A stretch of DNA of 64,000 nucleotides from Armatimonadota bacterium (GTDB taxonomy: Bacteria > Bacillota > Desulfotomaculia > Desulfotomaculales > Nap2-2B). Location: NCBI GenBank assembly GCA_023511535.1, contig JAIMBK010000007.1:3866-67865 (forward strand), written 5' to 3'. Position 1 is the first letter of the stretch; each line of letters opens with the position of its first letter. A program made the translations under genes and the position numbers. Below, piece by piece: positions 1 through 64,000 of this stretch. Below the pieces are notes generated by a model, which was not told the origin of the DNA, ran no database searches, and saw only the letters and a list, made by a program, of their open reading frames with translations.

Positions 1-328
1 TCAGCCGCCTGTTCCGGGACTGCTTTTCTAAGACAGAAAGGGAGGCCACGATAGAAACGCCTGCCTTGATCAGGGCGGCCATCTGCCAGAGCAAAATGAC
101 CACGTCGGACTGCTTGACCCGGCTTATTTTAACTAAAAAATCATTTAGATTGATAGAAGGTACGGGCAGCGCCTCTGCAGCCGAAGGCCGGTCCTTTTCT
201 TTTAAGCTGGTGATGGTCAGGCCCTGCCTTCTCAACACTGAAGCGGCTTCCGAAAGGCTGCCGGCCCCAAGTGTTCCCCTGGCGGCTTTGCCGTCGCGGC
301 CGATAACTTCGTAGCTGTACTGAGGCAT
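1..328 (-). CDS. pilC: Type IV pilus/T2SS inner-membrane platform protein PilC/GspF, N-terminal part (runs off window start; not in ORF track)
   Basis: Manual translation from ATG 328: MPQYSYEVIGRDGKAARGTLGAGSLSEAASVLRRQGL...VKQSDVVILLWQMAALIKAGVSIVASLSVLEKQ, typical PilC N-terminus; follows pilB/pilT operon. Confidence 0.85.
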   Translation of the reverse strand, partial: MPQYSYEVIGRDGKAARGTLGAGSLSEAASVLRRQGLTITSLKEKDRPSAAEALPVPSINLNDFLVKISRVKQSDVVILLWQMAALIKAGVSIVASLSVLEKQSRNRRL

Positions 329-385
329 AAAATTCCACACCTGCCGTTTTAAAGCACTTTTAAATACCTGAAACAAGGCGTGTGA

Positions 386-1216
386 CTATTTTTTAGCCTT
401 CCATGAATAAACCAATCCCGAAACAAAAAGCAGGAACACGGCGCTTGTAAACACGCCCGCCGCGACCGGAAACGGCTGCTTTATATCTTCAAAAAGTTCC
501 CAGGGAGGAAGGGTCAAAAACCTTTCGGTAATTACCGTCTGCTGCGCGGCATTTTGCTCAAACTCCCGGACCGTGGCGCGCTCCGGCACGCCGAAATTTA
601 CCTTTTTGCTCAGTTCGAAATAATTCCCTGAAAAGACATCGTCTTTTACCTTAACCGTAAATGACTCGCCGGTCGACCGGCGAACAAAGGTAAATTGATA
701 ATTCTCCAGCGAAATATTTTTGGACAGTTCCTGCAGGTTTTTGTACGACGCGTCCTTTACTTCGGTCCCGTCCGGCAAAACGAGGCCGAAATCGCCTTTT
801 GCCTTTACGCCGCGCACGTCAGGCCCGGCGCCGGTCAGGTATTGAAAAGAAACCACGGAAGTATATGAGGGAAGAGAGCTGACCACCTTGATGTCGTCTC
901 TTTCTGGTGTTTCTTTGCCCCAAAGCGCTTCTATGCCTGCCTGCATGGCTCTGTAAGCGCACGCCACATCAACGGTGGACCCCGCTCCCCCCGTCTTTTC
1001 CCTGCAATAGCCGGCCACATCGGCAAGGGATATCTTGAGAAGAGTATCCCCGTCGTAGATTTCAACGGGAGGCAGGTCCAGGTGCCTGTTCAAAGCCGAA
1101 TGAGCTTCTGCCGGACCGGCCGGCATGAACATTATCCAGAGCACAAGCATTACCCGGATCAAAAATAAAGCGGCCGGAACCTTTCCGTTTCTGCGGGTAT
1201 AATGCTCACATTTCAT
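386..1216 (-). CDS. Exported, C-terminally membrane-anchored FmdE-like (putative metal-binding) domain protein
   Basis: Signal peptide (AEA|H), C-terminal TM plus KAKK tail; CAYRAMQAGIEALW...ERDDIKVVSSLP...FTFVRRSTGE resembles FmdE N-terminal domain and the repeats in 20699..23671. Confidence 0.6.
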   Translation of the reverse strand: MKCEHYTRRNGKVPAALFLIRVMLVLWIMFMPAGPAEAHSALNRHLDLPPVEIYDGDTLLKISLADVAGYCREKTGGAGSTVDVACAYRAMQAGIEALWGKETPERDDIKVVSSLPSYTSVVSFQYLTGAGPDVRGVKAKGDFGLVLPDGTEVKDASYKNLQELSKNISLENYQFTFVRRSTGESFTVKVKDDVFSGNYFELSKKVNFGVPERATVREFEQNAAQQTVITERFLTLPPWELFEDIKQPFPVAAGVFTSAVFLLFVSGLVYSWKAKK

Positions 1217-1247
1217 TACATAATCCCCTCGCTTTAAAATTTTCCGC

Positions 1248-2888
1248 CTACCATTCCATAGTCGCCTTGAAGATATCGGAAGCGGTCGCCACCCCCCGGC
1301 GCAGCTTGATGATCCCGTCCTCGCGCAGGGTGCGCATTCTGCCTTTTACGTGTTCTTTGATGACTGCCGTATCGGCGCCGCCGGCGACTAGTTTTTGCAG
1401 CCCCTGGTCGAGCACCAGGAGTTCGAAAATACCCGTTCTTCCCCTGTACCCCGTCCCCTGGCAAAAAGCACAGCCCTTGCCGGCGTAAAATTCCTCGCCG
1501 CGGCCGGGGCTCAAGCCCAGAGCCAACATTTCCTCCGGGGGCGGGGTATATTTCTGCCGGCACCGGGGGCAAATCACGCGCACCAGCCGCTGGGCCAGCA
1601 CGGCCCGCAGGGCGGAACTCACCAGGTAGCGCTCGCAGCCCATGTCGACGAGCCGCTCAACTGCGCTGGCCGCGTCATTCGTATGGAGGGTGGAGAGCAC
1701 CAGGTGGCCGGTAAGGGCGGCCTGCAGGGCCAGGCCGGCGGTCTCGCCGTCCCTGATTTCGCCCACCATGATGATATCGGGGTCCTGCCTTAAAATGGCC
1801 CGCAGGGCGCTGCTGAAGGTCATTTTTTTCGACGAATAATCCACCTGGGTCTGGTTCACGCCCTCCATCTGGAGCTCGATAGGGTCTTCCACGGTAGTGA
1901 TATTCACGCTGTCGCTGCGCAGGTACTTGAGCGCGGCGTACAAAGTACTGGTTTTGCCGCTGCCGGTGGGCCCGGTAACCAGGATCAGCCCGTGGGGCAG
2001 GTCGAGCAGACTGCGGAAGGACTCCTGCACATCTTTTTCCATCCCCAGGTCTTCGATTCCCAGGAGCCGTTCCTGGGAGGGCAAAAGCCTTAAAACGGCC
2101 TTTTCCCCGCCGGCGCAGGGCAGAGTGGAAGCCCTGATGTTTGTAGAATTGCCATTCTCATCCGGCCTGAACACAAAACCTCCGTCCTGGGGGCTGCGCC
2201 TATCGGCAATGTTCATGTTGCACAGGACTTTAATCCTTGAAATAAGCAGCGGCGCCATGGCGGCCGGTATCCGGTCCACGGTCTTGAGCGTCCCGTCGAT
2301 GCGCAGGCGGACGCGCAGGCCGTCGCTTCCCGGCTCCAGGTGCAGGTCGGAAGCACGCTGGGCGACGGCTTTAAGGAGCAGCCCGTCCAAAAGTTTTATG
2401 GCGTCAGCCGCTCCTCCCGGGGCGTCCGGCCCCTCAACCGCCGGCGCCGCTTCCCCGCTGTCTTCGGAATAAGCCTGCCGCCGGACGGCGGCAAGCTCGG
2501 AGGAGCCCATGAGGACAAGGTGCACCCGTTTGCCGGTAAGCCTGCGCAAGTTCTCCAGGATTGCGCTGTTAACCGGTTCGGAACAGGCAATCAACAGGTC
2601 ATTCTCCTTTAAAGCCACGGGGACGATGTTATGCTTGAGCGCAACCGGCCTGGGCACCATGGCCAAAACGTCGGGGGTGAGCAGGACCTCGTCGACCGGA
2701 AACGTCTGCAGGCCGAAAAATTCACCCAGCAAAGGGGTTAACCGGTCTTCCTCCAGGTACCCCTGCTCGACAAGCACCTCGCCCAGCTTTTTATTCGAAC
2801 CGCGCTGGGCTCTCAGGGCGGCGGCCAGTTCCTGCTGGCTCAGCACGCCCCTGGCGACGAGAAATTCCCCCAACCTCTGCCTGGGCAT
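1248..2888 (-). CDS. pilB: Type IV pilus assembly ATPase PilB/GspE
   Basis: N-terminal RLGEFLV...KLGEVLV (MshEN-like), Walker A GPTGSGKT, TVEDPIE, LRQDPDIIMVGEIRD, CxxC...CxxC zinc motif. Confidence 0.95.
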   Translation of the reverse strand: MPRQRLGEFLVARGVLSQQELAAALRAQRGSNKKLGEVLVEQGYLEEDRLTPLLGEFFGLQTFPVDEVLLTPDVLAMVPRPVALKHNIVPVALKENDLLIACSEPVNSAILENLRRLTGKRVHLVLMGSSELAAVRRQAYSEDSGEAAPAVEGPDAPGGAADAIKLLDGLLLKAVAQRASDLHLEPGSDGLRVRLRIDGTLKTVDRIPAAMAPLLISRIKVLCNMNIADRRSPQDGGFVFRPDENGNSTNIRASTLPCAGGEKAVLRLLPSQERLLGIEDLGMEKDVQESFRSLLDLPHGLILVTGPTGSGKTSTLYAALKYLRSDSVNITTVEDPIELQMEGVNQTQVDYSSKKMTFSSALRAILRQDPDIIMVGEIRDGETAGLALQAALTGHLVLSTLHTNDAASAVERLVDMGCERYLVSSALRAVLAQRLVRVICPRCRQKYTPPPEEMLALGLSPGRGEEFYAGKGCAFCQGTGYRGRTGIFELLVLDQGLQKLVAGGADTAVIKEHVKGRMRTLREDGIIKLRRGVATASDIFKATMEW

Positions 2889-2901
2889 TCTCTCTCCCCC
2901 G

Positions 2902-4008
2902 TTATTTAAGGCCTAATTTTTCTTTTAACAGGGCCGGGTTGCGGGCACCCCTGAGCGCCGTAAAACGGTCGACGGCGCCTGCTTTGACCAGTTTTTCCAG
3001 GGACTGTTCCATGGTCTGCATGCCCGCTTTTATCCCGGTTTCTATGGCCAGGTGGATGTGCTCCTGCTTCCCGAGGCGGATCAGGTTGCTGACGGCCGGC
3101 GTCACCATCATCACTTCCGCGGCCAGGACCCGCCCTTTGCCGTCGGCGCGGGGCAGCAACTGCTGGGAAATAACCGCCTTCAGCGAGACGGACAGCTGCT
3201 GCCTCACCTGGCCCTGCTCCTCCGCCGGGAAAACGCCGATCATCCTGCTGATTGAAGAGACGGCGTCCCGGGAGTGAAGGGTGGAAAAAACCAGGTGCCC
3301 CGTTTCCGCCGCCATGATTGCCGCGCGAATGGTCTCCAGGTCGCGCATCTCGCCGACCAGGATGACGTCGGGGTCGGCCCGCAGGGCCGAGCGGAGGGCG
3401 TCGGCGAAGGATTCCACGTCCGTGTGCAGTTCCCGCTGGTTGACAATGCTCTGCCGGTTGAAATGGACATACTCAATGGGATCTTCGATGGTGATTATGT
3501 TGTACCTGAACTTTTCGTTGATCCTGTCGATAATGGCAGCCAGCGTGGTTGTTTTACCGCTGCCGGTGGCGCCCGTAACCAGGACCAGCCCGTTGGCCAG
3601 GCCGGGCAGGCCGTAAACGGACTCCGGCAGGCCGAGGTTTTCCAGGGAAGGGATGTCATCGGCAAGCCGGCGGATGACGCAGGTGATCGAGCCTCTTTGA
3701 AAGTAGGCGTTGACCCGGAACCGGCCGATTCCGCTCAAGCTGACGGCCAGGTCGACCGAAAATTTTTTCTCCAGGACTTCTCTCTGCCGGGGAGTCAGAA
3801 TCTGGTCCAGAAGACGCCTGATCTCCCCCGGGGTCAGCGGCCGGTAACGGTCCAGGGCCGTCAGGCGCCCCGCCACCCGGAGCACCGGCGGCGTGTTGGC
3901 CGTCAGGTGCAGGTCGGAGGCATCCCGCTCCTTCGCCTCCTTAAGCAGTTCATCGACGTGAAAGACAAGCTCGCTTCCGGCGGCCGAAGCAAATGCCGGG
4001 CCCATCAA
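2902..4008 (-). CDS. pilT: Type IV pilus retraction ATPase PilT
   Basis: ASDLHL, GATGSGKTTT, LRADPDVILVGEMRD, AAETGHLVFSTLH, AVSNLIR (AIRNLIRE-like), GMQTMEQ. Confidence 0.93.
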   Translation of the reverse strand: MMGPAFASAAGSELVFHVDELLKEAKERDASDLHLTANTPPVLRVAGRLTALDRYRPLTPGEIRRLLDQILTPRQREVLEKKFSVDLAVSLSGIGRFRVNAYFQRGSITCVIRRLADDIPSLENLGLPESVYGLPGLANGLVLVTGATGSGKTTTLAAIIDRINEKFRYNIITIEDPIEYVHFNRQSIVNQRELHTDVESFADALRSALRADPDVILVGEMRDLETIRAAIMAAETGHLVFSTLHSRDAVSSISRMIGVFPAEEQGQVRQQLSVSLKAVISQQLLPRADGKGRVLAAEVMMVTPAVSNLIRLGKQEHIHLAIETGIKAGMQTMEQSLEKLVKAGAVDRFTALRGARNPALLKEKLGLK

Positions 4009-4020
4009 ACCCCCCCTCCT

Positions 4021-4653
4021 TTAAATAAGCAGCTCGATAGTGATCACGGGACCGCCGGCTTTGGCCGCGTCCTTGCCCGCGGTTTTAGCGCCGGCATCAA
4101 TCTTGAGGTTTTTAATCAAGATCAGATACTCTGATTTCATTAGCGCTTCCCCAAAGCGGGCAAGGCCGCCGGGATCCCCCTCCAGAACCAGGCGGTATTC
4201 CTGCCAGTTGTACAAACTTGCCCCTTCCGGCAAAATCGAAACGGGTTTTTCCGCCTGTTTGGCGGGCCGGGCGTCTTTCTCCGCCTGCGCGGACACGGAT
4301 TTCAGTTCAATCAGGTCCATTCCGCAGGCAAAGGCCAGGCGGTTGATTTCCGTTACGGCCCCGGTAACCTCGTTCTCCGCCTGCGCTTTTTTAAAAACGG
4401 GCGCAATGTTTAAATTATTTTCCAGTTCCGCCGCCTCTTTCTTTTTTTTCCTGATTTTTTCTTCCAGGAGGCTGCTCCCGGCGGCCATCTCCTGGCTCGC
4501 CACTTCTTCCCGCAAGGACCTCAACTCCTGGCTTGATTTCTTGTATTCTTTCATTACCGGATCGTAGACCTTGTTCAGGTAAAAGTAAAAACCGCCGCTC
4601 AGAGCCACGATCAGGATTAAAATTTTTTGCATCCTGGTCAATTGCCGTTTCAC
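4021..4653 (-). CDS. PilO/GspM-like alignment protein
   Basis: Single N-terminal TM, coiled coil, C-terminal alpha/beta domain; position after PilMN. Confidence 0.7.
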   Translation of the reverse strand: MKRQLTRMQKILILIVALSGGFYFYLNKVYDPVMKEYKKSSQELRSLREEVASQEMAAGSSLLEEKIRKKKKEAAELENNLNIAPVFKKAQAENEVTGAVTEINRLAFACGMDLIELKSVSAQAEKDARPAKQAEKPVSILPEGASLYNWQEYRLVLEGDPGGLARFGEALMKSEYLILIKNLKIDAGAKTAGKDAAKAGGPVITIELLI

Positions 4654-4659
4654 ACTGCT

Positions 4660-6168
4660 TCAGGCCCCCTTACCGCGGGTGTCGGCGGGCCGGGCTTCAG
4701 CGTCCAGCAAAACCTTGATGCTGAACTCATAAACGTTGTTCGCCACCTCCGCGGTCATTTCTTTTTCCCCGCCCGAGCCGGCTATTTTTTCGGTTATTTT
4801 TTCGGTTGCCGTCCGCCGGGAAATGCTTTCTATGTTCACCTGCCTGCACCACTCCTTGCCCTGCAGGGTCATGGCCAGCACATTAACGGAGGCCGGGCTG
4901 GAGCATTCCCCCTGCACAGAATACAGGTCGTCGCCGAGCGGCTCGAATTTCTTTAAAGTGAAATCCGCCGGCCCGCTGCGTGCCAGCGTGGAAAGCAGCG
5001 CCCAGAGGACTTTTTCTTTATCCAGGGCGCTTCCCTGCAAAAAGTCCAGCTTTTTCTTCAAAGTTAAAATTTGTTTTTCTATCTCCTCGGCTTCGTTTTT
5101 CAGCCTGGAATAACTTTCCTTCTGCGCTTGCAGGGCGCCAACTTCCGCATTACAGCGGCTGAGCTGTTGTTTCAAGAAAACGTAGTGGCCGCAAAAGAGC
5201 ACCACAACGGCCAGCACGGCCGCCACGGGAAGAACCTGCACCCTTTGCCGGATCAGCCTGGCCAGTTCCACGCCGTCGTCAACGCCGGCGCTTTTCCAGC
5301 CCCCCCGAAGATAGATCTGGCGCAGGCCCGCCCCGAGGGCGGAAGCGAATGCGGGCGTAAAATCACCACCCGCCTGGAGGTGTAAAACGGCGGCGTCGGC
5401 ACCCATTTTTTGCCGGAAGAATTCAACAACGCCCGCTTCAAGCCCGCCGGGCCCGGTAAGCAAAACTTTCCGGCCGGCAACCCCCCAGGCCTCAAAAATT
5501 TCTTTCAGCGAGGGCTCCGGTTCGGCAGAGGGCAGGCCGTCCAGGTGGGCGCGGCTCGCCGCCAGGCCCGCCGGCAGGGTCCGGAAGGCGGTGATCTTGC
5601 CGTCCTCAACCAGGGCAAACTTCATCGCCTGCCGCCCCACGTCGACAACCACCCAGTCTTTTTCCTTGCCGGCAAACACGGCCCCCACGGGAAAGCAAAC
5701 GTCCGGCGGGTATACTTTTTTCAGCCTGAGGTTGCATTCCGCAAACACTTTTTTCAGGCTCCGGTAATCCTCGTCCAGCATCACGGACACCCGGACCCCC
5801 GTCTGCCCTTCCCCGGTCTCAAAGCCCACCTCGTAGCCCACCAGGCTCTCCGCGGCGGGGATGACCATGTACGGCTCGGCTTCCCAGCGCAGTGCCTCTT
5901 TTAACCGGGACGACTTCAGCTTGCGCATCCTTTTGCTGTCCATGGCGAGCTCGATCACCGCCGCCAGGGGGCTGACCACCACAGCGCTTTTCGGGCATTT
6001 GGCGATCCGCGAGGTAATCATGGACAGCTCCGCCGCGGTGATCATCTCGCTTTCTTCCGCGCGGTCGAGCTGAAGGCAGTCGCTGACCGCAATACCTCTA
6101 AAATTTCGCCTGAGCACGGCCGCCCTCAAGGTCATCCCGTCAATTTCAACGGCCAGCACGGAGAACAA
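4660..6168 (-). CDS. Fused PilM-PilN alignment protein
   Basis: Actin-like PilM N-terminus (VLAVEIDG, LRWEAEPY, VVVDVG, VLLTGPGG), TM, coiled coil and PilN-like C-terminus. Confidence 0.8.
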   Translation of the reverse strand: MFSVLAVEIDGMTLRAAVLRRNFRGIAVSDCLQLDRAEESEMITAAELSMITSRIAKCPKSAVVVSPLAAVIELAMDSKRMRKLKSSRLKEALRWEAEPYMVIPAAESLVGYEVGFETGEGQTGVRVSVMLDEDYRSLKKVFAECNLRLKKVYPPDVCFPVGAVFAGKEKDWVVVDVGRQAMKFALVEDGKITAFRTLPAGLAASRAHLDGLPSAEPEPSLKEIFEAWGVAGRKVLLTGPGGLEAGVVEFFRQKMGADAAVLHLQAGGDFTPAFASALGAGLRQIYLRGGWKSAGVDDGVELARLIRQRVQVLPVAAVLAVVVLFCGHYVFLKQQLSRCNAEVGALQAQKESYSRLKNEAEEIEKQILTLKKKLDFLQGSALDKEKVLWALLSTLARSGPADFTLKKFEPLGDDLYSVQGECSSPASVNVLAMTLQGKEWCRQVNIESISRRTATEKITEKIAGSGGEKEMTAEVANNVYEFSIKVLLDAEARPADTRGKGA

Positions 6169-6222
6169 AGGGACCGCCTCCTCCTTCCAGACGTCGACCC
6201 GGCCAGGCGCCCGCCCGGCAGG

Positions 6223-9087
6223 TTATTCATCCCTTCTGACATATACAACCAGGCTTTCCTCCGCCGGGCACTGGCTCCCGCCGGCCCCGACAAATACCGC
6301 CGGCGGATACGCGCCCGCAATCTCCCCTGCTGTAGCCTGAATTTCAATCCGCCGCCTGCCGGCAAAAACATCGCCCGGAAGCGCAAACGTCCTGCTTTCG
6401 CCGGGGGGGACGGAAATGCTTGCCGTTAAAGGATCTCCTGCGGGCTGATGGTAAAGGGTGACCGTCACTTCGGCGGCCGGTGGCTGCCCCGCCTCCTGGT
6501 AATTAATACATTTTCCGTTCGGGTCCCACAGCGTGCATGCGTACTCCTTCGGGGTAAGGTTAACGACCCGGCCCTTTACGGCCATGCCGGCGGCCTTCCA
6601 CGCGGAGTCTTCGACGGTTAACGCAATGTTGTCGTCCGCGGTATCGATCTTCTTGTCCCGCCCGGCGCTGGCAATAGTCAGGCGGGTCGCCTGAAGAAGA
6701 TCCGGAGCGTCGTATTCAAAGTGCAAAGGCGTCCCCCAGGAGTCGCGTAAAACCTCGTTTTCCCCTTCCCCCCACGGCTTTGCGAGGTAGGGGCCGCGCC
6801 AGGCAAAACCTCTGGGCCCGGCAGGGGGGGGATCGGGGGGATCGTGATCGCTGTAACCTTCCGCGGGGTCCCAGGCCCACAGGCCGCGGGGCTGGCCCCC
6901 ACCGGCAGCTGAAACCTCCCACCCGGCGCCGGTCCACTGCCAGAGCTTCGGCCACTGGCCCATGTCGCCCAGATAACCCCCGACGAGGGGCCGGCCGCAA
7001 GTGTCGAAGGCGTCCGGCGGGCCGGTCAGCGCGCTCTTGATGCTTTCCAGAATCCGGCGGGTCTGTTCTTCCTGGACGTCCAGGTTGGGGGTGTACCATT
7101 CGTCGGGAGTGATTTCCAGGACGACGTTGTCCTTGTTTGCGGGGGCGTCTCTGGCGTAAGAACCCCTGCTCAACGGCCCCGGCGGGCTGCTTTCCGCCGG
7201 CAGGGCCACCTTGCCGTCCGGGCCGGCGCTGATTACCAGCAGGTAAACGCCGCGGGCGTCCTGCTCCTTGATAAAAAACAGCGCCCGCCCCCAGGCGTCG
7301 GCCAGGATCCCTTCGGTCCTCCGCAGGGGGCTCACGTCCTGGTTTGCGTTGTCGAACGCCGCCCGGGGGTAGGCCAGGTAGGGCCCCTTCCAGGAGGCCC
7401 AGTCAATACCGGTATCCCGGTCGAATTTTTCCCACAGCCCGAGCGGCTGGCCGATAAAGGTAAAATCAACCCCGTCGCCGCCGCTGTAAACTTCCTCGCC
7501 CACCGCGGCGCCCTCCGGTTTTTGCCAGCGGTTTTCGCCGGCGTCCCAGGTAAACTTATACAGCCTGGGCAGGGCGTCCATGTCCCCCGCGTACCCCCGG
7601 ACCACGCGCCGCCCCCGCTCGTCATAGGTGTTGGCCGGCCCGGCGACGGCGGCGCGGACGGCTTCCAGCCGCTCCCGGGTGGCCTTGACGCGGCCCGCTT
7701 TGTCCAGGTGGCCGATAAAGGGCACGAACATGGCGGCCAAAAAGCCCAGAACGGCGATGATTACGATCACTTCCAGCAGAGTAAATCCGCCCGCCCGGCG
7801 GACGTCCCGCAACACTTGTCGCTCTCCCCCCACGCCTGCCGCGGCAATATTTTCTTCCGGGGCCGCTGTTTCCCGGGCGGGCGCCGCCCTGCCGCCGCCG
7901 GCCGCAAGCATCCCCAGCACGATCCAGAACAGGGGCATGACCAGGATTGTCTCGAAGTGGAAAAGCCCCTGGACGAGGTAGACGGCGGCCATGGCCGGAA
8001 GCTCGGGGCGCGCCCGGAACCGGTGCCGCGCTTCCCATAAAACAAAACCTAAAAACGCCAGGTAGGCAATCAGGGCGAACATGCCCATGGTCACGGCCGT
8101 TTCCAGGTAAAGGCTGGGGGTTTTGTCCAGAAGAGAGGCAAAGGGCAGCATCCTGGCGACGTGCGTCAGGTGGTCGGGCCCCAGGCCGAAGGCCCAGCAG
8201 TGGGGCAGCAGCCGCAGGGCGCTTTGCCAGGCAGCCGCCTGCTCCAAAGGGCTGGTCACCCCCACTTTACCCGCGAGGCCCCAGAAAATTATCCCGGCCG
8301 CAAAGAGCAGCGTGACGCCCGGCAAAACCAGGGCGGGCGCCAGCCACGCCCTTTTCCTTTCCGCAGCGAAAGAATACCGGGCGACCACGGCCAGGCCGAA
8401 AACAGCTCCCATCCACGCGCCCCAGTTGAAGCTCACCAGGAGCCCGGCGTAAATGACGGCCGCGGCGGCAAGCCAGGCCGGCCGGCGGCGGCCGGCGTAA
8501 ACGGACAGGGCGGCGGGCAGGACAAAGGCGGCATAGGTACCGAGGTAGTCGGGGTTGCCCAGGGTGCCGTAAGCGGTCAAAGCCCGGCGGAAGGGCTCGT
8601 GGGGCACCGGGTTCAGGCCGCAGACCTGGAGCACGGCCAGGAAGGAGACGATCACCGCCGCGGCGGCCATGCAGGCCGGGAGCTTTTCGCTGTTGTCGGC
8701 CCGGGAGGCGAGAACGAACAAAACGGCGCAAAAAAGATAAGTGCAAAGGCCGGTGTAGCGCACGGGCGCGCCCACCCAGGCGGTCGCGGGGTAGGCGGCC
8801 AGCGCGGCGGCCGCCAGGGCGAAAAAGAAAAAGAACCCCAGGGGGACGAACGCGCGGCCGCCGATCCTGGCCTTTTCTTTGAGCAGGACCGCCAGCGCCA
8901 GCAGGGACGCGGCCGCCAGGGCCAGGTACCGCGGCGCGTAAAAGTAATCCGGCGGGTGGTTCCCCAAAAAGGATAATTGGTTGGGCACGACCAGCAGGGG
9001 GTAGACGGCCGCCATAAAGTAAAGGATCAGATTTTTAAGGTCAGCCTGTCGGCATCCGCCGCGCCAGTTCTTCACGTTTAAGGCCAA
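6223..9087 (-). CDS. O-antigen ligase/pilin oligosaccharyltransferase-like membrane domain fused in frame to a prepilin with two GspG-like domains
   Basis: Likely TTG start 9087 after GGAGG; many TMs with GTLGNPDYLG and FGLGPD; internal class III site GG|FTLLEVIV; two W(K/R)GPYL...D(A/S)WG...SAGxD repeats. Confidence 0.8.
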   Translation of the reverse strand: MALNVKNWRGGCRQADLKNLILYFMAAVYPLLVVPNQLSFLGNHPPDYFYAPRYLALAAASLLALAVLLKEKARIGGRAFVPLGFFFFFALAAAALAAYPATAWVGAPVRYTGLCTYLFCAVLFVLASRADNSEKLPACMAAAAVIVSFLAVLQVCGLNPVPHEPFRRALTAYGTLGNPDYLGTYAAFVLPAALSVYAGRRRPAWLAAAAVIYAGLLVSFNWGAWMGAVFGLAVVARYSFAAERKRAWLAPALVLPGVTLLFAAGIIFWGLAGKVGVTSPLEQAAAWQSALRLLPHCWAFGLGPDHLTHVARMLPFASLLDKTPSLYLETAVTMGMFALIAYLAFLGFVLWEARHRFRARPELPAMAAVYLVQGLFHFETILVMPLFWIVLGMLAAGGGRAAPARETAAPEENIAAAGVGGERQVLRDVRRAGGFTLLEVIVIIAVLGFLAAMFVPFIGHLDKAGRVKATRERLEAVRAAVAGPANTYDERGRRVVRGYAGDMDALPRLYKFTWDAGENRWQKPEGAAVGEEVYSGGDGVDFTFIGQPLGLWEKFDRDTGIDWASWKGPYLAYPRAAFDNANQDVSPLRRTEGILADAWGRALFFIKEQDARGVYLLVISAGPDGKVALPAESSPPGPLSRGSYARDAPANKDNVVLEITPDEWYTPNLDVQEEQTRRILESIKSALTGPPDAFDTCGRPLVGGYLGDMGQWPKLWQWTGAGWEVSAAGGGQPRGLWAWDPAEGYSDHDPPDPPPAGPRGFAWRGPYLAKPWGEGENEVLRDSWGTPLHFEYDAPDLLQATRLTIASAGRDKKIDTADDNIALTVEDSAWKAAGMAVKGRVVNLTPKEYACTLWDPNGKCINYQEAGQPPAAEVTVTLYHQPAGDPLTASISVPPGESRTFALPGDVFAGRRRIEIQATAGEIAGAYPPAVFVGAGGSQCPAEESLVVYVRRDE

Positions 9088-9134
9088 AGCCGGTACCTCC
9101 ACCCAGATCACTGGCGGAATCTTTCTCCCGCCGT

Positions 9135-9203
9135 CTTTCCCGCCGGAGGGTTTTCCGGCGGGAAGTTAAAACAGGGGCGGGGCGCCCGCCCCCACCCCTG
9201 TTT
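9135..9203 (-). terminator. Two stem-loops downstream of the major pilin (probable terminator/mRNA stabiliser)
   Basis: ttcccgccgga...tccggcgggaa and aaaacagggg...cccctgtttt inverted repeats. Confidence 0.65.
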
Positions 9204-9223
9204 TAAGCGCCCGGATCAAGCTG

Positions 9224-10162
9224 TTAGAGAGTCGACACGGCTGTGATCGTCCAGGCTTGCGGATCGTCGTTGCCCATCAGCTGGCAACCTTCGGGGCAAA
9301 AGGTGGTGAACTGCCACGCTTCCTGCGCCTCGGTCAGGTCGTACTCTTTTACCTCTCCGTTCTCGTGCGTGACGGTAATCCCGCCGACATCACCAGTTGC
9401 CAGCCTGTCTACCGTGGCCTGCAGCCTGGGCACGATTACGTTGTAGTTGTTGTAGAGGAAGTGGTCGCCCCGCTTCATGCCGTTCGGGCAAAGGGCCGCG
9501 CTCTGGATCTGGCCTTCCCTGACCAGGTCGCTGTCGGGGCCGACGCCGAGCACGATACGGTAGACGAGGTCGGGGTTGCCGAAAGTATCGTTCTCCTCTA
9601 AGTCACTAAAATCCCAACTGCTGCCGTCATGTCCGGCGCCGACCATCAGGACGTTGACGCCCGCCTCGACAGCAACTTTCCTCATGTACGGCTGGCTGCT
9701 TTCCGTTCCGTGATAATCCGGGTCGACAGCTGTGGAGAGGTTGAGGTTGTACACCTCGGTGATCCCCAGATCGACGAGTTCTGTCGCCTCCTCCGCCGTC
9801 AGCGCGTGCAGGTGCAGGTGAACCATGTTATCCATATCTCTGGACAAAGCTTCTTTTCCGGTGTCCTTGTTGTTGTCGTCGACGCTCGGCTTTTCATAAC
9901 CGGCAGCCGTTTCGGTGACCAGGTTCGTCAGGCGGCTGGGCAACTGCCCTTTGCTCTCCACGTAAGCCGCCAGGACCTGGCGCAGCCGTTGCTGGTTGGT
10001 GTCGCAAATGGCGTCCCCCGAGCCGCTGGCCACGTTGGCCAGGCGGGGAGCGATCATGGCCACCAGGAAGCCCATGATGGCGATGACGATGATCAGCTCG
10101 ATCAGCGTGAAGCCGCCCTGACCTTTCACCCTTTGCAGCAAGCCCTTGATTTTCTTCCTCAT
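9224..10162 (-). CDS. Major type IV pilin/pseudopilin, unusually large (about 312 aa prepilin)
   Basis: ATG 10162 after GAAGGGAG; basic leader then GG|FTLIELIIVIAIMGFLVAMIAP with E+5; first structural gene of the operon. Confidence 0.88.
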   Translation of the reverse strand: MRKKIKGLLQRVKGQGGFTLIELIIVIAIMGFLVAMIAPRLANVASGSGDAICDTNQQRLRQVLAAYVESKGQLPSRLTNLVTETAAGYEKPSVDDNNKDTGKEALSRDMDNMVHLHLHALTAEEATELVDLGITEVYNLNLSTAVDPDYHGTESSQPYMRKVAVEAGVNVLMVGAGHDGSSWDFSDLEENDTFGNPDLVYRIVLGVGPDSDLVREGQIQSAALCPNGMKRGDHFLYNNYNVIVPRLQATVDRLATGDVGGITVTHENGEVKEYDLTEAQEAWQFTTFCPEGCQLMGNDDPQAWTITAVSTL

Positions 10163-10242
10163 CGGTATCTCCCTTCTTGTTTTGGTTTCCAAGAAGGGTT
10201 CACCCGCAGAACCGTCCTTCCTGGTCAGTTAATCAATAATTA

Positions 10243-10332
10243 TTACTCGACAGCCCGGCCGCCTTAGCTTGCCGCTTCAGGCCCGCCGGCTTTGCGCCCC
10301 TGCCTCCCGGCGGGTTTGCCCTGATCGAGTAA
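10243..10332 (-). ncRNA. c-di-GMP-I (GEMM-I) family riboswitch
   Basis: Minus strand TTACTCGATCAGGGCAAACCCGCCGGGAGGCAGGGGCGCAAAGCC...GGCGGCCGGGCTGTCGAGTAA: GGCAAAC, GNRA loop, GCGCAAAGC, P1 TTACTCGA/TCGAGTAA. Confidence 0.9.
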
Positions 10333-10522
10333 ACCCAGGCCCCGCGCCTGCGTTCAGGCTCGAAAAAACAAGCCCTTTTTCGCCTGCCCTTAAAGCAGGC
10401 TTACCCGCCGCTCACCACCTCCTTCGTCCGGCCGGGGGGATTTCACCCGCAGAAAACCACCCCGCAAATATTTAAGGATTATTTTTCCCCAGGCCCCGCG
10501 CCTGTGCAGAGAGACAATCTTT

Positions 10523-10571
10523 GAGGATGATTCTCATTTTCATTTTAGATCCACCAATTTCTTTTTGTCAA
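10523..10571 (-). promoter_or_regulatory. Sigma-A promoter with overlapping Fur-type box upstream of the pilin leader
   Basis: TTGACA (10571-10566), 18-nt spacer, TAAAAT (10547-10542); GAAAATGAGAATCATCCTC matches 15/19 of GATAATGATAATCATTATC. Confidence 0.75.
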
Positions 10572-10849
10572 TACCTGTTTTTTAATCCCGCTTCTTCCGG
10601 CTCGCTGCCAGGGCGCTCAACTTCGGCCACAGCCTGAACCAGCCTGTTTACTTCGCCAGGAGAAGGCGCGGTCCGGCCGGGATAATCCACCACATAGCGG
10701 TACTGCTTGCCGCAGTGGATGATGACTTCTTTCTGGCCCTTCTTCAAGATCTTCATCTCGACCTTCATCTCGCCGAATCCGTCGTGGCGGAAAAGGATTT
10801 CGTTGAGTTGCTGGATTTTCGCCAGGACCATTTCATTGGTATGCTTCAT
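10568..10849 (-). CDS. Small conserved-looking hypothetical protein (93 aa)
   Basis: ATG 10849 after GGAGGT; core HDGFGEMKVEMKILKKGQKEVIIHCGKQYRYVVDY; directly behind a consensus promoter. Confidence 0.75.
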   Translation of the reverse strand: MKHTNEMVLAKIQQLNEILFRHDGFGEMKVEMKILKKGQKEVIIHCGKQYRYVVDYPGRTAPSPGEVNRLVQAVAEVERPGSEPEEAGLKNRY

Positions 10850-10906
10850 AAATACCTCCGCCGTTCCTGACCGAACCGGATGTGATTTATCCAAACCCGC
10901 TTTCAT

Positions 10907-10976
10907 GAGTACGATTATCATTTTCAATGAATATGACTTTCATTATCATTCTACCTTATCAACTCTCCTCTGTCAA
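10907..10976 (-). promoter_or_regulatory. Sigma-A promoter followed by two tandem Fur-type boxes
   Basis: TTGACA (10976-10971), 17-nt spacer, TAGAAT (10953-10948); Fur-like 19-mers at 10929-10947 (14/19) and 10907-10925 (15/19). Confidence 0.8.
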
Positions 10977-11579
10977 GACCAGTTTTAGAAATTTTTTTCA
11001 GGACCACCTCCCGGAACACAAGCGCCAACACCCACCGGCACTTCTCCCCGGAACACCGAAACCAACGCTCCGCGGACAGAAAAGGCCCGCAGGGGACTGG
11101 TTCTTTGAGCTTTTTTAGCTTAATCCGGGCCGGCCCGGCCGGCGAACAGAAAACCGGGGCGGCAAGAACGGGACAACATATTTTGCCTGCCGTTTACCAG
11201 ATCATCCATCTCCTGATTTTATTGAACTCCGGGCCGGGGTTTTTTATTTTAAGCTAATCATAACCAGAAGCCGACCACTATTATTGAACGGTTATATACC
11301 TGTGGCAGAAATCCAATATATCAGGCAAAAGGAACTCCTGGGGCCTGGTCATGCGTTGTTATGCGCAAATGTTTTGTAAACAATTTTAACAAGGGGGAGG
11401 TGGTATTTACGGCAGGAGTTGGAAAATGATTAGTTACAGGTGGTTAAAGCGGACGTACAGGTGTTAGTTGGCTGCATAAAGTATTTAAGGAAGGATCTCG
11501 GGTGTGCGTTGTTCTTACACAACGCAGGCAGTAATGCCTGAATAAAAGTAGGCGCAAGGCTGACGAACTATGCAAAGTA

Positions 11580-11600
11580 GCCCGGCCCCGCCGGGCTTTT
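11580..11600 (+). repeat. 21-bp direct repeat copy 1 (terminator-like) flanking vapBC
   Basis: gcccggccccgccgggctttt identical to 12306-12326. Confidence 0.85.
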
Positions 11601-11624
11601 GGGATGGAATTGCACTTCCTCCTG

Positions 11625-11653
11625 TTGTCAGAAATAAATTCTTGCGTTATACT
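11625..11653 (+). promoter_or_regulatory. Sigma-A promoter of the TA operon
   Basis: TTGTCA-N17-TATACT. Confidence 0.7.
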
Positions 11654-11676
11654 GAGGTAAAGGCGGGTGATTCGGA

Positions 11677-11907
11677 ATGGACACGATGCCGATCAGGCAG
11701 GAAATATTAAAAGAAATCGACTGTTTGCCCCCTCACATTCAAAAGCGCGTACTCGATTTTGCCCGGATTCTTAGGTCCACCCTTTACGAGGGAGTGCCCG
11801 GTAGGGACTTGCTTCGTTTTGCCGGGTCTATTTCGCCGGCGGAAGGAGAGTTGATGAACCGGGCTATTGAGGAAGCGTGCGAACAGGTTGATCCAGGTGA
11901 GTGGTAA
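11677..11907 (+). CDS. Antitoxin (DUF2281-like) of a type II TA pair
   Basis: 76 aa, IDCLPPHIQKRVLDFARIL; overlaps the downstream PIN toxin. Confidence 0.75.
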   Translation: MDTMPIRQEILKEIDCLPPHIQKRVLDFARILRSTLYEGVPGRDLLRFAGSISPAEGELMNRAIEEACEQVDPGEW

Positions 11908-12286
11908 GTATCTTCTGGATACAAACATTATCGTTGCTCTCTTCGCCGGAGACGGTTCCGTTCAGGAAAAACTGGCGGGAGCAAGCAGGGTGTTCGTGCC
12001 CAGTATTGTCTTGGGGGAGTTGTACTACGGCGCCCGAAAATCCGGCCAAACAGAGAAAAACCTTGCGCGGCTGGAGGAGTTCGCGGCCAGTAGCGCGGTG
12101 ACTGCCTGCGACGCGGGCACGGCGCGCGAATACGGCATAATCAAAGACCAGTTACGAAAGAAGGGGCGGCCCATTCCCGAAAATGATATCTGGATTGCGG
12201 CTATCGTCCGGCAACACGATTTCGTTTTGGTAACGAGAGACAATCATTTTTCTGAAATTGAAGATCTGAAAACGGAAAAATGGTAA
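11897..12286 (+). CDS. vapC: VapC PIN-domain ribonuclease toxin
   Basis: GTG start 11897; YLLDTNII, GELYYG, GRPIPENDIWIAA, LVTRDNHF. Confidence 0.93.
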   Translation: MSGKYLLDTNIIVALFAGDGSVQEKLAGASRVFVPSIVLGELYYGARKSGQTEKNLARLEEFAASSAVTACDAGTAREYGIIKDQLRKKGRPIPENDIWIAAIVRQHDFVLVTRDNHFSEIEDLKTEKW

Positions 12287-12305
12287 CATGTATATTGGCA
12301 AAAGC

Positions 12306-12330
12306 GCCCGGCCCCGCCGGGCTTTTTTGT
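12306..12330 (+). terminator. Rho-independent terminator; direct repeat copy 2
   Basis: gcccgg-ccc-g-ccgggc hairpin followed by a T run. Confidence 0.8.
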
Positions 12331-12386
12331 TTTGCAGGCAGGGCCACGCAGGGTTTTCCGGTCGGAAAAATGTCCCGAGGATGATT

Positions 12387-12447
12387 TTAACATTTAGTTA
12401 ACAGATAATTAACCGGGTGAAAAACTGGCCTTAAAATAGCTTTAATC
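12387..12447 (+). promoter_or_regulatory. PhoP-type Pho box array
   Basis: TTAACA 12387, TTAACA 12398, TTAACC 12409, TTAAAA 12431, TTAATC 12442 in 11-bp register, upstream of an alkaline phosphatase. Confidence 0.75.
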
Positions 12448-12518
12448 TTTGGCTGCTAAAATTGGATTGCTTAATGTCGGTCGAAGACGTCGAATTTTCT
12501 AAGCAGGGAGGAAGGCAA

Positions 12519-14150
12519 ATGCGGGAGGAAAAATTAAAAATTGTTCGCGGCGCAGTTTTTCTGCTGGTGGCGCTTTTTTTCGGCGCGGTTATTTTAGGGG
12601 GCTGTACTGGCGATTCGGGGCGAAGTGACCGGGCGGAAACCTATAAAGGGGAGCCGGCGAAATACGTTTTTTTGTTCATTGGCGACGGCATGGGGATGCC
12701 CCAGATTAACGCCGCAGAAATTTTTTTAGGGGCCACGGCGAAAAAGGAGTACCCGCACCTGGAAAAGCTCGGCTTTACCCAATTTCCTTCTCAGGGGATG
12801 ATGACCACCTACGCGGCCGACAGTTTCATCACTGATTCGGCTTCGGCCATCACGGCGATGGCGGCGGGACACAAAACGAACGACGGCGTGATTAACATGG
12901 ACCCGGGCAAAAAAGTAAAATACAAGAGCGTTGCGGAAATGGCCCGGGATAAAGGGATGAAGGTGGGGATAGTCTCCAGCGTTTCGATCGACCACGCCAC
13001 GCCGGCCGGTTTTTACGCCCACCAGCCCAGCCGCAATAATTATTACGCGATTGCGCAGGAACTGGTGGCCAGTAATTTTGACTTTTTTGGCGGCGGGGGC
13101 TTCAAGCAGCCGCAAGGGAGTGACGGCAAGCAGCAAGATGTCCTCGCCCTGGCCAGAAGCAAGGGGTACAAAGTAATAAATAAAGCGGAGGAAATAAAAG
13201 CCTTAAAACCGGGGGACGGCAAAGTGATCGCGATTAACCCGGTTTTAGACAAAGAAAAAGCCCTAACTTACGCAATAAATGCCCTGCGCGGGCAAGACCC
13301 GGGGCTTTCCCTGGCGGAGTACACCGCAAAGGCAATTGAAATGCTGGACAACCCGAAAGGCTTTTTCCTGATGGTGGAGGGCGGGAAAATAGACTGGGCC
13401 TGCCACGCCAACGACGCCGCCACCGCTATCCACGATACGCTTGATTTTGACCGGGCCGTGGCGGAAGCTGTCGAGTTTTCCAAAAAACATCCGAAGGAGA
13501 CCTTGATTGTTGTTACGGGCGACCACGAGTGCGGCGGGATGACCCTCGGGTTTGCCGGCACCAAATACGAGACCTATTTCGATCTGCTGGCGCACCAAAA
13601 AATATCTTACGATGAGTTCGATCTGCTTGTGGAGCGCTACCGTCGGGAGCATACCGCGGAAAACGCGAAAATCGAGGACTGGTTGCCGGCGCTCAAGGAA
13701 AACTTTGGTTTGGAAGGGCTGTCCGGGAAGGACCGGGAGGAGTTGGTCAATAAAGCAAAAGCCGGGGATCGGGAAGCCGCCTCCCGCCTGCGCCTGGTTT
13801 TGGCTCCGGAAGAAGTGGAAGACCTGAAAAAAGCGCTGGCGCTCAGTATGCTGGAAAAGAAGGAGCGGCCCCAGGACGCCAGAACGTACCTTCTTTACGG
13901 TGGCTACGAACCATTAACGGTTACCGTGACCCACATTTTAAACCAAAAGGTGGGCATCGGCTGGACCAGTTACTCGCACACGGGAGTGCCGATCCCGGTT
14001 TACGCCGTCGGGGCGGGCGCCGAAATGTTCAGCGGCTATTACGATAATACCGATTTGTATAAAAAAATGTGCCTGGCCCTGGGGTTCGACCCGGCCCGGG
14101 AAAATGTCCTGGCCTTTTTGCCCGGAAAAGCAAAAATGCTGGCGGCGTAA
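12519..14150 (+). CDS. Alkaline phosphatase (PhoA family), lipoprotein
   Basis: ATG 12519 after GGGAGG; lipobox LGGC; FIGDGMG, TDSAS (catalytic Ser), HATPA, MVEGGKIDWACHAND, TGDHE, SHTG. Confidence 0.92.
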   Translation: MREEKLKIVRGAVFLLVALFFGAVILGGCTGDSGRSDRAETYKGEPAKYVFLFIGDGMGMPQINAAEIFLGATAKKEYPHLEKLGFTQFPSQGMMTTYAADSFITDSASAITAMAAGHKTNDGVINMDPGKKVKYKSVAEMARDKGMKVGIVSSVSIDHATPAGFYAHQPSRNNYYAIAQELVASNFDFFGGGGFKQPQGSDGKQQDVLALARSKGYKVINKAEEIKALKPGDGKVIAINPVLDKEKALTYAINALRGQDPGLSLAEYTAKAIEMLDNPKGFFLMVEGGKIDWACHANDAATAIHDTLDFDRAVAEAVEFSKKHPKETLIVVTGDHECGGMTLGFAGTKYETYFDLLAHQKISYDEFDLLVERYRREHTAENAKIEDWLPALKENFGLEGLSGKDREELVNKAKAGDREAASRLRLVLAPEEVEDLKKALALSMLEKKERPQDARTYLLYGGYEPLTVTVTHILNQKVGIGWTSYSHTGVPIPVYAVGAGAEMFSGYYDNTDLYKKMCLALGFDPARENVLAFLPGKAKMLAA

Positions 14151-14194
14151 AAGCCGGGGCGCGTAATGATTGGAAATCAAGCGGAAATCAGAGG

Positions 14195-14223
14195 CAAAAC
14201 GGCGGGTCCTGCCCGCTGTTTTG
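14195..14223 (+). terminator. Stem-loop after the phosphatase
   Basis: caaaacggcggg...cccgctgttttg. Confidence 0.5.
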
Positions 14224-14422
14224 AAGAGGTGCTGTCGCCTGACTACCCGGACGGCGGTGGTCATTGGTCCCGGCGCAACAAGACGCCGCCGGTTTGCCAG
14301 CCCCGGCAGCATCTTGTTGCGCTTCCGGTCCCCGCAAGATTGCTCTTCGGGGAGCCGCCGCCCGGAGAGCGCCCGGTCCGGCGATGGTATCCATATCAAG
14401 GTAAAAGAGGCGGGGGAAGGAA

Positions 14423-15589
14423 ATGCGTTTTTTGCGGCCGGCCTTTCGGGGAGCGGAAGGAAAAGACCTTTTTTTTGCCGGCTTCATCGGGGCGGCCTGT
14501 ATTTTTTTGTTTTTCTTTCCCGCCGGCTTTTCCAATCCGCATCCTCAGGGGACCTGCCGGGCGCAGGGGCTGATTCTGGAAGTAGATAATTCTCACGTTC
14601 AAAAAATGGGCCTCGTCAATACCGGCGCGCAGGGATTAAAGGTGAAAATTTTAAGCGGCCCCTTTAAAGGGCGGACGGTGAACGCCGTTAACCATTTCAA
14701 GGGAATCCTGGAATTCGACAAGGTTTTTCAGGAAAATGACCGGGCGCTGATTGTGGTCGATTACGCCGGGGACGAGATTTTGCACGTCAATACCATTGAC
14801 CATTACCGTTTGCCCCAGGAAGCGGTCCTTTTTTTCCTGTTTCTGGCGATCCTTTTGGCCTTCGCCGGCTGGACCGGCGTAAAGGCGGCGCTTTCTTTTT
14901 TGTTTACCGTTCTTGTTATCTGGAAAATATTGTTGCCCGGCTTTCTCAAGGGGCTGGACCCGGTCTTTCTCGCTCTGGGCGTAGTAACCTTGCTTGTTTT
15001 TTGCATCTGTTTTCTGGTTGCCGGGTTATCTTTGCGGGGGGTGACGGCTTTCGCGGGCGCTCTTTCCGGTATTTTCCTGGCCTGTTTGCTGGCCGTTCTT
15101 TTCGGGAAAGGATTTAAGCTCCACGGGGCCGTGTTGCCTTTTACCGAGACCTTGCTTTATTCCGGCTACGGTCATCTGGACATCACCAGGATTTTTTTTG
15201 CCAGCGTTTTTATCGCCTGTTCCGGGGCCGTCACGGATGTTTCCGTGGACGTGGCCGCTTCAATCGCGGAGGTGGTAAGCAAAAAACCAGGCATTTCAAC
15301 CAGGGAAGCCGTTTCTTCCGGGCTTTCCGTTGCTCGGGCGGTGGTCGGCACCATGGCGACGACCTTGCTTCTGGCTTATTCGGGAAGCTACCTGGGCTTG
15401 TTGATGGTTTTTATTGCCCAGGGGACGCCGGTAACCAATATTTTAAATTTAAACTACGTGGCGGCCGAGTTAATGCATACCCTGGTGGGCAGTTTCGGGC
15501 TGGTGGTGGTGGGCCCGCTGACCGCGGTCATCGGCGGTTTTCTTTTCACCCGCCCGAGGGGCCCGGGCGGGGCGGGTAATTCTCATTAG
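14423..15589 (+). CDS. YibE/F family membrane protein
   Basis: Multiple TMs; SGAVTDVSVDVAASIAE, VVGTMATTLLLAYSG, VVGPLTA motifs. Confidence 0.85.
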   Translation: MRFLRPAFRGAEGKDLFFAGFIGAACIFLFFFPAGFSNPHPQGTCRAQGLILEVDNSHVQKMGLVNTGAQGLKVKILSGPFKGRTVNAVNHFKGILEFDKVFQENDRALIVVDYAGDEILHVNTIDHYRLPQEAVLFFLFLAILLAFAGWTGVKAALSFLFTVLVIWKILLPGFLKGLDPVFLALGVVTLLVFCICFLVAGLSLRGVTAFAGALSGIFLACLLAVLFGKGFKLHGAVLPFTETLLYSGYGHLDITRIFFASVFIACSGAVTDVSVDVAASIAEVVSKKPGISTREAVSSGLSVARAVVGTMATTLLLAYSGSYLGLLMVFIAQGTPVTNILNLNYVAAELMHTLVGSFGLVVVGPLTAVIGGFLFTRPRGPGGAGNSH

Positions 15590-15808
15590 CCAGGTTGCGG
15601 ATTGATTGAACGCTGTGATGACCTAAATCCCTTCCACGCATTCCCCAATGACGCTGCCCGCATGATTGCCCGCCTCCTACAAGCCTCGTACTGCCTATGG
15701 AAGCCTTTCATCATCACGGCAAGAAATACGCCCGCCACGGGGACGCAGCATGTTAAGACAATGACCAGACCGGGCCTCTTTGGGGGACGTTTAACTTACC
15801 CGGCGCAA

Positions 15809-16474
15809 TTAGCGATGTCCACGGACCCGGTTACGGGCCCAATGAAATACATTATCCAGGAATTTTTGTGTCTTTTTAACCACCCCGTAGCCGGCATGCA
15901 CATCGGGATCCAGGGTTGTTGCCAAAATAACTCCCGGCGGGCAAGTCACGCCGTCAAGGTAAACAAGATCCGCCTCTTCACCGTATTTCAGCAACACCTC
16001 CGCCCCTCCGGGGGCATGAAAGATACCATGAAAATGCCACTGCAAGTCTTCGATTTCCAGACCTTTAAATAAGGGGTGCTCCGGTTTAAGTAGCTTATAA
16101 GGCCTCCCGTCCAGTTTTCCTTTCTCCCAGACACACCTACCAGAACAATTTCGCGGATTTTGCCCGGTTTCGCAAAACTTAAAGCGGGGATCCTTTTGCT
16201 CCCAAACGCAACCGGGGAGCCACGGCCTGGTTACTTCACCAAAAGAGATAACCAGGCCGCCACTTTCCAGAAATCGGTTAATTTTATCCTTTACTGCGAA
16301 CAGCATTTCCTGATTGGATTCCCGGGGGATAACCAGCACATCAAAAATGGAAAAATCCTTTTTGGGTAAGTCGCACGCATGGATTATAAAGTCAAAAAAA
16401 GGACGATATTTTTCTGAGTGAAAAAGATCGGACTGCCATTTGCTGCCGGAGTAAATTACCGCGATCTTATTCAT
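15809..16474 (-). CDS. Uncharacterised cytoplasmic protein (possible class I GATase-like fold), paralog 2
   Basis: Paralogous to 16467..17123 (IYSG, FLExG, FGEVTRxWLPGCxW, HP...DLxWH); translationally coupled in the ABC operon. Confidence 0.7.
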   Translation of the reverse strand: MNKIAVIYSGSKWQSDLFHSEKYRPFFDFIIHACDLPKKDFSIFDVLVIPRESNQEMLFAVKDKINRFLESGGLVISFGEVTRPWLPGCVWEQKDPRFKFCETGQNPRNCSGRCVWEKGKLDGRPYKLLKPEHPLFKGLEIEDLQWHFHGIFHAPGGAEVLLKYGEEADLVYLDGVTCPPGVILATTLDPDVHAGYGVVKKTQKFLDNVFHWARNRVRGHR

Positions 16475-17123
16475 TCATCTTGCCCCCTTGCAACGCCGTT
16501 ATCTCGGCCTCTATCCAGGCCAAGACATTGTCAAAAAGAATCTCCGCCGCGGCTATTCCGTGATAAGCGTGGCAAATAGCGTCAAGCTGACTGGCGGCCA
16601 GAATAACACCTTTTGTGGTTTGCCGGTCTATATACATCACCGGATGACCAATTTCATTGGTAACCAGGATCTCGGCACGGGGCGGAACGACAAAATGCCC
16701 GTGACAGCACCAGCCCGTCGCGCCTTTATGCCAGTGGAGGTCTTGCGCTCTTAACCCCGCCAAAACCGGATGCCCTTTTTGGATCGCCAACGGACCGTCG
16801 TCCGCGGGAACCACCCCGTCCCAGCGGCATCCCGGCAACCATTGTCTGGTAACCTCGCCGAAAGTAACAACGATTTTTCCGGCCTCAAGAAATTCCCTGA
16901 TTTTTTCCCTTCCGGCGTACACCACTTCTTCATCTGTGCCCCGGGGAAAAATAAGGGCATCACAGGTCATCAGGTCTTCTTCCAAAAACCGGCAAACAGG
17001 CAGAATGATAAGTCTGTTCTTGTATTTGTCCTTTTCTAATACGCCCTGCTGGTAACTGATACCAGAATAAATCACACCAATTTTTACCTGCATTTGTTTC
17101 TTTACCGCCAATTTATCTGACAT
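16467..17123 (-). CDS. Uncharacterised cytoplasmic protein (possible class I GATase-like fold), paralog 1
   Basis: Same shared motifs; WHKGATGWCCHGHF His/Cys cluster. Confidence 0.7.
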   Translation of the reverse strand: MSDKLAVKKQMQVKIGVIYSGISYQQGVLEKDKYKNRLIILPVCRFLEEDLMTCDALIFPRGTDEEVVYAGREKIREFLEAGKIVVTFGEVTRQWLPGCRWDGVVPADDGPLAIQKGHPVLAGLRAQDLHWHKGATGWCCHGHFVVPPRAEILVTNEIGHPVMYIDRQTTKGVILAASQLDAICHAYHGIAAAEILFDNVLAWIEAEITALQGGKMNE

Positions 17124-17154
17124 TCTTCATCTCTCCAATCCCTGAATTTTACTT

Positions 17155-17955
17155 TCACCCAACCTGCTCTGCCAAAGGGAAAGGAACAACTGTCAGCATT
17201 TCCTTGCCTTCTCCGTTAAAGCTCAAGATCCTGGCCTTAATACCGAAAAAACTCCTTAAATTGTCTTCGGTAACCACTTCCTTTGTTCTGCCGACAAGGT
17301 GTCTCTTTCCCTTACCCAGCATTAGCGTTTGATCGGAAAGCCACAAAGCATGTTCAGGATAATGGGTATTAATAAGGCAAGAAATACCCCTTTCTTTGGC
17401 CAACTTTTCCAAAAGTCCCAGGACCAGCATCTGGTTTTTAAAATCCAGGTGGGATTCTGGTTCGTCCAGGACAAGGACGCGCGGTTCAGAAGCCAGGGCC
17501 CGGGCAATTAAGACAAGTTGCATTTCCCCGCCGCTAATTCTTGAACAGGGTTTGTCGGCCAGGTGAGAAGCCTCGACAACCTCCAGGGCCTTCCGGGCAA
17601 CGGCGACATCCCGGGCGGAAGGTACCCTAAAAAGACCCAGGTGGGGAGCTCTGCCCATCAGGACCATCTCCAGCACCGTATAAGGGAACACAACGCTGTG
17701 TCCTTGGGGAACATAACCAATCTTTTTCCAGACCTCGCCGTTCCTGCCATAATCAAGCGCTTGCCCGTCAATAATCGTTTGCCCTTTCCGCCACTTCAGG
17801 ATACCGGTCAGGCATTTAATCAAAGTTGTCTTGCCGGCTCCGTTCGGCCCCAGGATCGTTAAAATCTCGCCTGCCTCCAAAGAAAAGGATAGATTTTCAA
17901 AAAGGGCTTCGCCAGCTTTATAGCCAAACTCTCCCTCGCAAACTTCCAACCTCAT
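17155..17955 (-). CDS. Fe-chelate/cobalamin ABC transporter ATP-binding subunit
   Basis: GPNGAGKTT, ISGGEMQ signature, VLDEP, THYPEHA; ATG at 17955 overlaps the permease stop. Confidence 0.92.
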   Translation of the reverse strand: MRLEVCEGEFGYKAGEALFENLSFSLEAGEILTILGPNGAGKTTLIKCLTGILKWRKGQTIIDGQALDYGRNGEVWKKIGYVPQGHSVVFPYTVLEMVLMGRAPHLGLFRVPSARDVAVARKALEVVEASHLADKPCSRISGGEMQLVLIARALASEPRVLVLDEPESHLDFKNQMLVLGLLEKLAKERGISCLINTHYPEHALWLSDQTLMLGKGKRHLVGRTKEVVTEDNLRSFFGIKARILSFNGEGKEMLTVVPFPLAEQVG

Positions 17956-18977
17956 GTCCAACAACCTCCAGTTCTTTTTAGCAAGAAGACAAAGAAGGGG
18001 GCACCACTTATCCCCGTCAGAATACCCAGCGGGATTTCAGCGGCAGTCACCGTCCGGCCAATCAGGTCGATTAAAACCAGGAAAGTGGCTCCCAGCGAAA
18101 CAGTAGCCGGCAATAAGGCCTTATGGTCCGGTCCAACGATCATCCTGCCGAGATGGGGAATTACCAGACCCACCCAACCGATGATCCCGGTGACAGAAAC
18201 CGCCGCTGCGGTCACCACAGTTACCGCCCCGATAACCAGCCATTTTAACTGTTCAGTATTCACTCCCAGGGCACGGGCTTCCTCTTCGCCCAGGGATAAG
18301 ATATTGATCTTCCAGCGGACCAGAAGAAGGACAATTATCCCTCCCGTAATCGGTAATGCCACCAACCTTATATCTTCATAAGAGGTGCTGGCCAGGCTTC
18401 CCATCAACCAGTACGTGATTGCCGGCAGCTTGTCATAAGGATCGGCAATATACTTGACCAGGGAAATTAAAGCAGTAAACACCGCGGAGATCACTATGCC
18501 GGCCAGAACCAACAGCAAGCGCGAATCCCCGTGGCTGGCCCTGCTTAGCCCGTACGCTATAAAAACACTGGCGATCCCAAAAGGAACGGCAAAGAACTGG
18601 ACGAGGGCAGAGGGCCCGCCGAAGAGAATACAAAGGGTAGCGCCGAAAGCAGCTCCCGAAGTAACGCCAAGGATATCCGGGCTAACCAGGGGGTTTCGGA
18701 AAAGCCCCTGAAACGCGGCTCCCGAAACCCCCAGCCCCGCTCCTGCCAGCATGGCCAAAAGAACTCTCGGCAGTCTTTCCACAAGAATGACTGATTTTTC
18801 AATCGCCAGCGTCCCCGGCTGCACAGGAACGAGGGCGGAAAACAAAACCTTCACTACCTCGTTTGGCGTAATTGCATATCTTCCTACAAAAAGGGAAAGG
18901 ATCAAAGCCAAAAAAGGGGCTAAAAGAAGGAAAACCTTCCGCCACCCGCTACCGGGTTTATCTTCAGTTGTACTCAG
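17952..18977 (-). CDS. FecCD/BtuC family ABC permease
   Basis: RLPRVL, FRNPLVSPDILG, EEARALG, IGWVGLVIPH; start uncertain (CTG 18977 after AGGAGG, or ATG 19064). Confidence 0.92.
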   Translation of the reverse strand: MSTTEDKPGSGWRKVFLLLAPFLALILSLFVGRYAITPNEVVKVLFSALVPVQPGTLAIEKSVILVERLPRVLLAMLAGAGLGVSGAAFQGLFRNPLVSPDILGVTSGAAFGATLCILFGGPSALVQFFAVPFGIASVFIAYGLSRASHGDSRLLLVLAGIVISAVFTALISLVKYIADPYDKLPAITYWLMGSLASTSYEDIRLVALPITGGIIVLLLVRWKINILSLGEEEARALGVNTEQLKWLVIGAVTVVTAAAVSVTGIIGWVGLVIPHLGRMIVGPDHKALLPATVSLGATFLVLIDLIGRTVTAAEIPLGILTGISGAPFFVFLLKRTGGCWT

Positions 18978-18993
18978 GACGAACTTCCTCCTT

Positions 18994-20061
18994 TTATTCA
19001 ACAACGGGATGGACAATCTGGAAAGCTTTTTCCAGGGAAAGATCATAGCCATAAAAGGAAGCATAAAAATCTTTCAGCTCTTTCGCCACGGAATATTCAA
19101 CAAAAAGGTCCGGATGATGAAGTTTGGCCAGCCATTTTAACATCAAAGGCGATTCCACCGAAGGCGGGTCCCAGCGGTAGCCGGCCAGCGGGATCTTGTA
19201 AACGCGTTTATTTTTTACGGCACTGATCTGGCTCCAATCCTGCCCCTTGAGTTTGTTGCCGTAAAGATCTTCCGGTTGCAATTCGCAAAAGTTGCTGATA
19301 TAGATGATTTCCGGGTTCCAGGCCAGGATCTGTTCCATATTTGCATTCCCCCAGCCGGAAATACTTTCGGCTACGTTGCGGGCGCCGGTGGTTTCTATCC
19401 AAAAATGGTTGTATGTCCCTTTACCCGCAGTACGCAACTGTTCGTTATAAAGGTACAGGACGCGGGGCCTTTTTTCTGGGGAGATGCCGGCGGTTTTCGC
19501 TTTGATATATTCGATCGTCCGGTGATGGTAAGCGATTATTTGAGCAGCACGCTCTTGTTTGCCGAGAACGTCGCCGATAATCTCAAGCCAGCCTTCGAGA
19601 TCCTCCTGGGTACCGTAACGGATAGCTATTACCGGTATTCCCGCCTTCTCAATTTTTTCAATCTCTTCTTTCTGATGGTCCCATTGGAAGACCACGTCGG
19701 GCTGGAGTTTAAGAAGCTCTTCCAGGTTAACGGTAAATTCTTGCTTGACAAAAGAAGTGGGGATATCTTTTAATTCAAGCGCCAGGGTACCCAGCAAACT
19801 CTTTTCCACGGCAGCCCTCGCCGTTGGGTGCATACCGACGACTTTTTCGCCGCCGCCGTCCAGAGCATAAATTATCGACGGCAGCGGCATGGGCAAAACT
19901 ACTATTCTGTCAACCCGCGCCGGGATTTCTACCGTTCTGCCCAGCTGGTCCACTATTGTTCTGGTTTGAGCCGCCGGTTTCGTTTCAAAGCGGCATCCTG
20001 CCAACATACCAGCTAGATACAATATTAATATCATTATTGGTAATATTTTCTTGACAAACAT
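18994..20061 (-). CDS. Fe-chelate/cobalamin-type substrate-binding lipoprotein
   Basis: Lipobox LAGC; TIVDQLGRTVEIP..V.RIV, NLEELLKLQPDVV, EQILAWNPEII, AVKNKRVY. Confidence 0.92.
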   Translation of the reverse strand: MFVKKILPIMILILYLAGMLAGCRFETKPAAQTRTIVDQLGRTVEIPARVDRIVVLPMPLPSIIYALDGGGEKVVGMHPTARAAVEKSLLGTLALELKDIPTSFVKQEFTVNLEELLKLQPDVVFQWDHQKEEIEKIEKAGIPVIAIRYGTQEDLEGWLEIIGDVLGKQERAAQIIAYHHRTIEYIKAKTAGISPEKRPRVLYLYNEQLRTAGKGTYNHFWIETTGARNVAESISGWGNANMEQILAWNPEIIYISNFCELQPEDLYGNKLKGQDWSQISAVKNKRVYKIPLAGYRWDPPSVESPLMLKWLAKLHHPDLFVEYSVAKELKDFYASFYGYDLSLEKAFQIVHPVVE

Positions 20062-20215
20062 TTTATTTCCCCCTATCAGGAAGTCGATGGCACCGCGGAT
20101 TAGCCGACAAAAAAGATTACTGTTTCTATAAAAATCCCCTTCCCAAAAATACAGGGCCCGCCGCGGCAGGTCTTCCGCTGCCTGCCGCGGGGTACGTCCA
20201 AGAATTATCTCCTGG

Positions 20216-20491
20216 CTAAAGTTTAAGTTTCTGGCAAATCTGGGGCCAGGAACGCTTCGCGTAGACCACCGGGATATTTTTCTTGCCGGCCTGTTCTTTA
20301 ATCATCGCAGCGATGGGATGACTGACGTAGTCCGTTAAGACAATGACCAGGCCGGTCTTCTCCGGAATGCTTAACTTACCCGGAGCAATCTTTTTCCGCC
20401 CCCGGAAATGGTAAACCGGATCAAACCCCAGTAAAGAGAGGTTGTGGGGGATTCTTCCCAGCCGGTCGCCACCAACAATGAATACGCCCAT
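20216..20491 (-). CDS. DUF2325 family protein
   Basis: IVGGDRLGRI...IVLTDYVSH...IKEQAGKKNIPVVYAKRSW. Confidence 0.85.
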   Translation of the reverse strand: MGVFIVGGDRLGRIPHNLSLLGFDPVYHFRGRKKIAPGKLSIPEKTGLVIVLTDYVSHPIAAMIKEQAGKKNIPVVYAKRSWPQICQKLKL

Positions 20492-20698
20492 AACCTATCC
20501 CCTTCGTCATTCCCGGCCCCAGTTTTTGAGAAAATCAAGTCCTTTGGTGGCCCATAACAAGTAGACAATTTTGTCTCCTTGCAGTCGATAGTTGATCAGC
20601 CACGGACCCTTTCGCAAGGACTTAACGAAGACCCCTTTCGGCTCCTCATCAAGAATGCGCACCTTTTTCACTTTTTCCCCCTTTGCCGTCTTTTCAGT

Positions 20699-23671
20699 CT
20701 ACCTGTTTCTTACCGCGTCCAGCAGCCGGAGGATCATCGCCGCCGCTTCCGCCCGCGTCATGGGTGTCTTTGCCCGGAAAGTGCCGTCGGGATAGCCGGC
20801 GACAATTCCCCTCGCCACGGCAGCGCCTACGCTTGCCCGCGCCCAGTCCGGGATGTTACCGGTGTCGGTGAACCCGAGCTCTGCCGGCGTTACGGTACCG
20901 ATCTTCTTTTCCAGGATCCTTGCGCCGAGTGCGGCCATCTCCACCCGGGAAACCGGGCGATCAGCCTCAAAGGTAACCGTGCCGTCCGGCTGCGGGCAGC
21001 CCCTGACCAGCCCTTCTTTCGCCGCAGCCGCGACCGCTCCCCTGGCCCAGTCCGGGATCGAAGCATTATCTTTAAATTTCGGGTCCGGCGCGGTGCCTGC
21101 AGGGAGCTTCAGAGCACGGACCAGTATAGTGGTAACTTCAACCCGGCTGATCTCGTTGTCGGGCCTGAAAGTGCCGTCCGCGTAGCCGGAGATGACCCCC
21201 ATCCCGGCCAACCTACCCACGGTCTCCTCCGCCCAGTGGCCGGCCATGTCCTTGAAGGTGACCGATTCGGGCTTGGGCGCCTCCTTCGGTACGGCGAAGA
21301 CGGCAAAGAGCGTCAGGTGGTCGACCGTCACCGTTACGGTTCCCTTCTCGAGGTCAACGGTCCCCTCGCGGCGGACCCACCGGCCGTCCTTTTCGTCGCA
21401 GGAGAAGGCGGCCGGTTCCTGGTCCCCGGCGATCTTGCTCTTGTCGAAGGAGAGGGTGATGGTTATCTTGCCGGTCAGGGTGCCGTCCTTGAGGGTGACG
21501 TCCACGACCCTGCCGAGCAGGGGCATCCCCGCGCCCGCAGCCTTTTCGCTACCCACGACCGCAGCCTTGATCACGGCGTTCGCGCCGCTCACGGCCCCGG
21601 CCGGCACCTCGACCTTCACCTTACCGGGCACTTCGGCCTCGGTGGTCGCTCCCGCCTGCACGGGCTTTTCGACCCTCTCCGCGGACGGCGCCGGCGCTCC
21701 GCCGCCTCCGCCGCCATCACCGCCTCCGCCGTCGCCGTTACCGCTGTCGCCTTTCGTATACGTGCGGACGCTAAAGATTTCGTCGGTGGGCTTAAACAAC
21801 AGCGACCAGGTCACCTGCTCCTTTAGTTCCTTCAGCCGCGCCTTCTCTTCGGGTGTCGCCGTGCCATTTTTCACCTTATCCCGCAGGGCGAAGAAGTCCT
21901 CCGGAAAGATTTGGGACTTGCCCTTGATAACTAACGTCCGGGAGGTGTCTTTATCGGTCACCGCGTAGTAGAAGTCGCCGGCTTTGGGCGGTTCGCTCCC
22001 CTGAAGAATATAGTTCCCCTCACCGGCCACCAACTCCAGGGCTTCGCTGGTGCATTTCGTTACCCAGCCGGTGACCACTGTGAACTCGCCCCGCCGGGGC
22101 GCTCTTTCTCCGTAGAGAGTGGCAAAAGCCTCGCTAAGCGCCCGGAAGGCGAACGAACCGCACAGACAAAGCGTATCAGGCTCTACCGCGAGGTCCGCGT
22201 AGGAAAACTTCAGCGGCGCGCCGTCTGGGCCAGAAATGCTGAGCGGGGAGACCTTTTTCCAGGTGAAAAGGGCTTCCGCCGGCCGGGTAAGGAGGTTTTT
22301 GAGTAACAGGTCGAGCCGCGCCTTCAAGGCCGCCTGTTCCTCTTCAGAGGCCCGGCCGTTTACCACCCTGTTGCGCAGATCAAAGAAATCTTCGCCGCCG
22401 AAGGTGTCCGGCTTGACGTGTACCCACACCATCTCGCCGGTGGCTTTGTTGGCGAAAATGAAGGTAGGGCTCACCGGAGTGATCTTTCTCCAGTTGCCCA
22501 GGTACTTGACGTCAGCCGGGCCGGCCAGGTAGTCGAAGACCGGCTTGCTGCCGGCCTCGGGCGGCAGCAGGCTGAACACCAGCAGGTCATCCTCCGCCGC
22601 CGCCGGACGGTCCGGCCACAGGGCGGGCAGAGCCACGCCGGCCAGGCGGAAGGCCAGCACGGAGCAGGGGTACCCCTTGCCGGCGGCCCGGGCGATTTCC
22701 TGGCATCCGTCCAGAGTTAATTCCGTCGTTACCCCGTCCCTGCTCACCTCCGGCCGCGGCCAGAGTTCGGCGGCCGCCCGCCACTCCACAATACGGTTGG
22801 CGGAAGATTTTTGAAAGGTGATGAGCGCCCGCCGGCCGTTTTCCGGATACCGGTACGCGTCGTTCGGAAATTCCTTGAGAATTCCCGGAATCGTGCGCCC
22901 GGTGAAGTGACCCTCGCTGACCATCACCGGAACCACCAGGGCGGTGGCCCCGTCGGTATAGACGGCTTCGTAAACGGCCTCCCGCAGAGAAGGGGTCAGA
23001 CCTTCAAAAAGGAAGCCGTACTTTATATCTTTCAGCCTGTTGCTTCCCAGCCGTTCCTGGATCTGGCTTCCAAGGGAACGCAGGTTATCCACCCACCCGG
23101 CCTGGCCTTCGGCGGAGTCGCTGCCGTGCGCGGCCAGGACCCCTATTTCGCTGCCGGCGTCTTCAACCAGCAGCCCAATCTGTTCGGCAAGCACTTCGGC
23201 CAGCAAGGGGTGGTCGTCGACGGCCGGCGTTAAAACCACTTCCCCTTGCGGTCTGGCCCTTTCCAGGGGCTCTCCGTGCTCTCCGCCCGGCAAGTCCTCC
23301 CTTAAACCCAGGATGTATTTGATCTCCTCGATGTGATTGGAGTAACTGGCGATGAACAGCGGCACGGCCACAATTTTGTTGACCCCCGCCGCATTAAGTT
23401 GTTCCACCGCGGCCGGAATACCCGGCTCTACTTCTTCCAAAAACCCGAGGGCTACCGGATAAGGAAAGTTGTCCCTCAATTCGTAAGCCGCTTCCCACAC
23501 GGGCGTGGTCCAGGTGGGGTCATTCGTCCCGTGGACGACGATCAGTACACCGGGCTTTACCTCTTCGCCTGCCCAAGCAACCCCGTGGGGCGCCAGAGAC
23601 AACAGGGAAAGGAGAAGAACCAGGAAAAGCAGGCCGGTAAGCCGCCTCTTTGCTACCTTGGGTTTCCACAT
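20699..23671 (-). CDS. Secreted S-layer-anchored protein: CbiX/SirB chelatase domain, two FmdE-like domains, Gly linker, three SLH domains
   Basis: Signal peptide AWA|G; VHG...GFLE...VPLFIASYSNH and AAHGS...PVMVSEGH; two C/A-FR-A...FF.LR..V.NG.A repeats; GYADGTFRPDNEISR and GYPDGTFRA SLH repeats. Confidence 0.85.
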   Translation of the reverse strand: MWKPKVAKRRLTGLLFLVLLLSLLSLAPHGVAWAGEEVKPGVLIVVHGTNDPTWTTPVWEAAYELRDNFPYPVALGFLEEVEPGIPAAVEQLNAAGVNKIVAVPLFIASYSNHIEEIKYILGLREDLPGGEHGEPLERARPQGEVVLTPAVDDHPLLAEVLAEQIGLLVEDAGSEIGVLAAHGSDSAEGQAGWVDNLRSLGSQIQERLGSNRLKDIKYGFLFEGLTPSLREAVYEAVYTDGATALVVPVMVSEGHFTGRTIPGILKEFPNDAYRYPENGRRALITFQKSSANRIVEWRAAAELWPRPEVSRDGVTTELTLDGCQEIARAAGKGYPCSVLAFRLAGVALPALWPDRPAAAEDDLLVFSLLPPEAGSKPVFDYLAGPADVKYLGNWRKITPVSPTFIFANKATGEMVWVHVKPDTFGGEDFFDLRNRVVNGRASEEEQAALKARLDLLLKNLLTRPAEALFTWKKVSPLSISGPDGAPLKFSYADLAVEPDTLCLCGSFAFRALSEAFATLYGERAPRRGEFTVVTGWVTKCTSEALELVAGEGNYILQGSEPPKAGDFYYAVTDKDTSRTLVIKGKSQIFPEDFFALRDKVKNGTATPEEKARLKELKEQVTWSLLFKPTDEIFSVRTYTKGDSGNGDGGGGDGGGGGGAPAPSAERVEKPVQAGATTEAEVPGKVKVEVPAGAVSGANAVIKAAVVGSEKAAGAGMPLLGRVVDVTLKDGTLTGKITITLSFDKSKIAGDQEPAAFSCDEKDGRWVRREGTVDLEKGTVTVTVDHLTLFAVFAVPKEAPKPESVTFKDMAGHWAEETVGRLAGMGVISGYADGTFRPDNEISRVEVTTILVRALKLPAGTAPDPKFKDNASIPDWARGAVAAAAKEGLVRGCPQPDGTVTFEADRPVSRVEMAALGARILEKKIGTVTPAELGFTDTGNIPDWARASVGAAVARGIVAGYPDGTFRAKTPMTRAEAAAMILRLLDAVRNR

Positions 23672-23791
23672 AACTCAATTCCTCCTTGCAGTCAGGATTT
23701 TGAGGGGAGGGGCCTGGCGGGGGCTGCCGGACGGCAGCCTCCGCCAGGTTTCGGAGGTGTGTTTACTGCTCTCACCACAGGAATGGGTCCT

Positions 23792-23893
23792 TTATCGCGG
23801 CGTCTTCTCCGCACCCGCCGTGTTCTCCGGCGGGGGGCTCCTCGGTTGCCGGGTCAAGAGCCGGAGCAAGCCGCTCAGCCTTACCGCATCCAT
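23792..23893 (-). CDS. Possible 33-aa small ORF between the Fur box and the chelatase gene
   Basis: AAAGGGGGTG RBS then ATG; MDAVRLSGLLRLLTRQPRSPPPENTAGAEKTPR; no recognisable family. Confidence 0.3.
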   Translation of the reverse strand: MDAVRLSGLLRLLTRQPRSPPPENTAGAEKTPR

Positions 23894-23928
23894 TTGCACC
23901 CCCTTTCCAAATTCTTCTTTCCGCCATA

Positions 23929-23947
23929 GAGAATGAATATCGTTCTC
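23929..23947. promoter_or_regulatory. Fur-type box upstream of the chelatase-SLH gene
   Basis: GAGAATGAATATCGTTCTC (14/19 to consensus, palindromic). Confidence 0.65.
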
Positions 23948-24044
23948 AACGGCTGGCTTTTGAAAATCCCGGCTTTCCCGCTAACCGGCCAAGCCGGGAT
24001 AAACGCGCGCCAACGGGATAAACGCGCGCGGGGGAACCAGTTTT

Positions 24045-26117
24045 TTAGCCCAGCCCCAGCAAACGCCCGCCCTGGTAAATGAGCACGGCCACCACCCAGC
24101 CCAGCGCCAGGCTGTAGCCGATGGCAAAGGCCGTCCATTTCCAGGAGTTGGTTTCTCTTTTGATGGCGCCGATGGTTGCCGCGCAGGGGATGTAAATCAG
24201 GCACATGGCCATAAAGGCGTAGGCCGAAAGCGGGGTCCACTGCTGCCCGATAATTTGGGCCAGGCCTTCTCCTTCCTCCCCGACGCCGTAAATCACCCCT
24301 AAAGTGCCCACCACCACTTCTTTGGCCAGCAGGCCGAAGATCAGGGCAGCGGCGGCTTCCCAGGTACCGAAGCCGGCGGGGACAAAGACGGGGGCGAGAG
24401 CACTGCCCAGGCGGCCGATCAGGCTTTCCCGGGCGGCGTACTCCACGCCCCAGGGGAGCACGGAAAGAACCCAGATCAGGACCACCACGCCGAAAATGAT
24501 TGTCCCTGCTTTGCGGATGAAGGCGCTCCCCCGCTCCCACACGTGGATGAGCGTGCCTTTTAAGGTGGGCAGACGGTAAGGGGGGAGTTCCATGACAAAG
24601 GGAGCGCTTTCCCCTTTAAACAGGAAAGTTTTAAACAGCTTCCCCATGACGACGGCCAGGACGATGCCCAAAAGGTAAAGGGAGAAAATCACCCACCCCT
24701 GGCGGGCGCTGAAAAACGCCCCGGCAAAAAGGACGTAAACGGGCAGCCGGGCCGCGCAAGACATCAAGGGGTTGATTAAAATGGTAATCAGCCGGTCCTG
24801 CCGGTTTTCCAGGGTGCGCGTGGCCATAATGGCCGGCACGTTGCAGCCGAAGCCGATTAACATGGGTAAAAAGGACTTGCCGTGCAGGCCCAGGGCGTGC
24901 ATGAAACGGTCCATAATGTAGGCCGCCCGGGCCATGTAGCCGCTATCCTCCAGGAAAGAGATGGCCAGAAAGAGGAGAAAAATAAGGGGGATAAAAACGA
25001 GCACCGAGCCAACGCCGCCGATGATGCCGTCCACGGCCAGGGAAACGGTCCATTCCGGAGCGCCGGCGGCGCCGAGCGCCCCTTCGGTCACGCCGCCCAG
25101 CCACGCGAAGAAGGACTCGATCCAGCCTACCAGGGGATCGCCCAGCTTAAAGGTGAACTGGAAGACCGCCCACATAGCCAGCAAAAAGATGGGCAGGCCC
25201 AGGAAACGGTTGGTCACCACGCGGTCAATCCGGTCGGAAAGGGAAAGCCGCTGTTCCACGGTCTTCTTTCTGCTCACCGTCTGTTTGACGATCCCGCCGA
25301 TGAAACCGTAGCGCCGTTCGGCGAAAAGGTTTTCGGCCTCTTCCCCGGCAATCTCCCGCAGGCGCCGGAGGCTCTTTTCCCGTCTGGCCAGCAAATCACC
25401 CACGTCGGGCGTCTTGCGGATTTCTTGCAGGAGGTGGTCGTCTTCTTCCAGCAGCTTAACCGCCAGCCAGCGCAGGGAATAGCGGTCCATCAACCGGGCG
25501 TGGGAGGCGATTACCGTCCCCAGGCTGCCGATTTCTGCTTCCACTTCCCGGCCGTAGTCAATTTTCAGCGCTTCCCGGGGCCCGGCGCCGGCCGCCGCCA
25601 GCGCCTGCCTGATGAGCTCCGGCACGCCTTTGTTTTTGGTCGCCACCGTGGGCACCACCGGCACGCCTAAAAGCCCCGCCAGTTTTTCCCGGTCAACGGT
25701 AATCTGGCGGGCCTGGGCCTCGTCCATCATGTTCAGGGCCACCACCACGCGGGCGCCCATTTCCAGCAGCTGGACGGTTAAATAAAGGTTGCGCTCGAGA
25801 TTGGAAGCGTCCACCACGTTGATGATGACATCGGGTTTTTCGTGCAAAATAAAATTGCGGGCGATGATTTCGTCTTCCGAGTAAGCCCCCAGACTGTACG
25901 TGCCGGGCAGATCAACCACCCGGCAAGTCTTGCCCGCGGAAAGAAGCCGCCCTTCTTTTTTCTCCACCGTCACGCCCGGCCAGTTTCCCACGTGCTGCCG
26001 CGCCCCGGTCAGGCTGTTAAAAATCGTTGTTTTCCCGGAATTGGGGTTGCCCGCCAGAGCAATTACAATTTCCTTGGCGGGCGTCTTCTGCACCGCTAAT
26101 TCACTGGCTGCTTCCAT
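24045..26117 (-). CDS. feoB: Ferrous iron transporter FeoB
   Basis: [50 protein letters not shown]; ATG 26117 after GGAGG. Confidence 0.97.
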
Positions 26118-26139
26118 GTACTTACCCTCCATTTCGAAA

Positions 26140-26158
26140 GAACATGAGAATCATTTTC
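26140..26158. promoter_or_regulatory. Fur-type box between feoA and feoB
   Basis: GAACATGAGAATCATTTTC (15/19). Confidence 0.65.
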
Positions 26159-26189
26159 ATTGTCTGGGCAAAAAATAAATGAAAATCTT

Positions 26190-26408
26190 TTATTCCACCA
26201 GCACTTTTTGGGCCATGCCGCGCCCCAAGGCCAGGCGTGTCTCCCCCAGGGCGACAATCACCGGGCCGCAGGCGTTATTCTGGATCATGCGCAGCGCCTT
26301 TCCTTTCGTCACGCCCATGCCCCTTAGCCTCTCCCTGATCCCAATCCCGCCGGCAACTTCTTTAATTACTCCTGCTTCGCCGGGGGCCAGAAAACCTAAA
26401 GGCTTCAA
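26190..26408 (-). CDS. feoA: FeoA family protein
   Basis: RERLRGMG...GPVIV...RLALGRGMAQKVLV. Confidence 0.92.
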   Translation of the reverse strand: MKPLGFLAPGEAGVIKEVAGGIGIRERLRGMGVTKGKALRMIQNNACGPVIVALGETRLALGRGMAQKVLVE

Positions 26409-26455
26409 AGCTTTTCCCCCTCCTTGGGTTGCGCCAGTTCAATAAAAAGATAACG

Positions 26456-26695
26456 CTATCCAACTGTAACAAAAATACCGTTTGCCTCCTCCCGGCGCAA
26501 ACTCAACCGGTAACCCTTCAGCGCAATCTCCATCGGGTCGCCCAGCGGAGCTTTGCCTTTGACCTCAAATTCAACCCCCGGCACCAGCCCCATCTCCAAA
26601 ACACGGCGGCGCAAGTTACCTTGAAGATTGATTCTGACCACTGTCCCCCGCTCGCCGGGCTTTAAACTGCCGAGCACATTTGGGTTCACTGACAA
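26456..26695 (-). CDS. feoA: FeoA family protein
   Basis: RRRVLEMGLVPG...APLGDPMEI...LSLRREEA. Confidence 0.93.
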   Translation of the reverse strand: MSVNPNVLGSLKPGERGTVVRINLQGNLRRRVLEMGLVPGVEFEVKGKAPLGDPMEIALKGYRLSLRREEANGIFVTVG

Positions 26696-26714
26696 ACCAC
26701 CTCCTCCGTTAAAT

Positions 26715-26800
26715 GAAATTGAGAATAATTCTCAACGGCTTTTTACAAGCATGCAATTGATTCTCGTTTTCAACCTATCACAATTCAAAACGTTTGTCAA
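26715..26800 (-). promoter_or_regulatory. feo promoter with two Fur-type boxes
   Basis: TTGACA (26800-26795)-N17-TAGGTT with TG extension; Fur-like 19-mers at 26753-26771 and 26715-26733. Confidence 0.7.
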
Positions 26801-26821
26801 CCAGTTTTAAAAAATTCTTTA

Positions 26822-26858
26822 GCTGGTTATTGACATTTGTTCATAACCAGCATAAAAT
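26822..26858 (+). promoter_or_regulatory. Sigma-A promoter with an overlapping palindromic operator
   Basis: TTGACA 26830-N17-TAAAAT 26853; palindrome GCTGGTTAT...ATAACCAGC. Confidence 0.75.
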
Positions 26859-26884
26859 GATAATGAGGTTCTTTATCAGAAAGG

Positions 26885-27208
26885 ATGGTCGGCATGAAAG
26901 CAGCCCTGCCGGTGAAAATGGGCCGCGTCGATAAGTATTTTGAGCGGGCCAAAACCTTTCTCATCCTGGAAGTTGAAGGTCACACGATCAAAAACAAGCA
27001 TTTCTTTTCCGTCAACCCCCACCAAAGCAACCACGGGCAGTTGATTAAGCCTTTTCAAAATACGGGAGTAAAACTAATCATTGTCGATAAAATAAGCGCG
27101 AAGGCCAATCAGGCCCTGAAAGAAAGCGGCTTTCAAGTAATCACCGGCGTCCGCGGCCCCGTTACGGAAGCCGTCCAGAGAATCATTCACGGCCGCCGGC
27201 TTTCCTGA
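26885..27208 (+). CDS. NifB/NifX-family (Fe-Mo cofactor-binding-like) protein
   Basis: MKAALPV...YFERAKTFLI...GVKLII...G.QVITG. Confidence 0.8.
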   Translation: MVGMKAALPVKMGRVDKYFERAKTFLILEVEGHTIKNKHFFSVNPHQSNHGQLIKPFQNTGVKLIIVDKISAKANQALKESGFQVITGVRGPVTEAVQRIIHGRRLS

Positions 27209-27211
27209 TGT

Positions 27212-27625
27212 CTACAGCCATCTTTTGCACCGGCGCCCCCGGCCTCCCGCTCCCCGCTTTCCCCCCGGCCCCTTCCCGGCGGTAACCCACCGGCCGGCCA
27301 GGGCGGCCAGCCCTTCGATCACCACGGGCGCCAGGGCGGCCAGGGCGGCGGGCAGTGTTGTTCCCTTTCCCTTTTCTCTCAGAATTGCCGGGCCGGCTTT
27401 TTCTTCAGGAACGCGTGGCCGTCCGGCGGCCCTTGCCGCGGCAGGAGAAATCACCTCGACTTCGTAAATGGCGTTATTGCCGCAGACCTCCCGGCAAGCC
27501 CCGCAGCCGGCGCACAATTCCTGATCAATAAGGGCAGCCTTGCCGCTTACCCTGATCGCCTGCTGCGGACAGGCCTCTGCACACAAGCCGCATCCGTTGC
27601 ACTTTTCCCTGTCTACGTAAAACAT
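27212..27625 (-). CDS. 2x[4Fe-4S] ferredoxin with a hydrophobic and Gly/Arg-rich tail
   Basis: CNGCGLCAEACP and CAGCGACREVC. Confidence 0.85.
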   Translation of the reverse strand: MFYVDREKCNGCGLCAEACPQQAIRVSGKAALIDQELCAGCGACREVCGNNAIYEVEVISPAAARAAGRPRVPEEKAGPAILREKGKGTTLPAALAALAPVVIEGLAALAGRWVTAGKGPGGKRGAGGRGRRCKRWL

Positions 27626-27737
27626 TAACTACCGCTCCTTTAAATTTGATTATGTACATACGTTTAATAATAATATACCACATCCTTTCTTTCAGACAAG
27701 CCCGCTTTGCCTTGTATTATTTTCCGCTTAAAAATAT

Positions 27738-27780
27738 AAGGGCCCGTCCGCAATTTTCAAATTGAACGGCCGGGCCCTTC
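27738..27780. terminator. Stem-loop downstream of the CCG-domain gene
   Basis: aagggcccg...cgggccctt. Confidence 0.55.
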
Positions 27781-27786
27781 TTGACA

Positions 27787-29022
27787 CTATTTCTTTTCCG
27801 GAAAAATTAACGCTTTGCTCACCAGGTGGTGAATGTGCGCCAGCTTTGCGTCAAGCTTGTAATATTTAATGATGTCGTTTAACTGGTCCCAACAGTTATG
27901 GCAGGGGGTGACGACGATTTTCGCGCCTGTTCTTTCAATCTGTTCGGCTTTTAATTTTCCTTTGGCCATCCGGTAAGGATAAATTTCGCTCCCCATGGAA
28001 AGGAGGCCGCCGCCGCCGCCGCAGCAGTAATTATACTCCCGGTTGGGCCACATTTCACGAAAATCCAGGCAGGCGTGTTGTAAACAGTACCTGGGTTCTT
28101 CGACAATTCCTTCTTTGCGGACGGCGTTGCAGGGGTCGTGAAAGGTAACCGGTTCGGGGTTGCGGGTGGGGTCGAGCTTGATTCTCCCTTCTTTTATCCA
28201 CTGGGCCTGGAGCTGCACGAAGCTGATCACCGGGTAATCCTTGTGGAGCCACACTTTCCGCCCCCACATCTGGGCATGCGTGGCGTGGCCGCACTCCGTC
28301 ACCACCACTACTTTTGCCTTCAGGCGCACGTATTCCCCGTAAATCCGCTCCAGCATGATCCGGGACGCCTCGTCGTCGCCGCTGAAATAGGCATAGTGGG
28401 TGGCGTCCCACCACCGGCTGCTGCACGTCCAGTTGGCGCCGGCGGCCCACATGATGGTCAGGATGCTCTGGATGTCCTGGGGATAATATTTGATCTCCCG
28501 GGGGTCCCAGAGAAATAAATAATCCGCCCCCTCCTTGTCCACCTCAATTTTAATGTTGGGGTCGCCTATCTCGTTGGCCGTTTCCTCCGCCATCCACTCC
28601 AGGGTCTCCAGGTAATCTTCCTGCGTAACCTCCATCTGGTTGCCGGTATTGATCTGGGCGTTCACCACGTCCTGCAAAAAGCCCGGGGCGTATACACCCT
28701 GACTGACCAGCATACCCCGCACGGTGCGCACGATGCCGGCGATATCCACGTTCATGGGACATTGCATGGTGCACCGCCCGCACATGGTGCAGGCCCAGAT
28801 AAATTTTGAATTGAGGACTTCTTCGCGCATCCCCAGCAACACCTGCCGGATAAAGACGCGCGGGTCAGCGTTATCGTGGACGCCGTTATAAGGACAGCCA
28901 GCGCTGCACATGCCGCAAGTCAGGCAGTTGGTCAGATCCCGCGGGTTCTTGTCCGTACAGAATTTAGCCATGATCTCTTCCCGAAAAGACGGGTCCAGTT
29001 TGGTGGCCAAAACCGATTCCAA
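27787..29022 (-). CDS. HdrD/GlpC-like Fe-S oxidoreductase (2x[4Fe-4S] plus CCG domain)
   Basis: CLTCGMCSAGCP, CTMCGRCTMQCP, TECGH, HDPC, YCCGGGGG, TPCHNC; likely TTG start 29022 after a G-rich RBS. Confidence 0.88.
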   Translation of the reverse strand: MESVLATKLDPSFREEIMAKFCTDKNPRDLTNCLTCGMCSAGCPYNGVHDNADPRVFIRQVLLGMREEVLNSKFIWACTMCGRCTMQCPMNVDIAGIVRTVRGMLVSQGVYAPGFLQDVVNAQINTGNQMEVTQEDYLETLEWMAEETANEIGDPNIKIEVDKEGADYLFLWDPREIKYYPQDIQSILTIMWAAGANWTCSSRWWDATHYAYFSGDDEASRIMLERIYGEYVRLKAKVVVVTECGHATHAQMWGRKVWLHKDYPVISFVQLQAQWIKEGRIKLDPTRNPEPVTFHDPCNAVRKEGIVEEPRYCLQHACLDFREMWPNREYNYCCGGGGGLLSMGSEIYPYRMAKGKLKAEQIERTGAKIVVTPCHNCWDQLNDIIKYYKLDAKLAHIHHLVSKALIFPEKK

Positions 29023-29234
29023 ATCTCTCCCTCCCCACATATAGCTATTAAAATAACTATATAATTGCAAGCTGTTTTGAGCAATCAGGAAAAAAAACCT
29101 CTTTTGGAGCAAATTATCTGAACCGACGTTGGATATCTCATCTTTTCTTTATTTTATATAACTTCAGATCAATCAGTTAAAAATCTCAAAAAAATACCGG
29201 CCAGACGGCAAAGCGCCCGGCCGATCCTTCCTTC

Positions 29235-29510
29235 TTATTCTTCACCCAGTTCGCGCAGGCGTTTCTTTACTTCCGCCAGCGCTTCTTCCAGATAGGCGGC
29301 CTGTTCCTTTAAAAAATCAACTTCCATTTCCCGGCTGTACGGCGGAGCAAACTGGTACGGCGCCCCCGCCGGCGGGAAACCATAACCAGGCGGGGGAGGT
29401 CCCCAGTACGGATAGCTACCGGTCCAGGGAGGTCCCCAACTGCCGTAACCTCCGTAGCCATACCGCCAGGGACCACCGCCTCCCGGTCCCATCTTATTCC
29501 ATCCAGGCAT
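29235..29510 (-). CDS. DUF5320-like Gly/Tyr/Pro-rich protein with a C-terminal coiled coil
   Basis: GYGGYGSWG...EVDFLKEQAAYLEEALAEVKKRLREL. Confidence 0.75.
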   Translation of the reverse strand: MPGWNKMGPGGGGPWRYGYGGYGSWGPPWTGSYPYWGPPPPGYGFPPAGAPYQFAPPYSREMEVDFLKEQAAYLEEALAEVKKRLRELGEE

Positions 29511-29548
29511 TTAACCAACCTCCCCTCCTGACGAAGTTAAAAATAACC

Positions 29549-29839
29549 TTACCAAACCCACGGGTAAGGAACGGCAGGGTAAGGCGCGACCGGCGCCGGG
29601 TAACCGTACCCGAAGCCGTAAGGACGCCCGACCGGATAGCCGGCTGCGTAAGGCATCACGCCCCGGCGACCTCTTCTGCCCAGTCCCCAAATACCTCTGC
29701 CGCGCCCCCAACCCCGGCCGAAACCGCCACCCCAATAGGGATTGGCGAAACCAGGCGCCGGGAATCCGGCACAATAACCCATCGCCCGACCGGTCAGGGG
29801 ACCGGCACCGTACGGACCAGTTCTATCTCCAGCCGGCAT
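29549..29839 (-). CDS. DUF5320 family protein
   Basis: MPAGDRTGPYGAGPLTGRAMGYCAG, GRGWGRG repeats. Confidence 0.85.
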   Translation of the reverse strand: MPAGDRTGPYGAGPLTGRAMGYCAGFPAPGFANPYWGGGFGRGWGRGRGIWGLGRRGRRGVMPYAAGYPVGRPYGFGYGYPAPVAPYPAVPYPWVW

Positions 29840-29984
29840 TTTAGAATCACCTCCTTATTATGGTCCTGCCTGTTCTCAAAAGTTAATCACCATATTATAT
29901 ACATTAACCATCACTAACGTTTTTTAACCAGCCATTCCCGGATCAACCAGGGGAGCGCCGACCTTTCCTTAAGACAAGTGGAAT

Positions 29985-30383
29985 TCAGTCTTCCCTGCTG
30001 GAAAATAAACTTCTCCTTTTAGCGCTGCCGCGAAAGCGATGCCGGCAACCCCGGCAACCCGGCATGACAAACCTTTTCCAGTGCAAACGGTCGTGCAGGT
30101 AAGCCCGGAAAACATCCTCCACTTCCCCGGTTACCCAGGGAATTACCTGAATGCCCCGGGCCAGCAACTGCTGGTGTAAAAAACCGCTGATCCCCCCGCA
30201 AATGAGTGTTCCCACGCCCAGTCCGGCCAGAAAGTCAGCCCGGAAAGGGGGCGGCACATAACCGATGGATATATCCTGGCGCCCGGCAATCTCTCCTCCC
30301 CGTAATTCCCAAAGAGCGATTTGCTGAGCCGTATCAAAAAGGGGGGACACCCGCGTTCCCCACCGGGTGATCGCAACTTTCAC
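29985..30383 (-). CDS. NifB/NifX-family protein
   Basis: MKVAI...RVSPLFDTA...LICGGIS...GIQVIPWVTG...MPGC. Confidence 0.85.
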   Translation of the reverse strand: MKVAITRWGTRVSPLFDTAQQIALWELRGGEIAGRQDISIGYVPPPFRADFLAGLGVGTLICGGISGFLHQQLLARGIQVIPWVTGEVEDVFRAYLHDRLHWKRFVMPGCRGCRHRFRGSAKRRSLFSSRED

Positions 30384-30500
30384 GATCAGTACCTTCCTCG
30401 CCCGGAATTAATGCCTTGCTTGACGGCCGGGCCGCCTGCGGCCCGGCAGACCAGGCAAGCGCGCTTTTAGCCGCGCGGCAGCTTTGTTCACCGTCCGCCG

Positions 30501-30908
30501 CTAGTGGGCGCATCCTCCGCGGCTCCCTTTTCCCTCTCCGTGACGGCAGGCGCCGGTTCCATCCCCGTGACCATGGCCATGTTCGCACGTACTCGCGCCG
30601 GTCACCAGGCGGTTGGCCAGAAAATCTTCGACCACTCTGTCTACGGCGCCGCTTACTCCCACCACGGGAACAATCCCCTGCCCGGCAAAGAGTTCCTGGG
30701 CGCGCTGGCCCATCCCGCCGGCAAGAATATGCGTAACCCCCTTTTGGGCCAGGTAGCCGGGCAAAAACCCCGGCTGGTGACCCGGGTTGGGAATGATCGT
30801 TTTCTCATTGATTTTTCCGTCCGGACCGACTGTAAACAAAACAAATTCCGCGCAATGCCCGAAATGGGCGGAAACAACACCCTGTTCGCTGGCTACGGCA
30901 ATCTTCAT
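30501..30908 (-). CDS. NifB/NifX-family protein with a His/Cys-rich tail
   Basis: MKIAV...VSAHFGHC...NPGHQPG...GGMG...CEHGHGHG. Confidence 0.88.
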   Translation of the reverse strand: MKIAVASEQGVVSAHFGHCAEFVLFTVGPDGKINEKTIIPNPGHQPGFLPGYLAQKGVTHILAGGMGQRAQELFAGQGIVPVVGVSGAVDRVVEDFLANRLVTGASTCEHGHGHGDGTGACRHGEGKGSRGGCAH

Positions 30909-30976
30909 CAACCAGATACCTCCTTAACTTTCTTTTCACATGATCATTTTTCCAGTCTGCCGCTACTTTTATAACA

Positions 30977-30992
30977 TGCAATTTTCGTGCCA
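30977..30992 (-). promoter_or_regulatory. Sigma-54 (-24/-12) promoter
   Basis: TGGCACGAAAATTGCA, consensus TGGCACG-N4-TTGC. Confidence 0.88.
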
Positions 30993-31044
30993 TAAACAAA
31001 AAGCCGGATTTTAACGGATTTTTTGTTCCAGAGGAAAGAAAAAA

Positions 31045-31090
31045 GGTGCAACATGCACCTATTTTCGAATTGTAAAATTGCATTTTGCAA
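31045..31090. promoter_or_regulatory. Probable upstream activator sites of the sigma-54 activator
   Basis: Palindromes GGTGCAACATGCACC (31045-31059) and TTGCATTTTGCAA (31078-31090). Confidence 0.6.
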
Positions 31091-31157
31091 CCCTGCCTGC
31101 ACTTTAAGCTTTTATCCCGCCGGCAGTTTGTTTGTACCGCCTGTTTTGCACCCCGGC

Positions 31158-32510
31158 CTACGGCCTTTTTTCCGGCGGCGCCTTTATCCCGTAGCGCTTC
31201 ATTTTTCGCCAGAGCGTGGTTTTATCGATGCCCAGTTCGCGGGCGGTGGCCAGACGTTTGAAGTTGTGGCGGGCCAGCGCGTCGGAAATCACCTTTGCCT
31301 CAATTTCGGCCAGGGTTTGCCCGCCGGCCGGAACTACCCCTGCCTTTAATGTTGCATTTTGCAAATAATCGGGCAGGTGCTCGGGCTCAATTATTCCTCC
31401 CCTGGCCAGAATAAAGGTGTGTTCAATAATATTTTCCAGTTCCCGGACGTTGCCGGGAAAATCGTGACGCATTAAAATGGCCAGCGCCTTTTCGGAAATT
31501 CCGGCGATATCTTTTCCCTTTAAGATATTGAAACGAGCAATGAAGTGTTCAACCAAAAGGGGGATATCTTCCCGGCGTTCGACCAGCCGGGGCAGACGCA
31601 ACGTCAGGACGTTAATCCGGTAATACAGGTCACGGCGAAACAAACCCCTTTCGACCAGTTCCTCCAGATTTTTGTTGGTCGCCGCCAGCACCCGCACATC
31701 GGCCTTGACCGGCCTGGTGGCGCCCAGCGGCTCGTATTCTTTTTCCTGCAGCACCCGCAATAGCTTGACCTGCAGGGCCGCCGAAATATCGCCAATCTCG
31801 TCCAGGAACAGGGTGCCGCCCTGGGCGCGCGCAAAACGGCCGGGCTTGCTTTTTTTAGCGTCGGTAAAGGCGCCCGCTTCGTAACCGAACAGCTCCGCCT
31901 CCAGTAAAGTGTCGGGAAGGGCGGCACAATTTACGGCCACCAGGGGGCCGCTTGAGCGCGGGCTTAAATTGTGGATCGCTCTCGCCAGCAATTCTTTTCC
32001 GGAACCGGTGGGCCCTGTAATTAAAACCGTGCTGTCGCTTTGCGCTACATCCGGCAAAATTTTAAAAATCTGCTGCATCTGGTAATTTTTGCTGATGATA
32101 TCAGCAAAAGTATACCTGCCGTGCAGTTCTTTGCGTAATTCCTCCACCAGACTTAAATCCCGGAAAGTTTCTACTCCGCCGATCACCTGCTTTTGCCCGT
32201 CTCTTAAAATACCCGTGCTGATACTGATCGGGATTCTTTTCCCCGCCGCATTCACCACGTAAATTGCTTTGTTCACCACCGGCCGCCCGGTTTCCAGGGT
32301 TTGCTTCAACGCACAATCCGTTTCGCAAATACTGGCCCGGAAAACCTCCCAGCAAAATCGTCCCAGGGCCTCTTGGCGGGAAATTCCGGTAATTTTCTCC
32401 GCCGCCTGGTTAAAAGAAGTCACCCGCCAATTGCGGTCCACCGTAAAAACACCGTCGGATATACTCTCCAGAATGATTTCAGTTGCCTCGATCGCGCTCT
32501 TCCTGCTCAT
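31158..32510 (-). CDS. PAS-domain sigma-54-dependent transcriptional activator
   Basis: PAS N-terminus, GPTGSGKE, GAFTDA, FLDEIG, FPGNVRELEN, Fis-type HTH. Confidence 0.95.
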   Translation of the reverse strand: MSRKSAIEATEIILESISDGVFTVDRNWRVTSFNQAAEKITGISRQEALGRFCWEVFRASICETDCALKQTLETGRPVVNKAIYVVNAAGKRIPISISTGILRDGQKQVIGGVETFRDLSLVEELRKELHGRYTFADIISKNYQMQQIFKILPDVAQSDSTVLITGPTGSGKELLARAIHNLSPRSSGPLVAVNCAALPDTLLEAELFGYEAGAFTDAKKSKPGRFARAQGGTLFLDEIGDISAALQVKLLRVLQEKEYEPLGATRPVKADVRVLAATNKNLEELVERGLFRRDLYYRINVLTLRLPRLVERREDIPLLVEHFIARFNILKGKDIAGISEKALAILMRHDFPGNVRELENIIEHTFILARGGIIEPEHLPDYLQNATLKAGVVPAGGQTLAEIEAKVISDALARHNFKRLATARELGIDKTTLWRKMKRYGIKAPPEKRP

Positions 32511-32586
32511 TACGCCTCAACCTTTTTTTACAATATATCATAACCATGTCCAGAAAACAATCCGTTAAAAAGTTTCCTTAAATTAC

Positions 32587-32637
32587 TTGACATATTTAAA
32601 AAACAAATATAAAATGATAATGAACATAAGTCCGTTA
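32587..32637 (+). promoter_or_regulatory. Sigma-A promoter with a downstream palindromic operator
   Basis: TTGACA 32587-N17-TAAAAT 32610; TAATGAACATAAGTCCGTTA 32618-32637. Confidence 0.75.
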
Positions 32638-32659
32638 TAGAGCAAGGAGGTTCTTTTCA

Positions 32660-33031
32660 GTGAAAGTTGCTATCTGCGCGCAGGGCAACAGCCATACCGC
32701 CCCCCTCGACCCCCGCTTCGGAAGATGCGGCTTTTTTGCCATCGTCGATACGACCCAAAATAAATGGGAATTTATCCCCAATCCAGGCGCCACCAGTGGC
32801 GGCGGAGCCGGCATCCAGGCCGCCCAGGAACTTGCCAAAAGGGGAGTCAAGGCAATCGTTACCGGCCGGGTGGGACCAAATGCAATGGCCGTGCTGCAGT
32901 CGGCTGGAATCGAAGTGTACACCGCCGTGGGGGAAACGGTTCAAGAAGCGTACCAAAATTTTCAAAACAAGAACACAACGCCTTTAGAAAAAGCCAACGC
33001 TCCTTCCCACGCCGGGATTAAGCAAAAGTAG
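32660..33031 (+). CDS. NifB/NifX-family protein
   Basis: DPRFGRC...NP...GGAGIQAAQ...TGRVGPNA. Confidence 0.9.
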   Translation: MKVAICAQGNSHTAPLDPRFGRCGFFAIVDTTQNKWEFIPNPGATSGGGAGIQAAQELAKRGVKAIVTGRVGPNAMAVLQSAGIEVYTAVGETVQEAYQNFQNKNTTPLEKANAPSHAGIKQK

Positions 33032-33053
33032 GGAAAGGCAGGGATTTCACCTC

Positions 33054-33899
33054 ATGATGATTGCCGTTGCCAGCGGCAAAGGCGGCACCGGCAAGACCAC
33101 GGTAGCCGTCAGTCTGGCGCTGGCTTTGGCCGACCGGCAGAAAATCCAGTACCTGGATTGCGACGTGGAGGAACCCAACGGTCATATCTTATTGAAACCG
33201 CGACTGCAGAAAAAAACACCGGTAACTGTTCCGGTCCCCCGGCTCGATCAGGCAAAATGTACCTTTTGCGGGCGTTGTGCGCAAATTTGCGCCTATCACG
33301 CGCTGGCCGTTTTACCGGCAAGCGTGCTGATCTTTCCGGAGATGTGCCATAACTGCGGCGGCTGCTGGTATTTCTGCCCGGAAAAAGCGCTTACTCCTGC
33401 TCCCCGGGAAATCGGCCAGATCGAGGAAGGAGGGGTGGGCGGAATAGAATTTGTGCACGGGCGCCTGAATGTAGGCGTGGCCATCAGTCCCCCCCTGATC
33501 CGGGCCGTCAAAGAGCGCCGCAGAAAAGATGTTCCGGCCATCGTCGATGCGCCCCCGGGAACGTCCTGCCCGGTAATCGAAGCAGTCTCGGGCGTTGACT
33601 TTTGCTTGCTGGTGACCGAACCCACCCCTTTCGGACTGCACGATCTGGAGCTGGCGGCCGAAATGACCAAAGAATTAGGGATTCCGGGGGGAGTTGTGGT
33701 CAACCGCTCCGCTGGACACGATCAAGAAGTAGAAAAGTTCTGCCGGGATAAAAACCTTCCGCTGCTGCTTAAGATCCCCCTGGATCGCGAAGTGGCCGCG
33801 GCGTACTCCCGGGGGTGGCCTCCCTTGACCGTGCGCCCCCGGTGGAAAGAAGATTTTTTAACCCTTTGGGAAAAATGCCGGGAGGTGGCCCGCCCGTGA
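33054..33899 (+). CDS. MinD/Mrp-family P-loop ATPase with a 4Fe-4S ferredoxin insert
   Basis: SGKGGTGKT, DCDVEEPN, two CxxCxxCxxxC motifs, DAPPGTSCP, VTEPTPFG. Confidence 0.92.
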   Translation: MMIAVASGKGGTGKTTVAVSLALALADRQKIQYLDCDVEEPNGHILLKPRLQKKTPVTVPVPRLDQAKCTFCGRCAQICAYHALAVLPASVLIFPEMCHNCGGCWYFCPEKALTPAPREIGQIEEGGVGGIEFVHGRLNVGVAISPPLIRAVKERRRKDVPAIVDAPPGTSCPVIEAVSGVDFCLLVTEPTPFGLHDLELAAEMTKELGIPGGVVVNRSAGHDQEVEKFCRDKNLPLLLKIPLDREVAAAYSRGWPPLTVRPRWKEDFLTLWEKCREVARP

Positions 33900-34753
33900 A
33901 AGAACTGGTCATCATCAGCGGCAAGGGCGGCACCGGCAAGACCTCCCTGGCCGGCGCCTTAGCCGTGCTGGCCGGGAACAAAGTGCTGGTGGACTGCGAC
34001 GTGGACGCGGCAAATTTACACCTTCTCCTGAACCCCCGGGTAGAAAAAGAAGAGCCTTTTTACGGCCTTCCCAAAGCAGTAATCGACCGCGAGCAATGCC
34101 TGGAATGTGAGCTCTGTATGGAGCTCTGTCAATTTGGCGCCATCCGCAATTTTACCGTGAGTGAGCTGGCCTGCGAAGGGTGCGGCGTATGTTTTCACGC
34201 CTGCCCCGACCGGGCAATCCGCATGGTCGAGCACCAGGCGGGGCGGCTTTACGTTTCCAGCACCCGTTACGGTCCTCTGGTCCACGCCCAACTGGGCATC
34301 GCCGAGGGAAATTCGGGCAAGCTGGTCAGCGCCGTCCGCCAGCGGGCAAAAGAAATAGCCGAAAAAGAAGGTTACGGATTGATCATCACGGACGGCCCGC
34401 CGGGGATCGGCTGCCCGGTGATCGCCTGTCTTTCGGGGGCAGACGTGGTTTTGGTGGTAACCGAGCCAACTTTATCGGGACGGCATGATCTGGAACGGGT
34501 TCTCCGGCTGGTCGAACACTTTCAAGAAAAGGCAGCCGTTTGCGTCAATAAATGGGATTTAAGCCCGGAAAATACCCGGGAAATTGAAAATTTTTGCCGC
34601 CAAAAAGAAATTGCCTTGATCGGAAAAATACCCTATGATCCGGCCGTAAACGAAGCCGTCCGCCAAAAAGTACCGGTAGTCCTACATAATTCCGGTGCGG
34701 CCGGGGAAGAGATCGTTAACCTGTGGGATAATCTGGTGAAAATGTTATCTTGA
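33896..34753 (+). CDS. MinD/Mrp-family P-loop ATPase with a 4Fe-4S ferredoxin insert (paralog)
   Basis: GTG 33896 overlapping the upstream stop; SGKGGTGKT, DCDVDAAN, DGPPGIGCP, VTEPT. Confidence 0.92.
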   Translation: MKELVIISGKGGTGKTSLAGALAVLAGNKVLVDCDVDAANLHLLLNPRVEKEEPFYGLPKAVIDREQCLECELCMELCQFGAIRNFTVSELACEGCGVCFHACPDRAIRMVEHQAGRLYVSSTRYGPLVHAQLGIAEGNSGKLVSAVRQRAKEIAEKEGYGLIITDGPPGIGCPVIACLSGADVVLVVTEPTLSGRHDLERVLRLVEHFQEKAAVCVNKWDLSPENTREIENFCRQKEIALIGKIPYDPAVNEAVRQKVPVVLHNSGAAGEEIVNLWDNLVKMLS

Positions 34754-34775
34754 TCAAAAACAGGGGGGATGAAAA

Positions 34776-35054
34776 ATGCCGATTTATGAATATAAATGCC
34801 AGAACTGCGGTAACCGGTTCGAAGTTTTGCAGGGCGTAGGCGAAAAACCACCCGGGACGGAGCCGCTTTGCTGCCCCCGGTGCAAAGGGACGGCCCTGAC
34901 CAGGGTGATGTCGGCGGCGTTCACCCCCCAAAGCAAGTTCCGGGACTCCGGCCCCGGCCCTTCCGGTTGCACCGGGGACGAAAAAGACGGCGGTCCCCCC
35001 GGAGAATCCGGCGGCAACTGGCCGGATAACGACGATTACGTAAAGTTGCCCTGA
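34776..35054 (+). CDS. FmdB-family zinc-ribbon protein
   Basis: MPIYEYKCQNCGNRFE...CPRC. Confidence 0.88.
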   Translation: MPIYEYKCQNCGNRFEVLQGVGEKPPGTEPLCCPRCKGTALTRVMSAAFTPQSKFRDSGPGPSGCTGDEKDGGPPGESGGNWPDNDDYVKLP

Positions 35055-35267
35055 AAATACCTTCGCCAATCCTTTGCCGGGGCGTGTTTGCAGCATGGGT
35101 GTCTACCTTGTGGAGAGTAACTCCTTTTTATTCCATGTCTGGAAGGCAGGAAAAAGAAAATTCCGGTGGATTACATTTAAGTCAGGCCGGTGTTTCTCAA
35201 AACACTGGCTTTTTACTTTTGGTATTGAAAAACAGAAATATTTGTAATAAACTATTTAAGAGATTTA

Positions 35268-35840
35268 TTGTATGAAAGGAATAAAAGCATGATCAACCTG
35301 ACGAATCTGGATCACGAATTTTCTTCCCTGGTCAAAGAAAAAAGCGGCCAGTCCATTGAGTTGTGCTTCCAGTGCCAGAAATGCGCTTCCGGGTGCCCAA
35401 TGGGGGAGCTTACTGACTACTACCCGCATCAAATCATCAGGATGGTGCAATTTGGAATGCGGGAGCGCGTTCTGCAAAGCAAGGCGATCTGGCTCTGCCT
35501 GAGCTGTGAAGCCTGCTCAGTTCGCTGCCCGAACGAGATCAAAATCCCAGCGGTAATGGACGTCTTACGGGCAATGGCCGAAACAAAAACTTCCGGGCGG
35601 GAGAAAAACGCGCCTGTTTTCCATAAAATCTTTCTCAATTCCATAAAATCCAGCGGCCGGGTGCACGAGGCGGTAATGATGGTTAAATACAAGCTGAAAA
35701 CCGGTGATTTATTTTCCGATATTCCCCTGGGACTGCGCATGTTCCGGAAGGGAAAACTACCTCTGATCAGCAAAGGGGTAAAAAACAAGCGGGAAATTAA
35801 AAAGATATTTAACAGGGTAGAACAAAAGTATAGTGAATAA
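35268..35840 (+). CDS. hdrC: Heterodisulfide reductase subunit C
   Basis: CFQCQKCASGCP, IWLCLSCEACSVRCP; start may be ATG 35289. Confidence 0.92.
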   Translation: MYERNKSMINLTNLDHEFSSLVKEKSGQSIELCFQCQKCASGCPMGELTDYYPHQIIRMVQFGMRERVLQSKAIWLCLSCEACSVRCPNEIKIPAVMDVLRAMAETKTSGREKNAPVFHKIFLNSIKSSGRVHEAVMMVKYKLKTGDLFSDIPLGLRMFRKGKLPLISKGVKNKREIKKIFNRVEQKYSE

Positions 35841-35865
35841 AAAGAAGTAGGAAGGGAGAGGAAAA

Positions 35866-36717
35866 ATGCGTTTTTTTTATTACCCGGGCTGTTCTCTGGA
35901 AGCCACCGCCAGAGAATATGACCATTCCGCCCGCTCGGTATGCCGCAACCTGGAAATTGAGCTGGCGGAAAGCAAGGACTGGTGCTGCTGTGGCGCCACT
36001 TCCGCGCACAGCTTAAACCACCTTCTTTCCATCGCTCTGCCCGCCCGCAACATTGCCCTCGCCCAGGAAGCGGGAGCCGACATCGTCGCCCCCTGTTCAG
36101 CATGTTTCAACCACCTGAAAAGGGCCGACAAAACCTTACGCGAAAATGAAAAAGTCCGCCGCGAAGTAGAAGAGATTGTCGAATTTAAATACACCGGAGC
36201 AATCAACATTTATTCCCTTTTAGAAGCTTTGGTCAATATCTACGGTCTGGAACAAATCGCCGCCCGGGTAAAAAAACCGTTAAACGGCTTGAAAGTGGCC
36301 TGTTACTACGGCTGTATGCTGGTGCGCCCGCCCGAAATAACCAATTTCGACCGGCCGGAAAATCCGGTTACCATGGATCAGTTAATGAGCAGACTGGGCG
36401 CCGAACCAAAGTTATGGTCCTACAAAACGGAGTGTTGCGGAGCCCACCAGGGGATCGTGAACGAAAAGTTCACCACCCGCCTGGTGAATACGTTGCTGGA
36501 AATGGCCGTGGAGGCCGGGGCGCAGGCATTGGTTACCAGCTGCCCGTTGTGCCAGGCCAACATAGAGATGCGCCGGAACCGCACGTGTACGCTTCCGTCT
36601 TTTTACTTTACCGAGCTGATGGAAATCGCCCTGGGCGTTCCCGTGCAAAAAATCTGGTTCAAAAAGCATCTGATCAATCCGCTCCCTCTGCTGGAATCGC
36701 TTTCCCTGGTAGGTTAA
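35866..36717 (+). CDS. hdrB: Heterodisulfide reductase subunit B
   Basis: YYPGCSL, WCCCG, PCSAC, YYGC, ECCG, SCPLC (two CCG domains). Confidence 0.95.
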   Translation: MRFFYYPGCSLEATAREYDHSARSVCRNLEIELAESKDWCCCGATSAHSLNHLLSIALPARNIALAQEAGADIVAPCSACFNHLKRADKTLRENEKVRREVEEIVEFKYTGAINIYSLLEALVNIYGLEQIAARVKKPLNGLKVACYYGCMLVRPPEITNFDRPENPVTMDQLMSRLGAEPKLWSYKTECCGAHQGIVNEKFTTRLVNTLLEMAVEAGAQALVTSCPLCQANIEMRRNRTCTLPSFYFTELMEIALGVPVQKIWFKKHLINPLPLLESLSLVG

Positions 36718-36756
36718 AGCAACCGGCAAAACTTTGGTAGATGGAGGGTAACTTCC

Positions 36757-39700
36757 TTGTTAAACGTTGCCAAAGATCATCCCGTGGGTGCCGTGATGGT
36801 GGTGGGCGCAGGGATCAGCGGCATTCAATCGGCCCTGGACCTTGCCGAAAGCGGTTTTAAAGTTTACCTGGTGGAAAAGTCGCCGGCCATCGGGGGAACC
36901 ATGCCCATGCTGGACAAGACTTTTCCCACTAACGATTGCTCGATGTGCATCCTTTCCCCCAAACTTGTCGAGTGCGGACGCCACCGCAATATTGAGGTGC
37001 TTACCCAAACGGAAGTAGTCGACCTCCGGGGCGAGCCGGGGAACTTTGTAGTTACCGTCAAAAAACACCCCCGTTTTGTCGATCTTAAGAAATGCCTGAG
37101 CTGCGGCTCCTGCGCCGAAGAATGCCCGGAGGAGGTACCCTGCGAATTCAACCAGGGGTTGGGCGTCCGGAAGGTAATTTACAAACCGTACGCCCAGGCC
37201 TTCCCCAATGCCTACGTAATCGACAAAGAACATTGTCTGGAATGCCTGGCCTGCGTGGAGGCCTGTCCGGCAAACGCCATTGACCATGAGATGGAGGAGG
37301 AAACTCTCGAAATACCGGTCGGCGCACTGATTATTAACCCGGGGTTCACCCTGGTGGAACCGTCTTTACGGGGCGAGTACGGTTATGGCATTTACGATAA
37401 TGTGATCACCAGCCTGCAGTTCGAACGCATGTTAAGTGCTTCGGGCCCATTCCAGGGGCACATCCAGAGGCCTTCGGACGGTACCGTACCGAAAAAGATC
37501 GCCTTTATCCAGTGTGTCGGTTCCCGGGACATTTCCATCGGGAACGGCTACTGCTCCGGAGTCTGCTGCATGTACGCCACTAAAGAGGCAATCATCGCCA
37601 AAGAGCACGAGCCGGATGTGGAGGTTACGATTTTTTACATCGATCTTCGCGCTTACGGTAAAGATTTTGAAAAGTACTACCAGCGGGCTCAAGAAAACTA
37701 TCAGGTCCGCTACGTCCGGGCAATGATCTCTTCGGTAAAAGAATTGCAGCAGACAAAAGACTTGCGCCTGCGCTACCGGAACGAAAAAGGACAGCTTACC
37801 GAGGAAGATTTCAGTCTGGTTGTTCTCTCCGTCGGCTTAAGACCGGCGGAGGACGCCGCGCGTTTGAGCGCTGTGCTGGACATAAAATTAAACGGATATA
37901 ACTTCTGCCAGCCGGAAGAATTAAGCGGGGTGGGGGGCTCACGCCCGGGCGTTTTTGTCTCCGGCGCCTTCGGGGGGCCGAAGGACATTCCCGAAACGGT
38001 TATGCAGGCCAGCGCGGCAGCGGCAGACGCGGCTACCCTGCTGGCCGCGGGGCGAAACACACTGGTGACGGAAAAGACTTACCCGCCCGAAAGGGACGTT
38101 CACAACGAGGAGCCCCGGATTGGGGTTTTCGTCTGCCACTGCGGGATCAATATCGGCAGCGTGGTAGACGTGCCGGCAGTGACCCAGGCAGCTAAAAAGC
38201 TGCCCTACGTCGTTCACGCGCAGGATTACCTCTACGCCTGCGCCCAGGACAGTCAGTCGGCGATGAAAGAAATCATCGCCGAAAAAGGATTAAACCGCGT
38301 GGTGGTGGCTTCCTGCAGCCCGCGTACGCACCGGCCGCTTTTCCAGGAAACCATGCGCGAAGCGGGACTAAACCGCCACCTTTTCGAAATGGCCAATATC
38401 CGTGACCAGTGCTCCTGGGTCCACATGAACGAGCCGGCAAAGGCTACAGAAAAGGCCATCGACCTGGTCAGGGCGGCTGTCAGCAAGGCGGCGCGCCTAA
38501 CTCCCATCGCGACGCAGGAAACTGCAGTAACCAAAGCTGCTCTGGTTATCGGCGGCGGAGTGGCGGGATTAACCGCAGCACTGGAAATAGCCCGGCAAGG
38601 CTACCGGGTTGACCTGGTGGAAAAAAGCAACCGGCTGGGCGGAACGGCCGAACGGCTCAAAAACGGATTACAGGGTGAAAATGTGGCTGGTTTTTTAGCG
38701 GAGTTAATCAAAAACGTGACCAATCACCCGCTGATCAACGTCCACCTTGCCGCCGAAATTACCGAAGTGGCCGGCCATACCGGCAACTTCACCAGTAAAC
38801 TAAATAGCGGTGAAGAAATCAGGCACGGGGTAGCCATTATCGCCATCGGCGGCAGGGAAGCGCAGCCGGCGGAGTACCTGTACGGCCAGGACGAGCGGGT
38901 GCTGACCCAAATGGAACTGGAGGAGTTTCTCGCCGGCGCCGGTGACCGGCTGAAAAATTTAAAAAACGTGGTTTTCATTCAGTGCGTGGGTTCGCGCGAA
39001 GAGGACCGCCCGTACTGCAGCCGGATTTGCTGCAGCAAAACTATTAAACTTGCCCTGGCGCTGAAAAGGATAAACCCGCAAGTGAACATCTTTGTCCTCT
39101 ACCGCGACATTCGCACTTATGGTTTTTTCGAAGACCTGTACCGCGAAGCGCGCCGGCAGGGAGTTATCTTTATCCGCTACGAAAAAGAACACAAGCCGCA
39201 AGTGAAAAAAACCGGCTTAAACGGGCTTTCCCGGTTGCAGGTAACCCTTCGTGAGCCCGTTTTGAACGAGGAAGTCGAAATTGAGGCCGACCTGCTGGTC
39301 CTGGCGCCGCCGATTCTGGCCCCCGCGGACAATCAAAAAATCTCCCAGCTTTACAAGCTGCCTTTAAATGCCGACGGCTTCTTCCTGGAAGCCCATATGA
39401 AATTGCGGCCGGTGGATTTCCCCGCCGACGGAATTTACCTGTGCGGCCTCGCCCACGGCCCTAAAAACCTCGAGGAAAGCATTACCCAGGCCAAGGCGGC
39501 GGCCGGGCGGGCGCTCCCCATTTTAAGCCGTGAAAAGCTGGAAACGAAAGGCGTAACAGCCGTTGTCTTTCCTGAAAAGTGTGCGGCCTGCCTCACTTGC
39601 GTCCGCCTTTGCCCGTTTAACGCACCGCGGATCAACCCGCACACCCATAAGGCGGAGATTGAGGCGGTCCAGTGTCAGGGCTGCGGCACCTGCGCCGGAG

Positions 39701-39783
39701 AGTGCCCCAATAAGGCGATCCTCCTTCAGGGATACTCCGACGAACAACAAAGAAGTGCCGTGGAAGGTTTGTTTTTAAATTAA
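36757..39783 (+). CDS. hdrA: Heterodisulfide reductase subunit A (long, duplicated FAD-domain type)
   Basis: GAGISG, LDKTFPTNDCSMC, IQCVGSR (x2), FVCHCG, ANIRDQCSW, terminal 2x[4Fe-4S]. Confidence 0.95.
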   Translation: MLNVAKDHPVGAVMVVGAGISGIQSALDLAESGFKVYLVEKSPAIGGTMPMLDKTFPTNDCSMCILSPKLVECGRHRNIEVLTQTEVVDLRGEPGNFVVTVKKHPRFVDLKKCLSCGSCAEECPEEVPCEFNQGLGVRKVIYKPYAQAFPNAYVIDKEHCLECLACVEACPANAIDHEMEEETLEIPVGALIINPGFTLVEPSLRGEYGYGIYDNVITSLQFERMLSASGPFQGHIQRPSDGTVPKKIAFIQCVGSRDISIGNGYCSGVCCMYATKEAIIAKEHEPDVEVTIFYIDLRAYGKDFEKYYQRAQENYQVRYVRAMISSVKELQQTKDLRLRYRNEKGQLTEEDFSLVVLSVGLRPAEDAARLSAVLDIKLNGYNFCQPEELSGVGGSRPGVFVSGAFGGPKDIPETVMQASAAAADAATLLAAGRNTLVTEKTYPPERDVHNEEPRIGVFVCHCGINIGSVVDVPAVTQAAKKLPYVVHAQDYLYACAQDSQSAMKEIIAEKGLNRVVVASCSPRTHRPLFQETMREAGLNRHLFEMANIRDQCSWVHMNEPAKATEKAIDLVRAAVSKAARLTPIATQETAVTKAALVIGGGVAGLTAALEIARQGYRVDLVEKSNRLGGTAERLKNGLQGENVAGFLAELIKNVTNHPLINVHLAAEITEVAGHTGNFTSKLNSGEEIRHGVAIIAIGGREAQPAEYLYGQDERVLTQMELEEFLAGAGDRLKNLKNVVFIQCVGSREEDRPYCSRICCSKTIKLALALKRINPQVNIFVLYRDIRTYGFFEDLYREARRQGVIFIRYEKEHKPQVKKTGLNGLSRLQVTLREPVLNEEVEIEADLLVLAPPILAPADNQKISQLYKLPLNADGFFLEAHMKLRPVDFPADGIYLCGLAHGPKNLEESITQAKAAAGRALPILSREKLETKGVTAVVFPEKCAACLTCVRLCPFNAPRINPHTHKAEIEAVQCQGCGTCAGECPNKAILLQGYSDEQQRSAVEGLFLN

Positions 39784-39785
39784 AA

Positions 39786-39824
39786 TTAAGCGAGGCAATC
39801 TTTTTTTTGGATTGCCTCGCTTAA
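39786..39824. terminator. Bidirectional terminator between hdrA and metF
   Basis: ttaagcgaggcaatc-ttttttt-ggattgcctcgcttaa inverted repeat. Confidence 0.85.
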
Positions 39825-39831
39825 TGTCTTT

Positions 39832-40773
39832 TTATTCAACTTTCGGCCGCGGGTGCAGACCGGCGCGCTGCACAATCTCCGGCACCACTTCTTCCCAGGC
39901 GATCGCCATGATATGTACGCCGTGTACGCCGGGAATATGCTCGCGGATATACCTGATTTGCTCGATGCAGATTTCCACGCCTTCTTTTTTCGGATCCTCG
40001 GCCTTCTTCAACCGCTCCACGATCTCGTCGGGCACGATCATGCCGGACACGCTGGTCTGCAGATACTTGGCGGCCCGCCAGCTTTTTAAGGGAGTGACTC
40101 CGGCCAGAATATACGCCCTTTCGTGGAGCCCCCGCTCCCGGACCATCTCCATAAACCGCTCGAAACGCTCCATGTCGTATATACACTGCGTCTGGATGAA
40201 CTCAGCGCCAGCGTTAATTTTCTTCTCCAGACGCATCACCCGGAACTCAAAGGGATCGGCAAAGGGATTGGCCACGGCGCCGATAAAGAAGCGGGGCTCG
40301 TGTTCCTTTATTTCCTCGCCGCAGAAAAACTTCTTCTCGTCCCGCATCCGCCGCATCAGATTGATCAACTGAATGGAATCAATATCGTAAACATTTTTAG
40401 CGGTCGGGTGGTTGCCGAATTTCTGATGGTCGCCGGAGAGGCAGAGCAGATTCCTGGCCCCCAGACTGTAAGCCCCGAGCAAATCACTCTGCATGGCGAT
40501 GCGGTTCCGGTCCCGGCAGGTCATCTGCACAATCGGCTCGACGCCGCAGCTTAAAATGTGCACCGCCGCCGCTATGCTCGACAGGCGGACGATGGCCGTC
40601 TGGCAATCGGTAATATTGGTGGCGTCCACGTAATCTTTCAGCATCCGGGCGTGGTGTCTGATCCCGTCGGCGGAAGCGTGCTTGGGCGGACCGATTTCCG
40701 CCGTCACCACAAATTCGCCCCTGGCCAGCAGTCTTTCCAGTTTGCTTTCCGTTTTTACTTCCCGTTCAGGCAT
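39832..40773 (-). CDS. metF: Methylenetetrahydrofolate reductase
   Basis: VTAEIGPP, NITD, QMTCRDRNRIA, LSGD, KKINAGAEFIQTQ, GVHIMA. Confidence 0.95.
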   Translation of the reverse strand: MPEREVKTESKLERLLARGEFVVTAEIGPPKHASADGIRHHARMLKDYVDATNITDCQTAIVRLSSIAAAVHILSCGVEPIVQMTCRDRNRIAMQSDLLGAYSLGARNLLCLSGDHQKFGNHPTAKNVYDIDSIQLINLMRRMRDEKKFFCGEEIKEHEPRFFIGAVANPFADPFEFRVMRLEKKINAGAEFIQTQCIYDMERFERFMEMVRERGLHERAYILAGVTPLKSWRAAKYLQTSVSGMIVPDEIVERLKKAEDPKKEGVEICIEQIRYIREHIPGVHGVHIMAIAWEEVVPEIVQRAGLHPRPKVE

Positions 40774-41440
40774 CGATAATCACATCCTCCCTGACCGCCC
40801 GGCGCGGCCCGCCGTCCCTGGCCGTGGACCAATCTTTCGGAGGCATGATCTCCATCAGCCGCTCGAGTTTGCCCAGCGCCTTCATCCGGTCGTAAATCAA
40901 CTGCCAGGCGCAATCCACGTCCCTGGCGATCTCGCATTTACCATCCTGCGAACCGCCGCAGGGGCCGTTTAAGATGCTCTTCGAACAGCGGATGACCGGG
41001 CAGATGCCGCCCGTTAAATGCAGGATGCAGTTTCCGCACAAACCGCAACGCTCCGCCCAAACTCCCTGTTCCAGGGAACCGCCGGCAAATTTTGTGTCCA
41101 GAGCGGGGACCACCCATTTATGCGGGTAACGCTCGGCAATGTACTGCACACCCACGCCGCAGGCCAGGGAAACCACGGCATCCACATCCCCAATCAGATT
41201 ATCCAGAGGGAGCAGGTATTCCGGATCACACTGGCGCGTACAGGTGAAGGTAACCGTTTCCAATGGATTCCCTTCCAGCTGGCGCTTGATGCGCAGAGCG
41301 GAAGCCAGAAATTCAGTTTCCTTTTCCCCGCCGGCCAGGCAAACGGTAACACAGCCCGCGCAACCGACCAAAAGCACTTTTTGGCAATCGTTAATCAGGC
41401 GGGCAATCTCTTCCAGCGGCTTTTGCTGAGCGACGATCAT
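40766..41440 (-). CDS. metV: MTHFR small Fe-S subunit MetV
   Basis: GCAGCVTVC..GG, ERCGLCGNC, GGICPVIRCSKSILNGPCGG, CAWQLIY. Confidence 0.93.
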   Translation of the reverse strand: MIVAQQKPLEEIARLINDCQKVLLVGCAGCVTVCLAGGEKETEFLASALRIKRQLEGNPLETVTFTCTRQCDPEYLLPLDNLIGDVDAVVSLACGVGVQYIAERYPHKWVVPALDTKFAGGSLEQGVWAERCGLCGNCILHLTGGICPVIRCSKSILNGPCGGSQDGKCEIARDVDCAWQLIYDRMKALGKLERLMEIMPPKDWSTARDGGPRRAVREDVIIDA

Positions 41441-41862
41441 TTCTCCTCACCCTTCCTTCGTAAAGGACTGGGGCCTAGTTTTTTAATCCTTTCGGTCATC
41501 TCGTTGGCAATTTCCGCAAAACGCGGCCCCATGGCTGCCGAAAGGTTAAAAAACTCCAGCCTTTCGCTTTCCAGACCAATTTCGGCGAGTACCTTTTTGA
41601 CGTAATTAACCCTCTTTTTGGCCCGGTAATTGCCTTTCAAAAAATGGCAGTCCCCTTCCATGCATCCCGCCACGTACACTCCGTCGGCACCTTTTTCAAA
41701 AGCATCCAGGATCACCCGGTGGTCAATGGTACCGGAACAGGGCATTTCCACGATCCGGATATTTGGAGGATACTGCAATCTCATTGAACCGGCCAGGTCG
41801 GCCGCCGAATAGGCACAGTAATGGCAACAAAAAGCGACGATTTTTGGCTCAAATTCTTCCAC
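41437..41862 (-). CDS. mvhD: MvhD [2Fe-2S] subunit (Cys form)
   Basis: FCCHYCAY, PCSG, AGCMEGDCHF. Confidence 0.93.
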   Translation of the reverse strand: MEEFEPKIVAFCCHYCAYSAADLAGSMRLQYPPNIRIVEMPCSGTIDHRVILDAFEKGADGVYVAGCMEGDCHFLKGNYRAKKRVNYVKKVLAEIGLESERLEFFNLSAAMGPRFAEIANEMTERIKKLGPSPLRRKGEEK

Positions 41863-41867
41863 TTTAC

Positions 41868-44800
41868 TTATGACACCTCCTCAAACAACCCGTCGACCAT
41901 CCGCATAAACATACGGTCGCTGAATCCCTGCAGAGTAATGGCCTTGTTCGGGCACTCGCCGGCACAGGTACCGCACCCCTGGCACAAAACGGGTTCGATT
42001 ACCGCCACGTTGTCTTTAATCCGGGGCGCGTTAAACGGACAGAGACGGACGCAGGTAAGGCAGGCCGCGCACTTTTCCGCTTCCACCACAGCCACCACGC
42101 CCTTTGATTCGAGCCGCTCTTTGCTCAAAACCGTACAGGCCCTGCCGGCGGCCGCTTTGGCCTGGGTAATGCTTTCCTCGATTGTTTTCGGCCCGTGCGC
42201 AAGGCCGGCCATAAACACGCCTTCCGAGGCAAAATCCACCGGGCGCAGCTTCATGTGCGCCTCCAGGAAGAAACCATCCTCGTTTAAGGGGAGCTTAAAC
42301 AGCTGGCTTAACCGGGAGTTTCCTTCCGCCGGCACAATCGCCGCCGCCAGGCCGACGAGGTCGGCCTCGATAACCAGGGGAATGTTTAGCACGTGATCTT
42401 TTACCGTAACTTTTAAAGTGTCCCCTTCGCCCTCCACCACCGGTTTTTCTTCCTGCCGGTAGCGGACAAAAATAACTCCTTTCTGCCGGGCTTCCTGGTA
42501 TAGCTCCTCGTAAAAACCATAGGTCCGGATGTCACGGTAAAGCACGTAAACGTTAACGGCCGGGTTTATTTTCTTCAAATCCAGCGCTATTTTCATCGAC
42601 CTGGTGCAGCAGACCCGGCTGCAGTATGCGCGTTCCTGATCGCGCGAACCAACGCACTGGATCAACACAACATTTTTCGCCCCGGTCACCCGCGGGTCGC
42701 CGGCCTCCAGGGCTTCTTCCAGCTCCAGCTGGGTAAAAACGCCCGGATGCTGCCCGTACAGGTATTCCCGGGGCCTGTATTCCGCCCCGCCGGTAGCCAC
42801 GATCGTCACCCCGTGCCGTAATTCCTCGCCGGTGCTTAAGACGGTCACAAAATTGCCCAGGTAACCACTCACCGTTTTGATCTCGGCACCCGGGTAGGTG
42901 TCAATCCGGGGGTGCGCGCTTACTCTGGTGACCAGATCTTCTACGGCGGCTTGAATATTTTCGTCTCTTAGCCCGTGTTTCATTCGCCGGGCGATGCCGC
43001 CTAACGTTTCCGATTTCTCCACCAGGTGGACGCGATAACCCTGCTCCGCCAGGGAAAGGGCGCTGGTCATTCCGGCCACCCCACCTCCGATCACCAGGGC
43101 GGATTTTGTTACCTCAATCGCCACCTGTTTTACGGGACGAAGCAGAGCGGCTTTCGCCACGGCCATCCTCACCAGATCCATCGCCTTTTGCGTTGCTTTT
43201 TCAGGAACAAACATATGCACCCAGGAGCACTGATCGCGAATGTTGGCCATCTCAAATAAACTCCGGTTCAGGCCCGCCTCCCGGATGGTTTCTTGAAAAA
43301 GCGGGCGGTGCGTGCGCGGGCTGCAGGAAGCCACCACTACCCGGTTCAGTCCGAGTTCCGCGATTTTCTCCCGGATGCGCAACTGCGTATCCTGAGAACA
43401 GGTATACAGATTATCTTCCGCGTAAACCACGTACGGCAGCTTCCTCGCCATTTCCACCACCGCCGGCACGTTTACCACGCCGCCGATGTTTATCCCGCAG
43501 TGGCAAACAAAGACACCGATCCGCGGCTCCTCCCCATCAACCTCCCGCTCAGGGGGGAACTCTTTTTCGGAAACCAGTTCACCGCGCGCTTCGGCCAGCA
43601 GGCTTCCGGCGGCGCCGGCAGCGGCGCTGGCCTGCATTACCGTCTCCGGAATATCCTTCGGACCGCTAAAGGCTCCGGCCACGTAAATGCCCGGCCGGTT
43701 GGTACCGACTCCTGTCAAGGGTAGCGGGGCGGCAAAACCGTAACGGTTTAACTCCAAACCTAAACGCCGGCCCAGTTCAACAACGCCCGCGGCCGGTTCC
43801 AGACCGATGGACAGCACCACCAGATCAAATTCTTCGGTGTTCACTGTCCCGTCCTCGTCAACGTAACGGACCAACACGTTTTTATCGTTAGTCTCTTCCA
43901 GGGCATAGATGCGCGAACGGATAAACCGGACACCGGCCTCATTTTTCGCCCGTTCGTAATATTTTTCAAAACCTTTCCCATACGTGCGCATATCCATAAA
44001 GAAGATTGCCGTGTCCAGGGGTTCCTTGCTATGTTCTTTGGCGATAATCGCTTCCTTGACGGCGTACATACAGCAAACCGAAGAACAGTAGCCGTGCTCC
44101 TCCCGGTAGTTCCGGGAGCCGACGCACTGAATCCAGGCAATCTTTTTCGGCTCTTTGTGGTCGTAAGGACGCACCAGGTGCCCCTGGTAAGGCCCCGAAG
44201 CGCTTAACATCCGTTCAAACTCCAGGCTGGTCAAAACATTGGGGTATTTTCCATACCCGTAATATTTCAACAACGAAGCGTCGAATTTTTCAAAGCCGGG
44301 GCAGAGGACAAGCGCGCCCACCGTTAGCTCCAGCTCTTTTTCGGTCATCAGATGGTCGACGGCGCCGGCCTTGCAGGCCCGCACACACTCCATACACTCG
44401 GAGCAAACACCACAGTTCAGGCAGCGCTCCGCCTCCCGGCGGGCATCTTCGAAGGTATAACCCGGGCTAACTTCAGCAAAGCTTTTCGCCCGTTCAGCCG
44501 GCCTGGCGTGTTGAACCGCGGGCGCCGCACAGACCGGGATCTCCCCTTCCTTGAACCGGAAAGAAGCCACTTCTTCGTCAGGAACCTTAAAGGTGCGTCC
44601 TTCTCTTAAGTCCCGGCCGTTCAAATAACGGTCAATGGACTCGGCCGCCCTTTTGCCGGCCGCAATTGCCTCCACCACCGTCTTCGGGCCGGTAACCGCA
44701 TCCCCGCCGGCAAATACTCCGGACACGGCAGTGGCCAGCGTTTCCGGATCGGCCGCCAGCGTGCCGCCTTTCGTTTTTTCCAGGGAAATACCTTCCAGGC

Positions 44801-46283
44801 CGGGCTTCTGGCCGACGGCCAGAATTACTGTATCCACTTCCAGGAAAAATTCGCTCCCGGGTACCGGTACGGGCCGCCGGCGCCCGCTTTCGTCCGGCTC
44901 GCCAAGTTCGTTTCGCAGGCACTCCAGGCTGACCAGCCTCCCATTTTCACCGTGGAAAGCCTTGGGGCTGGCCAGCATTAAAAACTCTACGCCTTCTTCT
45001 TTTGCTTCGGCGATTTCCTCGGGCAGGGCGGTAATTTCCGCCTCCGTCCGCCGGTAAACAATCGTTACTTTTTCCGCGCCCAGCCTTAAGCAACTGCGGG
45101 CGCAATCCATGGCGGTGTTTCCGCCGCCGATTACCGCCACGCGTTTGCCAACCGTCACTTTCTCGCCCAGCGCTAATTTCCGCAGCAATTCCACCCCGTG
45201 GACGACGCCGTCCAAATCCTCGCCCGGAACGTTCACGCTCGTGCCGCGGTGGGCGCCCACCGCGACAAATACCGCCTTGTAGCCATTCGCCAGCAGACCA
45301 TCAACGGTAAAGTCCCGGCCCAGCCGCTGGTTGTATTTTATTTCCACACCCAGCTTTTCCAAAAGACCCACTTCCAGGTCAACCCACTTTTTGGGCAGGC
45401 GGTATTCGGGGATACCCACCCGCAGCATCCCGCCGGCTACGGGCAGCGCTTCCAGAACGGTTACCCGGTAGCCCTTTTTGACCAGCTGGTAAGCGCAGGA
45501 GAGTCCTGCCGGTCCCGCACCGATCACGGCCACTTTTTCTTCCCGGGGAGCGGGAAGCGTGGGTAGCGGAATCTTCTCCGGATCACTGTAAACGTAATCC
45601 GCCGCCGCTCTTTTGAGCAGCATTATCTTCACCGGCTCATCCACCCGGCTGCGATAGCACTCCCTCTGGCACGGGTGCGTGCATACGCGGCCGCAAACAG
45701 CCGGGAAGGGATTATCCCGGTAAATCAATTCCCAGGCTTCCTTAAACTTACCCAGTTTGATCAGCTGGACGTAACCCTGGGCGTTGACTTGTGCCGGGCA
45801 GGCCGCCCGGCAAGGAGAAAGACCGCGCTTATCAATGGCGAATGCGTTTGGAAAAGCCTGGGCGTAAAGTTTATAAGCCGCTTTTCGGCTGTCTAAGCCC
45901 TGGTTGAATTCATTTTCCACGGTCACCGGGCAGGCCTGGGCACATTCACCGCAACCCGTGCACTTCTCCAGGTCGATGTAACGGGCCCGCTGCCTTACCT
46001 TTACCTTAAAATTTCCCGGCTCACCGTCAACCGCCAGCACTTCTGCGTCCGGATAGGTTTTAATGTTTAAATGGCGGCCACATTCCACCAGCTTGGGGGA
46101 AAGAATACACATGGAACAGTCGTTGGTGGGAAAGGTTTTATCCAGCATGGGCATGGTGCCTCCGATCGCCGGCGAATTTTCGATCAGGTGCACGTAGTAA
46201 CCCGCCTCGGCCAGATCTAAAGACGCCTGGATGCCCGCTATGCCGGCGCCCACCACCAGCACTGCCCCAACTTTTTCAGACAC
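41868..46283 (-). CDS. hdrA: HdrL-type HdrA with an inserted GltD/NfnB-like NAD(P)H-FAD module
   Basis: HdrA motifs plus SPCRAACP...VCGRVC...GAGPAG...GGGNTAMD...YRR...AGGD; GTG 46283 after a strong RBS (ORF extends to 46316). Confidence 0.93.
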   Translation of the reverse strand: MSEKVGAVLVVGAGIAGIQASLDLAEAGYYVHLIENSPAIGGTMPMLDKTFPTNDCSMCILSPKLVECGRHLNIKTYPDAEVLAVDGEPGNFKVKVRQRARYIDLEKCTGCGECAQACPVTVENEFNQGLDSRKAAYKLYAQAFPNAFAIDKRGLSPCRAACPAQVNAQGYVQLIKLGKFKEAWELIYRDNPFPAVCGRVCTHPCQRECYRSRVDEPVKIMLLKRAAADYVYSDPEKIPLPTLPAPREEKVAVIGAGPAGLSCAYQLVKKGYRVTVLEALPVAGGMLRVGIPEYRLPKKWVDLEVGLLEKLGVEIKYNQRLGRDFTVDGLLANGYKAVFVAVGAHRGTSVNVPGEDLDGVVHGVELLRKLALGEKVTVGKRVAVIGGGNTAMDCARSCLRLGAEKVTIVYRRTEAEITALPEEIAEAKEEGVEFLMLASPKAFHGENGRLVSLECLRNELGEPDESGRRRPVPVPGSEFFLEVDTVILAVGQKPGLEGISLEKTKGGTLAADPETLATAVSGVFAGGDAVTGPKTVVEAIAAGKRAAESIDRYLNGRDLREGRTFKVPDEEVASFRFKEGEIPVCAAPAVQHARPAERAKSFAEVSPGYTFEDARREAERCLNCGVCSECMECVRACKAGAVDHLMTEKELELTVGALVLCPGFEKFDASLLKYYGYGKYPNVLTSLEFERMLSASGPYQGHLVRPYDHKEPKKIAWIQCVGSRNYREEHGYCSSVCCMYAVKEAIIAKEHSKEPLDTAIFFMDMRTYGKGFEKYYERAKNEAGVRFIRSRIYALEETNDKNVLVRYVDEDGTVNTEEFDLVVLSIGLEPAAGVVELGRRLGLELNRYGFAAPLPLTGVGTNRPGIYVAGAFSGPKDIPETVMQASAAAGAAGSLLAEARGELVSEKEFPPEREVDGEEPRIGVFVCHCGINIGGVVNVPAVVEMARKLPYVVYAEDNLYTCSQDTQLRIREKIAELGLNRVVVASCSPRTHRPLFQETIREAGLNRSLFEMANIRDQCSWVHMFVPEKATQKAMDLVRMAVAKAALLRPVKQVAIEVTKSALVIGGGVAGMTSALSLAEQGYRVHLVEKSETLGGIARRMKHGLRDENIQAAVEDLVTRVSAHPRIDTYPGAEIKTVSGYLGNFVTVLSTGEELRHGVTIVATGGAEYRPREYLYGQHPGVFTQLELEEALEAGDPRVTGAKNVVLIQCVGSRDQERAYCSRVCCTRSMKIALDLKKINPAVNVYVLYRDIRTYGFYEELYQEARQKGVIFVRYRQEEKPVVEGEGDTLKVTVKDHVLNIPLVIEADLVGLAAAIVPAEGNSRLSQLFKLPLNEDGFFLEAHMKLRPVDFASEGVFMAGLAHGPKTIEESITQAKAAAGRACTVLSKERLESKGVVAVVEAEKCAACLTCVRLCPFNAPRIKDNVAVIEPVLCQGCGTCAGECPNKAITLQGFSDRMFMRMVDGLFEEVS

Positions 46284-46329
46284 AGTCACCCCTCCCTTCA
46301 CTTGAGCAAAGCTCATTTTCTTTTCTTGC

Positions 46330-47169
46330 TTAGTATTCGGGCGGTAGTTTGTTCAACTGGGCTTTTGAGAAGACCGGCCCGTCTTTGCAGACAAATTTGT
46401 TCCCCACGTTGCACCGGCCGCACATTCCGATGCCGCACTTCATCCGGTTTTCCAGGGACAGAATAATCCGCTCCGGCGGGAAGCCCAGTTCTTCCAACAC
46501 CGGAATAGTAAACCGGATCATTACCGGCGGGCCGCAGACTACGGCGTAGGCGTCAGCGGAGCTGGGCGCCACTTCTTTGGTCACTGCCGGCACAAAGCCC
46601 ACCTTCTTCTGCCAGCCGTCGGCAGGGGCGTCAATTGTGCAGATCAGGTTTATGTCGGAGCGCTTCTCCCACCCGGCTAACTCGTCTTTGTACAGCAGCA
46701 GGCCCGGATTGCGCGCCCCGTAAATAACGGTCAGCTCGCCGAAATCCCCCCGGTTGTCGGGATGTAGAATGTAAGTGGTCAGCGACCGCAGGGTGGTAAA
46801 GGCAAAACCGCCGCCGATAATCACCAGGTTTTTGCCTTTGAACTCCTCCAGCGGATAGCTGTTGCCCAGCGGCCCCCGCACCCCCAGAATGCTTCCTTCC
46901 GGCATCTCGTGCAGAGCACTGGTGACCACCCCCACGCGGGCCACGGAAAATTTCAAAATGCCGGGCTCCGTAGGCGAAGAAGCCATCCCGAAAGGAGATT
47001 CCCCTTTGCCGAAAACGCAAACCTCCGCAAATTGCCCGGGTCTGTATACAAAAGCTTTTTCGTCCTCTTCCTTTAAAAACTGGAAAGTAAAGGAATGAAT
47101 CAGGTTGTCGTCAGTCTCCACGACATGCCTGACCAGCTTTACCGGCGCCGGCACGTACGGATTTTTCAC
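46330..47169 (-). CDS. flxA: FlxA (FAD/NAD-binding, [2Fe-2S]; AsrB/PyrK-like)
   Basis: PGQF, RGPLGN, CGPPVM, MKCGIGMCGRC, CKDGPVF. Confidence 0.88.
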   Translation of the reverse strand: MKNPYVPAPVKLVRHVVETDDNLIHSFTFQFLKEEDEKAFVYRPGQFAEVCVFGKGESPFGMASSPTEPGILKFSVARVGVVTSALHEMPEGSILGVRGPLGNSYPLEEFKGKNLVIIGGGFAFTTLRSLTTYILHPDNRGDFGELTVIYGARNPGLLLYKDELAGWEKRSDINLICTIDAPADGWQKKVGFVPAVTKEVAPSSADAYAVVCGPPVMIRFTIPVLEELGFPPERIILSLENRMKCGIGMCGRCNVGNKFVCKDGPVFSKAQLNKLPPEY

Positions 47170-48185
47170 TGCTGATCACCCCCGGCTTGACTGATCTGCT
47201 CGATTACCTGGCGGATGTCAAGATTCACCGGGCAGCTCAAAATACAGCGGCCGCACCCCACGCAGGCAATCGTCCCGTAGTTATCCACAAAGTACTTGAA
47301 TTTATGCATGATTCGCTGCCGAAACCGTTCCTTACCCGTCGGGCGGGGGTTGTGACCGGAGCCGTGGAGGGTAAAGAGCGGGAACATGCAGGCGTCCCAA
47401 TTGCGGATCCGGCAGCCTTCCTTGCCGGCCGCCTCGTCGACGATGTCAAAACAGTGACACGTGGGACAGGTGTAAGTACAGGCAGCACATCCCAGGCATT
47501 TCTCGGCGAGCAGGGCCCAGATTGGATCGTCAAAATTAACGTCCAGCCGGTACTTCAACCCTCCCAGGTCAACCAGGGTGGAGCAGACAGCGCTCTCTTT
47601 AACCGCCCGGGCGGCTTCCTGCGCTTCCTGGCCGGCGACAGGCAGTTCCATTCCAGAAAGCAATTCTTTGCCCCGCTCCGTTACCACCTCCACCAGGTAT
47701 TGGTCACCGATGTCCACAAAGAGAAGATCCAGGCCTTCGGCGGAAAAGGGACCGCCGCTCAGGGAGGTGCAAAAACAGGTAGCCGCCGGCTGATTACACC
47801 CCAGTCCCACCAGGACGGTATTGTTTCTTCTGGTCAAGTAGTACGGGTCCACGTACTGATCTCCGTTAAAAACCTTGTCCAGCAAAAGAAAACTTTTGGC
47901 GTCGCAAGGTCTTACCCCGACGACGACTTTCTTGCTTTCGTCAACCTGCTCTGTTAATTGCACGCCGCCGGTTTCACAGCGATAGCAGAAGAGCTTCTCC
48001 GAACGGGGGAAAAGAATCTCTTTGGGCGGAATCCTGGAATTGGTATAATTCAGGACTGCCTGCTCGCCGGATCTGATTTGTTGAAAGCAAAAATAATCAC
48101 CTTCTTTGACCGGAGCAAATACCTGGTAAGCCGGTATTAATTTATTTAACCAGCTGGTTATCTGGTCCTTATTTAAAAGCAACAC
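47166..48185 (-). CDS. flxB: FlxB (AsrA-like 4Fe-4S protein)
   Basis: RPCD, CFC, CLGCAACTYTCPTCHCF, WDAC, HKF, CVGCGRCILSCP. Confidence 0.88.
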   Translation of the reverse strand: MLLLNKDQITSWLNKLIPAYQVFAPVKEGDYFCFQQIRSGEQAVLNYTNSRIPPKEILFPRSEKLFCYRCETGGVQLTEQVDESKKVVVGVRPCDAKSFLLLDKVFNGDQYVDPYYLTRRNNTVLVGLGCNQPAATCFCTSLSGGPFSAEGLDLLFVDIGDQYLVEVVTERGKELLSGMELPVAGQEAQEAARAVKESAVCSTLVDLGGLKYRLDVNFDDPIWALLAEKCLGCAACTYTCPTCHCFDIVDEAAGKEGCRIRNWDACMFPLFTLHGSGHNPRPTGKERFRQRIMHKFKYFVDNYGTIACVGCGRCILSCPVNLDIRQVIEQISQAGGDQQ

Positions 48186-48206
48186 CTCTTACCCTTCCCT
48201 CCTTAA

Positions 48207-49145
48207 CTAGGTTAAACTGATCGGAGCAGCCAGCGGAGGCTTTTCTTCCAGACTGACTCCGGCGGTATAACCAAACACCTCCTGAACGTCCTTCGTCATT
48301 TTACTGGTTAAAACATGTAAATTAATCCCCATCGGACAGGCCCGGTCGCAGGCCCCGCAGTCCACACAGCGCCCGGCCAGGTGAATCACCCGGACGGCCT
48401 GGAAAAATACGTTGTCCTGAACATTTAAGGACGATCTGCTGAGCCATTCGGGTACGGAGCAATCGGCAAAACATTCTTCGCAAAAGCACATGGGGCAGGC
48501 CTGCCGGCAGGCGTAGCAACGAATGCAACGGGACAATTCGGCAAACAGGTAAGCCCGCTTTTCGGCCGGCGCCTTTGCTTCCCAATCCACTTCGCCGGCT
48601 TTGGATCTGGAGTCGGCTCCTTTGGCGGGAACCGGCTCACCCAGCAGGATGTCATATAACACCGGATTGGGGTGCGGACAGGTTAAACACGAATCGTGGA
48701 GCAATTGCTCCAGAAGGACGGTCTCCTGAAAATCCCTTCCTTTCAAACGAACCTGTCCGTCATTTACTTCCGCCTCCAGCAATTCCTTTCCCGCCAAAAG
48801 ACGGTTTACTTTCCGGCGATCAATCATTCCCCGGCAGGGTACACCGATGATCACCAGCTTTTCGCGGTTAATCTGGTTTTCTTTGATCAGCTCCACGATC
48901 GAGCGACTGTCGCAACCCTTGGCCACCACGGCCAGCTTTTCCGGCCTCCGGCGTAAAAATACGGCCAGGTTGTTTTCGCAGCCGTAGCCCCAGACCAGGT
49001 TTTGCGCCTCGTGCGGCCGGCGGATAAAGCAGGGCGTGTTGCGCAAAGGAAGACTCCCGGCGGCAAACCCTACCACCAGCTCCACTTCTTTATCCCGCAA
49101 AAGCCTTTCGGCCGTTTCCTGAATCGCCCCCGTCAATTCACGCAC
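48207..49145 (-). CDS. flxC: FlxC (4Fe-4S dicluster protein)
   Basis: KGCDSR, CIRCYACRQACPMCFCEEC, HLAGRCVDCGACDRACP. Confidence 0.85.
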   Translation of the reverse strand: MRELTGAIQETAERLLRDKEVELVVGFAAGSLPLRNTPCFIRRPHEAQNLVWGYGCENNLAVFLRRRPEKLAVVAKGCDSRSIVELIKENQINREKLVIIGVPCRGMIDRRKVNRLLAGKELLEAEVNDGQVRLKGRDFQETVLLEQLLHDSCLTCPHPNPVLYDILLGEPVPAKGADSRSKAGEVDWEAKAPAEKRAYLFAELSRCIRCYACRQACPMCFCEECFADCSVPEWLSRSSLNVQDNVFFQAVRVIHLAGRCVDCGACDRACPMGINLHVLTSKMTKDVQEVFGYTAGVSLEEKPPLAAPISLT

Positions 49146-49573
49146 TTCTCTAACCCCCCCGCATCTTTCGCGCCCAGTGGGTTGGGACCCAGCGCCTTCA
49201 GCTGATTGGTGAAATCAGTTGCTATTTCCGCAAACCGGTCCCCCTCCGAGGCGGAAACCCATTCCAGCCGGAACCGCCCGGGTTCAATGCCCAGCGTTTG
49301 CAGGTGCCGCTGCACGATCCTGGCGCGCCTTTCGGCGTTATAATTGCCACTAACATAGTGGCAGTCCCCGGGGTGTCACCCGCCGACCAGCACGCCGTCC
49401 GCGCCGGTGAAAAAGGCTTTCAGGATAAACATAGGGTTAACCCTTCCCGAGCAGGGCACTCTGACGACCGTTACGTTCGGGGGATACTGAAAACGCAGGG
49501 ACCCGGCCAGGTCGGCGCCGGCGTAACTGCACCAGTTACAAAGAAAGGCGATTATTTTTGGTTCAAATTGCAT
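49133..49573 (-). CDS. flxD: FlxD/MvhD-family selenoprotein (UGA read as Sec)
   Basis: ORFs 49376..49573 and 49133..49315 join in frame through TGA 49378-49376: LVGG-U-HPGDCHY, the position of a conserved Cys; downstream hairpin TGCCACT-ATGTT-AGTGGCA. Confidence 0.9.
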
Positions 49574-49665
49574 GCCCGTTTCTCACTCCTTTGGTTACCT
49601 ATGCTGAGTATGGGTTTCGAGTTATCCTGATCAATTCGGATTCTCTGTACCCGCAATTCACATAA

Positions 49666-50556
49666 TTATTCTTTCCTGACCCTGTCGATAAAACTCCTTA
49701 CGTTCGTCTCGGCCAGCCCGGCCACCTGCTCCGGATCGGCACCCAGACACAGCGCCAGAAGCTGCATATAGTGCAAAACGGGAATCTCAAATTTAATTTT
49801 CTTGTCTTTTTGCAGGAATTTCTGGGCGGTGTCAAACTGCAGCAGGCAAGAGCTGCAACCGGTCACCAGCAGGTCGGGGTTAACCTCTTCCTTCATGGAA
49901 ACAAGCTTTTTCTCCACCAGATGGAAGGATTTTTCCATGTCGGCGCTCCGCATGGCGCCCATCCCGCAGCAATCGAGCAGGCGCGTATAGTAGCCAACGG
50001 TTGCCCCCAGGGCTTCACACATTTCTTTTAACACCCGGGGGTGAAAGGTATCTTCTTCCTTATCGAAATATACCTTGCTGGGCCAGAGGCTATGGCAGCC
50101 CGGCTGCAGGGCGATGGTAAAACCATCGAGTTTATATTTAAGGGCCTCCCTGATTCTGTCCGGACCCAGTTCGTGATCCAGATAATAGTGAGCAAGCCTG
50201 ACCTGGCTGGTCCCCTTATATTCCCGGCCGATATTCCGGAGGAGTTCGTTAACCCTGGTTTTTAACTCCGGGTCGTGATCCAGCTTGTATTTTGCCTCGG
50301 CCAGGCTGCCGTAACAACTCCCGCAGACAGTAACAATATCCAGCCCCTTTTCCTCGGCGAGGGCAAGATTCCTGGCTCCTACGGCGCACCAGCCCGCCAC
50401 ATCCACGGAAGGCAGCGTCCCCCAGCTGGGGCAGCAGGACTGCCCATCCAGGTTATCCAGTTCCACCCCCAGGGCGGGAAGCGCATACCGCACCGCCTGC
50501 TCGAGATCGGGCCGGTTAAAGGCTGTGTTGCAGCCGACAAAAAACCCTATTTTCAT
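49666..50556 (-). CDS. hdrB: Heterodisulfide reductase subunit B
   Basis: FVGC, SCCP, VCGSC, PGCH, DCCG, GCSSC. Confidence 0.92.
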   Translation of the reverse strand: MKIGFFVGCNTAFNRPDLEQAVRYALPALGVELDNLDGQSCCPSWGTLPSVDVAGWCAVGARNLALAEEKGLDIVTVCGSCYGSLAEAKYKLDHDPELKTRVNELLRNIGREYKGTSQVRLAHYYLDHELGPDRIREALKYKLDGFTIALQPGCHSLWPSKVYFDKEEDTFHPRVLKEMCEALGATVGYYTRLLDCCGMGAMRSADMEKSFHLVEKKLVSMKEEVNPDLLVTGCSSCLLQFDTAQKFLQKDKKIKFEIPVLHYMQLLALCLGADPEQVAGLAETNVRSFIDRVRKE

Positions 50557-50559
50557 TCG

Positions 50560-51141
50560 CTACACCTCGCAAGTCTCGCTTACGCCCGTCTCGCCCATAG
50601 GGATAATCCCCAGGTCGGCCAGGGCGGAATTCCGGATAATTGTTTGGAGTTCCTGTAAAGCCTTTTTGCTGGCGACCGTAGAGGGCGGCTTTTCCGGCAG
50701 GCCCACTTTCGCCCGCGTATTTCCTGCGCCGGCCAGATAAACGGCATGGCCGGTATCGTAAAGCGACTTCAGGCCTTCCACGGAAAGGGTGGGCAGGGCA
50801 AATTCCCTGATCGCCACCCGGCGCATGGCCTGAACAACCTCAAAAGGATTAACCTCCCGCGGACACACTTCGGTGCAACGATTGCAAGACTGGCAGGCCC
50901 AGATGCTTGAGTCGTCCAGCAGTTCCTCGCGCAGCCCCAAAAGAATCGCGTGAATCACTTTTTTATTAAAAAAGGAAAAGCCAGCCAGCACCATCGGGCA
51001 GGCGGCGGCGCACTTGGCGCACTGGATACATTCCAGCAATTCCGCACCGCCCAACTCTCTGATTTCTCCCGCCAGAGCGGGATCGCCCGCCGAGAGATTA
51101 ACAACTCCCGTTACCGCTTGCATCTCAGACACTAATCTCAC
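50560..51141 (-). CDS. hdrC: Heterodisulfide reductase subunit C
   Basis: CIQCAKCAAACP, IWACQSCNRCTEVCPR. Confidence 0.92.
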   Translation of the reverse strand: MRLVSEMQAVTGVVNLSAGDPALAGEIRELGGAELLECIQCAKCAAACPMVLAGFSFFNKKVIHAILLGLREELLDDSSIWACQSCNRCTEVCPREVNPFEVVQAMRRVAIREFALPTLSVEGLKSLYDTGHAVYLAGAGNTRAKVGLPEKPPSTVASKKALQELQTIIRNSALADLGIIPMGETGVSETCEV

Positions 51142-51150
51142 CCCCGGATT

Positions 51151-53160
51151 TTAGGAAGCTAAGGCTTTAATCTGCGCGCTGATTTGGGCGTTGGTGAATC
51201 CGTGCAGCGTAATCGCTCCCGACGGGCAGGCCGCCGCGCATACACCGCAGCCGGCGCACAGGGCTTCGTCGATGTGCGAACGCAGCCTTCCTTTATCCTC
51301 CACCAGTTTAATCGCCGAGTACGGGCAAAGCTTTTCGCAAGTACCGCAGCCGGAGCACTTCCGCTGGTTTACCTCCGAAATCAATGGTTCGACCACGATC
51401 TTGCCGAAGGTGAGGGGGACCGCCGCTGCCGAAGAAGCCGCCCGCGCCTGGGACACTGCCTCGGGGATGTCCTTGGGACCCTGCGCACAGCCGGCGATGT
51501 AAACGCCCCGCACCGGCGTTTCCACCGGATAGAGTTTGGTGTGCATTTCCTTCAAGAATCCCTCGCTGCCGCACGTAATGCCCAGTTTCCGGCCCAGTTC
51601 GGCAAGACCCGGCGCAGGTTCGATGGCCGTGGCCAGGACCACCAGATCGGCCTCCAGTTCCACCGGCGCCCCCAGGTCAACGTCGTAAGCGCGGACTCTT
51701 AACCGGTCACCCGGCAGTTCGTCTACTCCCCCGACGCGGCCGCGCAGCATCTTGATGCCCAGGTTGCGGCAGTAGTTGTAGTATTCCTCGAAGTCTTTCC
51801 CGGCGGTACGAACGTCAATGAAGAAAATATAAATATCGGTCTCCGGATACTTTTCCTTGATTAACCGGGCTTCCTTCAACATGTACATACAACAGACCTT
51901 GGAACAATAGGTATGGTGCCTTTTATCCCGGCTGCCCACGCAGGAAACGAAAGCGATCGTTTTGGGCTTTTCCTTGTCCGACGGGCGCTCGAAGTGACCT
52001 GCCGTAGGCCCGGTGGCCGAGAGGATGCGTTCCAGCTGCATGGCCGTGACAACGTTGGGCGATTGCGGCGAGTACTCCTTAAACGGCGCTTTGTCCATCA
52101 CCCGGTAGCCGGTGGTCACGATAATGGTGCCGACGGCGAGCTCAATAATCTCGCCTTCCGGATCATACGCCTTTGAGCGGTCACAGGCACCGGTCTTGCA
52201 CGCTCTTTCGCACGGGGCCAGGATGGGTTTGCCGGTTTTGGAATGGATTCTGGGCGCGGTTCCGATGGTCCGCTTCCCGCAATTAAGACAGTGTTCGAGA
52301 TCCACCACCGCCTTTTTTGGTACCGCCTGGGGAAACTCAATATATACGGCCCTGCGGTTATCCATTCCTTCGTTGAACTCGTTGGGGATCCTGGCCGGAC
52401 AGGCATTCACGCAATCGCCGCACCCGGTGCACTTATCCCAGTCAATGTACGTCTGTTTCCTTCTTACCTTCACTTTGAAGTTCCCGAAGGATCCCTCGAC
52501 CGATTCCACTTCGGAATAGGTCAGCAGCTTGATCTTCGGATGGGTTCCCACCCGCACCATAACCGGGGTCAGGATACAGGCGGAACAATCGTTGGTGGGG
52601 AAGGTCTTGTCGAGCTTGGCCATGTTGCCCCCGATCGACGGATTTTTTTCCACCAGGTAGACCTGATAACCCATCCCCGCCAAATCAAGCGCGGCAAACA
52701 TGCCGGCCACGCCGCCGCCGACCACCAGCGCCGCCGGCGTTACTTCCACGAACCTGTCTTCCAGCGGTTCCAGGAAAGCGGCCTTCGCCACGGCGCTGGC
52801 CACCAGCTTCTTCGCTTTGGCGGTGGCCCCCTCCTTATCGTGCCAGTGCGCCCAGCTGTCCTGGTCACGGATGTTCGCCATTTCAAAAAGATACTTGTTA
52901 AGCCCCGCCTCCGCCACCGCCTCCCGGAAAATCGGCTCGTGCGTGCGCGGCGTACAGGCCGCCACCACCACCCGGTCCACGAGGCCGGCTCTTATATCCT
53001 GCTTAATTAATTCCTGGCCCGGATCAGAACACATGAAAAGGTAGTCCCGGGCAATCGCTACCTCCGGGAGCTGCTCAGCGTATTTTCTAACCTCTTCAAC
53101 ATTCACAGCGCCGGCGATATTCTCGCCGCAATGGCAGATGTAGACGCCAATCCTGGGCAC
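51151..53160 (-). CDS. hdrA: Heterodisulfide reductase subunit A (canonical size)
   Basis: IGVYICHCG, ACTPRTHE, GGGVAG, LDKTFPTNDC, CVGSRD, YCSKVCC, GPKDIP. Confidence 0.95.
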   Translation of the reverse strand: MPRIGVYICHCGENIAGAVNVEEVRKYAEQLPEVAIARDYLFMCSDPGQELIKQDIRAGLVDRVVVAACTPRTHEPIFREAVAEAGLNKYLFEMANIRDQDSWAHWHDKEGATAKAKKLVASAVAKAAFLEPLEDRFVEVTPAALVVGGGVAGMFAALDLAGMGYQVYLVEKNPSIGGNMAKLDKTFPTNDCSACILTPVMVRVGTHPKIKLLTYSEVESVEGSFGNFKVKVRRKQTYIDWDKCTGCGDCVNACPARIPNEFNEGMDNRRAVYIEFPQAVPKKAVVDLEHCLNCGKRTIGTAPRIHSKTGKPILAPCERACKTGACDRSKAYDPEGEIIELAVGTIIVTTGYRVMDKAPFKEYSPQSPNVVTAMQLERILSATGPTAGHFERPSDKEKPKTIAFVSCVGSRDKRHHTYCSKVCCMYMLKEARLIKEKYPETDIYIFFIDVRTAGKDFEEYYNYCRNLGIKMLRGRVGGVDELPGDRLRVRAYDVDLGAPVELEADLVVLATAIEPAPGLAELGRKLGITCGSEGFLKEMHTKLYPVETPVRGVYIAGCAQGPKDIPEAVSQARAASSAAAVPLTFGKIVVEPLISEVNQRKCSGCGTCEKLCPYSAIKLVEDKGRLRSHIDEALCAGCGVCAAACPSGAITLHGFTNAQISAQIKALAS

Positions 53161-53240
53161 TCTATCCCCTCCCTAAAGAGATATCGAATTATCGCTTGCC
53201 GGTCCATTTTGACCTGCGGCTTTTCCAGGAACCCGCTCAA

Positions 53241-54038
53241 CTACCGTTGCCGGAAGGTTTTGGTAAACGAATCGCAGTAAATATCCTTGTTTAACAGGAT
53301 ATTGGCCGCGGCGACGGCATCCAGCAAAGCGTCGTCGTCCAGGTCGACGATGGCGGAATCCAGCCCGGCCGCCATGGACATGACCAGGAAGGTGCGGTTG
53401 AGCAGGTGCCGGTCGGCGCAACGCTGGGATACGTTGCTTAAGCCCATGGTCGTCTTGGGCGGGGGATCGGCCAGCATCTTAATCTGCCGCAGGGCCTCCA
53501 ACACTTCCGGGCCGTGCTCCTGGCCTACGTTGCAGGGGAGGACCAGCGGGTCGATGTAGAGATCTTCCATGGGAATCCCGTTGGCGTCGGCGTTGACTAC
53601 GATTTCCATGGCCAGGGCGGCGCGGTCGGCGGCGCTCTTGGGCACGCCCTTTTCGTTCATGGCCAGGCCGATAACGGCTGCTCCGTATTTAGCCGCCATG
53701 GGCAGGTAGATATCCATTTTCCACTGGTCGGCGGTGGTGGAATTAATCAAAGCCTTTCCTTTATGGACCGCCAGACCCGCCTCGATGGCCTCCGGATTGG
53801 TGGAATCGAGGCAACAGGGGAGGTCGACCGTTTCCTGGGCGATTTTCACCAGCCATTCCATGACGGCCGGCTGATCCTTGGCGTCGACCGTGGGGCCGGT
53901 ATTGATGTCCAGAAAAGCGGCGCACCGCTCAAACTGGCGTTTCGCCCAGTAGCGGATGGGCTCCGGATCGCGGTTCAAGATGGCTTCCCGGATATCTTTA
54001 AACATTCCGTTGATTCGCTCGCCGATTAAAATCATCAA
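53241..54038 (-). CDS. acsE: Methyl-THF:corrinoid Fe-S protein methyltransferase
   Basis: ILIGERING, LDIN, LDSTN, LINST, YIDPL, GLSNVSQ, GLDSAI. Confidence 0.95.
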   Translation of the reverse strand: MMILIGERINGMFKDIREAILNRDPEPIRYWAKRQFERCAAFLDINTGPTVDAKDQPAVMEWLVKIAQETVDLPCCLDSTNPEAIEAGLAVHKGKALINSTTADQWKMDIYLPMAAKYGAAVIGLAMNEKGVPKSAADRAALAMEIVVNADANGIPMEDLYIDPLVLPCNVGQEHGPEVLEALRQIKMLADPPPKTTMGLSNVSQRCADRHLLNRTFLVMSMAAGLDSAIVDLDDDALLDAVAAANILLNKDIYCDSFTKTFRQR

Positions 54039-54066
54039 ACTGGCCTCCTTATCAAATTTTTATTTT

Positions 54067-55017
54067 TTAATACACATTCGGCTCCATCATTTTCGCGATG
54101 TGCGCCCGGAACTGTTTCATGGATTCCGGATGCCGCATCACCATGATGGCACCGCCCGCCTGAGCGAAGGAAGTCGCCGTCAAGGTCTCCCAGAGAATGG
54201 CGCGCCGGACCTGGTCGCCCCATTCCGGAGCTTCTTCCGCCGTGCTCTTGGCTTCTTTGGTCTTCCAGACTTCCTGACCCACAAAACAAATCACCGGCAT
54301 GGCCAGCATTTTATCACCCGTTAAAGCACCGATTCTGGCCCGCTCCATAATCGAATAAGCGTATTCCAGGCCGTAGCCCAACGCCCCGACCAGGGGGTCG
54401 ATGGCAATCCGGTCGGCCGCCAGGTTCATTTCCATGATCAAAATGTTCAGCTGCTTGGCCAGATTGATGTCCAGCGGCGACGAAGCGATGATGCTGTGAC
54501 CGTGAACCAGGCAGGTGGCCGTAATGGTTTTATAGTTTTCCGGTTTGGCGCACCCCAGCAGGCAATTTTTCCCGCTCAAGGCCTCGCCCACCGCTTCAAT
54601 CACTTCCGCGTCCTTGGCCTCCACCCCGGAGCCGACAACAATCAGGGGCCTGTTCACGGCTTCCGCTACAGCTTTCGCCGTAGCAGCGCACTCGGCGGGG
54701 CTGCTGTTTTTATTGTCCGGATGCGAGCTCAGCAAGCTCAGGCAGATTAAATCCGCCCCGTATTCTTCGCATTTTTTCGCCCAGGCCACCGGATCGTTCA
54801 AGACGCCCTCAAAAGCGGAGGTAAGCACCGCGGGCCAGCCCTCGGGTTCCATGTCCCACACTTCCAGGGCCACCACGGGCCGATGGGGAATCCGGCCTTC
54901 AAAATGCAGGAAAGGCAGGGCAGCCTCACCGCCCACCTTGACAACGTTGGGTTCAGTGCCGATCACCAGCTCGCTCACCTGGCTGGTCCATTTTTCTTTC
55001 GCAATCGTAACCGCCAC
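54067..55017 (-). CDS. acsD: Corrinoid Fe-S protein small subunit
   Basis: DPVAWAKKC, SPLDINLAKQLN, ALGYGLEYAYS.MER, MRHP. Confidence 0.95.
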   Translation of the reverse strand: MAVTIAKEKWTSQVSELVIGTEPNVVKVGGEAALPFLHFEGRIPHRPVVALEVWDMEPEGWPAVLTSAFEGVLNDPVAWAKKCEEYGADLICLSLLSSHPDNKNSSPAECAATAKAVAEAVNRPLIVVGSGVEAKDAEVIEAVGEALSGKNCLLGCAKPENYKTITATCLVHGHSIIASSPLDINLAKQLNILIMEMNLAADRIAIDPLVGALGYGLEYAYSIMERARIGALTGDKMLAMPVICFVGQEVWKTKEAKSTAEEAPEWGDQVRRAILWETLTATSFAQAGGAIMVMRHPESMKQFRAHIAKMMEPNVY

Positions 55018-55041
55018 GATGATCTCTCCCTTCCAGAAAAA

Positions 55042-55800
55042 TTAAAGAATTGCTGTCTTCCGCATAATTCCAGTGACCGCCGCCACCACCGGCGAATTGT
55101 CGGGCAGGTCCAGCAAAGGTTTGCTGTTCAGGTCGTATTCCGCCACCTGGTCGTCCGCCGGGATGGTGCCGATCAATTCCAGCCCCGTCCGCGCGATCTC
55201 TTCCTGCAGTGCTTCTGCCGAACCGTTGGTAACCCTGCTCAAAACCAGGTACATCTTTTTGATGTCCAGACTTAAACTTTCCACCAGCTGCTTGATCCGT
55301 CCGGCGGAGCGAACACCGCGGGCCGACGGGTCGCTGGTGACAAAAAGAATGTCGACGTTGCTGGTGGTGCGCCGGCTCAAGTGCTCCAACCCGGCCTCGT
55401 TGTCCATCACCACGTAGGGATAGTTGCCGGCCAGCTGCTGCATAAAACCTTTCAACAAATTATTGGCGTAACAATAACAGCCTGGTCCCTCCGGACCACC
55501 CATGACCAGCAGGTCAAAGTCGTCCCCTTCCGCCAGCGACTGGTGTACGCGGTAAGCCACGTACTGGTCTTTCGTCATCCCGGCCGGCAGGGGCTCCAGG
55601 TTATTGTTTATGCGGGCCAGCATTTCAGCGATGGTATCTTCGATTTCGATTCCCAGCGCTTCGTTCAAGTTGGCGTTGGCGTCGGCGTCCACAGCCAGCA
55701 CGGGTCCCTTTTTCGCCCGGATTAATTGCCTGATCAGCAGGGCCGCCAGCGTTGTTTTTCCTGTCCCGCCCTTACCGGCAATAGCTAAGGTTATTGCCAT
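55042..55800 (-). CDS. acsF: CooC/AcsF nickel-insertion ATPase
   Basis: AGKGGTGKT, DAD, GPGCYC, DNEAGLEHLSR. Confidence 0.92.
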   Translation of the reverse strand: MAITLAIAGKGGTGKTTLAALLIRQLIRAKKGPVLAVDADANANLNEALGIEIEDTIAEMLARINNNLEPLPAGMTKDQYVAYRVHQSLAEGDDFDLLVMGGPEGPGCYCYANNLLKGFMQQLAGNYPYVVMDNEAGLEHLSRRTTSNVDILFVTSDPSARGVRSAGRIKQLVESLSLDIKKMYLVLSRVTNGSAEALQEEIARTGLELIGTIPADDQVAEYDLNSKPLLDLPDNSPVVAAVTGIMRKTAIL

Positions 55801-55873
55801 CACAATCACTTCCCCGCTCTTTTTTCTCCAAGTCATTCTGTTCAGGCGGGCCGCTGATCATAAACCCAACATG

Positions 55874-55912
55874 TTCAACTTCTCACTTCCAACCTCTCAC
55901 TTCTCACTTCTC
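55874..55912. repeat. Short heptamer tandem repeat (TCTCACT variants)
   Basis: ttcaact tctcact tccaacc tctcact tctcact tctc immediately after the acsC stop. Confidence 0.75.
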
Positions 55913-57241
55913 CTACGCGCTCCAGCGCTGCTTGATGAACGAAGGAATGGCCGAAGATTCCCGCGGCCCCACAATGACTTCCCAGCCGGAGAGCTCCTGC
56001 AACTTACCGCTCAAAACGGCCACGCCGCCCGGGATAATCACCTTCCGGTGCTGCACCTTGTCGGCAATGCCCGAGTTCTTGAGCATGTCGGTAATCTTTT
56101 CCGGTGTGAACTTGCCGGCGGCCCAGCCGGTTAATACGGAGATGCCGTCCGTGTCGACGGGCAGGATGTAGCCCGGCACCCGGGAGGCTTCCACGTCGCC
56201 GGCCACGCAGAAATAGGTCAGCGAGAAGTTGGTGGTTACGTAGACGGGCGAGTCGGCGCCGGGAGTACCGATCTCGTAAATCTTGGATTCCACGGCAATG
56301 GGCTTTTGCGGGTCCGTGTAAATGTTTAAACGCAAAGTAATCAAAGGCAGGATATCGGCCGGATCGGCGGTGGGCAAAACCACGATGCCGGCGTACTTGG
56401 CAATGTACAGCCCGGCGTCCACCACTGCCTGGATGGGATCCTCGTTCACGGCGTAAGTGATGGTCGGGTAGCCGAAAGGCCGGAAGCGTTTTAAGGCCTG
56501 GCGGCGGATCTGCGTCTGGTCGGCCAGCACTTTATTTGCTTCCCGCGCTCCGGAATCCAGGATCAACTGCCTGTGCCCGAGGGCCACAACTTTTTCCACC
56601 AGTTCGGCCAGTTCATTAAGGTTGCTACCTTTGACTACCAGTGGTACCTCGTACTTTTTCGCCAGGTTGGTCATTGCTTCGTAATTGGCGGCCGTGGCCG
56701 AAGCTACCAGTGGTTTTTTCGCTGCTACAGCCGCCAGCGCTTTTTCTGCCGCAGCCGGGTCTTCGCTCATCAAAATCAGTGGAAAATCGGTAACGCCGGC
56801 GGCCGTTTGCGCCGCTTCGGCAAATTTGGCGGCATCCCCGGAGGCGTTCTGCAGGGCCACCAGGTTTACGTTGTGCACCTGGCCAACGCGGTCGAAAACG
56901 AGCCTGTTGATCTGGGCCACTTTCGCCGCCACGTCTTCCGTGTCCGCCACGGAAACGGCGATCCCCGTGGGATGTTCGAACCGCTTATCGTGGCGGAACA
57001 GCACCATTTCGTTGCCCAGCTGCAATTCACGGCTGCCCGTCCCGATCTTGACCAGGGCGATGGGCGGCGCCGAGGCGGCGTCGAGCGCTTCCCTGGCCGC
57101 CTGGCTGACGTGCGGGCACTGGTCCAGGCTGGCCTTCCCGCTGGCCAGAGCCATGGCAAAGGCCAGGCAGGTGGGGTGGCCGCAATCCTTGCAGTTTGTT
57201 TTGGGGAGCTGTTTAAAAATTTCCAAACCGGTTAAACCCAT
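55913..57241 (-). CDS. acsC: Corrinoid Fe-S protein large subunit
   Basis: LPKTNCKDCGHPTCLAFA, IYTDPQKP, TTNFSLTY, SVLTGWAAGKF. Confidence 0.96.
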   Translation of the reverse strand: MGLTGLEIFKQLPKTNCKDCGHPTCLAFAMALASGKASLDQCPHVSQAAREALDAASAPPIALVKIGTGSRELQLGNEMVLFRHDKRFEHPTGIAVSVADTEDVAAKVAQINRLVFDRVGQVHNVNLVALQNASGDAAKFAEAAQTAAGVTDFPLILMSEDPAAAEKALAAVAAKKPLVASATAANYEAMTNLAKKYEVPLVVKGSNLNELAELVEKVVALGHRQLILDSGAREANKVLADQTQIRRQALKRFRPFGYPTITYAVNEDPIQAVVDAGLYIAKYAGIVVLPTADPADILPLITLRLNIYTDPQKPIAVESKIYEIGTPGADSPVYVTTNFSLTYFCVAGDVEASRVPGYILPVDTDGISVLTGWAAGKFTPEKITDMLKNSGIADKVQHRKVIIPGGVAVLSGKLQELSGWEVIVGPRESSAIPSFIKQRWSA

Positions 57242-57287
57242 TTCTCCTGCTCCTTTCTCCAAAGTTTTCTTTATGCTTTACCATATC

Positions 57288-57321
57288 CGGAGGACACCTG
57301 TTTTTTGAACAGATGTCCTCC
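57288..57321. terminator. Stem-loop upstream of acsC
   Basis: ggaggacacctgtt-tttg-aacagatgtcctcc. Confidence 0.5.
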
Positions 57322-57338
57322 TCCCAAACGGGCTCTTT

Positions 57339-57598
57339 GCTTGGCTGTTCGTTTGCCGTCGCTCCGATGCTCCGGGCCGACGAGACATCGGCTTGGTTCG
57401 GAGCGAACCAGGCAGCGCTGCAAAATGCGCGTGGTACATTAGTTTTCTTTCCTTGATAAATCCTACCAGCGGTTACTGTCGGTTTTCTACCACGATGTTA
57501 CCTGCGCGTTTCGCGCTGCCGGTTCGCTAACCTCACCTGCGCCGTGTCTCGTTGCCGGCCCTACGCATATGTCGCTCCTTGCAAACGAACAGCCAAGC
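57339..57598. repeat. About 260-nt long imperfect palindromic element (MITE/REP-like or structured RNA)
   Basis: 18-bp perfect terminal inverted repeats gcttggctgttcgtttgc/gcaaacgaacagccaagc plus nested complementary blocks. Confidence 0.75.
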
Positions 57599-57646
57599 CG
57601 AAAATTTTCCGTTTCTCCACGGAGAGAACACAAGCTCACTAGAGCA

Positions 57647-59848
57647 CTACATCAACGGATCCATGGTCAGCGCCGGGTGCCCTTTTTCCTCCAGGAAAGG
57701 CAGGATCTCCTCGCCGGTGACGCCGACGGTCTCGTCCGCGATCTTGTCGACGAAGTCCTTCCCCAGGCCCCAGTACTGCTCGGCGGCTTCTTCCAGCATG
57801 GGCCGCAGCTGCTCTTTCAAGGCTTTGGGCATCCAGACTACCCGCCCTAAGCCGCCGTCGGCCGGGACGAACTTCCGGGAGCCCAGGTACGATTTCCCGA
57901 TCCCCATGAAACCGGGCATTTGCGCGCCGCCGCCGATCATGCCGGCCATGGTGGAGAAGGTCATGCCCGAGGGGGTCATCCCCGGGTGCTCCCGGTTGAC
58001 TACCATAAAGCCGTTGCATTCCGGCACCATGGTCAGGATGCACTCGAAGCAGCCGCAGGAGGTCATCGGGTACTCCATAATCGTGTAGAAGTTGACCCTT
58101 TCGATGGTGCGCTGCGAATTCTTGTAAGTAAATTCGTTGAAGGCTTCCCACTGCCCCTTAACCTCGTCGATCACGCCTTCCTTCGGGATCGGCTGGTTCA
58201 CGCCGTGCGGGTTAATCTCATAGGCCGCCTTGGCATCCAGCCAGCTCACCGCGCCGCACAGGCCCACCCGCTCGGGGGCGATGACGCAGACGTGCGTGGG
58301 CGCAAAGGACTGGCAGAGCAGGCAGGAATAGAAGGTGTCGATGGTTTCGTCCCGCAGCTCTTTTAAGCGGTCGTCGCGCTTCTTGTAGTACTGGCGGGCC
58401 AGTTCCCGCATTTCCAGGACTTTTTGTTCGTCCGTATAAATGGTCACCTGGATGCGGTCGACCACGGCGGCGAACTCCGCCTTAAATTTGGCGTAGAGGA
58501 TGTTCCCGATATGTTTTAAGCGGAAGCCCTTCGCAAAGGCCTCCTTGCTGATCCGCACCCACATGATGTCCCGCTGGGCCACGTGCCAGAGGCCCTCGCC
58601 GTAGTTCGTAAAGTAGTGGATGCGGCGCTCTAAAACGGGTTCAAAGTCTTCCTGCATCTTGCGGCCGTAAACGTCCACCACGATCCCGAGAGGCATGGCG
58701 TTGCCCACTTCGACGGTGTCGATGTCGGGGCCGACGACTTCCACTTTCCCGTCTTCCACTTCGTCTGCCCCGACCATGCGGACCAGTTCGAAGCCGGGCG
58801 TCCGGGTGCCGCCGAACTCCACGTACATATCTTTTTTGCGGATGCTCTCGCCCTCGAAGGCCGGGCCGACGGTGATGGGTGCGTCGATTTCCACCGCGGT
58901 AATCTTGATTTCGCGAAGCTCCAGACCGAGCTGGATGGCCTTATCGAGATCCGGTTCGTAAACAAACCAGTCTTTAATCTGCTCGTCTTCCGCCAGCGGC
59001 TGGTCGGTGATGATGGGAATGCCGATATTAATCGCCCCCAGGCAGGCGGCCGTTTTCACCATGTCGTGTTCGCCTAAATAGAGCACGAAGGCCCGGATCC
59101 GCCGGCGCTGGTAGTCGCGCTGGGCGTCCCTTTGCCCGGCGGGAATGCCGCCGAACATCATGCCGGCGCGCAGGGCGTAGTTGGCGCAATGCACCACCTG
59201 GGTAAAGTTCCCCAGCGGGTAGGCGATCATGTCAACGCCCAGCTTTACGCCTTCGTCCAGGAGCTGCTCAATTACTTCGTCGCACAGGAAAAGCATGAAC
59301 CCCATGCCCATCAATTTGTTCACGGCTTTGGCCAGCTCTTTGGGATCTCTGGCCCGGCCGATAATCAGAACCTCGCCCGGGATGGTCCAGTCCACCATCT
59401 TGGTCCCGTACTGGCGGACGATCGGGTCGCCCAGAAAGCCCGTCCAGGGAGGGGTGTGCAGCGGGTTTTCCGGCGTGTTCCGCAGGTAGCGGATCGCCTC
59501 GATAATGTCGGCGGCGTACCAGGTGGCTTCCCCCCACTGCCGGGCGTTTTCGAAAGTCTTCGCTTCTTTCATGGCGGCACGCTGCCGGTTCAAGGGGGCC
59601 ACGCAGTCCCCCAGGGTGCGGATCTCTTCGCCGCTCAAGCAACGGATCACCGGCAAATGGTAGGCGGTATCGGGGTAGCCGACCGGGTGATCCTTGCCGT
59701 ACCGGCGGATGGCCTGGTTAAGCAGGATTTCGGCGTAGCTGACGGCGGTGACGGCACCTTCGTAAGCTTCCTTAAAAAGCTTTTTGGGTTCCTTACCCGG
59801 CTCAATCGCACCTTCAAAGATTTTATCGAAATTAATGGCTTCGGCCAT
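57647..59848 (-). CDS. acsB: Acetyl-CoA synthase subunit
   Basis: YPDTAY, VDWTIPG, FYSCLLCQSFAP.HVC, LCGAVSW, PMTSCGCFE. Confidence 0.97.
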   Translation of the reverse strand: MAEAINFDKIFEGAIEPGKEPKKLFKEAYEGAVTAVSYAEILLNQAIRRYGKDHPVGYPDTAYHLPVIRCLSGEEIRTLGDCVAPLNRQRAAMKEAKTFENARQWGEATWYAADIIEAIRYLRNTPENPLHTPPWTGFLGDPIVRQYGTKMVDWTIPGEVLIIGRARDPKELAKAVNKLMGMGFMLFLCDEVIEQLLDEGVKLGVDMIAYPLGNFTQVVHCANYALRAGMMFGGIPAGQRDAQRDYQRRRIRAFVLYLGEHDMVKTAACLGAINIGIPIITDQPLAEDEQIKDWFVYEPDLDKAIQLGLELREIKITAVEIDAPITVGPAFEGESIRKKDMYVEFGGTRTPGFELVRMVGADEVEDGKVEVVGPDIDTVEVGNAMPLGIVVDVYGRKMQEDFEPVLERRIHYFTNYGEGLWHVAQRDIMWVRISKEAFAKGFRLKHIGNILYAKFKAEFAAVVDRIQVTIYTDEQKVLEMRELARQYYKKRDDRLKELRDETIDTFYSCLLCQSFAPTHVCVIAPERVGLCGAVSWLDAKAAYEINPHGVNQPIPKEGVIDEVKGQWEAFNEFTYKNSQRTIERVNFYTIMEYPMTSCGCFECILTMVPECNGFMVVNREHPGMTPSGMTFSTMAGMIGGGAQMPGFMGIGKSYLGSRKFVPADGGLGRVVWMPKALKEQLRPMLEEAAEQYWGLGKDFVDKIADETVGVTGEEILPFLEEKGHPALTMDPLM

Positions 59849-59878
59849 TTGGATCCTCCTTTCAGGCACTCTTCGCGT

Positions 59879-61906
59879 CTACCAGTTCTGGCAGAGGGCG
59901 GTCTCCAGGTCTTCGGCCACCCGCTTGTGCACGCGCAGCTTCCAGGTCCGGTATTCCAGAGCGTTCAAGAGTTTTTTAATGGCCACCTGGATGTCCGGCT
60001 CCAGAATAAAGTAGCCCCCGTACACGTCGCTGGCGATCTGAGTCAGGATACTGTAAATAAGGTCGCAACCCTCTACCGGCGGCATGGTCCCGACGTGGGT
60101 GGGGAAGCCGATGGTCACGCACCAGGTGCCGATGCTGGTGGCCTTGCCGCTCATCGCTTCGGGAGCGGAAGCCACGAAAGGCACTTTCGGCGTGTCTACG
60201 CCGAGGTCGGCGGCCATGAGCATTAAGAGTTCGGCCGCCCGGGAGTTGTCCACGCAGGAGCCGATGTGGAAGACGGGCGGCAGGCCGGATTTCAAGTTGG
60301 CGTTTGCGCTGATGCGCTTATAGAAACTCTTCAAGCCCTCGCCGCAGAATTCCTCGACCCGGTCGGGATCCATCAAGCCGGCCTTGGCGCAGGCCTGGGC
60401 GTGGCAGCCGGTGGAAATGACGAAGACGTCGTTTTTGAGCATCGCCCTGGCGATCTCGATGTGCGCTTCGTCCTGGAAGGTCTTTAAGTTGTTGCAGCCG
60501 GCCATTAAAATAACGCCTTTGAGCTCGCCGGACAGAATGGCGTCGTTAAGCACGCGCACCGGGTTTTCAGGGTTAACCGACTTGAATACTTCAAAAATGG
60601 CCTCCAGACTCCAGCCCGCCACCACCTTGTTTTTCACGTTCGGGATGTGCGTCGGCCGCGCGCCTCTTTCCTTATAGGCTTCGATGGCGTGGCGGATGAC
60701 TTCCCTGGCGTTTTCCATGGCCCTGGCTTCCTGGTAGTCGATGTGGATGGTCCCGGGGTTCTTGACGATATCGGAGGTGTAGATCAGCCTGGTGCCGAAG
60801 CACTGGGCAACGGTGTTCAGGCCCGGCATAATGCACTGGACGTCCACCACCATGGCATCCACTGCGCCGGTGCAGATGGCCAGCTCCTGGGAAGAGAAGG
60901 AAGTAACAATGGGCACCCCCTGGCGCATGAGCACCTCGTTGCCGGTGCAGCAAATGCCGGAAAGCTGAATTCCCTCTGCCCCGGCGGCCTTCGCTTCGCC
61001 TTCCAGCTCGCGGGCGGCGGCCACGATCATCTCGCTCAACAGGGGGTTGTGGCCGTGAACGACGATATTCACCTTTTTAGGGTCCAGCACGCCCATGTTG
61101 GCTTCGCTGAGCACCGGTTGCGGGGTGCCGAAGAGAACGTCGGAAATGTCGGTGGCGATCCACTTCCCGGCCAGGTCGGCCAACCCTACCCGGACGGCGC
61201 TGAAGACCAGGTTCACCGGATCGTTGTCCATGCCCACGTGCGCCTGGGTGACCAGGTCGGAAATAACGGCGTGGATGCCGTGGGGCATGACCATGTGGCT
61301 CCTGTACTTTTCAATCCGGTCCGGCACCTGTTTTTTCACGACCCAGGTGGATTCTCCCTCCCCTTTCAAGCGGGCGAAATCTTCCAGGGCCGCATCGGCA
61401 AGCTCTCTGGCCAGGTCGAGGAGTTCCTTCCCCTCGGTTTCAATCCCCAGCTGCCTGCACAAACGAATCAGTTTTTCCGGATCTTTAATGGCGTAATCGG
61501 GGGCGTGCCCTTCGGCCACCATGTGCAAAACGTGCGCCATGTGATTGCCGTGCTGGGCGTGGGAAGCGCAGCCGGTCAAAATCATCAACCCCACGCTGCG
61601 GGCGACGATGGTCCAGGCGTTGGCGCCGCAAATCCCCCGGCTGGCCGGGCCTTCGTCGGCCTTAATCCGGCAGGGCCCCATCATGCAGAAGCGGCAGCAA
61701 ATCCCCCGGTAACCATACTGGCACTGCGGCTGCTGGGCCAGTACCCGGTCAAAAGCGGTAATCACGCCCTGCTCCCTGGCGAAATCGATCATTTCCACCA
61801 CCGCCGGGTCGACCGAACGCTTCAGATCTTTGGGACTTTTCACCCGCTGGGGTTTATTCTGATCGGACGGCCGGCTGGTCAGTTCTGGGTCCCGAAATCT
61901 TGGCAT
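59879..61906 (-). CDS. cooS: Anaerobic Ni-CO dehydrogenase (AcsA/CooS)
   Basis: QPQC...CCRFCMMGPC, VHGHNP, GICCTGNE, GCNN, TGC, GSCVDN. Confidence 0.97.
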   Translation of the reverse strand: MPRFRDPELTSRPSDQNKPQRVKSPKDLKRSVDPAVVEMIDFAREQGVITAFDRVLAQQPQCQYGYRGICCRFCMMGPCRIKADEGPASRGICGANAWTIVARSVGLMILTGCASHAQHGNHMAHVLHMVAEGHAPDYAIKDPEKLIRLCRQLGIETEGKELLDLARELADAALEDFARLKGEGESTWVVKKQVPDRIEKYRSHMVMPHGIHAVISDLVTQAHVGMDNDPVNLVFSAVRVGLADLAGKWIATDISDVLFGTPQPVLSEANMGVLDPKKVNIVVHGHNPLLSEMIVAAARELEGEAKAAGAEGIQLSGICCTGNEVLMRQGVPIVTSFSSQELAICTGAVDAMVVDVQCIMPGLNTVAQCFGTRLIYTSDIVKNPGTIHIDYQEARAMENAREVIRHAIEAYKERGARPTHIPNVKNKVVAGWSLEAIFEVFKSVNPENPVRVLNDAILSGELKGVILMAGCNNLKTFQDEAHIEIARAMLKNDVFVISTGCHAQACAKAGLMDPDRVEEFCGEGLKSFYKRISANANLKSGLPPVFHIGSCVDNSRAAELLMLMAADLGVDTPKVPFVASAPEAMSGKATSIGTWCVTIGFPTHVGTMPPVEGCDLIYSILTQIASDVYGGYFILEPDIQVAIKKLLNALEYRTWKLRVHKRVAEDLETALCQNW

Positions 61907-62183
61907 TACTTTAACCTCCTTGGTTAAATTTTAAGATGACAAAAAACAGCCGACTTTTCTGCTGTCCGGACTTCAGCAGCAGCCAACGACAGCAACATAA
62001 CAACATTTGCCCAGCGGAAAACTTTACCCGGCAACTCGTAGACTGCGTGCACGAAGTATTGGTTGTTTGATTCTGGTTGTTGAACAAATCAAACAACCGG
62101 TTCTTTCGATGGTTATTTTTCTAGTTATGTTGCTTGCCTGGGTATTCAGCGCCGCCTTTTTTGCCGTCAGCAGTCCGCTCCTG

Positions 62184-62969
62184 CTAAACAACCCTCCTCT
62201 CCCTTTCTCCATCACCTGCCTCGCTTAAAATTTTCTCTTTGATCTGCTCAACTTCCGCCGTCAACCCTCTCCCTGCTTCCGCCGCAACCAGTTCCATGGC
62301 GCTTTCCCAAATACTGTCGTCAAATTGAAGAAACCCCAGCACTTCATTCGGCTGGAAATTGCCGGCGATAAACTCTTTTTCCCTTTCCGAACGGATTTTA
62401 TTCCCCACGACCCGGATTTTTTTAATGCCCAGGTCGGCCGACATCTGCTTAACGTGGCGGGCGGTGTTCACACTGTTCCGGCTGGGCTCCACCACCACCA
62501 GCATCAAATCCACCCCTCTGGCGGTGCCGCGGGAGAGGTGCTCAATGCCCGCCCCCATATCCATCACGACCACTTCATCCTGGTCTAAAAGCAGGGTGGA
62601 AACCAGGGCGTGCAGGAAGGTATTTTCCCGGCAGTAACATTCGGAACCGCCCTTTTTGACTTCCCCCATGCGCAAAAAGCGGATGTTCCCCAGGTGGTAG
62701 GAGTAGTCCTCCAGAACGTCATCCACCTTGGGATTAAGCACGTAAAAAGCCCCGCTGCCGCTTCTGGCGCGGATTAATTCCCTCATTTCGACAACCGGCC
62801 TGATCTGCAAAGCCGCCTCTTCGGGAATGCCCAGCGCGGCGGCCAGACAGGCGTCGGGGTCTCCGTCGATGGCGTAAACCAGCCGGTGGGTGCGGGCAAA
62901 AGACTTTACCAGGGCAGCGGCAATGGTTGTTTTGCCTACTCCGCCCTTGCCGGAAATGGCCAGTTTCAT
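62184..62969 (-). CDS. cooC: CooC nickel-insertion ATPase
   Basis: ATG 62969 after GAGGTGAGG; SGKGGVGKT, DGDPD, GSECYC, DMGAGIEHLSRG. Confidence 0.93.
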   Translation of the reverse strand: MKLAISGKGGVGKTTIAAALVKSFARTHRLVYAIDGDPDACLAAALGIPEEAALQIRPVVEMRELIRARSGSGAFYVLNPKVDDVLEDYSYHLGNIRFLRMGEVKKGGSECYCRENTFLHALVSTLLLDQDEVVVMDMGAGIEHLSRGTARGVDLMLVVVEPSRNSVNTARHVKQMSADLGIKKIRVVGNKIRSEREKEFIAGNFQPNEVLGFLQFDDSIWESAMELVAAEAGRGLTAEVEQIKEKILSEAGDGERERRVV

Positions 62970-63111
62970 TTCCTCACCTCTAAGTTTTTTTCGCCATCCC
63001 AGCAAAAATTCCTGCTTAGAAATTGAAAAGCTTTTAGAATCCGATTTCGACAAAGGAAAGAAAAATCCTCCCCCGAAAAGCGAGAAAATAAAATTTTTAT
63101 GAACATAAGAA

Positions 63112-63133
63112 AAAAATCGGCACTGCCGATTTT
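63112..63133. terminator. Terminator-like hairpin after the phasin-like gene
   Basis: aaaaaatcggca-c-tgccgatttttt. Confidence 0.7.
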
Positions 63134-63149
63134 TTGCCGGTGCTTTGGT

Positions 63150-63482
63150 CTACCCCTGTTGCGGCGGTGGCTCCTCAGCCCGCCCGGCCTGTCCCAGTTG
63201 GGCTTCCAGACGGCTGATTCTTTCTTCCAGAGCCTGGTATTCCTGTTTGGTCACAAGCCCAATCTCTTCGCGGAACCTGTTGATCTCGTTTCTGACGGCC
63301 CGGGCCAAAGCCGCCCTTTCCTGTTCCCCTTTTTCCAGCAGGTCGTGAAATACGCCTCTAGCTTCTTCGGCACTGACCTGCCCCTTTTCGACCAGCTCCT
63401 TGACGATCTGCTCCGCCTTTTCCCGGGTCAGGGAAAACACACCAATCCCGGCCAGGGCCAGTTTCCTCAGGGCGTCCTTCAT
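63150..63482 (-). CDS. Phasin/PhaF-like (polyhydroxyalkanoate granule-associated) family protein
   Basis: LAGIG...TREKAEQIVKELVEKGQVS...VTKQEYQALEERISRLE. Confidence 0.8.
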   Translation of the reverse strand: MKDALRKLALAGIGVFSLTREKAEQIVKELVEKGQVSAEEARGVFHDLLEKGEQERAALARAVRNEINRFREEIGLVTKQEYQALEERISRLEAQLGQAGRAEEPPPQQG

Positions 63483-64000
63483 GGAAAAACCCCCCTTTCC
63501 CTTGCAACCTGTAATAAGTATAGCATAACCTGAAGATTATTCTATCATGCTTTTATCAAAAAGGGAATCGGGAATGGCGAAAAGATCGGTCCCGAAGTTT
63601 CCCAGGTCCAAAGCAAAACACATTTTATTTGCGCTCCTGTCCCTTTGTACCTCCATACCATATCTGGAAAATAGATTTTCTTTACTTTTTGAAGCAAACG
63701 AAGGTTTCCATGGACAGCTCACTTAAAATTTTAATCCCCTTAAACGTATATTAACGTAGAAGTTTTGCGCATAATATTAATACTCCGCTTTGGTGAGTTC
63801 TATCTCTCCCCGTCCAGCGACGAGCTGGACTCTTTTTTTGCCCCCTTTATTTGGCTTTTCTTTGAGTTCCTTTTTTTAAGCCTTGACCGGCAGCTTAATT
63901 TGCGTTATGCTATCTACGAAAAGCTATTTTTAACTAATGTTCATAACCAGATTTGCAAAAGCCCTGTCCTTACTGGTCTTACCCGAATGATAAAATCCCG

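Follow-up and report, generated by a model that had tools for sequence, protein, structure and literature searches.

Exported FmdE-like domains in a type IV pilus operon and within an iron-uptake island, and the probable role of their family in extracytoplasmic iron acquisition

The window, that is, the whole stretch of 64,000 nucleotides analysed here, encodes two proteins with FmdE-like domains, P0001 (386..1216, 276 aa) and P0002 (20699..23671, 990 aa), as open reading frames on the minus strand; the other features described below lie on the same strand unless indicated. All the peptides quoted in a preliminary description of this DNA were found in the two translations. P0001 opens with an N-terminal signal peptide (1103..1216, ...PAEA-HS) with a predicted mature N-terminus at His-39, and continues with an FmdE-fold ectodomain (about 479..1084, from the model and the structure search) and a C-terminal membrane anchor (404..466), consisting of a hydrophobic helix at residues 251-271 followed by KAKK. 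Signal peptides were called from hydropathy and the helices of the model.

P0001 is embedded in a type IV pilus operon in the order pilB-P0001-pilC; pilB (1248..2888, a T2SSE ATPase with an MshEN domain) lies 31 nt upstream, and pilC, present as its N-terminal part (T2SSF, 2..376; 431 aa in the contig), starts 9 nt beyond the P0001 stop. The remainder of the operon spans 2902..10192 and comprises pilT (2902..4008), a gene at the PilO position with no family assigned (4021..4653), a PilN-domain protein (4660..6168), an ORF of 962 aa that contains a prepilin motif internally (6223..9111), and a 322-aa pilin (9224..10192). A c-di-GMP-I riboswitch (10246..10330; 57 bits, gathering score 35) occupies the leader of the pilin gene, behind a promoter-like site, TTGACA-18-TAAAAT (10571..10542), that is directly followed by two overlapping Fur-like boxes (10522..10542). 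A small conserved ORF region (10568..10976; ATG at 10849, 93 aa) has its own promoter-like site (10976..10948) with three Fur-like boxes (10906..10948). The nine-gene pilus order, P0001 included, is shared with two genomes from other families of the same order, G082 and G006; in G082 a homologue of the small ORF precedes the pilin and the pilus operon shares the Fur-like box, while no such box was found at the operon of G006. In the read-through ORF P0039, the C-terminus of a PilB is fused to a domain like that of P0005.

Type IV pilus operons controlled by c-di-GMP occur in Gram-positive bacteria, for example, pilA1 of Clostridioides difficile. The window resembles them in placing a pilin operon with pilB, pilC, pilT, and pilMN-like genes behind a c-di-GMP riboswitch, and differs from the pilA1 type in the class I riboswitch, the Fur-like boxes at the promoter, and the insertion of a gene for an FmdE-fold membrane protein after pilB and before pilC.

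P0002 consists of a signal peptide (23573..23671), a double CbiX chelatase-like module (22772..23551; 75.6 bits, cut-off 22), two FmdE-like copies, B (22238..22759) and C (21752..22237), a Gly-rich linker with an unassigned beta-rich region (21260..21751), and three SLH repeats (20702..21259; 118.5 bits). In the CbiX module, His-47 and Glu-79 align with a His and a Glu in the solved structure of the chelatase CfbA (6m25), and the third catalytic His is one residue out of register. The only NEAT-named NCBIfam match of P0002 (residues 796-979) corresponds to the SLH region. The signal peptides, the P0001 helix, and the SLH repeats thus agree with the preliminary description in predicting all three copies to be extracytoplasmic, one anchored in the membrane and two on the SLH-anchored P0002.

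The genes around P0002 form an iron-uptake island in the order feoA-feoA-feoB-P0002-DUF2325-ABC importer, all on one strand. The feoA pair (26456..26695 and 26190..26408, together spanning 26190..26695) precedes a full-length feoB (24045..26132, 695 aa), which lies directly upstream of P0002 across a gap of 373 nt. Downstream of P0002 are DUF2325 (20216..20491), a lipoprotein substrate-binding protein (Peripla_BP_2, lipobox LAGC; 18994..20061), a FecCD/BtuC-type permease (17952..19064), and an ABC ATPase (17155..17964), followed by two paralogous proteins with no family match (16467..17123 and 15809..16474). The importer is of type II (Btu/Fhu/Hmu-like); its NCBIfam matches are all far below the cut-offs and do not distinguish haem, siderophore, and corrinoid.

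Two Fur-like boxes, listed without strand, accompany the feo genes: TGAGAATCATTTTCA (26145..26159) just upstream of the feoB start and, 25 nt ahead of the first feoA gene, the palindromic TGAGAATAATTCTCA (26720..26734); none was found in the gap between feoB and P0002. All Fur-like boxes described here are pattern matches only. The pattern TGADAATNATTHTCA with at most one mismatch occurs at seven sites in the 3.18-Mb genome, which encodes four Fur-family proteins, and its three perfect sites, two of them in the window, are all ahead of feo genes. Among nine relatives with P0002 orthologues, Feo genes are adjacent in four and an ABC importer in two; of the five without visible Feo neighbours, two are cut by a contig end and three are truly without. 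Fur-like boxes were present in the fetched loci of four of the nine (seven sites in 20 kb of one, L092) and were not found in those of the other five.

The preliminary description had aligned the three segments by eye, and their homology and common fold are borne out by sequence, profiles, and models. Pairwise BLASTP, with E values that refer to pairwise search spaces and with modest bit scores, matched P0001 (40-250) to P0002 300-482 (E 5e-8, 37 bits, 27% identity) and P0001 to P0002 476-640 (E 5e-6, 31 bits), and the two P0002 segments to each other (E 8e-10, 42 bits). Beyond these modest scores, the profiles settle the homology: aligned in hhalign, the profile of the P0001 family (11 sequences) and that of the P0002 family (33 sequences) gave a probability of 100 and E 1.2e-40 over 164 columns, the match falling on the second P0002 copy. 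Pfam FmdE (PF02663, cut-off 22.9 bits) scored 34.6 bits on P0002, with its best stretch at 510-634, and 17.8 bits, under the cut-off, on P0001. In a structure search of 48,161 chains, the AlphaFold model of P0001 (pLDDT 91.5) reached Z of at least 8 with only three, all FmdE-like: 2glz_B (Z 10.6, rmsd 3.2, 135 residues), 3d00_A (Z 9.8), and 2gvi_A (Z 9.3), the next best being 4.7. The model of P0002 300-645 (pLDDT 93.5, pTM 0.90) likewise matched 2glz_A (Z 11.8), 3d00 (10.2), and 2gvi (9.1), with the next at 4.8; these matches cover model residues 1-199, that is, copy B, and for copy C the FmdE assignment comes from Pfam and hhalign. All three segments thus represent the N-terminal alpha+beta domain of FmdE in exported form. 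A tree of 221 domains places P0001 and the P0002 copies on separate major branches, which makes them ancient paralogues.

Solved FmdE proteins are intertwined dimers that bind Zn or Ni via His-15, His-17, Cys-19, and Cys-55, and metal was seen at this His/Cys site in two crystal structures (PMC2954224). The family consensus carries a His/Cys motif at the same position; feo-linked members keep YH...CxCxxC...C at the place equivalent to the two His and two Cys of FmdE, with CPC and CxC as its commonest forms. The mature N-terminal His is conserved and kept by P0001, which otherwise reads YC...TVDVAC...VVSFQ and has none of the canonical ligands; the clade of P0001 (15 rows, SH-like support 99) has CxC in none of its members. 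Copy B has one Cys left, and only copy C retains CxC, at Cys-502 and Cys-504, two residues that scarcely vary across 33 chelatase-fused proteins. Conservation of ligand residues across the three copies is thus largely absent, and two of them, P0001 and copy B, are unable to bind metal canonically because their ligands are missing. The window domains share with FmdE (PF02663; 2GLZ, 2GVI, 3D00) the alpha+beta core (Z 9-12), but they are exported whereas solved FmdE proteins are cytoplasmic; they lack the C-terminal zinc ribbon, fmd/fwd genes are absent from their neighbourhood, their ligand set is changed (CxC) or lost, and they are fused to CbiX or a membrane anchor. Four ordinary FmdE genes lie elsewhere in the same genome.

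The wider family comprises 266 representative clusters (50% identity) at E<=1e-3 and 148 at E<=1e-10; it is mostly secreted (of the 87 members that are 190-330 aa long, 75 have an N-terminal hydrophobic segment) and apparently undescribed so far. In its chelatase-fused arm, which includes both P0002 copies, the domain follows a secreted CbiX module in wall-anchored proteins. Among the best 150 matches, 55 members have at least 300 aa; CbiX occurs in 27 of these, ZinT in three, and a Shr-like haem-protein domain in one, and wall anchors (SLH, Cu_amine_oxidN1, dockerin) are frequent. The membrane-anchored arm consists of single-domain proteins, whose archaeal and Dehalococcoidia members lie in feoAB operons and keep the His/Cys site. 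Feo genes adjoin this homologue at all ten genome loci (ANME-1, Methanosarcinales, Archaeoglobales, Dehalococcoidia, and others) and at 20 of 37 metagenome loci; 12 further short contigs carry only the two uncharacterised genes that flank it in those feo clusters. Fur or DtxR-type regulators are nearby in four loci (L018, L022, L028, and L044). This recurrence of feo genes upholds the proposed link of the family to metal uptake; the loci are kin, so their counts overstate independence, and all context is guilt by association.

The preliminary description envisaged a relay, comparable to that of NEAT domains, in which P0001 at the membrane and the two P0002 copies on the S-layer pass metal or tetrapyrrole inward. 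The common fold, the extracytoplasmic placement at two envelope depths, and the Fur-like boxes ahead of both gene clusters would suit it, and as in the NEAT/Isd haem relay of Gram-positive bacteria, wall-anchored proteins carry one ligand-handling domain repeatedly and act ahead of an ABC importer that depends on a lipoprotein. However, the folds are unrelated, transfer between the window copies would be hypothetical, and the membrane-proximal copy, like its entire 15-member clade, is without the His/Cys ligands. Some 19.5 kb separates the two genes, which belong to different operons, and the domains lie on different ancient branches; the conserved neighbours of P0001 in three genomes are pilB and pilC, with no metal transporters. 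With its metal site lost and its place in a pilus operon, P0001 makes this relay very unlikely. Relay logic is more plausible in 9 of 47 related loci, where feoAB are encoded together with a surface CbiX protein and with an FmdE-like protein that is anchored in the membrane and bears the ligands. We infer that P0001 is no metal station but serves a type IV pilus machine, itself possibly regulated by iron, as an accessory ectodomain; the Fur-like boxes at the feo genes and the pilus promoter could be an indirect link between the two clusters.

P0002 and its importer could instead serve corrinoid, cobalt, or nickel salvage, the secreted chelatase-like module capturing cobamides or Co/Ni and the FmdE-like copies binding Ni, Zn, or Co, in line with the Zn and Ni in solved FmdE proteins (PMC2954224) and the three ZinT fusions. 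The best NCBIfam matches of the chelatase part are nickel/cobalt chelatases (CfbA, 64-65 bits), the best match of the permease is BtuC, and those of the ATPase include a corrinoid ATPase, but all these scores are far below the cut-offs. Also in favour, cbiK-cbiL and btuCDF of Desulfovibrio have a B12 riboswitch in common (PMC545781). A search for cobalamin and NiCo riboswitches gave none in the window, nor any around P0002 at a relaxed threshold. With feoA-feoA-feoB and Fur-like boxes immediately upstream and Feo as the recurrent neighbour throughout the family, we consider salvage improbable. It is similarly doubtful that the domains are redox or scaffold modules and no metal carriers, with CxC/CPC acting as a thiol-disulfide centre or one that reduces Fe(III), or with the domains simply dimerising and positioning the chelatase or Feo permease. 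The prevalence of CPC or CxC, the CxxCH haem-c motif at the start of some members (P0109, P0125, P0132, and P0162), the intertwined FmdE dimers (PMC2954224), the compact tandem B-C model (pTM 0.90), and the conservation of two ligand-free window copies fit such a role; against it, thioredoxin-type CxxC is absent, structure searches with both models returned no redox-enzyme relative, and the feo-linked residues match the site occupied by metal in the two crystal structures (PMC2954224).

We lean towards the explanation that these domains are exported copies of the FmdE N-terminal metal-binding domain, in a family whose members are mostly secreted and help to acquire iron outside the cytoplasm. 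On the S-layer, the double CbiX module of P0002 would bind either free metal or a metal-tetrapyrrole, of which haem is the likeliest, and under reducing, iron-poor conditions it may catalyse the reverse chelatase reaction. Copy C, with its CxC, would take Fe(II) or hold the macrocycle, and the degenerate copy B may pack on it in imitation of the FmdE homodimer. Fe(II) would then enter via FeoB, and the lipoprotein binding protein would pass the chelate or porphyrin to the ABC importer for uptake. Haem dechelation would be less needed in anoxic habitats, where Fe(II) is usually plentiful, and the ZinT fusions and the Zn/Ni bound in crystals leave room for a metal other than iron.

Chelatase folds outside the cytoplasm have precedents, such as the periplasmic CbiK of D. 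vulgaris. IhtB of P. gingivalis, a CbiK-like surface protein, is a proposed haem dechelatase (cited in PMC6460266), and these exported class II chelatases share with P0002 an adjoining type-II ABC importer and proposed iron stripping from haem. P0002 is CbiX-type where they are CbiK-type, and adds an SLH anchor in a Gram-positive wall, two FmdE-like domains, and adjacent feoAB. A dechelatase described as unidentified removes the iron of haem outside the cytoplasm of Bacteroides fragilis, and FeoAB takes this iron up (PMC6460266); this route, with its periplasmic dechelatase and BtuS1/BtuS2, likewise leads from extracytoplasmic tetrapyrrole iron to Fe(II) via Feo, but its proteins are CobN-like and its envelope is of another type, and for the window proteins the parallel is a predicted one. 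The most likely role of the family is extracytoplasmic iron handling for Feo or an ABC importer, possibly following haem dechelation.

The window translations contain both open reading frames described earlier and all of the peptides quoted from them: P0001 (386..1216, minus strand; 276 aa), with a single FmdE-like domain, and P0002 (20699..23671, minus strand; 990 aa), with two further copies, B (residues ~300–482) and C (~476–640). Pairwise BLASTP among P0001 40–250, P0002 300–482, and P0002 476–640 returned E values of 5e-8, 5e-6, and 8e-10. P0002 matched the Pfam FmdE family (PF02663) at 34.6 bits, above the gathering cut-off of 22.9, with its best stretch at residues 510–634. P0001 alone scored 17.8 bits, below that cut-off, so its membership of the FmdE family is established only through profiles and fold. 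A profile of P0001 and ten relatives, compared with a profile of 33 P0002-like proteins, gave a probability of 100 and an E value of 1.2e-40.

Comparison of the AlphaFold model of P0001 (pLDDT 91.5) with 48,161 solved chains disclosed only three matches at Z ≥ 8, all FmdE-like (2glz_B, 10.6; 3d00_A, 9.8; 2gvi_A, 9.3), the next best reaching 4.7, and Foldseek placed the same three entries on top. The model of P0002 300–645 (pLDDT 93.5, pTM 0.90) consists of two tandem repeats of one secondary-structure pattern; Foldseek returned E ≤ 1e-3 for four entries only, each FmdE-like. On re-alignment, the FmdE-like structures fell on copy B (2glz_A, Z 11.8), so that the structural match concerns copy B only and copy C is assigned from Pfam and the profile comparison. 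A sequence profile (A1) run against all PDB chains retrieved no FmdE entry, only two designed proteins matched by chance, and the fold is therefore shown via the models. With copy C placed in this way, the proposal that the three segments share a fold held up: they are homologous exported FmdE-fold domains. An archaeal 280-aa cluster in the ESM Atlas, 55% of whose members are FmdE proteins, was also found (score 0.85). The genome of the window carries four ordinary FmdE genes besides, on other contigs, and a second profile (A2) run over 401 genomes of the phylum retrieved mainly ordinary cytoplasmic FmdE proteins. A Peripla_BP_2 binding-protein gene lies within 1.5 kb of an ordinary FmdE gene at 6 of 27 loci in the phylum (L112, L114, L118, L120, L121, and L122), so that the FmdE family as a whole may be linked to type-II ABC importers.

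The claim that all three copies are exported agrees with the predicted architecture of both proteins. P0001 begins with a putative signal peptide, in which a positively charged N-terminus and a hydrophobic core lead up to a cleavage-type site, AEA|HS, and carries near its C-terminus a hydrophobic helix (251–271) followed by KAKK, consistent with membrane anchoring. P0002 reads, in order, as a putative signal peptide, a double CbiX module, copies B and C, a glycine-rich linker, a beta-rich stretch, and three SLH repeats. Its N-terminal hydrophobic signal and three SLH stretches (118.5 bits) mark P0002 as a predicted S-layer-homology-anchored surface protein. The CbiX match (PF01903; 75.6 bits, cut-off 22) falls into two stretches that correspond to two half-domains. 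When P0002 was aligned with the chelatase chain 6m25, H47 corresponded to His-9 and E79 to Glu-42; His-75 of the chain paired with N112, and H113 was offset by one residue. The catalytic residues of the small chelatases are a His, a Glu, and a His.

P0002 lies directly beside ferrous iron transport genes. Two feoA genes (26456..26695 and 26190..26408) and feoB (24045..26132) directly precede it on its own strand. Downstream of it come a DUF2325 gene, a lipoprotein binding protein of the Peripla_BP_2 type, a permease of the FecCD/BtuC type, an ATPase, and a pair of paralogous proteins. The NCBIfam models do not separate haem, siderophore, and corrinoid as substrates of such an importer. P0002 matches at E ≤ 1e-5 occurred in 14 of the 162 genomes of the class, its own included, and nine of the others were strong. 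Feo genes are adjacent at four of these nine orthologous loci and an ABC importer at two; two loci are cut by contig ends and three have neither Feo nor importer. No riboswitch was found near P0002 at the gathering or a relaxed threshold. The DUF2325 gene (20216..20491, minus strand) has counterparts beside the P0002-like gene in three of the nine relatives (L085, L088, and L089), sitting between feoB and the P0002-like gene in L088 and L089. The two paralogues after the importer ATPase gene (15809..17123, minus strand; ~220 aa each) lack a signal peptide and match no Pfam or NCBIfam family. Elsewhere in the window, a PIN-domain protein (139 aa, 71.9 bits) behind an overlapping 76-aa ORF shows a VapBC-type toxin-antitoxin layout (11677..12286, plus strand).

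P0001 itself is not adjacent to Feo genes, whereas many of its relatives are. We scanned for the P0001 subfamily with a narrow alignment (A4, 11 sequences), which biases the resulting sample of 10 reference-genome and 37 metagenome loci towards the membrane-anchored arm of the family. All 10 genome loci, from ANME-1/Methanophagales, Methanosarcinales, Archaeoglobales, another Methanobacteriota MAG, Dehalococcoidia, and an unclassified bacterium, have the gene within a feo cluster or next to one. Genes typically run in the order feoA(x3), feoA, the GTPase part of feoB, the membrane part of feoB, a 150-aa membrane protein, the FmdE-like gene, and a 110–130-aa protein. Feo genes are present at 20 of the 37 metagenome loci; at a further 12, which are shorter, just the two genes flanking the FmdE-like gene are seen. 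Of the other five, L044 encodes a secreted CbiX together with a DtxR-type repressor, L026 lies near CRISPR-Cas genes, and L039 near a radical-SAM gene; nothing is visible on the very short L059 and L060. A secreted CbiX is encoded in the same cluster at 9 of the 47 loci, and a PilB or PilC match at none of the 47. Complex prediction for the FeoB membrane part of locus L019 with residues 40–280 of the neighbouring FmdE-like protein, supplied with alignments, scored 0.00 in two runs made without controls and so speaks neither for nor against an interaction. In the archaeal feo clusters (L016–L055; for example, L019:4597-8068), FeoB is divided into a separate GTPase gene and a membrane gene; the FmdE-like gene is flanked there by two conserved genes, one encoding a multi-pass membrane protein of ~150 aa and the other a Cys-rich protein of ~119 aa whose resemblance to FeoC is weak (E 0.002).

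The extent of the family was assessed with a profile of the three window copies and P0001's relatives, searched against 1.84 billion proteins, which gave 266 representative clusters at E ≤ 1e-3. By a crude hydropathy test, 75 of 87 members of 190–330 aa have an N-terminal hydrophobic segment. A domain scan of the 55 members of at least 300 aa among the best 150 hits detected CbiX in 27, ZinT in 3, and NosD-type beta-helices in 3; one combined a Shr-like haem-protein domain with CbiX, one had a molybdopterin-oxidoreductase domain, and wall anchors (SLH, Cu_amine_oxidN1, dockerin) were frequent. Four short secreted members (P0109, P0125, P0132, and P0162) have a CxxCH haem-c attachment motif preceding the FmdE-like domain. 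In a FastTree phylogeny of 221 domains, built after removal of rows with fewer than 120 profile positions, with SH-like supports only and two long branches flagged, a 15-row clade (support 99) unites P0001 with its counterparts in two other genomes of the order, G082 and G006. This pilus clade is nested in a 78-row branch that also contains all 29 feo-linked rows. The two P0002 copies are placed apart from each other, each in its own sub-clade of a 74-row branch of mostly CbiX-fused proteins. The tree rejected the idea that P0001 is a recent duplicate of a P0002 domain.

These proteins make up a new branch of the FmdE family that is secreted and associated with Feo and with secreted chelatases; an offshoot of it that lacks the ligands sits in a pilus operon. 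Neither the pilus neighbours of P0001 nor the feo and ABC neighbours of P0002 include formylmethanofuran dehydrogenase genes, and FmdE is absent from the Fwd complex structure as presented in the portion of PMC11237513 used here; the portion of PMC8351635 used does not mention FmdE. NCBIfam has no model for P0001 or for the uncharacterised neighbouring genes. Our literature search found no paper combining FmdE with FeoB; FmdE and chelatase occurred together only in a methanogen genome survey, and titles and abstracts on FmdE, ABC transporters, and periplasmic proteins held nothing on the present topic.

To evaluate the metal sites, we compared the copies with two solved FmdE proteins, in which Zn or Ni is bound by His-15, His-17, Cys-19, and Cys-55 at the bottom of a groove with room for a bulky ligand, as described in the part of PMC2954224 used here. 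The same part describes 3D00, a solved FmdE member without two of the four ligands (PMC2954224), so the His/Cys site does not define the whole FmdE family. The 2GLZ-type His-x-His-x-Cys with a distal Cys is absent from the window copies: P0001 has none of the four ligands, copy B has one Cys, and copy C has a CxC only (C502 and C504), both residues being nearly invariant among 33 relatives. All feo-linked relatives contain a His, a CxCxxC, and a further distal Cys, and the family consensus YHGxxCxC...AFRA lies at the site of Zn/Ni binding in solved FmdE. CxC occurs in 0 of the 15 members of the pilus clade, which retains a His directly behind the predicted signal-peptide cut. Where a signal peptide and a membrane anchor occur together, 27 of 39 members carry a motif of the A-H-x-P type, versus 6 of 36 with a signal peptide only; the pattern used skipped the family protein P0005 although it has AEAH. 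His-40 and Pro-42 are invariant across 24 aligned anchored members. Copper sites formed by an N-terminal His are known.

P0001 is a conserved component of a type IV pilus operon. Its gene lies between pilB and pilC, 31 nt behind the former and 9 nt ahead of the latter; beyond pilC, just outside the left edge of the window, comes an HD_5-domain gene (L015:2282-2932). On the upstream side, the same strand carries pilT, a gene that takes the position of PilO, a PilN-domain protein, an ORF of 962 aa, and a 322-aa pilin, whose gene leader contains a c-di-GMP-I riboswitch (10246..10330, minus strand; 57 bits against a gathering score of 35). G082 and G006, from other families of the same order, show the identical nine-gene order with the FmdE-like gene between pilB and pilC; no c-di-GMP riboswitch was found ahead of these syntenic operons. 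P0039, a read-through ORF, joins a PilB C-terminus to a P0005-like domain. The 962-aa ORF (6223..9111, minus strand) has a prepilin N-methylation motif at residue 438, and two ORFs make up the corresponding region of G082 (L123:1333-2553 and 2519-4102); the window ORF is thus possibly a fusion, or else a pair of genes read as one. A small ORF (10568..10849, minus strand), which encodes 93 aa when read from its ATG at 10849, matches no family and is kept before the pilin gene in G082 (L125:1033-1278).

Both the feo and the pilus genes carry candidate iron-regulatory sites. Pattern matching to a Fur-box consensus, with as many as three mismatches tolerated, gave 8 Fur-like boxes in the window versus 0.86 expected; they lie 25 nt upstream of the first feoA, immediately before feoB, and in two groups (10522-10542 and 10906-10948). 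A degenerate Fur pattern with at most one mismatch yielded 7 sites in the 3.18-Mb genome, which encodes four Fur-family proteins; the three perfect sites are all ahead of feo genes, the third preceding a second feoAB on contig C44. Four of the nine P0002-like loci of relatives have Fur-like boxes, locus L092 alone having seven across its 20 kb. The best two promoter-like sites of window 1..11200 (10976..10948 and 10571..10542, each at 11 of 12 positions) are on the pilus side, and both have Fur-like boxes directly behind. In G082, a perfect box heads the pilus operon before the prepilin peptidase gene; no Fur-like box was found within 1.4 kb of the G006 pilus operon. On contig C52 of the window's genome, a further box (C52:16873-16887) precedes a GGDEF diguanylate cyclase gene by 20 nt. 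Together, the boxes at the pilus promoter-like sites and at the GGDEF gene hint at a circuit from iron through c-di-GMP to the pilus. Pilus-dependent iron acquisition is known in Synechocystis.

The best-supported explanation is that the exported FmdE-fold domains serve extracytoplasmic iron acquisition; every functional role proposed here we infer from context. The CbiX module of P0002 would capture haem, another metal-tetrapyrrole, or free metal at the S-layer and pass the metal to the CxC-bearing copy C, after which Fe(II) would enter via FeoB and a chelate or porphyrin via the ABC importer. Copy B, without ligands, probably plays the second subunit of an FmdE dimer. Desulfovibrio has a periplasmic CbiK. 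A precedent for the proposed P0002 logic is Bacteroides fragilis, in which a dechelatase strips iron from haem outside the cytoplasm and FeoAB imports it; the CbiK-like surface protein IhtB of P. gingivalis is likewise proposed to remove haem iron (both from the part of PMC6460266 used here). The preliminary description had gone further and joined P0001 and P0002 in a metal relay comparable with that of NEAT domains. Its homology, export, and metal context stand, but the relay at its centre is not supported, since P0001 is without ligands, sits on a different branch of the family, and has a conserved place in a pilus operon. Nor does P0002 resemble a NEAT protein: it has no NEAT Pfam match, and an NCBIfam "NEAT" model reached its SLH part only (42.9 bits against a cut-off of 1275).

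The same surface system could salvage corrinoid, cobalt, or nickel instead of iron, as the top chelatase matches are Ni/Co chelatases, the permease is BtuC-like, and FmdE crystals contain Zn or Ni. The Feo neighbours and the Fur-like boxes argue for iron instead, and neither a B12 nor a NiCo riboswitch was found in the window or, at a relaxed threshold, around P0002. The FmdE-like domains could also be redox or scaffold modules. Returning to iron acquisition, a wider reading would make the secreted FmdE-like domain the hitherto missing partner of Feo outside the cytoplasm, both in anaerobic Archaea and in Gram-positive bacteria, acting as a Cys/His receptor for Fe(II) (or haem) that supplies the FeoB permease. 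The secreted CbiX and FmdE-like fusion would then be a surface haem dechelatase that has no need for oxygen, and the ligand-less paralogue, with its conserved mature N-terminal His, would have been recruited to an iron- and c-di-GMP-controlled type IV pilus machine, thereby coupling pilus production to iron foraging. That Feo partner, surface dechelatase, and pilus recruitment all hold together appears rather doubtful to us.

To our knowledge, FmdE is a widespread fold with solved structures and no known function; if true, the reading would provide the first concrete biochemical role for this long-unexplained fold. The paralogue in the pilus operon stands apart as a curiosity: it is a conserved part of a Gram-positive type IV pilus operon, and iron may regulate that operon. 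The questions touched are how Fe(II) is delivered to Feo outside the cell and how iron is released from haem without O2 in strict anaerobes, and the family members include ANME and Methanosarcinales archaea and relatives of sulfate reducers, organisms of very high iron demand. With its His/Cys site, its feo operons in Archaea and Bacteria, and its chelatase fusions, the secreted FmdE branch offers a testable protein for three questions: FmdE function, the Fe(II) supply of Feo, and the release of haem iron.
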